DNA of 64,000 nucleotides from Psilocybe cubensis (GCA_017499595.2 CM038999.1:310001-374000); one strand, 5' to 3'; shown: positions 1 to 64,000, counted from the stretch's first letter. Notes: generated by a model from the sequence alone, not told the origin. Numbers and translations: made by a program.

Positions 1-1373
1 AAAGAGTCAGACGAAAGGTAATAGTTGATCCGTAACAAGATGCTAACCTGCAACGCCTTCGCTATAATCAGATTGCGAAAGGTTGATTGCATTACCATAG
101 CTATAGTTGAAGACCTGGCTGTTATCGATAATTTCTGGAGACTTCCAGTACGCATTTTGCGTTCTTCGGAACGGCAGTAAATCTGAAGCGCAAGGTGAAT
201 GAAATTCCCTTTCCAATTTACATGATCACTTACCGGCTGCGTCTGGTGTCCAGACGTTGTGTGACCTGTGCCAGAGATCGATAACACGATCAACTTGTGC
301 ATGATGCAGATAGAAAATTGGGTCAAAGGCTTATTTTCCTCGTTGTTAGCCATTGCATCATTTTGCGGTGAATATTTAGAATCAACATACCCGCTGTTTC
401 GACGTATTGCATGTTACCCAAGGATCCTCCTGTTCTGATATGGATTGTGTCATGAATACTTTCCAGCCCATCCGTTCCGCTACTCCCAAGTGTGAACTCG
501 TTCCAAGTACCAATTGACATAAGCCTTTGGGTATTGTATTCTATTTGAGGCCCCACAGCCTGGAGAGCGCTAGTACAGCGAAAGAATGTGGGTCATAAGG
601 AACGATAATCAAGACAAACTCGGCGTACTTTCGAAGTTGATCCGGTTGACTATTACCGAATGCATCCGGATATCGTGTAGTGCTGGGCCAAGTATTAAAA
701 GGGGCTATTAATACCGAGTTAGCGCCCGCTGGGTATGTGTATTTCAAGAACGGGTTCTCAACAGCCACCGTGGCCGGACTGTCGGGCTTCAAGATGTCTA
801 CGGTAGGCAAAGTTGTGACCTGAAGAGGAGGAACCATCGTTGCAACCTTATCCCATCCCCAGTATGGCTGGCGCAGGGCAGCTGCTGCAGTCTCCCATGC
901 TGGACGGTCATAGGTATATGTTGCAGCAAGTTCGCGTGCGATTCTCTGTATTTCTTGCTGTAATTCCAAGTCAGCATCAGAATGTAAGAGGTCGCGGTGA
1001 TAGGTTTACCTCAAAGAGGACGATGTATGGCCGATGCCAGGTAGGGAAGAGAGGGGTACCGTGGACACAGTACCCAGTCCCAAAACTGGGCGTGCCATTC
1101 CAATCGACATACGGTTGGCCATGAATTCCACCGATTTGCCAGTGGGATACCACGTCTGTTCTGTCTCTATTGTAATAAATTTCTGATATTAGGAAGAGAT
1201 TAGAAATTTCCACTGTAGCTAACTATCTTCTCAGAATGCTCACGAAGCGCTTGGACATATAGTGAAAATTGACGAATGTCGTTGACGAATGTGGCAATTT
1301 CAAGTCGTGGATGGGCGAGTTGAGTAGGCGGTGGCCGCGGCAGAGCCCCTTCAACAACGACGTGCTGGGCCAT
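1..1373 (-). CDS. Tyrosinase / polyphenol oxidase (type-3 copper), multi-exon, 3' end beyond the left window edge
   Basis: ATG at 1373 ([17 protein letters not shown]); CuA region [33 protein letters not shown]; CuB region [28 protein letters not shown] motif near 100; GT-AG introns. Confidence 0.95.
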
Positions 1374-3078
1374 GGAGGTAGCAGTAAAGGATGAAGATAT
1401 TGAGTGGGTCGCTGATAGTAAAAAGAGGAGAGAAACGATGCATTTCAAGATGGGTGTATCGCTGTTTTTAAGTTGTTCTTGAGAGTGGTTTTACCAAAGG
1501 GTAGCCTCGCCTGGCATACCCTGAAGTGCATAAAACACACCATGTGCCCACAACGGCTTGACATCGTGAATTTTCGCAAACACTCTTCGGTTGCCACTAC
1601 TGCCACAGCTCAAGCTAGCATGAGATATTCCGCAGACAACTTAGTTGTTTTGTGCGTTCTACATTCCACGCCATCTGAAGCGTTCGGAGTAAAAAAAATC
1701 AAACCTGCCGTTTCGTTGTAGGAATATAGAATGTGCATTGCAAATGACAAATGCCCAGTCTTGTCACAGATTACATGTAAAAGTAGCTGTGTAAAGGCAG
1801 TGGCCGAGAATTTTTATATATTATTCCGTAAGTAGAGAGGTGAATGATAGCAGTTCAGTTGGGCTGATGCCTAATTTTGGATAGGTGCCTTAAGATTCAA
1901 TCATTCCACCAAATCATTTCACTAACTAACATTGCGCACCTGAGTCATAACTTAAACACGTTGTACATACTGTGTTATAATTAAGTAGACAGAAAATCGC
2001 CAAATAGTCTTTCAAAGAAGCCGACAAAGTCATCCCGGGTTCCGGTTGTACTTCGTGTTTTTGCAGAGACTGTAGTAGCTGTATGCAATTGAAATCTTTG
2101 TGCTCAGGTTTTGCAGATGTTGAAGAAATCATGAAATAATGATGCGAATTTGAGTGAATATTCCCTCATTTGATGTTCTCATTCTAACAAACAGTCACCT
2201 GCGAGCAATTGTGGCTTTCTTCGCCTCGTATGCGGCTGAACACAGACATAATGACTGCTTAAGCATCAACAATTGTGCCTTGCACTATGCCTAGTATGTT
2301 AACAAGTTACGTTCGCTGAACCAAGTAACTGTAAAGCGGCCACTGATCTACCCCGATGCTGTTTACAGTGGCGTTGAAGATAAAAACAACTAAAGCCGAC
2401 AATGCATTGCGGAGAAAATGCCGCATTGTCAATGACGTTAACGCTATAGTATACCAGGGTCAAACCCTGCCAGAACTGGTACGTTAAACAATAAAATAAA
2501 GCGCAAAGAGTGAACTGATTTCATGCGGATCTTATGGGGTAGACTCACAATGGACTCACCCTCACCTTCTCAAAATTACCCAATTACTGTAACAATGTAA
2601 TTTTGTTGACATTGTAATCGTCGTGAACCATCTTCACAATATCATGTTGGTCTGCTACCCACCCGTCGAGAAGACGAGAAGCTTTCATCGGTTTTTGAGG
2701 ATTTCTTGAACAATTGTCTGCCATCCTCATTAGAAAATTATCAATGCCCAAGGTTTGACTGAAGAATTCGTTTATCGCCTCCGGGGTGGGAAAGAACGCC
2801 CTGAAAACAATTGACTATGCTTTTAGTGTCTACACATTAATCACAGCATTGTAGCAGTCATAAATAAATGACCCACTTCCGTAGAGAGGCCGGTTTAAAA
2901 GGTACAGAATCGTAGCATCAAAAACGTAAAGCTAGCCTGCAGAACATAATGATACAAACAACAAGATATCAAAAAACTCAACATCCCTTTTATCATTCAA
3001 AGACCAATACTCTGCACTAGTGAACTTTGAAGGAGGGCCCTTCACATTTCCCCCTGACAGTCATACGAAAAGGCACCA

Positions 3079-5379
3079 TCATCCCCTACTTTCACGCCAG
3101 CGATCGCCCTCAAACTTCCTCTCCCAAATTCTCCCTGCAGAAAATTGCACACACCTCAATTGTTTGCAGTATCGATTCCATCCAACGAGGTAATCTTTGA
3201 TATCTGGAGACGAGGCGGATTCAAAGCAGTCTTCACCTGCACTCGGACTGGGGGAGGATGGACGATGATCTGAATCGACGAACAAAAGGTTCCCGTCCTC
3301 GTCGAGGAAGTCAAAATCGTCGCCATTCATATCACCGAACGGGACTGCTCCCGAATTTTGTGCATGCCATGCTTGGCCTTGTGCACCTGGTGCGGGGGCA
3401 AAGTGCGCACCCGTAAAGTTGGCGCCGCTGGGATGATTGTAGAATGTCACATTTTGCGGATTGGGTGCTGTATTAATGACGTATGTGTTTTGGTTTGGGT
3501 TTGAAAAGCTATTTCGTTTCGTTACTATGCACGATGCATCGACCATGAGCTTCAGCGTGGTGAGATTCGGTAGGTCAAACAGTATGTTAGCGCCCAGAGT
3601 AACGAGAAAGTCCTATATGGTGCGATAAATGAGTCAATGAGTGGAAGATAAGCAGTTATGACTTACTTCACCCAGTTCTCCTCGTCCGTATTTAACCACC
3701 AACTCTTTGATATCCCTGAATAGCTCCCGCACAGCAAATAGCAACTCCACGTCCCACGTCCTCACTCTCACTTCCAGCGAATGGATGCTTCGCGGGAGAC
3801 GCTCGAGTCCCCTTAATAATAAAGGCAACTCCAGTGCTTCAGTCATCACCACAGTCCTCAGCCTCATATCCTGTCCGTGGGCACTATCACTTTCAACGTC
3901 GACATCCAAAAACGACCTTGCAATCGCCAAGGGTCCCACATAGCTAAACACCCCGCCAATAGGTATATCCACCCCCATAATATGCTGATCTGAGAAATTG
4001 TGCTTCTGCACCACAAGCTTGACACGGGGTCTCCGTCTGCGCCCATTCACTGTGCGCACGCAGCTCCCGACAAACGAGACGAACGAGTCCACGATGTCCC
4101 GCGTCAGCATGGGGATCGTCACGTTCAGCTCCTTTATACTTTGCAGCATACCGGCGGCAGCAACCGCAGCGCTGTCGCGCCCACCCACACTGTCCCACAT
4201 GAACGCCCACGCGTCCGCGACGGCTGTTGTCCATAGCACATTCGCCTTTTCGAGCCCGCTGGCGAGGAGCAGACCAACTGGGTGCAGCCCATGCCGCTGG
4301 CTGTTCGCGCCGTCGTGCAGAGAATGGAGCTTGAGGTGCGTTATTGGCAGGTTCGCAAACGGGAACGAACGCGGGATGGTCATATTGGCTGCCCACTGTG
4401 TGGGAGACCCAGTCCATTGCACTTTCGATTGTGCCCGGGGAGTGATCAAATGGTGGCACCCAGGAGATGGTTGGGATGTCAGCTCAGCCACAGCCGCATT
4501 CTGTTCTGCAAATGATGCTGCAAGCCGGATGTAGGTGCAGTTGACAATTCTGAGGTTTCGAAGAGTGGGTATATCCCGGAGAACGGTGTAGGTATGCAGT
4601 GAAATAATGGTATTCTGAAGACAGAGGGTGTGGAGGGAGGGGAAAAGCGACAGTTGCGTATAGATAGCGTCGTAAAGGCTCTTTGCTGGAGTTGTCTGCG
4701 ATATAGGTCACTACTATTTTAAAAGACATAAGAAATTACGCACATTGAAACCGTAATAGCCAATCCCAAAGTCAAAGCGAACACCAAGGGTAACCTTCCT
4801 AGGCAACATTAGTGGATTCATGTCCCCGCTCTCGTTCTCTGACGCTTCGTCCTCCACTGTACGTTCCCACCAGTGCAAGTTGGCCCACGTCGCTTCCTCT
4901 CTAATCCACAAAAGTTTACGCAGCAGCGGCTTGCAAGCCAGCACCTTGAATCGCCTGCAAACACGCACAATCGCTGCAAGGTCGGCTGGCGAGGAAAGAT
5001 GACCAAATATTTCGAGGAAAACATCGTCTGGGATGTTGTAGGGGTCCATTGGTGCAACCTGAGATTCGGACTTGCTCGTGGACTTCGTTACCGACTTTGA
5101 TGACGATGCTGTGTCTGTGTTGAAATCGGATCCACGAGACGTCCTACTGCGTTTGAAGACTGTTTCTTCTTCAGACTCGTCCACAGCGCTTTGAGAATTA
5201 ATACCGTCGGAATAACCTGACCCGGACAAACAGCGTTTACGCTTGTCTCTCGCTATGGTCACAGCGATATCTAGCTCGGTGTTTTTTGATTTCTTTGTCA
5301 AGTTCAACATGTCGAATAGCGTGCGGTTCAAATCAGTATGTGATAGTTGTGGTTCAAGAAGCTGCTTACAACGTGGCAT
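3079..5379 (-). CDS. F-box domain protein with LRR-like C-terminal region (about 3 exons)
   Basis: F-box-like IPDDVFLEIFGHLSSPADLAAIVRVCRRF; LxxL repeats (LPRSIHSLEVRV, LFRDIKELVVKY, LPNLTTLKL); frame continues across introns near 4690-4740 and 3610-3665; start codon uncertain (5379 or 5310). Confidence 0.75.
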
Positions 5380-5709
5380 TCAGTAGCCACCGCGTGTGCA
5401 GAGTTGGATGTAACGGAAGAAGAGGTGGTATTGTAGTACAAAGAATGTCCTAAATCAGGGACAAGGCCAGGTCCTATTTCAAGTATTTGCCAATGTTGTC
5501 TTTTTGATCTAATCTTCGATGCCGGTGCCTTGTGATAATTCAGGGCACTACACGAGATTGGTTGAAAAAATTACTCTAGACTACCAACGGACTCGAATTG
5601 AAACGACATGAAATCAATTCAATAATAGCTGGTGTATGTATAGAGATCACCGTTGCCTCCGAACGTCGACGAGGGGTTCTGAAAATTTGTTTAATAAAAC
5701 ACCCACTCG

Positions 5710-7039
5710 TTAGTCTGTCAATACTTTCTGCACCCATATATCGCCGTCGTCAGACAACCGGGACATCCTGCTGAGGAACATAGCTTGACCCCGGCTCGGC
5801 TGACAGCTATCTTCGGTTTCGTTTAAGTCATTGCGTCGGGTAGGATCACGGATTATACACCAATCCTCATGTATCAGTTTGATGGTTCTTAGATTAGGAA
5901 GGTAGAACAGAAAGTCCACTCCTAGAATGAGAAAAAGTTCTGAAATAACGAAAAGGTCAGCGAATATCGTCCGCAATTCGTACGGCATAAGTGCAGTGTG
6001 TCAAGTAAGAAATCCACTCGCCGTAGAAAATTTTCCTTTTCCATATCTGACTACTAGTTCTTCGATGCCAGGGAGAGCTCTTTAACGGCGTAAAGTAGCT
6101 CAATGTCCTAATTACCCACATTGAGGGTTAATGATCGGATAGCACTCGGAAGGAAATCCGAGTCGAGGAAGTCCACAAGTCGAGAAAGCTCAAAACGGTC
6201 TATCATCTCGGCCTTTTCCAACTTTGCAAATGACGATGTTAAAAATTCCGAGCCATGAGCGCTACATTCCAAAAATGCTAATGGGCCGGAATAGGCGTAT
6301 ACCAGGGCCAGAGGCAGACGCAGGCCACTGTGTTGCAGAGCCCGTCCAGGATAGGTTTAGGTGTCGAGAGGGTAAGATTTGGGGGCCTAAATTTGCGGAT
6401 TGTGGTACAGGTACAGGTATGGCACCTTCCTCCGTTGAAACTTGACAGTGCCTTGCGAACTTTGGCGTTCTGTTCTGAAAATGAGCCAGCCACTGGCCAT
6501 ATGTACGTGCAGTGCTCAATTATCAGACTGCGGAGTGAGGATATTTGTCGGAGCACAGAGTAGGTATGAACGGAAATAATGGTTTTCTGAAGATGAACGG
6601 TATGGAGACGCGTGAAAAGGGGTAGTTGGGTGTATACTACATCGTAAAGCCTTTGCAAGGGAGTAATCTAGTACCGTCCGATAATTAGTAGACAAGGAAA
6701 TGAATTAGAGAAATGGCAGACTTCACCTCAATCCCGTAATAGTCAGACCCAAAGTTAAAGGGGAGAGCAATGGTAATCTTCCTGGGTAACAAAGCCGTAT
6801 TTCCGATATCTCTATCTTTCTCTGTACCCCTGTCGTTCCGGCGTCTAGCCCAGCTATTTAAGCTGGACGAGACAGGACCCTCCTTTATCCATTTGATCTC
6901 ACATAGTACTAGTAGTTGCCTTCTTCCCAAGTGATGGAATCGTCTACATGTGCGCACAAGGGCAGCGACATCACCTGGCTCCAAGAGCTGCTTGAATATC
7001 TCCAGAAAGACGTCGTCGAAGATTTTGAGGGTGTCCATG
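5710..7039 (-). pseudogene. Degenerate tandem paralog of the adjacent F-box gene
   Basis: IFDDVFLEIFKQLLEPGDVAALVRTCRRF, LPRKITI, LYDVVYTQLPLF and LFYLPNLRTIKL align to the 3079-5379 gene, but the middle is much shorter and broken by stops/frame changes. Confidence 0.65.
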
Positions 7040-8699
7040 TATGTAAACGTGTGATAATTTGAATCGACAGTTGAGTAAAATCGTGAGAGGGAGCAGGACC
7101 CGTAAAACCACATGGTCGCTATATTTTTACATGATTATACTGAAAAATGCGGAGACCGAAAAATGCAGTGATGCATCGAATAATCCCAATAAAGGGGAGA
7201 AAATAGGACAAACAATTAGCACCTATAATATGTCGTGACCACGTTTCATGAGCTTCAAGTTTCTCATCCAGAATCATGAACCCACCCGTAGGTAATAGTA
7301 AAATTAACGTCAATATCATTACTAGTAGTACATGTGTAGTATACATGTTTTTGTGGGTCCATGGCATCCGAGGCAATGAAATTCGCGAATTAAATTCCAT
7401 ATATTCACCGTCAGTCTGGTTGATTGAAAGTATGGTGTACTCAAGACGTCTGTTCACTTTGACGTCTGAGTGCACTAATTAGATATATAGTTCGAGATCT
7501 TGTATTGCTGAAATTCATATTATGCTCAAAGACTCAGACACCAGGATTGGAACGCCTCAGAGCTCTCTCGATTCGGAAGTCAACTCAAACTTTGATCCCC
7601 TTTTATTGAGTTCAAAAGAGTTCGTTGATAATGCAAAGAGATAATGAGGTATCATTACATAGAATAGAAGCAATATGTTGAACGGCTGTTTGCAAAAATG
7701 TCGCTGCTTGTCAATGCCTTCAGCAGTGCTTTTTTGTGAGCCAACAGTCTGCGGGAACGGGCGGCAAATTGTATGAATGTCTGTCACCTCGAATTTTCAG
7801 GACTGACTACCTCTCTGGTCACCTAATGTGAGTCTCATGTAAGTAAGTTGACACACAGTCACGCTAGATAGCACATGTGTTCAAATCCATTGACTCCCCA
7901 ATTCAAATTTGAATAACATCACGATAAAATCAACGGCTTAACTGAAAAAACTACGATTTTTTGTCGTTCGAGAAGTCGTTTGAGCAACCTTCCACTCGCA
8001 TGAATGAGACAGTTTCCTGACGAGGAAAGAAATCGTAGTGTACATTTTATGCTCTAGATATTCTCCCGCTGCTAGATGCCACATGTTATGAACATGAGAG
8101 CGGGAATCTGCTATGCTGACAATGATTGTTGTAGTTTTGAACTAGTAAGACTTAAACTTTGCTCACGGCGGAGACAAACAGAACGTTACTCCTATGGAAG
8201 AACCGGGCCGATATGTTCAGGGCTGGTCAAAATCCACGTAATCAGTGGCGAAAAACTCGGTTGGGTGTTGAACGTTGAACAGGTTCACCCATCTGTATAG
8301 CAATTATTTTCATCTTATACTCTGTTCAGCCATCGCCCAACACATCTATATAATGATTTACAGTTCTGGCAAACGTTTTACCATTGAATTCAACTATTTC
8401 ACACCGTAGAAAAGTAAGAGAGGTTAAATTGTTTCGCAGTGTGGTGGATTCTGTTGGGCATTCAGACATCGTCACCGTGAGTCCTTCTTCTGGATATACC
8501 TGGACTTAAAGCATTGACATTGACAAATATAGATCTACGCTATTTCCGACCGATGTAATCGGCTGAAAGTCAACCAGCTGGCATCGAGAAGCATGTACCC
8601 CATGGTACTTCATAAATCGAATGAGGGGTAGTATCCCAAATTCAATATAAATATGGGATGAAGAGAAACGATTCATCAACCACAACTTCTCTTGACGCC

Positions 8700-10696
8700 A
8701 TGCGAATATTTGTTCTGCTCTGTGGCATATCCTGTGTAGCCCTTGCGCAGGATCTTAAAGGGCTTTTAACTCAGCAGTCTCCAGATGTCAACATCTCCGT
8801 CGTTCTCCCTGGCCAACCAACGTTTGCGAATGCCACACGCCCGTGTATGTGTTTCTATCTCAAAGCAAACTCAATTTCATCTTATGATTCAGTTAACCTG
8901 AGGTTCGACATCGAGCCCGCCGCTGTTGCTTTCCCAACGACAATCCAGGAAGTATCGGATATCGTACAACTCGGCGACAAAGTAAACCATCAGGTTGTAG
9001 CCCGTAGCGGAGGGGTATGTACTATGCTTAATTATGTAAATTCATGTTTTTGAAGACCTCACTACCAACCGCCGCTAGCATAGCTATATTGCGAATGGTT
9101 TAGGTGGAAAAAACGGCACCATTATTGTCGATTTGAGCAACTTCCAAAAGATCACGGTGGACGACAAGTCGGGCACAGCAGTGATAGAGATGGGAAACCG
9201 TTTAGGAGATATTGTCACCGCTTTAGTTGCCCATGGGAGAGCGCTTCCCCATGGGACGTGCCCATATGTCGGGATTGGTGGACACGCTGGTACGCACCCG
9301 ACTAGCAAGAGCTTCTCTGATCAAGCCAGCTGACATGTTAGGTCATAGTCCATGGAGGCTTTGGATTCACTTCGCGATTGTGGGGTCTCACATTGGATGC
9401 AATTCTCTCCATTGACCTCGTCTTGGGGAATGGTACTATTACCACAGCATCCAAAAAACTGAATCCAGACCTCTTCTTTGTATGTCGATCTATATATGCA
9501 ACTTGCTCACCTCCCACGTCATCGCATCCCATAAATAACCATGGTCATCTTTTATACAGGCCATGCGCGGCGCGGGATCTTCGTTTGGCATCGCCACCGC
9601 CATCACCGTACAGACGTTTCCTGCTCCACCGACTGCTACAATCTTTTCATACAACTGGCATTTCACCGCAGCCGACGCAGCCATCGCATTTGCGAAGTAT
9701 CAAAACTTTGTCCTGACTGCGAACCTCCCTCCAGAATTTGGTGCTGAAATTGTGCTCACTCCGGGAGACGTTCAGGGAAATGTCAGTGTTGGCCTTGCTG
9801 GAGGATGGTATCTTCCCTTTGACAGTCTGAATGCGACTCTCAAACCCTTCATGGACGTGATGCCACCCCCAAGAACGATCTCATTTGACACGGGAGATTA
9901 TCTCCACAGCGCTATCAATTTGGCAGGAGGATCCTTGGATACGACAAGCGCACCGGACGGTACAGATACATTCTACGCAAAGTCGTTGATGACTCCAGAA
10001 AAGGAACCTATGTCCGATAAGGCCTTGCTAGCGTGGATGAACACACTTGCAAATGAGGGTTTCAACGCACCTGTGGTTCGTATTGTTGAATCATGAATCA
10101 TTTCCATATCGCACACTTATTTTTTCATATTATTAGGGATGGTTTATTCAAGCAGAGTTATTCGGAGGACATAACTCCGCCATCAACGCAGTCAAATCCA
10201 CTGATACGGCCTTCGCTCGTCGTTCTTCTTTGTTTACAATTCAATTCTACGCCTCGTCACACGGCAACGTACCTCCGTATCCCGCAGGTGGATTTACGTT
10301 CCTCGATGGTGAGTTATCTGATTAAAACCAACGACGTAAAATATTGTTTTAACTTTCTCACCAAATATAGATGTCGTCAACTCGATCGTCAAGAATAGTC
10401 CTGCTAACTGGGACTACGGGTGCATTTCTTTCCTTCAACTTTGATACTGAGTCGACCTAACTAATAATGACATTGTTCTTTCCATAGGGCATACACAAAC
10501 TACGTTGACGATCGACTCCCAGACTGTACGTTAACTCCAGCATACCATCTATTGTGTTTATATTGACTGGGTCCTCGTTTTTTATTTTGTAGGGCAACTA
10601 AGATATTACGCTGAAAATTATCCTCGTCTGCAACATCTCAAGGATCTTTTTGATCCACGGGGTACATTTACGTTCCCTACTTCTATCCAGAAATGA
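8700..10696 (+). CDS. Secreted FAD-linked oxidase, BBE-like / AA7 glucooligosaccharide-oxidase family
   Basis: Signal peptide [24 protein letters not shown] and GTCPYVGIGGH (His and Cys typical of bicovalent FAD); RGAGSSFGI; FYAKSL; C-terminal YTNYVD..YY..NYPRL..FDP; TGA at 10694-10696. Confidence 0.93.
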
Positions 10697-11073
10697 GGTA
10701 CACCTCTTAGCCAGATAATTTATTGAGCAGTAAGTCATTGCTCAGGGAATTGGGCTATGAATGCATTCGTTCGCTGTGATGTGAATAAATCAATGTCAAA
10801 AATGACTTCAAAGTTCAGTAATGGGCCCCGGGGCCAGCAACCCGGAATGCAGGTTCGACGGTAAAGTTCCATGGCTTCCGCCGGAATCCCGGAAACGGCA
10901 GTTGAATGTAATCAGGTTCCGCCAGTAACCCGGAGCGTTTAGCCACCTATCTAGTACTTTCATTTCAGACGGCCGGTTTTCGTGAGCAATCCAAAATCAT
11001 AACTGTATGGTATATCTCTGTCAAGAAAATGTTCTTATGTAGTACAACATAATAACCACTACCCACTTGACCC

Positions 11074-11977
11074 TCATTTCCTTCCCCGAACGGCCCAGAA
11101 ATCAATAGTTTCATTCTGCCCGCTTCCGTGACCCCTTCGAGAGTACATGGAGCTATATTTGACGCGGAAGGTCAGTGTTCCTTCAAATAATTCGAGGATG
11201 TCGCCGTTCTTCTCAACTTTCCTCCACATCGGATGCATCGAAATACTGCCCGACGAAGATGCTATCCCGCATCCGCCGTCTTCAATCACTAGGGACGCCG
11301 TAACTCCAACGCCCTGCCATGCCCCGTGCTGTGCATCCGGACGGCCGAAAACAGACTTGAAGGACAACTTAGGTACCTCCTTTATATTCCTCGCCACAAT
11401 GTCGAACGGCATGTCTTCCATGGGGTCACAGAAAACTCCCGAATCCAGCTTTCCACTTCCGGGCCCGCTGTCGGGCAAGATGAGTTGGGCGGTCCGATCC
11501 GACTTGGCCTGATAGGTGAGAATGGTCTTGTATAAAGCCTCCGGGTTGACGGTCGAACTTCCTTTGGGCAGATAGACGCTGTTGAGGAAAGGGAGATCCA
11601 TGCCGTACAAGTCGAAAGTGCCAATAAACTTTGGTGCTTCCGCCTCGTCGGTTGCCTCCTAGCAGTGGTATATGTCAAATGGAAAACCAAACAACATTAA
11701 ATAATGTAGCCTACAGGTGCTTGTGGGCGATCGGTGGGCGCCGCGGCACCAACGACATCGGCGGGTACTGCAAGCTAGCTTAGATGTTGCACGTAGAAAA
11801 GAAAAGAAAACACGCACCTGCATGTGGTTCGACCTGTCCATCACTTTCTCCTCCTACAGCGGCATTGTTAGATTCAACCCCTTTGACGCGTTTTTTAGTC
11901 TGTTTGTCGCTATCAGTCTTTTCAGGCGAGTGGGCCCTTTTTCTACCCGTCTTTTTAGTGGACACTTTTGCCTGCAT
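11074..11977 (-). CDS. Hypothetical protein (basic N-terminus, globular C-terminal domain ending FWAVRGRK)
   Basis: Open exon from ~11660 to 11074 plus an upstream Lys/Arg-rich exon with plausible introns; 5' structure uncertain. Confidence 0.55.
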
Positions 11978-13147
11978 AGAAATATCAACCCCTAAAGTAT
12001 CGTTCACAATGGGAGAACAAAAGAAAGAATGCTCACATTAGCTGGACTCATATTAGACAATTGTTTAATGGGTTCAGTGAAGTCTTCGATGAAACCGGTA
12101 CCCCGACTTGGGATCGACTTTGGATGATGGGATATAGAGGTAAAGAGTGATTCACTGGCAAATGTGCCTTTTATTTGATCCACTTAAGGGCAAGCACAAT
12201 GGTGATTTCGGGATCGATGATATATCATAAAATCTCGTTCACAATGGATGAGCTGACTGAGGTGGCCCACTTGGCATGTCGGCTGCAGGTTTGTATTACA
12301 TTTTGACAGGAAAGAAGGTCAATACACACCTCATTGAGCTCTCGAACGCTATCGAAGTACACAACACACACTCGGTAAACTATTCTATGCACGGCTTGTT
12401 GCATTCTTACCAGTAGATTTATGAAACGGTGAATCGCATGTCTCGCATCTCTGTTCGGGAGTGCTCCGGCGGAGAGTGAAATTAAAGGCAAGATCACTCC
12501 AACTTTGATCACCACTTGATTCTCCTTGGACTTCTCCAGGTAAGTACAGGTTACAACCCATATCAGAAGAGAGTTTATTTCAGACCTTGAATACCGCAGG
12601 TTTGCAATTAACAAGGTGATCTTGCTATTTCCAAGCATACATACAGTACACAAGCGGACATTGAAAATTAGGTGAGACGAACCATCGGAATTCGAAAATA
12701 TGATTACTTGTATGGCTGTGTATTCCTTGCTCTTTCAGAGCAAGCATCGACAAATAGGTCCCACAATTGGTCGCTAGCGCTCTCGAACTGCTTCGTTTCA
12801 ACTTTCAGCCTGCTGGTGAACGTCGATAACCACCGGGAACCAGTGTCAAAGGTTATCTAAGCCTATTTGCAGTAATATTGGACAACTTCAACGACTTTGG
12901 GAGAACGTTGGGACTCGGAGGCGCTCCGTAGCAGACTCATCGCGTGTTTGCAACGGTTGGAGAGCACCTCGGTATGTACTATCGCTGTCAAACATGATCA
13001 TGCGAATGAATATCGCTGACTCAGTATAATATATCAGATACTTGTTTTAATTTAGGGGCAGTAGGCACCAGAGCTGCCATCGAGCACTGCAAACCATCCA
13101 TTCATCAACTACGAAGTCAGCTGCTTTCCTTTTCCCCGTTGTTTTTC

Positions 13148-16100
13148 ATGCAAAGTGGAGGAGTGGATACAAATGCCCCTCATAATGCTACACTCGAAAA
13201 CAGATCCATATCTTATTTTACTGGATCAGAAAATGTTACTGTCAATAATTCTACCTTCACCGCGGTTTCGGGAGACTACTACGTTCTCGAAAAGGGACAT
13301 GATACCGAAGGTGACTGATTTCATAGTTTTATTTGCTTATGGCCATCAGCTCATCCGATACTGTGTATTGGTATCGATTATTCTAACAGGCCTTCGAGTA
13401 CTAAGTCAAACAATTTCCCATGGTGCCATGTTTGACTCTGCTGAACGGTACCCTGTTGGGAAGTGTTACCCTGGTACACGGGAAGAGGTCCAAACCATCA
13501 TTCTTGATTGGATAAACGACCCAGATCCTGATGAACATGTGCTTTGGCTTTTTGGATCGGCAGGGGTTGGAAAGTCGTCTATCGCGCAAAGCATCGCAGA
13601 GATTGCTAGGGATTTAGGCAAACGATATGCCGCAAGCTTCTTCTTTGCGCGATCTGTTGCTGGACGTAACGGAGCGACAACACTTTTTCCGACTCTTGCT
13701 TATCAGATTGCCATACAAATTCCCGATGCTCGTGATCTTGTAAATGATGCTGTCTTAGCGGACCCCACTATAACGACCAAATCTTTGGATGTACAACTTC
13801 GAACGTTGATCATTGGTCCACTTTCATGTTTAACTTCCATTTCACACACCCCAACAGTCATTGTTGATGGCCTAGACGAATGTGGAAATTCTCAAACGCA
13901 ACGTGATGTCCTACGACTCCTTGCTAAGGCCATTACGGAGCATCGTGTCCCTCTTCGATTCCTTGTTGTAAGCCGCCCTGAGTACTGGATACGGACTGCG
14001 TTCGACGGGGATTTGTTAAATCACATTACCAAAAGAGTATCTCTGAGCGATTCCATCGACGCTGACAATGATATAAAGGCCTACCTCGAGGATGGTTTCA
14101 ATGAAATCTACACCAATAACCTAGATATCATGGCCTCCATAAACAAACCCTGGCCACCTCCGAATGTCATTACTCATCTCGTGAATGAGGCCTCTGGTCA
14201 GTTTATATATGCTACCACCATTCTCAAGTTTGTGGGTTCATCCTCAGATTTTTCTGATCCTCAAGCCCAACTGGATATGATCACGCAGCCTGGTCCTACT
14301 CGATCATCTGCGTTTGGAGAATTAGACAATCTCTACTCTACTATTCTTTCTCTGTATCCACGGCGGGACTCGCTTCTAGCAGTTCTCGGAGGCTTGATCA
14401 CAGGCTCAACTCCCAAGGCGATTGAACTGTTTCTTGGCGTGTCATCTGTCGAATTCCAATTGGTTCTTCGCGCTATCAGTGCTCTAGTCACTGTTAAAAT
14501 CTGGGATTTCTCCCCAGGTGAACCAGAGGTCGACGCGGTCTATGGGGATAGAGATCCTGAAGTATCCTTCTGCCACCTTTCTTTCCGTGAGTATTTACAA
14601 GACAAGAGTCGCTCAAGTCTATTTTGGGTCGATACACAAGCTTATGCTGGGAAGCTTATCGACGGTTTCAGTCAATCCGTTATCGAATGTATCGATGGGT
14701 CATCGCAGTATTTGTGCGTAGCCAATTTTGTCTTCTTCTCTACCGACTTATGGATATCCACAGTGATAAAATTACTATCGCAAAATTGGACCGTATGTGG
14801 CATGCCTTCTCAACAAAAACCATCTTTTTGGTAGAGCCAAGTGTCGTATACCGTCACATTCAACGCCTCGTCGATAAACTGTCGCAGCTCCAGGATAAAG
14901 AACATGATCATAAACTTGCATTCCCTCAGTACATTCTTCGTCACCTGGACTACGTGATGAACCTGGCACATGTGATCAATAATCCGTTCGATTTCTTTGA
15001 CACTAATCCTTTCGACACACCTGATCTGAAAACTTTGTTCTCGACTCTGCGACTCCTGTCCAAGGCTATTGCCTTTCGATGTATTGAGTACATCCTCTCT
15101 GAAGCTCAAAACAGGGATTTATTGACGAACGTGCTTTTGTACGTCCTTCTCTCCCATTCAATTACCTTGGATGACCTCGGGCGCATGCCAGGATGCAATC
15201 AACGCATGGCAAAGACATTTCTGCTGGATTATTGGTGCCTTGTAGCCTGTACTGATATCGAGGGCTCAGACAGCGATCGGGTATACTACAATTTACCCTC
15301 GGTGCAGTTGTATTTTGAAGAATCATTTCAAGGTGGTGAACGCACAGGGCTCCATGCTAAGGGGTTCCTTGTCACCTACAGGTGTCTTAAGCACCTTCTT
15401 TACCGCTACGATTACAATGAAAACTTTCCTCGTATTGTTGAGTAAGTCAACGACCTCTCAAATCAAACAATCCCAAGTTTATTGGTTTAATTATTCATAG
15501 ATCACGCTCATCCCTATTTCAGGATATCACATCTATCATCAATAACTTTCTCTCGGACATGAGGTTTTCAAACGTCGATACTGGAGAGCAATTTATTGAA
15601 TATGCTATAGAGTCCTTGATCACCTTTCTATGGGAATTCGACTGGACGCGTCTCAGGCTTGTTTTTGGTCACTACTTTACCGTTGCCGTAAGCATAGCGA
15701 ATTGGATTGACCGCCATCTAGCAAGTATTTTATATTTTGTTTTATTTTGCTCCCATCTGATGAAAATTTCAGACGGCAAAACATCGAGCTGATATGTTTG
15801 AAAGCATTTACCCTGGTTCTGTGTTCCAACTACAAGATGTAATGGAGCATATGTACGATGAAGTATTCCTTCCCACCTTCCAGGTGCCCTTCTTTTCAGA
15901 GCTCTCAGTTTACGATGCAAGCTGCATTCGTACTGTGATCCTCAAGCCCAGATGGGCGCATAACGGAAGATCTCTAGGATCAGTTATCCTAGATGAAGAA
16001 GAGCGTTGGGGAGTAGACGTGGACAATGTTTACATCCAAAGCTATATTTACACGAGAACGGGGGAATTGGACGGTATCCTCTCCAGAGCCGGCTATCTCG

Positions 16101-16552
16101 AGCACGATCAAGACTGGTATACCACTCTTCTTGAATTCTACCTCAACACCCTTGTTAAACGAGTCTACCATTCCCTTCATCCCGAATTTCAGTCGTACGC
16201 ACTGCTAGTCAATTCCACGGAGGTGGTAATGGGCTTGGTGCATCGCGTCGACAGTCTCACGGAAAAAATGGTGAAAGCTTTGATGGCATTGTATTATCTA
16301 TCACAGCAAGCAGAACCCAAAGCCATATGGTCTCCAACGCATCTATTCTGTTCCGAAATAATTAAATTACTACAGGTACGCCAATACAATCTAGTGTTTA
16401 ACTTGAACGCGCTCATCACATCTTCACATCAGAGGGGTGATCCTTCTAGCTTTATATCATCCCAGGAAATATCCTATCTAATCAGGTGGCTCATCGCAAT
16501 AGACCAGGAAGGTCCTGATTCATGCACCACCATCGAGTCTTGCAATCCTTAG
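13148..16552 (+). CDS. NACHT-type fungal NLR-like protein with short N-terminal motif and non-repeat C-terminus
   Basis: Exon 1 MQSGG..SYFTGSENVTVNNSTFTAVSGDYY splices (13311-13389) to AMFDSAER..CYPGTR; P-loop WLFGSAGVGKS; FFF; Walker B IVDGLDEC; SRPE; ASGQFIYA; HLSFREYL. Confidence 0.92.
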
Positions 16553-16793
16553 TAAGGAGCAAAGTGAGTAAATAGCCTTTCAAATTGATATGTACAATAA
16601 TCTAACGTACAAAATATCATTCGACAAATATACAACCGTGTTATTATATAGTATAAGGGTAGTCCAATACATGAGTCGCTGGGAAATCATTTAGCAATAG
16701 CAAGGATTTGCGTATAGAACGAGTATCATAAAGATTTGGAAGTCCGTGGTGGCATTAATTAAGAGGCTACGTTGTACCCGGAGTCGGAGGGAT

Positions 16794-18710
16794 CTACTCC
16801 TGAATGGAAAGCGGGAATTCGAAAGTGTCATGAGGATCGTATTTATCTTTTAAACTCCTAAGCTTGGGATAATGAGAGGCGTAATACAGGTTTTGCCCTA
16901 GAAAGGTAAACATATGAATGTCAAACTCGCTCAACGCTCGGTAGGATGTACCGAAGTCAGCAAATAATGATGGGTGCTTACAGTTTTGAAGTTTATCATC
17001 AATGTAATTTGTATAGGCGCCATAGTCCCACCCTTTGGGATTGTTCTTGACGATGGAGTCCACCATATCTATAACGAAAAGTCCAAAATGAGATTGTATA
17101 TTTCGTGTACGCGTAACTATTATCCCACGTACCGTCCAGCAGATTAAACCCTTGACTCGGGAATGGGGGTACACCTCCGGGTGCAGACGTGTAAAATTGA
17201 ATCGTAAACATGGAGCTTCGACGAGCAAACGCTGTGGCATCCAAAGGTACGTTGTTTATCGCCGAATTCGTGCCGCCGTAAAGCTCGATTTCAACAAACC
17301 AGTCCTGCGAGAAACAATCAATTTGAAGCTTCCAATTGTTGAGGAGCTTTAATTTTGTAAACTTGCCGTATTAGCCGTGAAACCTTCATTTGCGAGATAT
17401 GTGTAAAATGCGGTGAGAGATTTGTTTGACATTGGGGCGCTTTCGGGTGTCATTAGAGATTTTGCGTAGAAAGTATCATGTCCATCAGGAATTCCCGTCG
17501 TATTGAGTCGTCCAATTCCACCGAAGAACTGTACGCTATCAATATAACTTCCATTGATCACCGTAGCACTTTGCGGCTTTGGCAAATTTTTGAGGTACGG
17601 CTGAAGAGCAGCATCGTATTGATCTGCCGGAGCGTACCATCCGCCCGTCAAACCAAATGAGATGCGCCCTTTGGAGGAGCCAGCACCGAGGACAATTTCC
17701 GACCCCATTTCTTGCGGAAGGTTAGGTGAGACAACGTAGGCTTGGAAGGCGGCCGTCGCAGCTACGGCTTCAGATACACTGAAATCCCATTGATACTCAA
17801 AGGAAGTAGTAGAAGGAGGTGCTGCAAAGGTGTTGGTATGAATTGTGGTCACTATTCCGAATGACGAGGAGGAACCGCGAAGGGCCTACGAAAGTGCATC
17901 ATTGTTATTACCAAGAAAATTAAATTAAAGTCATGGAAACCCACCCAGAATAAATCGGAATGCTTCGAGTTAGAGACACCGTTGAGAATTGTCCCGTCGG
18001 CGAGTACAACATCAATGGCTTGGATAGTATCCAAAGTGAGCCCCCATTTTCGTGAGGTAAACCCATATCCACCGTGGCCTGAAGAAAGTGAAACATTGTT
18101 ATATTGAAGCCGGTGAAGACTGTAACAACATGTGTACACTCACCAGAATGCCCGCCAACACCTACATATGGGCAAGTCCCATGCGGCAACGCTCTTCCAT
18201 GCGCGTTAAGGGCCAAAGCGACGTCCCCTAATCGATTTCCTACGCCAATGCTCGCCACCTTGGTCTGGGAGTCGACAGTTACAGTTTTGAAATTGCTCAT
18301 GTCGACGACGACGACTCCGTCTTTACCACCAAGACCATTGGCAATATAACTGTGACCTCCGGATCGAGCGACGGCCTGGTGATTATACTTGGTAGTCAAC
18401 GACAAGATGGTTGATATTTGCTGAGGTGTGGTGGGATAGGCAACGGCAGCAGGCTTAAATGTAAATCTCAGGTTGACTGCAGAAACGTTTAAACCAGGTA
18501 CGTAGCAGTAGTTGGGACTTGCTTACATGCCGTGCTAGCATTTGCATAACCCGGACTGGAAGGCGTGAGCACTGTAAAATTGCTTTTCGAAGTGAGGTCG
18601 GATATAAGATCTCCATGAGCTGGCTGGATACTGCTGAGTATACAGCAGATTGCTGTTCCCCAGAGGATAGTCAGAGAAGAGGATGTTGAACGAAGAATAG
18701 CTGGCCTCAT
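16794..18710 (-). CDS. Secreted BBE-like / AA7 FAD oxidase (paralog 2)
   Basis: N-terminal hydrophobic leader; [51 protein letters not shown]; frame recoverable across introns. Confidence 0.93.
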
Positions 18711-19847
18711 GCTAACGTTCAAAGACTCCAGTCGATAACCAGGGCAGTAACAAGGCTCATTTATACCCAGAAAGATGATACATTGATCTGTTATGCATCG
18801 TTGCTTCATTCTACTCCATCCATATTCTTTATTCGATAAACAGATGCACCCGGCAGTAGAACACCGCATACATTCTATGGTGATTTATTAGGCGCTGTAT
18901 ATTTTTAGAAAGCTTCAAAAGGTTGATGTCAATACGCGTCCGATAGCCTCGGGGAACTCTTTTAAATGACGGAGTATTATCTATTTGATATCATGACAAT
19001 GTAGTAGGCTTAGTGCACCAAGCAATTGGAGTCGAGAAAGCAGGGGTGTACTGAAATTCCAGCTGGTTGTTCAAGGTCTTATCTCTTGCAGCACTTCCAG
19101 GGGATGGAGACCTGGAAGTAGTTGATAAGGATATTCATCAAAGTGGATACTTGAAACTAGCTAATGCCATCGTGCTTTCGTAAAAGACGGCGGAAATGCT
19201 GGATGAGCACTTACCAGCGGGGAACCTGCTAAAGACGGTGTACGGGAATAGCGGGCAGATTTTTTGGGTTTCAGAGCCTATACATTGACGGCCTTTCAGC
19301 CTGGCAAACATTCTGGCGCAGTATAATAGTACGGCGCTTTACGATCTCTATTGAGACTGGATATCCGAAGGGGCAAGTCGGCCGAAAGGAGAAGAAAGGG
19401 GAAAGAGACTCTGCTAGTTTTCGGGTCACTCGAATAACTCCAAAAAAAACTTTGAAGGCCGGGTCACTCATAACCAGAGAGTCTGTTAAAGAAACAGGGA
19501 ATCTTAGGAGCTGCGACTATGCACCAACATCCAGTGAGCAATGTACCGTCCATAGATGTGCTCTTTAAATATTTACTGCTGAGACAATAATCCCAATTTT
19601 CCTATGGGAGCATCTTCTATCCTGTTCCAGAGACGCGGAACTCGCTAGTATATCAGGCTAGCTGTCTTGAAGATCTAAAACTCATTACGAGGCGTGCTAT
19701 GACCTCGGTGCACATATTGAACTAAGTATTTCTTTAACCTTGTCATGGTTTCCCGGCGGGGATGAAGCCTTTTGACTTCGTTAGCATTACAGAATCTTTA
19801 TCAAGTCTGAATACGTCATAATAATGGCCCAAGCAGTCCGGACTAGT

Positions 19848-21672
19848 TCACTCCTGAATGGAAAGCGGAAAGTCGAATGTGTCATGGGGGTCGTATTTCC
19901 TTTTGATATTCCTAAGCTTAGGATAATGAGATGCGTAATATTTGAGTTGCCCTGCAAAGTGTCAACAACATTGAATTTGGGAGATAAAAAGCACCTACAG
20001 TCTTCAAGTCTATTATCAATGTAGTTTGCATATGCTCCATACTCCCGCCCCCTAGGGTTGTTGTCGACGATGGTGGCCACCATATCTACAAGAAAATCGA
20101 GGTTGAGGACTTGTTGAAGCTTGATAATAACGCGTACCATCAAGCAAGCCAAATCCTTCGACTGGAAACGGCGGCACTCCACCAATCGCAGACGTATAGA
20201 ACTGCATCGTGAACATAGTGTCTCGATGTCCAAACGCTGTCGCGTCGAAAGGGACATTGTTGATGGCTGAGTTTGTGCCACCGTAAAGCTCAATCTCGGC
20301 AAACCAGTTCTACAAATTTTGAGTTCCTGCACAATTGTACTTCAGAAAACGTACCGTATTTGCTGTAAAGGCGTCATTGGCAAGATATGTATAAAACGCA
20401 GTGAGAGATTCGTTTGAAAATGGCACGCTTTCGGGAATCATAAGAGATTTGGCGTAGAATGTATCATGCGCATCAGGAATCCCTGTCGTATTAAGCCTCC
20501 CCAGTCCACCAAAGAACTCTACACTGCCGATATAGGTCTCATTATGTACTGTAGCGGTTTGTGGACTCGGTAGCTGCGTTAAGTAGGGTTGGATGACGGC
20601 GTCGTACTGCTCCGGCGGAGCGTACCATCCACCAGTCAATCGGAATGAGACGCGCCCCTGGGTCGATCCTGCACGGAGAACAATCTCTGATCCCATTTCC
20701 TGCGGAAAATCTGGCGATACAACGTAGGATTGATACGCCATGGTAGCTGACACGGCTTCCGAAATGTTAAGGTCCCACCTGTATGAGAAGACAGTGGTCG
20801 ATGGAGGTGCGGCAAATGTGTTGGTGTGAATTGTGGTAACTATGCCGAACGAAGAAGATGAACCACGAAGGGCCTAAGGCCAGTTTCATTTCGTTAGAAA
20901 AAGATTTAAAATTCAAAGGTGCCTACCCAAAATAAATCAGGGAACTTTGAGTTGGAGACACCGTTGAGAATTGCTCCATTCGCAAGCACAACATCAATGG
21001 CTACGATTGTATCCAAAGTAAGACCCCATTTTCGTGAGGTGAATCCATATCCACCGTGGCCTGAAGGAAACGGGATATTGTTACTTTTTTTTATTGAATG
21101 CCATAGTCGCACTAACCGGAATGCCCACCAAGACCTACATATGGGCAAGTCCCATGCGGCAATGCTCTCCCGTATGTGTTCAACGCCAAAGCGACGTCTC
21201 CTAGTCGATTCCCTACTCCAATGCTTGCCACATTGGTCTCGGGATCCACCGTTACAGCTCTGAAATTACTCATATCGACGACGACGACTCCATCTTTGCC
21301 ACCAAGACCATTGGCAATGTAGCTGTGACCTCCGGATCGAGCAACAGCTTGGTGATTATACTTGGTAGTTAATGACAAGATGGTCGATATTTGCTGGGGA
21401 GTGGTAGGAAAGGTAACGGCAGCTGGGTTAAGCGTGAATCTCAGGTTGACTGTAATAATCCATTAGCATGATACGTTGGCATAAAATGGGATCCGCTCAC
21501 ATGCTGTGCTTGCATTGGCATAATTCTGGCTCGCGGGTGTGAGTACGGTAATATTCCCGCTCGAGGTGAGTTCAGATATGAGGTCTCCACTAGCAGGATG
21601 GATACTGGCAAGTATATAGCAGATTGTTACTCTCCAGAGGATAGTCAGAGAAGAACGACGAGTGGCTCTCAT
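19848..21672 (-). CDS. Secreted BBE-like / AA7 FAD oxidase (paralog 3, tandem duplicate of paralog 2)
   Basis: Same exon layout and motifs as 16794-18710 ([47 protein letters not shown]); TGA at 19848-19850. Confidence 0.92.
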
Positions 21673-22920
21673 CTTGTTCTCTGGGATGTTCGATCATGAA
21701 AGGACCGACAAAGAACAGTATAAATTTAAGAGAAATATTTGAGATGATAGATTGATGGTTTTCTTCTTGGTTCATTCTTTCCATAGTCATGAATGGGAAG
21801 CAGAGGTTCCTCTGCTTCCGTCTACCTTCTTTTCTGATTTCCACCGCTGCTTGGAGAGATTTGCAAGCGACGTCAATAAAACCCGAAAGGGCCGGGAGGT
21901 GTCATACCCTCCTCATTGACCATACGACTCGAGGTGAGGACTCATGAGATGTCCATTCCGCATCGCCTGGAACGGTTCTTTGTCAAGAAATTGCACGCAC
22001 TGCAATGTAAATGCTCACCATCCTCGATTCTTTGAGGACCGGCGGGCAGGGCTGATGTTTATTCCAAAATACAAGGGTTGATGTGAACGCATGGTTTGTG
22101 CTCAGCAGGATACACCGTTTCTAATTTTATACATATGACATCTTATGATGCAATTCATTTCGATTTGGATTGTTCAATCGGGAGGGAAAATCTATTAGTG
22201 ACATGTTCACACTGCATAGTTCTAAGGCTTGCGAGTGCTTTGTTTTGAAACTGTTGCTCCGACATCGTACTAATCTTTCAATCAGAATCAATAACCATGA
22301 ATTTTGCAACCGTCGAATCTGTAAGGGATAATTGGGCACTGTGCTGCAGATTGAACCGACGAGGGGTTCAGTTTTAGTATGTTTAATCAGCTTCAACCGC
22401 CAAGCCACCTACCATCATTGTTGTAATGTCTACTCAATGATAACGCTCCTCATTGTTGTAATTATATCTACTCAATAACGCTCCATAGCTTGACATATCT
22501 GGAAGAAAACCTTGATTATGCCAAATATAAAGTCACCTGTGCGCTCGGAGTGTCAGCCTAATTGTATATCCACTGCCAGATGCATATCGCTTCATCAGCA
22601 CATGGTTGAACCGCGGCATAACTATTGCTTGTCTTCTCTTTTTTTAAGCCTTCAACATCGAGTAATTAACAGAATTTTGCTTCATCAATTAACTTGAGTC
22701 AATTTTATCATTTCTGGGCGCTGAATGTGTCTTACAAAATTGGAGTATTAGAATAATCAGCGGTCCGTGGCATACTCCATCGTTTGTCTTTAATGATACA
22801 TATCAGTTAATGATCTTGACAGTTTGACAGTACCCCCACAACGTTGGGTGTGCGCTATGCATCGTGGCTAGTATATCTTTTCTGCATGTCGTTCAGCATC
22901 CATTCTTCCTTCGCCCGACC

Positions 22921-24175
22921 ATGACAAACCATCTCAGCAGCGAGGCCGCACAAGTTATCGGGCTTTTTGTCGAAGCTACACTCTATGGAGTATATATCGT
23001 GTCATTTGGCTTTCTGTTGTTTTATATACTCTTCGCAGAGTCTCCAAAGAGACGATGGAGATGGCCAACGGGTATGCGAGCAGTAACTTTGGCTGTAGCT
23101 GTCATTCTAGCCATAAACTCGACACTGAATCTGTCGCTGGGTCTGAGGCGCATGATGCAGACCTACGTTTATAAGACAGAGTCACAGGGTCCGACGTGGA
23201 TAGATCTTGCAAAGGTAAGTACATGAATGGATGCCTCGCAAAGCGATATTCTGAATATTTTACAAGCCATATACAGTCACTTTGCAGACTTTGATAGCAG
23301 ATATATTCCTGGTAAACTGTACTATACATTGTGGACTAACTTCCCTGAGCTCATAAGATTGTTTAGACGTATCGCTGCTGGGTTGTTTACGGAAAAATCT
23401 GGACTGTTGCTATATTTCCAATCTCTCTGAGTTTGGGTAGCCTGGCACTGTATACTTGGACAATGGTGATGCAGACACAGATCACTCTGAATGGATCTGT
23501 GACTGTTGAATTCAAGGCCTCTCGAATATTGGCGCCTCTGTACATTGCTCAATTTGCGCTAACGACTGCTCTGAATATTTATACAACCTGTAAGTCATCC
23601 CGGGCCTGTTTGGATACACTTATACGAACAGACACGTAGCATTCATTGTTTATCGGATTGCGAAAATGGATAGGGCAATACCTCACAGTCAATCCTCAAC
23701 AACCTGTTCTGCTCAATCTGGAACCCACCTTGGACATGATTATCCAGACCAACTAAAACATGTCAGCCGAATAGTGATCGACTCGGCCATTATCTATACA
23801 GCAGTCTGCGTCATGACGTTCGCGAGCTACAAAAGTAGTGTACAATATATCACTTCTGCTGTGGTATGTCGCCCAACATTTCATGCCAGAAGATTTGAAG
23901 ACGAGTGATCTCCTTAGGACATAATCGCAATCGGAATCGTGTTTAACATGATCGTCATACGTCTCGCCCTGGAACGATCAAGAGCTCAAAGATGCCAGTC
24001 GAAAGGGACTCTGAGCACTTTAAAATTCGACTCCTTCCCCAATCCTCAAGAAAGCGCCAGTTCCTCGACAGACACCAGATCGTTGAACACCATGAAGTTT
24101 TCCCCTGGCTCAGATGCGGACTCGGCATCAAATATCATGGAGACAGAAAAAGACGAGGATCGCAATGATGTTTAA
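22921..24175 (+). CDS. Agaricomycete 7TM (GPCR-like) integral membrane protein
   Basis: IGLFVEATLYGVY (first TM), AD..L|YRCWVVY, LNIYTT..IVYRI, IVIDSAIIY, FNMIVIR followed by a Ser-rich tail; 5 exons. Confidence 0.8.
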
Positions 24176-24248
24176 GTTGAGAGGCCACGACTTGGAAAAA
24201 TGTATAAATCTCAAACAAAACAAAACCTTGATATCATTGTGACAAAAT

Positions 24249-26754
24249 TTAATCAGCCTCGTAACGAGTTCCGAAGATGCCTTCTTCGATTGCCTTAATT
24301 TCTGTGACGGTCATCATATTAGATTAACTAATTCCCTCTTGTCAAGGATCTGCACACTTACGGAGAGTCAAGTGGGTAGAATGGAACCTGCATAACGCAA
24401 GGTTACCTGTAGGTCATCAAGGAGTTGAGCTAAACCAAAATTCCCTCCCACTTTAATAGGCCGCGGACAACTCACCCATCATATACCACAGCCCCGGAAC
24501 ACCGAGGCCTTTCCACGTCCCGTTTAGCTCCCCCTCTTTATCAAGACCCCATATCGGCTTGCATTTTTTGGCGACTTCTTCCCCACAGACCCTGGCGACG
24601 TGCTCCTTACAGTCCCCAAGTCTGGGTGACAAACAAATTAGTGGGTGGTAAATCGAAGAGATTAGTAGATAGTAGATTACCCGGTGGCGAATATCACCAC
24701 ATCGGCCGCTAATTCTGTTCCATTTTCAAACTTGAGGCCAGTCTCCGTGAAGTGAGAAATTTGGCTATCTGATTTTAGCTTGATTTTTCCGTCTGCGATA
24801 AGCTTGCTTGCGCCAGTATCTTTTTGCAAAAAATCATGTGAGCATTATTCTTATGATAAGTAGTAAGGCAGGACACACCAAGGTAGTAGCCTCCAGCCTT
24901 GCTCCAGGCTAGAAGTCCGAATCCGGTATCTAGAATGCCCATATTGGTCCGGAATCCGACCTTGTGCAGGGAGTCGAGAAGGTCCCTAGTTCGGCGTGTT
25001 AGAAGAAGCTTATGATATACTATACTCGATGAGCATACTTATCCAGATCCGCTATCTGTTTTGCAGCTCGCTGGTTCAGACCAACAGCCATATGGTGTGG
25101 GAAAGACGCAGACATGCGATCCACAATATCGGCGGGAGGCCCGCCTTCACAGTATCCTCCTAATAAAACGTTAGCACAAGGCCTAGAAGGAGTAAAGGAC
25201 AAAGTTCGCCTTTAAAAATGACATCCCATCCATTCTTTGTAGTCATGATATAGGTGGAACCGCGTTGAAACATTGTCACGTCTAGAACAGTGGATGTAAA
25301 GCAAAACGAAGAGAACGGATTCAACACGATGGCTTACCGACACCATGGTCGTAGTAATCCACGGCAATATCATGAGCTAAATATCAAAGGATGAGTCCAA
25401 TCACTACGGGGCCAAATATTTAAAGCCTAATGACCTGAGGTACAAGCGCCTACAATTATCACCTTCTTTCCTGCGTGATCCAAAGCACGCTTGTGCTGAC
25501 TCGAATGGAGAATCTGTCCCTTGAATGTGTCCTATATGATGCCAAAATTAATGAATTTGGTAGTTCAATGCTCAAACGAAATTTCACTAACCATTCCCGG
25601 GTACACGGGTGTGTTTGGGGTAGGACCACTCAATCCCGTACAGAATACGATGTGATTCACTACTAGCTTCCTCTCGGTACCATCCTGGCGTTTAATCGTC
25701 ACCTTCCATTTATTGGTACTCGGGTCTTGAACAGTTTCCGTAATATTAGCCGATGTCCAAACATTCAATTCCATTGCATCTGCATAGAACTCCAGCCAAT
25801 TTGCAAGCTGCGAAAATACATTGAGAAAATGAAATTCACATTCAGAACAAAAGTACTTTTTTAGCTGGAGCGTAAACTGGCCAAGTCGCAGGGAATCTGG
25901 CATGATGTCAGCGCTGGCAGGAACAGAAATAGAACGGTCCAAAACACCGACGGTATAAATGGCATGTGATCATACCCTGAGCAAAAAAAACAGGTAAACC
26001 CCATGACTCTACGTGCCTGTACCATGAGAGACTCACAGACTGGGTCATGTAAGCATAATGCTTCATATCTGTTTCGCCAATTGTCGCCAACCCTTGGGTT
26101 CTTGTCAATGATTAACGCCGACACGTCTAAAACCTTGAGCCTAGCTGCCACTTCCAGTCCACTTTGTCCTGCCCCGATAATGAGGACAGTGGGGTCTTTG
26201 TCCAAAAATTCCACTTCGCGCTGGCGCTCTGACTCCCACCTTCCATGATTGGGGTCCTGATCCCTCAAGGGACCTGACTTTTCAGGGAAGCCCGTCAAAT
26301 TCTCCAGGTTCGTGAATACAACATGCGCCTTCCACTCTCCATTTGGGGTGGGAACCAATCGAGCAATGCCGGATGCTCCACCGACGCCGGTCATGAAATC
26401 GAACATAAGGCTTATCCACACCAGATCTGGGTAGGGCTGCTGCAGGCCTACGAGTTCTTGACGGATCTTGAAGTCGTGCAGCTTCGACAATCCGAGGCGG
26501 TCAGTGAGGAACTTGGAAATTTTTTGTTTGCCTGAAAAGGTACGCAAATTCCAGGTTAGAGCGAGCATGTCGCGCCAAAAGGCGTCAGGGAGGAGTAGAG
26601 AGATTATCGCGTCGACATCGCCTTGAGTCGCAGCCGCGGAGAACGAAGCCAACCAATCATTGGCAATCTTTTTGGCATCTACGTCTAGTGAGACGGACGA
26701 AACACCAAGGTGGTCGAGCGTGGGGAGCGGTGCAGCAGGGAAGTCAGTTGCCAT
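24249..26754 (-). CDS. Flavin-containing monooxygenase (type II FMO-like, with N-terminal extension)
   Basis: FWRDMLALTW N-domain; FAD motif IIGAGQSG; GDNWRNRY..LHDPV; HSSQHKRA..KKVIIVGACTS; GGYYLD; VIFATG; many introns; TAA at 24249-24251. Confidence 0.92.
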
Positions 26755-27428
26755 GCTTGAATTGTATGTACCAACCAAGAAGAAGAGGGTGTAGAAAAAG
26801 CAGGGTTCGCCTTTTGTACTTGGGAAGATATTGCCCTGGGAATTCTTGCAGTCGGGTGAAGATTCTTCGGGAATCGTTCGATGCATTGGATTGATAGAAC
26901 GTGTGGCGGTAGGCCGAAGATCACTTGAAGATTACAGATACCCCATGAGGATTCTGATGCATTAAATTCTGACATTTTTGTATAATCAGGAAGAGATAGC
27001 TGAGTTGCACATCGTCCACAGAGTATAGGCAAACATTGTACCGTAAATGAATCGTAATTTAAGTTCAACGCTAGCAATCAGTAAATTGAATCATCTTTAC
27101 CAAAAATGTATTTACCTTTATTATTAATATACCTGTTCCTTGGGAAATATTAAGGAAATGATATCACGGTGGCGGGGTGAAGCCGCAAGCGGTTCTAATA
27201 TAAGAGATTTTCTGCGGGTATGCTAGAGTAAGCACAAGTGCCTGACTTTCAAGACTGCTGGAACTGACACTACATTGCTAGAACACCATAGAGAAGGTTC
27301 CATAACTGGATACAAAGCAAATTGGAACCAACGTTAGTTCGGCATATACCGTTGGGTGTAATTGAGGTTCACTTTAAGAACCCACCTGTCACCCAATCTC
27401 CCCACATTGCCCTGTTTCTACACCTCCA

Positions 27429-28006
27429 ATGTCGCCATCAGCCAACTCAACCCTGCTCGAATGGAGCGTCCGAGTTCGATGCGATGAACACGAAATTGGT
27501 GGAAGCCTCTCAGTTTTCATCTTCCTCTCCAACACCGTCCCCCCAAACCCCGATGAATGGCTATTTGAGCGGAGTTTCGCAGGGACATTTGACCTCTTCA
27601 CCTCTTCCTCCTATGGGCAAGCAAGAGGGCAGGCATCTGGCGAAGCATATGCAACGAACATCGCCAAGGGTTTCATTCACATAAATCGAAAGTACCTCGA
27701 GCTTACCCGACAGAGCTCGCTCGAACCCGAAATTGTAGTCCCGTATCTGAAGCAACACCTTAGTTGGGGTGTCAGAAAGGCAAGTCCATGACCAATCAGC
27801 CCCAGGTACTAACACTGACCTGCTTACTATTATGACAGGCGGACGGAAAGGTTGTGCAACTGGAACGTTTCACATCCCTTGAAGTGACCGTGCTATGTAC
27901 CCCGCTCGAGCTCCCTATCGGTGCAGACTACCCTATAGAAGGTGAACCAAAGGTCTATCCTGAAATCACGCGGGGCCGATTAGGTGGTGACAAAAGTGGT
28001 GCCTGA
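27429..28006 (+). CDS. Stand-alone tyrosinase C-terminal (shielding) domain protein, ~172 aa
   Basis: EWSVRVRCDEHEIGGSLSVFIFL..P.NP.EW..GFIHIN..SSLEPEIVVPYLKQHLSWGVRK|ADG..SLEVTVLCTPL..P.GA.YP..GEP..YPEITRGRLGG follows the C-terminal domain of agaric tyrosinases; GC-AG intron 27780-27838; no catalytic exons upstream. Confidence 0.8.
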
Positions 28007-29072
28007 AAGCCCACGGTTTGCGCACAGAGGCCATTGGAACTGTAATTGAAAAATGTAACTATAACAGACAGGTTGAGTCACTATGAACCTTACCTCAATT
28101 GGTCGATATGTGAGTATAGGAGCATTTATTGATTAAGTGGGTGTATTTGAATAGGAGATAGACTCAGGGGATCTATTAAGAAACGCATAAATGGCTCGAT
28201 TCCAATATCAAAATGCAATAAAATAGTAGACGCACCAGATTGACATTCCGAACACGGCCTGGAGCTTCGCATCCCTCCCAAGAAAGTTTGTTGTCTTTTT
28301 TCCAAAGGCAAATGTAACATTAAGAACCTAAGATGATGGAGCTAGAGGTACATAAATTTACGCTTTAAAAGACAAAAAATGCATACTCACTCCTGAAAAA
28401 ACCCCTGACGCCTAATGCTTGGATTCAGGCCTATGGACTTGACATTCCAAACGTGTAGCGCCTTCTGAAAGATAGCCAGGTAGTGTTGCCAATGAGGCTG
28501 AGATTTAAATGTCTCTTCGTCGATTCTTGTCGTATTTGGTTTTTATGTAGAATCACTGTTGGGGTCAAGGCCAACAAAAATCGTGCAACGTACTTTCGGA
28601 TACTGCCGCAGACATGCTTAGTCATGAGACACACCAGTGACCATGGCACACCAACACGCTTTCGGCATGTTCGGCATCCTATTTGTGGCAAGAATCCCCT
28701 TTTTTCTCCTCCCAGAATGTGGATAAACATTTTCTGGAGGATTCTTTTGGCGACGGTAAGTTCGGTGTTATGGCTGACTTCTGACGGGTACAGCTTGACA
28801 AAGTTTGCCCGTCCTATCCAGGGTAGTATGCTTTGCGCTGTAGGGTTACTCGGGTGGTGGTCAATGAAATTATATTTAGTAGCAATCAAGGGCAAACCCT
28901 GCATTCCTGTCGTAAAACGTGTATCTATATATAATGTTTTCAATGAACAGAGATTTCATTTCCATCATATATCAATTTTGAAAGGTGTCATTCCTTATCA
29001 AAACGACGGGATTTGTCTCTGCTGAATTTCTTTATCAACGACCTTTACCATAACGCGTACTAAATCGGTCCT

Positions 29073-30072
29073 ATGGTCTCAACACTTTTCAAGTCATCTA
29101 AAATGCCTCAAGAGCACTTTAGAGTTCCGTTATTGTCATCTGTAGAGGACCCGCAAATGGCAGCGTCGCCCGAGCAGCACATTTGTGTCTGTGATGCATG
29201 CGGCCAAACTATCCAAAAGGCTGAATTTCAAAGAGGCAACAATATGTGGCTCCAGTGGACTATCATCGTGTGCCTCTTGTGCACGATATTTAACTGTCTA
29301 GTCTCCATCGACATTTCACCTCCAAAGTTTAATCGTTTTATCCCTGCAATCCACAAAGGGCAATACAATAGCCTCAAACGACCTTCACCATTCATCGGTC
29401 TCGAGAAAATTCAGACGTCAACATCACCAAGAACTCTCATTAACTATCCGCAAGTTATCGCACAGATTGACGCGAGCAATCCTCGTAGGATATTTGATGA
29501 CGACCCCAAGCGGTATATGTCCTTTACTGGTTATGTGTCCCCTGAAGATCGAAGAGTAATGGTGTCTCCTTCGGTAAGCAATTTAAAAATCATATTTGCT
29601 TTTTCTGACCAACAGGCGATTTAGATATCTACAATTGTGCAATTTCGGGCAATCGACTTTGGGATGGAAAAGTGCGAACTAAAATTGCTGATTCCTGCTA
29701 ACAGGAACTCTTCATCTGGTCTCCCATTCCTTCTGTCAATACATCGCCTAGAAACAACTCAGCCGATAAATACGAAAGAGCTATCCTTCCACAATTCCCC
29801 ACGTCGACTTACAGCGGTCGCCAACCTGGAATTTTTCCCCAATACCGGTGTAGCATGGCAAAGAACTTTCCACTGTGCCTGGGATGACATCTTAACCTTT
29901 GACATTGGCTGTTCGGATGAGGTTGGGTTTCAGTCAGATGCTTGCTCGCTGGAATGGTGGCAAAACAAAGAGGAAGACAAACCTACCCAAGGTAACGTTG
30001 GATTTGACAACTTTCTGTGGCCTGACTCACACAATTTCAGGGATCTTTATGGTGCAGCATTCTACTGTGTAG
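29073..30072 (+). CDS. But2 C-terminal-like domain protein with single N-terminal TM anchor
   Basis: LKRPSPFIGLEKI, NYPQVIAQID, |ISTIVQFRAIDFGMEKCEL, LEWWQ, IFMVQHSTV*; introns ~29574-29624 and 29992-30040. Confidence 0.75.
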
Positions 30073-30529
30073 CTGGTTCTCGAGTTAGCATCTCCCTATT
30101 ATTCTTTATATTCCTTTGTCGTCTTTATCCATTGTAATAGTACGCTCCATAGTGTGGTACGAAAACATACAGAAGGGCCATTAAATTAGATGTTAATCAT
30201 GAAGTTATAATACCAGTATCTAGCTAAAGTTGTATCGAGAAGGACAATGCTAATGTGAAGCTACATGTGTGACCAGGTCATTGGAAGAAATTGATGTAGA
30301 TAGCCAAGAACAGAACCAACTGTCACTGGTTCCGACCCCGACTCGGGGAAATAGCAGCACCTTCCTTTAAGTCGCGGATCATAACAGCGCAGCAATTTCT
30401 GTCGTCGTCGTCAGGTCGGACTTGACTCACAGCGTATCTTGAGCGAAAGCCGGGGATATGTTTATCAATCAATTGCATGCCAGTAAATTGACCCCTGTCA
30501 GTAATCAGTATAAAATCTATTAATAGCGT

Positions 30530-31177
30530 TCAATTCCATAATTCCAACCACTGCCTGGAGTCATCCCAGCGCTGATCGATGTCACCAAACACTATCTCCC
30601 AGTTGATACACACTGATTCGGGTCCAATTGGATCCGTATCAAAGTTTCGCTTCATGAAATCGCCCATCTCCAAAGTATCTGAAGCCGAACAGAGCAACGT
30701 TTGACGCAAATATTGGAAGCAATGATTAACGTGTTCCAGCGTTGCGATCGCGTCAGTCCTGTCTTGAAGAGCGCGCTGGAGTTGAAAGATGCAGTGAAAC
30801 TGATGGTAGAATGTAAACAGGAGAGCCCGTTTATGCTCTCCTAGGTGTATCCTCCCCATTCCCTTTGGCTGGTCGGTCAGAGTACGCCAGAACGCTGCTT
30901 CATTTTTGTCCGTGGAGTTGAACCTTGGCCAAATGCTCTCCTGGTACGTCAAGGAAGCATAGGATATAGGAAGCGATGGGTGAACAAATGGAAAATCGGC
31001 TCCGATGTATGAATAAGGTTCTGGGTCATGGTTAATTCAAGAACTCGAGTAAAAGAGCACAGTATGCGTACCTTTTTTGTCTCGGGATACCAACGTCTTT
31101 GCGCCATTCCAAAATGCTAAGGACACATTAAACAGTGCTATTGCAGCGAGGAGTGATTTTGCTCGTGTGGAAATCAT
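30530..31177 (-). CDS. DUF3328 / UstYa-like oxidase (canonical double HxxHC)
   Basis: N-terminal TM exon, YSYIGADFP, FYHQFHC and HVNHCFQYLRQTLLCSASDTLE, CINW. Confidence 0.92.
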
Positions 31178-31277
31178 AGTGGAATGAGAAGAAATGAAAG
31201 GCTGTGTGACCTTTATGGTTAGAGGCGTTATATATATTAGTTGCCCGTCATCTTCTCGTAGAGTCTCATCTTTTCTG

Positions 31278-31903
31278 ATGTCATCCTTCCGCCTCAAGCT
31301 GTCCTTTCGTTCTCTCCTCCTAGCTATTCTCATACCGATCTCCATAATTCTGGTCTGTATGCGTAGTTTAGCTACGCAACATTTTGACCTTCCGGATTCT
31401 GTCACTAGTGCTTCAACTTCTGCCTGTGCGATATTTCAACACTGATAAAATCCGTCTTAGATAACTTCCTACTCAAAGATCGAGGGACGCCTGTAGCAAT
31501 GCTCCTTCAAGGACGAACTTCCCACTACCGTATAGACGAACCTGACGCCAATGAAGAATACAGTCGTCTTCTACCTTCCGGGGGTCATCTGGTCCACTAC
31601 CCAGACAGCGACGGCAACATGAAGGAGTATACGGTCACAATATTTCATCAATTGAAATGTTTGAACATCGTTCGGGAAGCATATCTTAACGATGCGTCGC
31701 AGCCTATTTCAAGATTCACGAGACACTGTATGACGTACCTTCGGCAAAGCCTTCTATGCAACTTGAATATCGGTTTAGAAAATACGGTAAATGCGGCAGC
31801 CAGTGTGTCTCGGACCTACAATGCTCTATGCTTTGATTGGACCAAAGTCTACGCCGAAGCTGAGAAGAACTATCAGAACACACGTGGTCAATCCACTCAA
31901 TAG
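31278..31903 (+). CDS. DUF3328 / UstYa-like protein (variant motifs HQLKC / TRHC)
   Basis: TM exon from ATG 31278, intron ~31408-31460, LLPSGGHLVH, TIFHQLKCL, FTRHCMTYLRQSLLC, CFDWTKVY. Confidence 0.88.
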
Positions 31904-32703
31904 AAGGTAGGTGTTGATTGACTTAATCATGAAAGTTTATTGAATTTGTTGTTCAAGGCCAAAGGTGGCATTTCATCACCACCGAAGATATTTTTGCAAG
32001 AATATTTTGACATAAATATGATCCCCAATACAACCTTGATTAAAATCATGTAATAACGGAACAGAGTCAGATACACGCTGGAAAGGTGTCTCTTTTGACA
32101 TTGAAATATCGGCCGAATATCTCACATGCATTAAGTTCTATTGAATCGTAAAGGGTTTAACCCAAATGGGTGGCACAAATTTATGTTCATGTGTTAACTC
32201 CATCACGCTCCCGCCATCGATAGGTGTCCGTGTTGTCAATGGATATCCGCTAAAACGAAAGTGAATAACGAATTCTCGATCCTTACCTTTCTAACCACAA
32301 CCACAAGCTTCGTATCCATCTGAATTGCCTTCCAAATGTCTTTGGATCCCAGTTGGCGGCCGCAGGAGGATGCGGGTACAATACTGAGCGAACGAGCGTG
32401 GCTTGCAGGGATCATCCTATCTGCTGTTGCCTATGGAATCGTCTTCACACTGTTCATTATGTCCTTTCTCCAGTTGATACGTACCATCAACCGCCGGAAT
32501 TTTGCTTCCAGAGTTGCATTGCTGGTGTATATCTTCTTGATATTCCTCCTGGGCACGTTAATTATTGGATCTGGAGCAAAAATGACTCAAATGAGCTTCA
32601 TCGACTATCGAATGATTCCAGGCGGTCCAGGTATGAATTAAGTCTCTCAGAGAACCATATATTTACGAGCTTACCTATTGTATCCAAATCAGCCGCATTC
32701 GAA

Positions 32704-32717
32704 GAGGTGGAATTCTC
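32704..32717 (+). repeat. Target-site duplication, left copy (GAGGTGGAATTCTC); right copy at 49321-49334
   Basis: Exact 14-bp direct repeat (15 bp with the preceding A) inside the host exon on both sides of the element. Confidence 0.85.
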
Positions 32718-32887
32718 AGCCTTACCTGCTACCTGAACCCATCACATACTGGAAACTGCCAGGTGGGCAGTATATATCTAGCCTGGCAGTTTCCAGTTGC
32801 CACATTTGATGCATTCGCCGCGTCTGAGCACGTGCTGGGCAGCTGCACCAAACAATGCGTCAATACGCATGCCGGCCGTTCGGAATA

Positions 32888-35800
32888 CTGTACCCGACCC
32901 TGAATATGGCCATTTCGGAATGTTCTTCAAATTGCGAGCGCCTTGCCAAACCGTTTGCTACAACTTTTTTTGAAAAACGTCGGCGTACATCTTAACTTTA
33001 ACATATAAAATTTTCAGATTTTTTGAGTGTTTTGAGGAAGGGCAATGAATATTTTCCTACCGAAACCCCAAAATGTGGCTTTACACGGCAACCAGCCAGG
33101 CGTGGGAATCTTGGCATTATTGACCGCAGTCGATGCTCGCGATAAGGATTCTCACCTTTTCTACGCAGTCATCATCAACGTTCTTGCTCCCTCGTCCATT
33201 TAACACCAATCGGCTAAAGGTAACACTTTGTTTGTACATTTTTCATATGAAATAGCCACTATTTACGAGTTTTACGTCTAGGATACCGTCTTGCACCAAC
33301 ATCTTCAAGGTTGATAAGTGGTGGGTCAGCTGCCTCAACCGTTGGGGGCTCAGCTTGAGCATCGTTGTTGTTGCGAAGAGATGTTGGATTTGGTTGATGA
33401 TGGGCTGGTGGAGGCTGAGGTTCTTCAGGTGCGATGTATACAATCATCCTTATCCTTTTCCACTCTTCATCAAAAGCCACTGTTGCCAGTCCCTGATCCG
33501 AATCAGCATCATCATCAATGTGAGTCTCAGTAACAGCTCGTCTGGTCACCCTTTTCCTGCCCCCTCCCCTTCCACGTATATGAACTTGTGCTCGGACTTT
33601 TGCTGCAGCTATTTCTTCAGCCCGCTTTACCTTTTCTGCAGCCTTTTCTGCAGCCTTTGCCTCTCGCTCCTTTTTCTTTTTCTCTTTCTCTACTTCCTTT
33701 TCAGTATCTCGCCTCTGCTTCTCTGCCTCTCGCTCTGCTCGCTTTGAAGCCTGTTCTGCCATTCTAACCTCTAGTGCAGCCTCCTTCTCCGCATCATCAA
33801 TTGCCTTCCGCCTTGCCTTTAGTATTTTATTTGCTTCTTTTAACATTGCTTTCCAGCCCTGTCGCCACTCAGCCTCTGCAAGTTCATCGAGGTTCTCGGT
33901 ACTAGTCATATGGCGGGGATTTGATGATGAGTAAGTCTTCTTTCTAGTAGTATCCCGGTGATATAAGAGTTGTCGGAGGCGCTCATTCTCCTTTACCATA
34001 ATTGTTTTTGTTGCATGGTCCCGTTCGATTTGGATTTGCATATCATCGAGTAGTTTTCGCAGTTGTGATATTTGTAATCGTAGTTCAGGGCGTCCGGCCG
34101 TATGAGAGAGTGAAGGAGGTAATCCAATTAAGCGATATCGACTCGAAACAGATGATGCTGAAGACATAGTTGAGAGTATAGTAGGTGCCGCCTCAGACTG
34201 TGTGCCTATACTGTGCTCACTTGGTGTAGACTGTGTTGCATCTGATGTAGTGTCTGATTAATTGTATGTAAAAAAATGATACATTGACTTACCTGGCACA
34301 ATCTCGAGAAGTGGAGTAAGATCAGATGTAATGGGTAGAGCAGCCTGAGTTGTTGTGTTTTTGGATGGCTCGTATGCTTCTAATGGAATAATTCCCGGAT
34401 TGATAGGCCAGATGCCGGTTTTTGCAAATGCAGAAATAATTGTAGACCGTTTGAATGCCTTTTCTCGTGCAGTGTGGTAATGTCGGAGAAAGTTAAACTT
34501 GGTAACAGGAATGCCGTCGCGTGTTAACCGGTTTACCAGTGATTTCCAGCTATTGGATAACGGGCTGAAAGCACCAACATCACAAGGCTGCAACACATGG
34601 GTAGTATGGGAAGGGAGGCAAACAATGACAATCTTGTTCCGTTCTGCAAAGCGGCAAAGCTTGAAAGTGCAGTGTGAGTTGTGACCATCAAGTATAAGCA
34701 ACCGGTACCCTCCAGATGTGTTGCGCTCTTCTGATTTTGGATGAAAATCCCGCTCTAGCCACATGCTTCCAAGCTCTTTATCAGTCCACCCATTTTCTGA
34801 AATAGATAAACTGTATTAAATGTATAAAATATCTGAGTTTGCATTATATACAATATAACAGAAAGTCTACCTAGCGTTAGATGGATTATCCTTTCCCCAT
34901 TCCAATATACGCCGCTTTGCTTGATAGATAACTGATGGCGAAAGTGATGTGCCATCAGCACAAATGGTTTCAATAATAGTCACCATTTCACGGTTCCCAT
35001 TTTCAACTTGTTGTATATTTTTCTGTGTTTTGTCAACAATTGCAGAAACAGCTTTTCCAACGCCAAGTTGTATTCCTTTTTCATCTGAGTTATAGATGTT
35101 GCTTGGTATGATATCATATTCCTAAATCAAGGAGATCTTTGAATTATGTCATATCTAGGGATGATATTTTTACATGCCTCGATTAGATCTTTGATCATCA
35201 CAAAAAACTCTCCAACAACTGTCGGATTCAAAGAGCGGGCCCGACATTCCTCAAGTGCAGAGGTTTTTTTGATTTTAAGATCAGTATGTCGTTCCAAAAA
35301 CTTCCGGGGCCAGTTGATACCAATTTTCTGTTGTGATATTTCCTGAAAAATAGTACAGTATAAGTAACAGATTACCAATCACAGCACATACAATATAACA
35401 AAATAGCACTTACTGAAGCATATTCCCGAAGCATGTCCTGAGTTACAGGAAACCCCCGTCGTCCTAATGTCTTTGCCCAATCAACTAGAATACTTTCTTC
35501 GGCATCTGAAAGTGCACGTTCGCCTGCATGTGCATCACGTTTGGTTTTGACTCCATTTAGCCGATTAGTCAACATTCCACGCTTGACACTGTAAATGCGA
35601 CACGCCTCCCGGATTGACAGTGTATGCTGACCATTAGACTTTAAAGGTGAGGACATAATGGCTTGAATAGCTTCTTGAATCCGATTTTCCACAGTATTAT
35701 TGATAAGATCTGGGATGTCATCATTGGTAGAATCATGTGGAAAAACAGGAGAGGTTGTAGACATTCTGTGAGTAGTTGAGGAAGAAAAGCGAGTACAGCT

Positions 35801-36633
35801 GATTTCTAGTAGCTACTGACAGTGTATCCTACTTAGTTATTATATACTAGGGGTGGAATTAAAGGAGGACATACTTCGGACTTTTTATGGCATTTTGCAT
35901 GATTCTTCCACTTTTCCGAGTGCTATAACTTGGTGAGATGGTGGTTCTATCATTCAAAAATTGGTATTCAATGTCATAGGACATTGCAAAACACAAACGC
36001 GCCTTCAGTTTCTGCCGATCTTTAGCCGTTCTGAAGAACTTCTTTCAATGTTGAAGGTGTTCAAAATTAGCTACTTTTTACTGATTGTCATATTTCAAGC
36101 CTAAAAAAATCGCAAAAAATAAGAGAAGCGAGATTGTGGTACCTTGAAGTGTTATCACTGTAGATCAAGTCATTGTTTGCCGCAATTTTTCCTCATCTTC
36201 TCCGAATACTGCATACAATATGCATATGTTTAAATAGGCAAATCAGTCAAGTCATGCACTTAATTTCCAATTCTCGGAATATTCTCTGGAGATATCTACT
36301 TGGAATCGAATGTATATTATAGCCAGGGTTATATATGACCGACGTATACTGTTTTTGTGTCTGCTCAGCGCAGTTGTTGTGTTTGACCAAGTCGATAATT
36401 ATGGATCAGACATGAGAATGATTAGCAAATCAATGGTGATGGTGAAATCTCACGGTGTATTGGCAAGATTGTGGCAGCAATAATTACTGCCTTGCTCTAA
36501 AAGTTTCTTACGTGGTGTAGAAGTACCACAAGAGCAGTAATACACAAAAAGATTGAAAGAAATTGCTATACAACTCGTCAAAATTGCTCAGTGGCCATTT
36601 TCCGGGGTTGGCCGGTTTCAGGGTCGGGTACAG
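32888..36633 (-). mobile_element. pogo/Fot1-like Tc1-mariner element nested in the left KDZ TIR
   Basis: 17-bp perfect TIR CTGTACCCGACCCTGAA (32888-32904 / 36617-36633); TA duplication at 32886-32887 and 36634-36635; empty site GGAATAGCGTT retained in the right KDZ TIR. Confidence 0.95.
33259..35764 (-). CDS. pogo/Fot1 DDE transposase (HTH + CENP-B-like HTH + DDE_1), apparently intact
   Basis: LSIREACRIYSV; LSDAEESILVDW; YNSDEKG; SENGWTD; LILDGHNSH; LPSHTTHVLQPCDVGAFSPL; SAFAKTGIWP; Lys/Glu-rich coiled-coil tail; frame recoverable across introns. Confidence 0.93.
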
Positions 36634-37433
36634 TAGCGTTGCTCGTCGTTGGGGCCGCCGTTCGGGCTGAAAAAAATACGGGTCGGTAGCCAGCAGCGCC
36701 TAGAATGCGGCGGCGTTGTTTGCGCAGGGTTTGGGGGTGGTGGCGGGATGGATTGGTCGGGGTGGGTTTGGATGACGCGGGGGAATTAAATGCGCGCCTT
36801 CCCGATTGGGATGTTCGCGGGTGCAGTAGCCGTGTGCCCACCGCCCTTGCTGGTCTGGACCGCACACAGCCTCCTGATGATCACTCATCAGTGATGCAAG
36901 TATATTTTTAGACGCAATCTCGGCCCACCCCTGCCCACCCTGGTCTGGGCCTGGCACTGCCTCTGTGCCCACCCTGGTCTGGGCCTGGCACTGCCTCTGA
37001 TGATCATTCATCAGTGATGCAGGCGTATTTTTAGACGCGATGGATGGTTCCTGTCTATCCCAGCTTGGCAGCATCATCCGCCCCCCACTGGATCCATTTG
37101 GCTTGCGGCTCTCGCCTATCACACCACATGCCCAGGCTCCTCCAGGCTCTCGGTATCCGGCCTCAGAAAACCGGGTATGCATTTCAACTTTGCAGTGCAA
37201 CACAGTAGGTTGGTTACAATGTTCTTCAGTAGTTGTCGTAGCTGTAATGTACACAGATACGTGGATATGTTTAGTAGAGATTTTTTAAAACAAGACATTA
37301 ATTATTGTGTTGCTTTAAGTCATTAATTCTATCTCTTATTGTAACAGAATGGTGCACTCCAGACTATGAAGATAAATGCATTTTAGGCATGGCAATACAA
37401 AAAAACCTACAAGCAAGCCTAATGTCCATCGTA

Positions 37434-39566
37434 CTAAGTACTACTTGCGCTTGCCACACCCGCCGTCTCATTTCCTAAACTCGCCGCAGAATCAGTCACG
37501 TCTGGAATCACGTTGCCCTGGGCGTCAATACGACGTCCATATTTATCAATAGGGTTTCCTTGCTCATCTTCGTAGTGCCACCTAATTACATTGTGAGTAA
37601 CATCCCAGCAGTGGACATGAAGTATGACTTACGATGGTTTAACTCGCTTTTTTGGAGGCGCTGGTGTTGTTGACGGTTGGGGTTGAGCCTTGCGCTTCGG
37701 CCGTTCCACAGGTGGAGCAGACGTCGTTGACTTCTTGGCACCCTTGGCCTTCTTCTTCCCAGATTTCTTGGCCACTGGTGGATTGTTAGGTGACGCGGTC
37801 GAGGGCTCAGACGTATCAATAGAATTTTCTGCAGGCGCTACCTGCAAAGGGGCACCGCTTTGCAAGGAAGTCGGGGCAACTGAGGGAGAGGGAGATTGTG
37901 CACGAGGTATGGTGGCAGGCGGCGCAGCAGCGGAGGTAGCAACAGGCACCGTCTGCACTATTGGTCCCGCTTGATTCGACGGTTGCTCGGCATTGCGAAT
38001 AACATCCGGAACATCCGGCACTGATACGGAGCTTGATGCAGTGGGAATGCGAGCCGGAGACCTGGTGAAAACGGGAGAGACGGCGCGCGACACGCACGGA
38101 GACGCCTGAGGAGATTCTGGCAGAGGATCGAAAGGAAATGGATTTTCGGCATCACCTTGACGTGTGTTGTCATTGACTCTTGCGCTTGTGCTTGCAGACT
38201 CATGTTCTGGAAGAACCTCCGGCGCCATTAGATTTTCTGTTTCTGCCGAGACTCCGGTTGGCGGTACTCTGAAAGCTATACCGTGTACTGACGTGCTTTC
38301 ATTTTCATTCTGAAGCAAAGCGGCGGCAGGTACCAACCCGTCCATATCATCCTTTGGGAGCGCGCGAGACCTGCATTCTTCCGGAGCTGATCCAGTATCA
38401 ATAAAACATAATAAAAAGAGGAACAATAGACACGTACTGTAACACTTGTGTAAAAAGGTACCAAACAACGGAATCATATAGTTTTTAAACTTATGACGTT
38501 CGGTCTGACCGAGATTCATTTTTATGTCACCGGGGGTCTCGCCGGAATGCATCCTGATTCCTATGTCAATGTTTACAGTCTACAAAAAAAAACAAGCTGC
38601 CAACTCACGTTATCACACTTAAATCGCCACCTTTTGCAGGCTCTGGACCTCCTGCAACTAGCATTAACTTCCAGCCAGTTGTCTCGCTTGCAATGTCCAA
38701 AATCGGTTCCATGACTTTAACCAGACTGTTGATTGCTCTAAAGCCGTAATGTACGTCATTAGTAAAATAAGCGCCGGCAATGAAATTAAAGCACGCACCG
38801 TTGTCTATCTGCAGGGCTCTTTGACGGCGACCACGAAGCTTTATATGCCGCTATTGCTTCAGCATGGTCTTCTTCACTTTTCCTGTGCCACGCTTCTTGC
38901 TCAGTTTTTGACAGTTCCGCAAACATTTCCCTCGCAATCCTATCACGATCTGCGGCCTTGTTGGATTTTTTCATTGGTTCTCCTCTGGCAAGCGCGCGCG
39001 CAACCTCAGCCTCGTATCGATCATCGATGGCATTACGCTGGGACTTGCGCCATGTGTTGACGTCTGACTTCATGCGTGGGCGTGATGTGTCTTTCCCAGC
39101 AAGCTTCTGCAGTAAGCTCAATAGTGTGCTCTCGCTGAGCTTCTTGGGATGGTGCTCTTTATTATATTGATAGACAAACCATCGCTTTATTTGCTAAAGA
39201 AAATTAGGCGGTAAGTAGGGTACAAATCAGTGTTCAGATAAGCTCACGTACTCCAGAGATTGCTTCTCGCCGAGAGTTTCTGGCTTTGACCTCTGCCACA
39301 ACCTTGGAGAACTCCTCTTCCGACATCGTTTCGCGGTTTGGCTCTGGCACATCAGGTTCCGGGGCGTCATCATCCACTGCGCGCAGAGATTCCTCCGTCG
39401 GCTCATAGTCCGCAGGCATTGTCAACGGAAATCGTTTGAAGAAACGCCGGTTGATGTTCATTAGCGTCTCTCCGACATGGTTGGCCTCGACAGCTTTCGC
39501 ATACTCTTCTTTCTGAGTCATCAAAAAGTCTTTGCGAGCGCCTTTAAAAGCTCCAGGGTTAGGCAT
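37434..39566 (-). CDS. KDZ-associated protein with divergent HMG-box-like helical region and Pro/Ser-rich tail
   Basis: MPNPGAFKGARKDFL, IKRWFVY, AREMFAELSKTEQEAW, TGWKLMLVAGGPEP, MHSGET, PEECRSRALP; multi-exon, TAG at 37434-37436; HMG assignment by resemblance only. Confidence 0.75.
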
Positions 39567-39995
39567 CTAAGTTCTTAGTGAGTACATATACAAATATTTA
39601 AATCATGTTATGTTTGTTTGAGAACATACAGTTTGTAGAATGAGGGAGACTTGGACGTCAAAATTTATGCTTCTAGGCAGGAAGTTTTGGTTGAAAACAC
39701 AGCCTACTAACACGGTCATTTCGTTAGCGCAATTCGCAATGCCTTTGAATCAAACCAAACCACTGGAGTTGTGAGTCGGAAATCATATTAGGCATGAATG
39801 CCAAGTTTACATTTACAATTTGAATGATACCCTAGAGCGCTAGTGTTCACTAGGTTATGTACAGTCAAACCAAGTCAGCACGTCGACAAACCAGCTTGGA
39901 GTTCGGATGTTTTTATATATTTTATCTTTCTAATTTTTGATCACTAACAGAAACTTTAAAAGCAGATTTTCGTGAAGCATTCCGACCGACAAAAA

Positions 39996-41691
39996 ATGTC
40001 GTCAGACTCCCCTCCTCCTACCTCAGACCCGCCCAACGCGTCAGCCGCTGCTGCTACGCCCTCTTCATTGTCGGCCTCTACTCCGACTACACAATCTGCG
40101 GCGCACCCCTCTGCAACGCCATCTTCGTCGTCGGCCCCCACTCCGACCACACAGTCTGCAACACACCCCTCTGCAACGGCCCCCAGTGCAGCTGCAGCAC
40201 CACCGGCACAGCCTGCGCCTCCTTCTGCCCACGCGGCTTCCTCCCTGGTTTCGGTCCCTCGTGATAACGGCAACGCCGGTGCGTTGCCGTTTTTTGGTGT
40301 CAATTTCTCTTCGTCTCGCGCCCCACGTCCATCGGAGCTGCTTCAACCAGCGATCACAATTCTGGTGGTGACTATCGGATACATTGTTGGGCTGTTTGAC
40401 CGTGCAGAGTAAGCAGCTGTTGAATTTTATAAAAAAAAATAACCTACTGATGTGATCTTCTAGTCAAATAGATATGAATCTCTTGCTTCGTGTTCCCGGA
40501 TACGCTATCCGCCAATTTTTTTCGTGGAGTGAAGCCGTTGCCTATTACACGGAGAGATACCTTGCAGGGGATGTACACATCGTTCCCCCTTCGCCATCCA
40601 CGTCGACCGGTCTTTCCTCTGGCTCGTCCCCAGCTCCACCTCCTCCTGCACATGTGTCTGTCCCAGTGCCGCCACCTCCTATTACTGCGCGCCAAGCACT
40701 ATCAACGTCTCGTGATCCCACGGCTGTACGTCGAACCGCCGCACCAGCTATTGCACCCGTACGGGCGCCTGAAGATCCTAATGCCCGATATGGGAGTGAG
40801 TTCAACCCAATTCCTGTTGGCATGGGCGATGCTCTGACCCGCCGTGCTGTTCGTCTGGCCCGACTTGCAGATAATGTGCCGTCGCCGTCGTCTTCTACCC
40901 CACCGTCCAACTCCAAGACATCATCTGTGTCTACCGCGCCTTCGAAGTCCAAGGGCAAAGCTCCTGCTTCTGTATCGCAGACTTCAAACTCCAAGGGAAA
41001 AAACAAGCGGCCTGCTTCGTCTACCGGATTTCGAGTTCCAAAGGAGAAGCTAATCAAAATGAACGGCAGCAATTGGTATTGCGACCCACAGGATCCTGAG
41101 AACTACATATGGCATTCACGAGCGTCTCCTGACCGCAACTCCCCATCTAGCGCCCCCCCACCCTCTTATTCTGATTTGCCCCCTGCCACCATTACTGGAA
41201 ACTCTGAATCAGCTGCAGGTTCCAGCTCTGCCACGGGTTCCAGGTCTTCGCGGGCTTCTACAAACTCGGCAAACAATCGTACCCGGTGGAGAGGTAACCC
41301 TGACTCTCCTCCTTGGCCCAACCCACCCTTGGTATCACGTCAGGGGGAAGGTAGCTCTGCGTCATGGAATGACCTGTCCTCAGCCTCTCAGGATGCAGAT
41401 TCTCAGCGTCTCACTCAACACCAGCAACGGATTTTGTCTGCAGCAGCAGCAGCACGACGTCAGCGTCAATCATTGGTTGGATCTTCTCAGGACTCTGCGA
41501 CTATCGGTAACTCTCAGACCCTTGAACAATCTGTGTTATTCACATGTGATGCGGATTTCTTCAATCATGGAGCTTCCCACCCGTCCTTATCTTCTCTCAT
41601 GGCATCAGCCGACTCAGGTACTTCTGCTCCTCCTGGCTCTGAAGAAACACCAGAAATGCCCCAGGACGATGACGATGAAGATATGATGTAA
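39996..41691 (+). CDS. Low-complexity cargo protein with a possible RNase H1 N-terminal / caulimovirus viroplasmin-like domain
   Basis: Two exons; ILVVTIGYIVGLF..RVPGYAIRQFFSWSEAVAYY resembles the VV..G..VG.F..G...F.SW.EA pattern; flanked by Ser/Pro/Ala-rich sequence. Confidence 0.6.
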
Positions 41692-41889
41692 GGCAAAGGT
41701 GTATTTTGCAAAGGGTATGCTGTAGGGGACGTATCTCACAACTTAGTTTACACTGGTACTTTACCAAGCTTTTTTTATTTCAATTTCATATGAGATTGGC
41801 TGGCTCTTTGGGGTGTGATTGTTGCTCAATGCACGTGAAAAACATTCAGATATTGATAAAAATGTAAAATGAAATTTTACTGAACCAAA

Positions 41890-42465
41890 TCAGTGAACAG
41901 GCGAACCACCTCGGTAAGAGTTGCGTCCATGCAAACTGATCCATTCCTCCTCAGTAATGCCATGAGCCAGCGCGCTCAGGCGTATCCATTCTTCCTCCTC
42001 ATCCGGGTCCTCCTCTTCTTCCTTTGGAGGGTTTTGTTTTTTCCTACGTAGATAGTTTGTATACTAATGACTTTGACAATAAAATAAAACATACCTGTAG
42101 TAAATTTTGGCCTTAACCTTCAACGTGAAACGGTTTCGTTCACGATATCTAGCCTGGGCCTCACGATGCTTCTGTCTGCTCAAAGCAAGCTCGTTGTCAG
42201 GCAGACTCTTGCGACTGATGGTCATGAATGAGGTTAGGTTGTAACATAGTATGCGCACGTTGGACATACCGTTGATAACGCTCTTGCGATTTCCGTCGCT
42301 CGCGTTTGCAGTTGCTAAGAAAGTTAAGTTTGCGTGTAGTTAAGTTTGCGTAGGTTGATTGCGTTGACAGAGACCTACGTACGCCTCATAGTAAGCACGT
42401 CTCCGTCTGAGATACATCTCACGGTTTACAGTTTTGATTGCTTTTGAAGCGCGTTGGCGTGCCAT
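41890..42465 (-). CDS. Small Arg-rich, bZIP-basic-region-like cargo protein (4 exons, ~135 aa)
   Basis: Spliced reading MARQRASKAIKTVNREMYLRRRRAYYEANCKRERRKSQERYQRRKSLPDNELALSRQKHREAQARYRERNRFTLKVKAKIYYRKKQNPPKEEEEDPDEEEEW..GSPVH* with three GT-AG introns. Confidence 0.7.
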
Positions 42466-43062
42466 TAATACACGTAGGGCAGAGTATAACGGTGTTTGAT
42501 AAAGAGGCGATCACAATGTTTTGAAGTCAGGCAAGGCTTGAACGGCAAGGCTAGAACAAATACTTACCTAAAAAGGTATGAACCGAGGCGGGTCAAGTGT
42601 AGTTCACACAAAGAAAATTCTTTTGCACAACATTGCGTGCGGCTTTCAGAGAATTGAAAAATACCATAAATAATCTAAAATACGTTTGAAGACGTTTCTG
42701 AAAAAAAAATTTTTTTGGTGTATCCAAAGTGCATTATGAGGACGTACGTACATACGTGGATTGTGTGCAGTGTTCGAAATATCACCATTTTTGTAACTAC
42801 ACTAATGCTCTAATTTTTTGACAAATCAATTCTCCCAAAGATTCTCTGTCTTTAGACACTGTATTCATAGCGTTAGAGTCACAATTAAGCATTATACGAG
42901 GCAAAAACCATCAAACCGAGATCACCATAAACATCACCCGAGATCACCATACGTTAGCCTGCTTTTACACTACTCCAGCAATTCTCATCTCATTCCTTTA
43001 ATTTTTATCTTGGACTGATTTGATTCACATCTGCTATATCAGGAAGTATCTAATGAATGTAA

Positions 43063-44470
43063 CTATGCAGTGGTTTTGGCATTATTTGACGTAGATAACA
43101 GAGACAATCCCAACTTCCATCGTGTTGCGTTAGCTTCCTCGTCTTGCGCACGTTGCTCTCGAGTCAGCTTCGCCAAATAACGCTCACGCGTCATGAAGTT
43201 ATTCTCTACCCATCGAAAGATTCCGCCCGCTGTGTACTGCGCGAATGAATAGCGACGTTCTGTTTCCTTGATGGGCACGTTGGAATGTGTAATCAGGGCT
43301 GAGGGGAATAAAATGGTGCACCCAGGTGGGAACTCGATGACAATCTTAAGCTCCCATAATATCAAATGGCCTCCTGCTGTGTAGTCGAAGTCTCCCAGGG
43401 CGGTTACGGCGCACCAGCCAAACGCAAGGTTTGCGAAATCCTTGTGCTGGAAGCAGGTTGTCCATGGGCCAAAATTATACGACACAGCACTAAAGATGCT
43501 GTCAGGGAAGATGCGACGGAGCTTGGGGTGCTTGGAATGTAGTTTTGAAAGCGTTGTGGCATAGTACTGATAGAGCTGGTTTGCCCACGTATACATGACA
43601 GCTGCCAATACGTTTTCAGTGCGCGCAGTTGTCCAAAATGAGGAGAAACTTACATGATGCGAAACTGGAGAATCTCTGGAACGGTTCCATTGCGTTTAAC
43701 TCGGCCAGGACTTCGGCGTTTGGCTTGGAATTCTTAACGTTGCCCGGCATTTTTCGACCACCTCCGTGTGATACGCCACAATTGAGAGAAATGAAGGCTC
43801 CTCGACGATGAGTTTCGTCCTCGATTGGGATGCAACACCGATCGCGTCGAGCCTCAATGGCAGCAGAGGCCTGGCGCTGAAGATCTTGCCAGTAGGGGTC
43901 GTTAGGGTGGTTTGCAATTACCCCAATGACATGGTTACTCGCATCGACAATCGGAGTAGATTCGCTGTAAGATCGAAGGCGTATTCGAGACTGGGGACTA
44001 GTTGAAACGAAAAAAAAAACTTACCCTGTGTGCTTGATCAACCGGAACTTGTATTCGGACTGCTCTCCCACCAGATCTTCCAACGTATACGCCCTATCCG
44101 ACGTAGGCCCTTGGTTCAAGGCTATGTAACCCGTGCTGGAAACAGGGATGTTTTCCGTTTGAAGGTCGCAGTGCGCCGGAGCCGATTTGTCAATGAGTTT
44201 GCTGTGGGCCCGAGCGCGAACATACGCGTCGGCCGCCTTGGATTCTTTCTGACGTTTTTTTGCCCGGGTGTTGTTGGCCGCCTTATTTCTTTTGACAACT
44301 CGTTTTTGCTGGCCTTCAGTGAGAGGGCGCTCCAGGGGTGTTGATGCGTAGGTAGTGGAGGCGATGGGGGTGTGAATACGAGGTGCTCGAAGATCAAACC
44401 CCGGGTCTTGTAATGCCGCCACAATGTGACCGGGGAGATCGAAAAACGCCTGCAACAGGGACGTGTGCAT
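43063..44470 (-). CDS. TET/JBP-family 2OG-Fe(II) nucleic-acid dioxygenase
   Basis: 3 exons; HRRGAF..GVSHGGG; NFGP..CFQHKDFAN (HxD); GGHLILWEL..EFPPG..PSALITHSN (distal H); RYSFAQYTAGG (2OG-binding R); lies next to a KDZ transposase. Confidence 0.88.
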
Positions 44471-44539
44471 CCTACGGTTTACGCGAGTTGTGAAGAGTTA
44501 GCTATGGGTAAGCGGTTGGGGCACAAAGGGTTTAAACCT

Positions 44540-44624
44540 CAGTGTATGTCCGTGCCCGAACATTCCTGAGGAAAACACCGCCTTTCGCAGTCCAACAGTG
44601 TATGTCCGTGCCCGAACATTCCTG
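44540..44624. repeat. 29-bp perfect direct repeat in the divergent TET / transposase promoter
   Basis: CAGTGTATGTCCGTGCCCGAACATTCCTG at 44540-44568 and 44596-44624. Confidence 0.9.
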
Positions 44625-44856
44625 TTTTCTTGCCAGAGGGAGGGTGTGGAAACAAAGGGGGAAGGAAAGAGTGCTTGAAGACTTACCTTTCACGTTCAAA
44701 TGTTGGTTGAGATCTAAGCGAGTTGGATTGACGATGACGACAAAGATTAATGAATATTTCCCACGAGCGCGTGACTGCACTCAATGATTCCGAGTAGACC
44801 CTGAATAATGGTGAGTTGTCAATGCAAGCTTTTTACCTTTAACGCATAACCTTAAT

Positions 44857-47800
44857 ATGTCAAACTCTGACAGGCCCTCTAAGCAATCACGCACTGGTCA
44901 TTCATCATATCACGACACTGTGCCCAGCTTGAATAGGCACGATGTCATCCACGTCAGCGAAGGGACAATTCGAAATATAGGAGGAGTTTTTCGAGCAACT
45001 CGCAGATTTGAGTCGCCTCAACGTGTCGCTGGAACTTGGGAGCAAGTCACGTCTTGGGAACCGCCGGATGACGAAGAATATGCTTTAAATCCCGACGGGG
45101 ATTTTTACAATACCGTCGTAGATCAGGAGGTGGTGGCCGAGGATGGCACAAAAGACACTGTAAAAAGACAACAGAGCAAGGTTTCGGTAAGAAATGAGTA
45201 CGTTATGACAGCAGTAGACGCTAAAACCATGCATAGAAACGGCCTCACGTAGTTTGGAAAGAGACCCACCGTGAAACATATCTGGAAGAGATTCTTCGCT
45301 GGGCCGGGCGCGGTGACTTCCGCCATGCTACACAGTGTCCAGACTGCCTTGTACGAGGAGTAACGCCCGAGACTCCTGAATTCAGGTGTCGCGAATGCTT
45401 TTCGCCTGACCTCGTATGCCAGGCCTGCTGTGTGAAACGCCACAGATTACATCCCTTTCACCGAATTCAGGTAAGCTGTTTGGCATCCAGTTATCATCTA
45501 ATATTATCTTTAACATACCTATCTTGTAGAGATGGACCGGCACCCACTTTTTGGCAGTTTCTCTAAACACAATTGGGGGAAAAATTCAGCTGAATCATTC
45601 CAGCGGGTATTGCGAAAACCCAACGCCGTGTCATGCCAGTTTTTTGGTGCTCCATACGAATGGAATTCATTCGGTCAACTTATTTTACTGTAACTGCTCC
45701 AGAGCTATCCCTCATCACTTGCAATTACTCCGACGACGGCTATACCCAGCTTCACAAATTACTCCAAAAACAGTTGCAACTTTTGAGTTGCTGCGTCATC
45801 TCCATAAAATGGCATTAACTACCAAGGCCTCGACATATGACTTTTATCGCGCTCTTGAAAAGTCAACAAACAACACAGGGATTAACCTCCCACCCTCGCG
45901 TTACCCTGCACTATTCCGGATGATTCTTCAATGGCGGCATTTACAAATGCTAAAGTGGGCGGGGAGAGGGCATAGCCCCACAGGGGCTGCAGGTACAGGC
46001 GAGGGTGAGCTTGCAATTCAGTGCCCGTCTTGCCCACATCCCAGTATAAATCTTCCTGTTGGCTGGGAAAATGCGCCAGACGAAATGAAGTGAGTTATAT
46101 TGATGTTCACTAGTATCCGATAGCTAACGTTACTACAGATTCCTCTATATGGTTATGATATGCATGGACGCCAACTTCCGATTAAAAAATCAGATGGTGT
46201 CTAACTGGTCTCAAGACCCTGGGCTTGGAATCGGGTGGGCGTATATGATACCACTCAAAGGATATGAGGAGTATGTCAAGAGCCGGCTGTCAGACAAAGA
46301 CGTAAGATTCAAGAGTTTGAATAGCTATTGGTTACTGATACCGGGTCTAGATAAGCACATGCGTTGGGTTTCAAGCACTAGCCAAGGCCAATACAAAATT
46401 TTCAATTGGACTACGTTACACGGGCCTGGGACTTACAGTATGCGGTCGCTCAGAGATGATTATGAGAGTTGGAAATCTACATAAGGGAGAAAGGTGCGTG
46501 CTATCAATTTAATGCTAGATGAATTTGTGTTCTAAGAATTCATAGATATGCCAACATGGACTACATTTTTGCTTCAATTCTTCGAACATTGGCTGTACAA
46601 TTTGTGCTGGCAAGCTACGATATAGCTTGTCAGTGGTTCATCAATCTTCTTCGGCGAATCGAAACACAGTGGCCAGATGAAATCAAGCCACGTTCCAACA
46701 TCACACTGATGCCCGCAATCCCCAAGCTGCATGAGCCAATGCACAAGCAGCAAAATCATGAGCTATACTCCTACAACTACATGCCTGGTGTTGGTTTATC
46801 AGACGGAGAGTGCCCCGAGCGTGTATGGGCGCCGCACAATGTCCTGGCAAACGCAACCAAGACTCAGGGTCCGGGTTCACGACATGACACTCTTGACGAC
46901 CATTTCGGCTTTTGGAATTGGCTCAAATATACGTCGATGGGAACTACGTTGCTTCGAAAGTATAAAAATGCGGTGGCTCAGCGAAATATTCAGACAGAGG
47001 GCCATCGGGGCTTGACAGATTCTTTGGAAGACCCAAGACTTGTGCCTGCATGGGAGAAAATGTGTGTCGAATGGGAGAAAGATCCCTTTCCAAAAACCAC
47101 AGCAAAAAACCCATATTATGTGAAGGAGACTGGTAAGTGATCCCACCTATATTCATCTATCATATGCCTGATTAGGTATAGGTGCATCTGAAGCTGAAGT
47201 CAAGAAGGCCCTTCACGATGAAGAGGCTGAATTTTTATCTAAAGGTGGAACGTTACCGCACAAAACTACCCCGTCTGTCTTTATTGGTATGGGCCTAGAC
47301 CTTGAGGAAGCACAGTAAGTTATATTCCTCGTCTACAACATAAGACTTTAACTTATAACATGGGTGCAGGCGGCGACTTAAACGGCTAGCTACCAACACG
47401 AGTGCAGATGCCACTATTCGCCAAGAAGGCACACTCACGGAGCAGCAAAATATCCTCACTACACGCATTCGGGCATGGGAGCAACTTGTTCCCATCTATA
47501 TGCCAGGACTGCTTCAGTATCAGACAGATAATCCGCCGACAGAGCAGTCAACGCACGCCGAAGACATTGTCCTGTGGCTTCCATCAATGGTACCCGCAGA
47601 ATGCAGAGAAACTATCTGTGTGGCCGGCTTGGCTGATGTCGAACAGAAGCTGCGGATGGCGCATATGACCGACTCTTTGAATGCAATACGGCAGATTCTC
47701 AAAATCAAGTCACGAATGATTGAATTCAAAAATAAAAACATACGAGGACAACGTGGGGGAACCAGGTCAACGTCAGTTATCGACCGCGTGCATGAGCGTG

Positions 47801-48624
47801 CACGATTTGCAGCAGGAAAATATCGTGCAGCTCGGAAAGCTTATTTCGAGTTGGCAGGACCTGGTAACTGGGAGCAGAATTACCGTGTACTTGCAGACGG
47901 AGATATTCGAGCATATCAAGATCCTGCTCGGCTAGGACCCAGAAAGGGACGCCGCGGAACGCTTGATGATGAACAGGTCGCGGCAGGGATGGATGTAGAG
48001 AATCAGCCAGAAGAGGGGGATCTTTTCCTGTTCAACGAGGAGCGCACCAAGCGTCAAGAATCGGGTCAGACACGGCGAACTCTGTCATGGATCTGGACGG
48101 TTCGTACCAATGCTGCAGACACAACAAGCGAAGAAGAGAAAGATGATCTCTTGCGTGTTGAATGGGCGAGGAGCCGAGCTAGGGTCATGCGCGCAAAAGA
48201 GGAGGTTTCGATGTTGAAGGAAGAGATGCGGCGAACATTAGTGTTTTTGGACTGGAAAGCTGCCTGGTGGCGAGAACGCAAAAACGCTATCTCTAACGCG
48301 AGTAGCGATCGCTTGGAGGCCATTTCCGCATTTGCCATTGTGCAAGCTGACCTTCAAGATTCCTTGGCGGAGCATTTCCGAAATCTGTGGCGGTCTCCAT
48401 TACAAGAGGCAACATTGCGTGCTGCAGGTTCTTCAATTGCTGCCACTGAGCCCACATCAGTTTCTTCGACTGACCCTGCCTCGACATTGACATTGCTTGG
48501 AGATGGAGATGAAGGTGATGATAACGGTGACGACGACGACGAGTACAACGAGGAAGAAATGTTTGAAGAGAGTGGTGTGGAGGAGTTGGATATCACTGCA
48601 AATAGTGTAGCAGCATTGGTGTAA
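44857..48624 (+). CDS. CxC2-domain KDZ transposase, apparently intact
   Basis: CPDC..CRECF..CQACC..H..HPFH; NGIHSVNLFYCNC; LYPAS..PKTVATF; CPSCPHP; MDANFRLK; KGERYANMDY; SYDIACQW; IPKLH; DGECPERVW; LSWIW; EWARSRAR..EEMRR. Confidence 0.95.
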
Positions 48625-48785
48625 ATCAACATTAAATTCGTAGCTACATACTTTACATGCAATTTAGAACGATATGTCGACGAGGAAAAAGGTTACAGAA
48701 ATGCTGCCAAGCAAAGGTGGATAGCTGCCGCGTGCAGATAAGCTGCAAGAGATTCCAGCGGGAGTATGACGCGGTATGACGAAGT

Positions 48786-49320
48786 GACAGGAACCATCCA
48801 TCGCGTCTAAAAATACGCCTGCATCAGAGGCAGTGCCAGGCCCAGACCAGGGTGGGCAGGGGTGGGCCGAGATTGCGTCTAAAAATATACTTGCATCACT
48901 GATGAGTGATCATCAGGAGGCTGTGCGCGGTCCAGACCAGCAAGGGCGGTGTGGCACACGGCTACTGCACCCGCGAACATCCCAATCGGGAAGGCGCGCA
49001 TTTAATTCCCCCGCGTCATCCAAACCCACCCCGACCAATCCATCCCGCCACCACCCCCGAACCCTGCGCAAACAACGCCGCCGCATTCTAGGCGCTGCTG
49101 GCTACCGACCCGTATTTTTTTCAGCCCGAACGGCGGCCCCAACGACGAGCAACGCTATTCCGAACGGCCGGCATGCGTATTGACGCATTGTTTGGTGCAG
49201 CTGCCCAGCACGTGCTCAGACGCGGCGAATGCATCAAATGTGGCAACTGGAAACTGCCAGGCTAGATATATACTGCCCACCTGGCAGTTTCCAGTATATG
49301 ATACATCAGGACAGCAGGTA
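48786..49320. repeat. Right terminal inverted repeat of the KDZ element (~535 bp)
   Basis: Near-identical reverse complement of 32723-32887 + 36636-37055, differing by small indels of subrepeats and in the outermost ~25 bp. Confidence 0.95.
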
Positions 49321-51198
49321 GAGGTGGAATTCTCTAATCCGATAGACGAAATCGCAAATGTGGCCTATGTACTCGCCAACTGGTTTGCAGATGGGATGCT
49401 CGTAGGATTTTTGTAAGCTCGTATTGGAGATGCCTGGTTGAGTGATCGTCTATAGGTATACCGATGTATGGTCATATACAGAGGATGTAGATTCCCTCGT
49501 TTTCTAGTCATCGGAATCCCTGCCACGGCGTACCTCGGATCAGTTAGTTAGTACCTTTCCACTCTACGATTTTCCATGGCTTACCCAGTGCTTTAGCTGT
49601 TGGGATACTGTGGCTGACACAAATTTCTGCCACCTCACCATGGGTAGCAGGAAGTGTGAACTTTACAGCGCCTTACTTTTGGCTTTCTCTTGCGCTCAAC
49701 ATAACAATGACAATTGCCATCTGCGCCAGGCTCCTCTTTTTCCGCAGAAGAATGCGAACTGTCCTAGGAGAAGGGCATGGATCACACTATACAAGCATAG
49801 CGACAATGGTCGTCGAGTCCGCAGCGATTTACTCTGCCTTCTCTTTATGCTTCTTGATCCCATTCGCACTTAACCATCCGGTGCAAAATATATTCATTCA
49901 AATGCTGGGCGAAGTACAGGTAAGTGTGCACGTGTGTCGTAAGTTAAACGCTAAATCGTTTCATTTATAGATAATAGCACCCCTTCTTATCACGTATAGG
50001 GTGGCTTATGGAAAAGCTTGGACTGATAAGACCACTAATCAACTTCTATCTAGGAACAAACAATCTCAAGATATTCGAATGAGCTACAAAAGAGGGATAT
50101 CTGCAGCTGGTGTATCTGGTAATTCTCACACACTGAATGGTTCATTCAGGGAGGAGATTATGGCCAAGGATTCCGATGATGGCACTTACGTTCAGGTCTG
50201 GACGGAAAAATCGATAGCGTAATAAGTAGATAAGAATGATTCACATTGATTTATGGTCGCTCATCTCGTAGATTTTGATTCCATTTAATTTATGCAGTTT
50301 CGGCAATCTAGCTGAGCAGTTGAAGGTCCATTTTCCGAAGACCACCGGTGTTCGCCGAAAACCTTCGGTATATGCCGTGGGCACTCCTCTGTACAGACTA
50401 TTCGATCCGAGTCATCTAAGAGAAGTAAGTTGAAAACAAATATAACTATAACAGTACCCGGGAAATCTAATAGAGCGACGCTAAGATTGACTAATTTTAG
50501 ACCGAGATCGTGGTCATGGAGAGAATGACCGAGATGGGCGCTTGATGGGCGTTATCTCACATTGGCAAAGCGAACAGGTTTATTCGGTACAAAAAAACAA
50601 TAGGGAGCTTGGCTCTGTACATTTAATTAAGGTCAATCAAACGCCCCACCTTCATAGTATGTATGTCAATGCAACATTCACTTGAAACGTTTGTTACTAC
50701 CAGCATTTCATCAATAACTCGAACTCTGTAAGTGTTCCGCGGGCCGGGCCCCGGGTCCGCAGTAAAGGGGTGAGAATCCCAAGTTGAAGACGTATAGTGA
50801 ATTAATTTACACTACCTCTCCATCAAGGTACAATGGTTTCGAATATCTAGAACCATGTTTACCGTTTACTGACATGAAATGGATCTGGCAGACCCATGCC
50901 ATTTTTATTTCTGTGACCCGTTTCGATCATGTCATCTAGCTACGCAGCACTATTGATTCATTCTTAGCTTCAACTGCAACTCTCATCCACAGGAATATGA
51001 TCGAGTATGGTGAATTATAATGACAAGCACAGATTGCCACTTCTCACATCAGTAGTCATCGTGAGTAAGTTTGATTCTGGGATCCGGTGAGACTCAAAGT
51101 CGTATAAAGGCCTCGATAATCTTTTAGGTACACATTATAACCGTCCTCACACCGCTCCAATTGTTTTATCAAACCAATAACTCAATAAAAACAACACC

Positions 51199-51558
51199 AT
51201 GTCCCGTTTCTTCTTCACCTTTACCATCGTGGCGTGCTGGCTCTCTCCCCTCATTTTTGGCAAGTTGATAGGCTAAAACTAGGAAGAAAAGCACTAGAGA
51301 CTCATTTTCCTTTAGCCATTCCCGTTGAATACCCAGAGCACATAGTGAACCATATACCTGTGGCCAACGTGGCTTCCTCAACAAGTGCCATTGTACTTCC
51401 AAGCGGCACCCCAATAGGTGGTAAGCAAACATTTAGTCCATTCATTTGGAGGATCGATTCAAATCGACATACACCTAGGTATATGCACCATTGAACACGG
51501 CTGCCCTCCCCCACCGCATACATGTGACAGCTTTGATGCTTGCCCCTCCTTCCCCTAG
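51199..51558 (+). CDS. Small secreted Cys-containing peptide, family member 1 (81 aa, 3 exons)
   Basis: Exons 51199-51259, 51316-51420, 51479-51558 (first intron GC-AG): MSRFFFTFTIVACWLSPLIFAIPVEYPEHIVNHIPVANVASSTSAIVLPSGTPIGGICTIEHGCPPPPHTCDSFDACPSFP; TATAAA ~95 bp upstream. Confidence 0.8.

Positions 51559-64000: not shown

Follow-up and report, generated by a model that had tools for sequence, protein, structure and literature searches.

Do the two DUF3328 genes at this Psilocybe cubensis locus belong to a RiPP cluster of the ustiloxin kind, and which of their neighbors work with them? Dikaritin clusters in Ascomycota (ustiloxin, phomopsin, asperipin, victorin) likewise carry DUF3328/UstYa genes, often more than one (UstYa and UstYb), whose membrane-anchored products are described as acting in the secretory pathway, and ustiloxin maturation is reported to involve a tyrosinase and FMOs (PMC7329392, PMC12048977). 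The first-pass annotation of the window, as we call the whole stretch of 64,000 nucleotides analyzed here, had proposed a cluster of this type without a Kex2-repeat precursor. The DUF3328-centered cluster lacking such a precursor stood up, but the membership and the substrates proposed for it did not. In our judgment the chances are about even that the locus instead holds a conserved four-gene module of mushroom membrane proteins, with a lumenal copper oxidase and a non-catalytic partner, and is not a ustiloxin-like cluster.

Gene content of the window

Pfam scans covered 450 stop-to-stop ORFs of the window together with chosen exons. The features that bear on the question are the following:

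326-1222, minus strand: tyrosinase central domain (Pfam), continuing past the window edge
9.1-10.4, 16.8-18.5 and 19.8-21.5 kb: three FAD_binding_4/BBE genes (Pfam)
24249-26886, minus strand: FMO-like flavoprotein gene, 13 exons and 12 GT/GC-AG introns (spliced contigs of runs X1 and X2)
27429-28008, plus strand: stand-alone Tyrosinase_C gene (Pfam PF18132), 169 aa, one GC-AG intron at 27780-27838
29073-30137 (3' end provisional), plus strand: But2-domain membrane protein gene, intron 29574-29624; module member
30530-31176, minus strand: U1, canonical DUF3328/UstYa, 198 aa (P0001), intron 31021-31071, HQFHC...HVNHC
31279-31903, plus strand: U2, DUF3328 paralog of the half-site clade, intron 31408-31460, HQLKC...TRHC
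32336-32717, plus strand: 5' part of the 7-TM gene of the module (from sequence and reading frames), cut by a transposon
32718-49334: KDZ-type transposon of 16,617 bp with a nested DDE_1/HTH_psq element at 32888-36635
49335-50222, plus strand: 3' part of the same 7-TM gene, its frame open over the empty-site junction
51199-51491 (3' structure provisional), plus strand: peptide gene 1, signal exon 51199-51259, probable GC-AG intron to 51315

Pfam and the spliced contigs bear out that the FMO, Tyrosinase_C, But2-like and two divergent DUF3328 genes are contiguous, and Pfam also finds the tyrosinase and three flavin oxidases further left (326-1222 and 9.1-21.5 kb), as annotated. The FMO gene has weak FMO-like and NAD-binding Pfam matches at 24680-26931 (minus strand), and its product has a PDB relative, the FAD-dependent oxidoreductase 8acs_A (E 4.5e-28). 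The Tyrosinase_C match at 27378-27788 (plus strand) is strong (71-72 bits, E 8e-20). RNA-type spliced contigs of X1 and X2 cover 27269-28172 of this gene, starting near 27269 with one intron, and contain no tyrosinase exon upstream; the transcript has the Tyrosinase_C match but no catalytic tyrosinase domain, which makes it a stand-alone form. The product is NCBI protein P0003 (KAH9484721, 169 aa), and there are relatives of similar stand-alone size (P0004, 189 aa; P0005, 121 aa). The region also carries NACHT and F-box genes, three BBE-like genes and two transposons.

Both genes annotated as flanking 7TM genes encode multi-pass proteins, with no detectable similarity between the two, but the right-hand one proved to be split (32336-32717 and 49335-50222). 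The 16.6-kb transposon that divides it is real: DNA contigs of X3 and X4, from other strains, lack 32718-49334, stopping at 32717 and resuming with the sequence of 49335, and their loose ends also join 32887 to 36636. The element has terminal inverted repeats of 165 nt, CxC2 and KDZ domains (Pfam) at 45.5-47.1 kb and the nested DDE_1 element of 3.7 kb at 32888-36635. Because the transposon disrupts the 7-TM gene, module function may be compromised in the sequenced strain.

The DUF3328 pair

U1 matches the UstYa Pfam family at 30533-31036 (minus strand) with 39.4-39.5 bits (cut-off 25), and its gene model is identical to NCBI protein P0001. It contains two HxxHC motifs, HQFHC and HVNHC, and thus a complete HxxHC(x)nHxxHC; two HxxHC motifs occur in 50/50 U1-type sequences, and the four His and two Cys residues are invariant in 50/50 relatives. 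The AF2 model (pLDDT 81) has an N-terminal TM helix at residues 4-32, and its helices 105-121 and 130-144 carry the motifs. By these sequence features U1 is a canonical DUF3328/UstYa protein with a membrane-anchored N-terminus and a complete putative copper motif. The cyclochlorotine hydroxylase CctR of Talaromyces islandicus belongs to the same family and shares with U1 the N-terminal TM helix, the two HxxHC helices and the interface Cys, and by analogy it is the biochemical model for U1. CctR is described as a binuclear copper enzyme that depends on O2 and electrons and forms a disulfide-linked dimer; each DUF3328 monomer coordinates two copper ions through four His and two Cys, and His/Cys-to-Ala substitution abolishes activity (PMC12435403). 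DUF3328 enzymes are described there as lumen-facing, disulfide-linked dimers, and the lumen-facing topology of the U1 and U2 domains is inferred from CctR.

The second gene, U2, is divergent from U1, with start codons 102 bp apart, and has a UstYa match at 31409-31900 (plus strand; 43.4-43.7 bits, cut-off 25). The NCBI model P0162 lacks a TM helix because its start is placed 27 codons downstream; the ATG at 31279 gives U2 a hydrophobic N-terminus, as seen for the Panaeolus homolog P0165, which has a TM helix. None of 24 U2-type sequences has two HxxHC motifs, while HxxKC and K82 are each found in 24/24. Throughout the clade motif 1 has Lys or Arg in place of its second His, and motif 2 is without its first; one lineage has also lost a third His, and all four conserved Cys residues are retained. 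The motifs of the second DUF3328 gene read HQLKC..T[RN]HC in L001-L005, L011 and L014, HQ[LI]RC in L012, L013, L016 and L017, and HQLKC..LRGC in L006-L010 (L numbers denote the related loci described below). In a quick tree a branch of 1.65 changes per column separates the U1-type and U2-type clades (SH-aLRT 100). Judged by sequence, the U2 clade is separate and conserved, and of the four copper-binding His two or three are missing from it. This ligand loss is no proof of inactivity, and conserved extra His residues (GGHLVH) could serve as replacements. Of the eight strain differences listed for U2 exon 2, five are synonymous, and none of the listed indels falls in U1 or U2, a pattern that gives signs that both genes are functional.

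For U2 by itself AF2 gives a poor model (pLDDT 59). When the lumenal part of U1 was predicted together with U2, the complex scored 0.87, against 0.02 for the best of three controls; the mark used is reached by 51/78 solved complexes and by 2/108 mismatched pairs. At least 95% of the contacts agree between runs, with a partner pLDDT of at least 84, and the prediction was made without the U1/U2 alignments of this analysis. The predicted interface is located on the motif helices, with C146 and C173 of U1 and C116 and C140 of U2 among its residues. The model supports binding between U1 and U2, though as paralogs both fit the family's homodimer mode, from which it does not separate a heterodimer.

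Genes that recur with the pair

Relatives were compared in 21 metagenome contigs, which are distant, often short, and come from few sample series, so that they are not fully independent (75-79% between L008 and L010 in one exon; 60% between the hydrolases of L001/L002 and L004). Only four genes recur together in them: U1-type, U2-type, But2 and the right-hand 7-TM gene (7-TM2). A U2-type gene is present in 16/21 loci, and among those 16 a full-motif DUF3328 gene is found in 9, a But2-like gene in 6 and a 7-TM2-like gene in 8. Grouping by DNA identity leaves seven groups, with a full-motif gene in six and But2-like and 7-TM2-like genes in four each. A tblastx comparison of the window core with 10 loci likewise showed conservation of the four genes only, plus COG3 in L016. 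Relatives of U1 (P0002, 70%) and U2 (P0163, 71%) are each reported from just one Logan contig, 10,179 bp long. Not all loci fit this pattern: L001, at 10.6 kb, carries U2, 7-TM and But2 genes without a full-motif gene, and L019 (4.6 kb) has a full-motif gene and no other module member. The full-motif partners are spread over the family tree (FastTree, supports not inspected).

In the But2 protein a single TM helix joins a Cys-rich N-terminus on the cytosolic side to a beta-rich domain in the lumen. Its annotated label holds in part. The window's own exons have no Pfam But2 (PF09792) match at E<=1, but homologs that align to the window exon at E ~1e-10 exceed the cut-off of 24.2 (L012:361-723, 43.5 bits; L016:6807-7157, 48.1 bits), and the Atlas score to But2 clusters is 0.96 (218/256 features shared; PF09792 on 13-33% of cluster members). 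But2 homologs adjoin DUF3328 genes in L001, L002, L004, L012, L016 and L017. The right-hand 7-TM gene is conserved with L001-L004 and L008 (tblastx/tblastn), and its 3' part is 45-58% identical to genes adjoining U2-type genes in L001-L004. Its Atlas matches are unnamed basidiomycete clusters only.

Relatives of the FMO and Tyrosinase_C genes were found in 0/21 loci (tblastn E<=1e-3), and no tyrosinase, methyltransferase or P450 domain occurs among 196 ORFs of seven long loci. By this comparison the two genes are P. cubensis neighbors outside the conserved module.

Common ancestry and chance might also have placed members of multi-copy families (UstYa, But2, multi-pass membrane proteins, flavin oxidases) side by side in a variable region rich in transposons, where they would form no functional unit. 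The NACHT, F-box and BBE-like genes and the transposons would fit such a region, Pleurotus is credited with 16 UstYa genes (PMC8893723), and COG3 is likewise kept beside the pair in L016; because COG3 is a housekeeping gene, the linkage may partly be inherited microsynteny and not selection. We nevertheless regard this explanation as improbable, since the four genes stay linked although their order and orientation differ between lineages and their proteins are just 30-57% identical to those of the window. The half-site clade is conserved with invariant Cys, and the flanking FMO and Tyrosinase_C genes are not kept with the four.

Substrates, mechanism and known systems

KR/RR/KK-delimited repeats were found in 0/1337 window ORFs (at least 30 aa), in line with the first-pass annotation, and Kex2-repeat ORFs in 0/2322 ORFs of the 21 loci; the scan reads single ORFs, from which an intron-split precursor could escape. 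Between 7.4 and 33.6 kb there is no coding-type tandem repeat. A split dikaritin-like pathway, in which U1 and U2 tailor a conventional Kex2-repeat precursor (KEP) encoded elsewhere in the genome, has in our estimate a small chance of being right. In the congener P. cyanescens 19 KEPs are predicted, of which 3 lie near DUF3328 genes (PMC7329392, Additional file 3 Table S2). Psilocybe thus has predicted cases of the classical layout, and the RiPP-linked DUF3328 enzymes named in PMC9233826 and PMC7329392 all use Kex2-repeat precursors. Against this stand the KEP-free window and 21 loci of the single-ORF scan and the report that a DUF3328 gene lies within 15 genes of just 6.1% of basidiomycete KEPs (PMC7329392).

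The neighboring secreted peptides had been proposed as substrates instead, as a new RiPP type in which the DUF3328 pair, the FMO and the Tyrosinase_C protein mature single-core peptides. Peptide gene 1 shares its signal exon with genes at 56527 and 57681 (both minus strand), and all three have a promoter-proximal TATA and very different mature parts; other RiPP precursor families are likewise known to combine a conserved leader and a variable core. The signal peptide would route the peptides to the compartment that DUF3328 domains face (PMC12435403), and without the transposon the U2 stop (31903) lies 2,679 bp from the ATG at 51199, confirming the annotated distance of ~2.7 kb. We consider this proposal very unlikely, since the signal exon is found in 0/21 loci (best E 2.3; a regex search was also negative), as are the FMO and Tyrosinase_C genes, although small, fast-evolving genes are easily missed in distant short contigs. 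The 7-TM gene separates U2 from peptide gene 1 and COG3 separates the latter from genes 2 and 3, the mature parts have no common motif, and no signal peptide was seen in the sequences read for the FMO and the Tyrosinase_C protein, so these two would occupy another compartment than the DUF3328 domains. The annotation itself held that a lack of synteny between peptide genes and the pair in relatives would speak against its proposal; given the missing signal exon and the two genes beyond COG3, this lack is what was found, within distant and often short contigs. The cores had also been said to lack Tyr, yet peptide gene 1 has one. No evidence ties peptide gene 1 to the module.

For the four-gene module we propose that U1 and U2 would form a disulfide-linked heterodimer in the lumen of the ER, Golgi or vacuole, with a full binuclear copper site on U1 only. 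U1 would oxidize a lumenal substrate (by hydroxylation, halogenation or cross-linking) with O2 and electrons, U2 would be a structural or regulatory pseudo-subunit, and the But2 and 7-TM proteins may be accessory, presenting the substrate, supplying copper or electrons, or serving in transport. By analogy with every characterized family member, the substrate is most likely a secretory-pathway peptide or protein. A bolder version, which we hold as doubtful, is that mushroom-forming fungi have an ancient precursor-less DUF3328 system, an obligate heterodimer of catalytic and pseudo-subunit with But2 and a dedicated 7-TM protein, acting on a protein, single-core peptide or lumenal metabolite and not on a Kex2-repeat peptide.

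The module differs from dikaritin clusters in several ways. The latter encode a signal-peptide precursor with Kex2-delimited repeats, which the window and the 21 loci lack; the conserved partners in mushrooms are But2-domain and 7-TM proteins; one DUF3328 protein is without half its copper ligands; and the pair is not conserved together with tyrosinase-related or FMO genes. PMC12048977 quotes a dikaritin definition by Ding et al. that includes a tyrosinase (UstQ-like) and a methyltransferase. Adjacent to the pair is the stand-alone Tyrosinase_C gene, the catalytic-domain tyrosinase is 29 kb off at the window edge, and no methyltransferase was matched in the Pfam scans of the window. CctR, in turn, forms a homodimer and has a non-ribosomal peptide as its substrate, whereas the module has head-to-head full-site and half-site paralogs, for which a heterodimer is only predicted. 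Plant BURP-domain copper peptide cyclases likewise have four planar His, two coppers and oxidative side-chain chemistry (PMC12435403). They belong to an unrelated fold and another kingdom, and their core peptides often lie in the same protein, unlike U1, U2 and the But2 protein, in which no repeat cores were seen.

The literature searched held no DUF3328-dependent product of a basidiomycete. Mushroom DUF3328 genes are numerous, as the Pleurotus count illustrates (PMC8893723), and mining software labels such loci 'fungal-RiPP-like'; antiSMASH calls these regions on a DUF3328/UstY-like HMM alone, without a precursor, and the authors of that work urge caution (PMC11455885). The window locus would presumably be such a call. 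The Termitomyces regions with this label combine DUF3328 with an AMP-binding enzyme, and the module combines it with a second, ligand-depleted DUF3328 protein and with But2 and 7-TM proteins. The odds are lowered for the peptide genes, the FMO and the Tyrosinase_C protein as pathway members, and the module gives a defined four-gene target for expression, knock-out and assay, in which one subunit retains the copper site essential in the CctR work and the other has lost it. If true, a precursor-less system would account for the rarity of basidiomycete DUF3328 genes beside KEP precursors, and the module would warn against treating all basidiomycete DUF3328 loci as dikaritin clusters.

Gene models around the DUF3328 pair

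The window consists of fungal DNA that is rich in introns, and its 450 stop-to-stop ORFs (123 + 118 + 115 + 94) were scanned with Pfam. The locus is built around two DUF3328 genes: U1, which has the full copper motif of the UstYa family, and U2, a divergent half-site paralogue.

Features of the window (positions within the window; assignments by Pfam where marked)
326–1222 (−): tyrosinase, extending past the left window edge (Pfam)
4.7–7.1 kb: two F-box genes (Pfam)
9.1–10.4 kb: BBE-like FAD oxidase (Pfam)
13065–16549 (+): large NACHT / NPHP3_N (NLR-like) gene (Pfam)
16.8–18.5 kb and 19.8–21.5 kb: two further BBE-like oxidases (Pfam)
22.8–24.2 kb: multi-pass membrane gene (left 7-TM gene)
29073/29103–30137 (+): But2-like gene; the product has an N-terminus rich in Cys, a single hydrophobic helix and a domain at the C-terminal end
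30530–31176 (−): U1, one intron; the model equals NCBI protein P0001 (198 aa, 'Oxidase ustYa')
31279–31903 (+): U2, one intron
32888–36635: DDE_1/HTH_psq (pogo-like) element, nested inside a KDZ-type transposon
51199–51491 (+), 56140–56527 (−) and 57448–57681 (−): small secreted-peptide-like genes 1, 2 and 3
53.0–55.4 kb (−): COG3 (Pfam)

A NACHT / NPHP3_N gene together with two F-box genes is typical content of variable regions in mushroom genomes. Tandem duplications are found at 62122–62658 (period 279 bp, 1.9 copies, 90% match) and at 63666–64000 (period 178 bp, 1.9 copies, 97% match).

The start codons of U1 and U2 lie on opposite strands with 102 bp between them. The NCBI model of U2 (P0162) begins 27 codons downstream of a longer reading, which gains a hydrophobic N-terminus resembling that of the Panaeolus homologue. 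Nine small deletions (1–7 bases), six with a length not divisible by three, were found in strain X4 at 28580–28964, and this stretch upstream of the But2-like gene is therefore non-coding. A small ORF at 28625 (−) is hit by non-triplet indels in this strain and was not convincing.

DNA contigs of two public sequencing runs (X3 and X4) end at 32717 and their loose ends resume at 49335, so that 16,617 bp are absent from one contig in each run. The transposon at 32718–49334 has 165-nt terminal inverted repeats (95%) and CxC2 and KDZ transposase domains according to Pfam. As contigs from two further runs of this organism carry the empty site, the insertion is polymorphic. It interrupts the right-hand 7-TM gene in exon 2; the frame of this gene is open through the empty-site junction and on to 50222. 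Once the transposon is removed, the distance from U2 to peptide gene 1, previously put at ≈2.7 kb, is 2,679 bp, with the 7-TM gene taking up about half of it.

The core is present in five public runs, and contigs of four of these were aligned to 22000–34600. Those of X1 and X2 are RNA-like because GT-AG joints are present; they do not cover 28.7–32.9 kb (the But2-like gene, U1, U2 and the start of the 7-TM gene) and are uninformative on expression there. According to these spliced contigs, the FMO gene has twelve introns, one of them GC-AG, and a CDS at 24249–26886, the lower end of which is exactly the start coordinate proposed in the first-pass annotation. The nearest solved relative of the FMO is the FAD-dependent oxidoreductase 8acs_A (E 4.5e-28). 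The transcript of the tyrosinase C-domain gene runs from ≈27269, with one GC-AG intron and an ORF at 27429–28008, and its product is identical to the 169-aa NCBI protein P0003. Since the transcript and ORF structure match this protein, the gene truly stands alone, as had been read from the sequence before; relatives of 189 and 121 aa are also found in databases. GC-AG introns at 27780–27838 (tyrosinase C-domain gene) and 25160–25209 (FMO) are confirmed by spliced contigs, and one at 51260–51315 (peptide gene 1) is probable. A contig of run X2 also links the 3' end of the tyrosinase C-domain transcript to an upstream stretch by a CT..AC joint, i.e., a minus-strand intron (28173–28235, 28236–28327). 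The joint at 28173–28327 suggests that a spliced transcript, antisense or convergent, is made here; it has no convincing ORF.

Full-motif and half-site DUF3328 proteins

A full search with U1 retrieved, at E ≤ 0.001, 650 representative proteins, most of them ≈200 aa long, and the named entries that were looked up all belong to Agaricomycetes (16 of 16). The four His and two Cys residues in HxxHC(x)nHxxHC are invariant across 50 aligned U1-type sequences, as are two more Cys residues. The search with U2 gave 23 relatives in Psilocybe, Panaeolus, Pleurotus, Suillus, Hypsizygus, and Mycena. In the U2-type alignment (n = 24, including one added UniRef variant) Lys replaces the second His of motif 1 in every sequence (24/24), none has two HxxHC motifs (0/24), and the four Cys residues are kept throughout (24/24). 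A quick maximum-likelihood tree parts the U1-type from the U2-type sequences by a long, fully supported branch. Accession and locus-tag order was also tried as a proxy for synteny and set aside; U1-type and U2-type entries came together in no species among the 20 proteins looked up.

The work on CctR describes DUF3328 enzymes as lumen-facing, disulfide-linked homodimers with two coppers per monomer, bound by the His and Cys residues of HxxHC(x)nHxxHC, and Ala mutants of these as dead (PMC12435403). In the AlphaFold2 model of U1 (pLDDT 81) there is a TM helix, and the two motifs sit on adjacent helices. For U2 the helices come in the same order, in a weak model (pLDDT 59). A Foldseek comparison of the U1 model with the PDB gave no match at E ≤ 0.001 among the 160 matches at E ≤ 10.

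Complex prediction for U1 and U2 gave a score of 0.87, with 0.02 for the best of three controls; of 78 solved complexes 51 come up to the mark for this score, and of 108 mismatched pairs 2 do. Contact agreement between the prediction runs was at least 95%, and the pLDDT of the partner at least 84. In the predicted complex the two proteins meet along the motif helices, with the conserved Cys pairs in the interface, which fits the coiled-coil and disulfide interface of CctR. The tool also passes proteins closely related to a true partner. As U1 and U2 are paralogues within a homodimeric family, a heterodimer is not singled out, and the predicted complex supports a DUF3328-type dimer rather than specifically a heterodimer.

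Gene neighbourhood in metagenome loci

JGI metagenome contigs were scanned with the U2-type alignment, which gave 21 loci of 1–15 kb. These were analyzed by tblastn with the window proteins, by motif reading, and by a Pfam scan covering 196 ORFs from seven long loci. A U2-type gene is present in 16 of the 21 loci, and these 16 fall into seven groups by DNA identity. The half-site gene reads HQLKC..T[RN]HC, HQ[LI]RC, or, in L006–L010, HQLKC..LRGC. The last form has one of the four copper-ligand His residues left and keeps all conserved Cys residues.

Genes found on the same contig as the U2-type gene
Full-motif DUF3328 gene: L002, L003, L004, L008, L009, L010, L012, L016, L017 (9 of 16 loci, 6 of 7 groups)
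But2-like gene: L001, L002, L004, L012, L016, L017 (6 of 16 loci, 4 of 7 groups)
Close relative of the right-hand 7-TM gene, 31–57% identity: L001, L002, L003, L004, L006, L008, L011, L016 (8 of 16 loci, 4 of 7 groups)

Two of the But2-like genes in the loci score above the Pfam threshold for But2. The order and orientation of the genes vary between groups: a head-to-head DUF3328 pair is seen in the window, L012, and L016, and a convergent one in L010, while in L002 and L003 the pair is co-linear and the 7-TM gene lies in the middle. Among database proteins, the nearest relatives of U1 (70%) and U2 (71%) were each reported on a single Logan contig, in both cases with a length of 10,179 bp.

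When the transposon-free window core was compared with ten loci by tblastx, conservation was limited to the four module genes (U1, U2, But2-like, right-hand 7-TM) and pieces of COG3 in L016. The left 7-TM gene has no relatives in these ten loci and no similarity to the right-hand one. No relative of the FMO or of the tyrosinase C-domain protein was found by tblastn in any of the 21 loci, and a 22-aa tblastx match within the FMO (26766–26831) to L002:9480–9545 was isolated and taken as chance. Pfam detected no tyrosinase, FMO, methyltransferase, or P450 domain in the 196 ORFs of the seven long loci. An all-against-all tblastx of seven loci, run to find another small conserved ORF, returned extensions of known genes and nothing else.

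An alpha/beta-hydrolase (Abhydrolase_1 / Hydrolase_4, resembling peptidase family S33) adjoins the module at L001:3300–3989, L002:1–603, and L004:1477–2265. The three hydrolases are 60–90% identical to each other and have no relative in the window. In L008 an ORF between two DUF3328 genes (5592–6416) is weakly similar (35–41%, E 3e-7) to window positions 9354–9658. This likeness to the mid-part of the BBE-like oxidase at 9.1–10.4 kb is a faint hint that such oxidases may also accompany the module.

Taken together, the four module members (U1, U2, But2, 7-TM) probably form a real co-inherited unit. The caveats are that in L016 COG3 has likewise remained a neighbour, that independence of the loci is incomplete, that a FastTree tree scatters the full-motif partners, and that L001 is without a full-motif gene.

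Candidate precursors and reading of the locus

The ATG at 51199 begins a 20-codon hydrophobic exon followed by the probable GC-AG intron, and tblastx found the same signal exon at 56527 (−) and 57681 (−). The three peptide genes have in common this exon (M-x-R-F-[FY]...A-C-W-[VL]-S-P-L-I), a TATA box, and an intron whose phase is identical. The mature parts of the three are unrelated, and COG3 separates gene 1 from genes 2 and 3. A profile of the three signal exons gave no further copy in the window. The genes look like members of one local family whose secreted peptides diverge fast. For gene 1 we found no intron set reaching the previously annotated end at 51558; read unspliced after exon 2 it encodes ≈79 aa.

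These neighbouring peptides had been proposed as substrates of the DUF3328 pair, with synteny in relatives as the check. As far as these contigs allow, the proposal fails on that point, the signal exon being absent from the 21 loci. A 23-aa tblastx match of the peptide 1 exon to L012:6916–6984 has neither an ATG nor a hydrophobic start and was rejected as a gene.

The absence of a repeat precursor from the window held up, as none of 1337 ORFs (≥30 aa) has two or more similar segments bounded by KR, RR, or KK. Tandem Repeats Finder reported no repeat between 7.4 and 33.6 kb, none of 2322 ORFs in the loci resembles a Kex2-processed repeat precursor (KEP), and the intergenic parts of the core gave no convincing small ORF with a signal peptide. 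An unlinked KEP elsewhere in the genome is a possible precursor for U1 and U2. In P. cyanescens 19 KEPs are predicted, three of them with DUF3328 neighbours (Table S2 of PMC7329392). The same source gives DUF3328 neighbours for only 6.1% of basidiomycete KEPs (PMC7329392).

Two reviews list dikaritins from Ascomycota only (PMC9233826, PMC12048977). The locus is ordinary as a candidate RiPP-like region, because antiSMASH labels any DUF3328 hit 'fungal-RiPP', a label called tentative by users in one report (PMC11455885). Our literature search, which covered papers outside subscription, gave no paper with both 'But2' and 'DUF3328', none with both 'DUF3328' and 'heterodimer', and no detailed description of Psilocybe cubensis RiPP regions. 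Within this literature, neither the half-site clade nor the conserved set of four genes appears to have been described. Tentatively, the loss of copper ligands with the Cys residues kept, the constant adjacency, and the complex prediction suggest that U2 might be a non-catalytic partner subunit.
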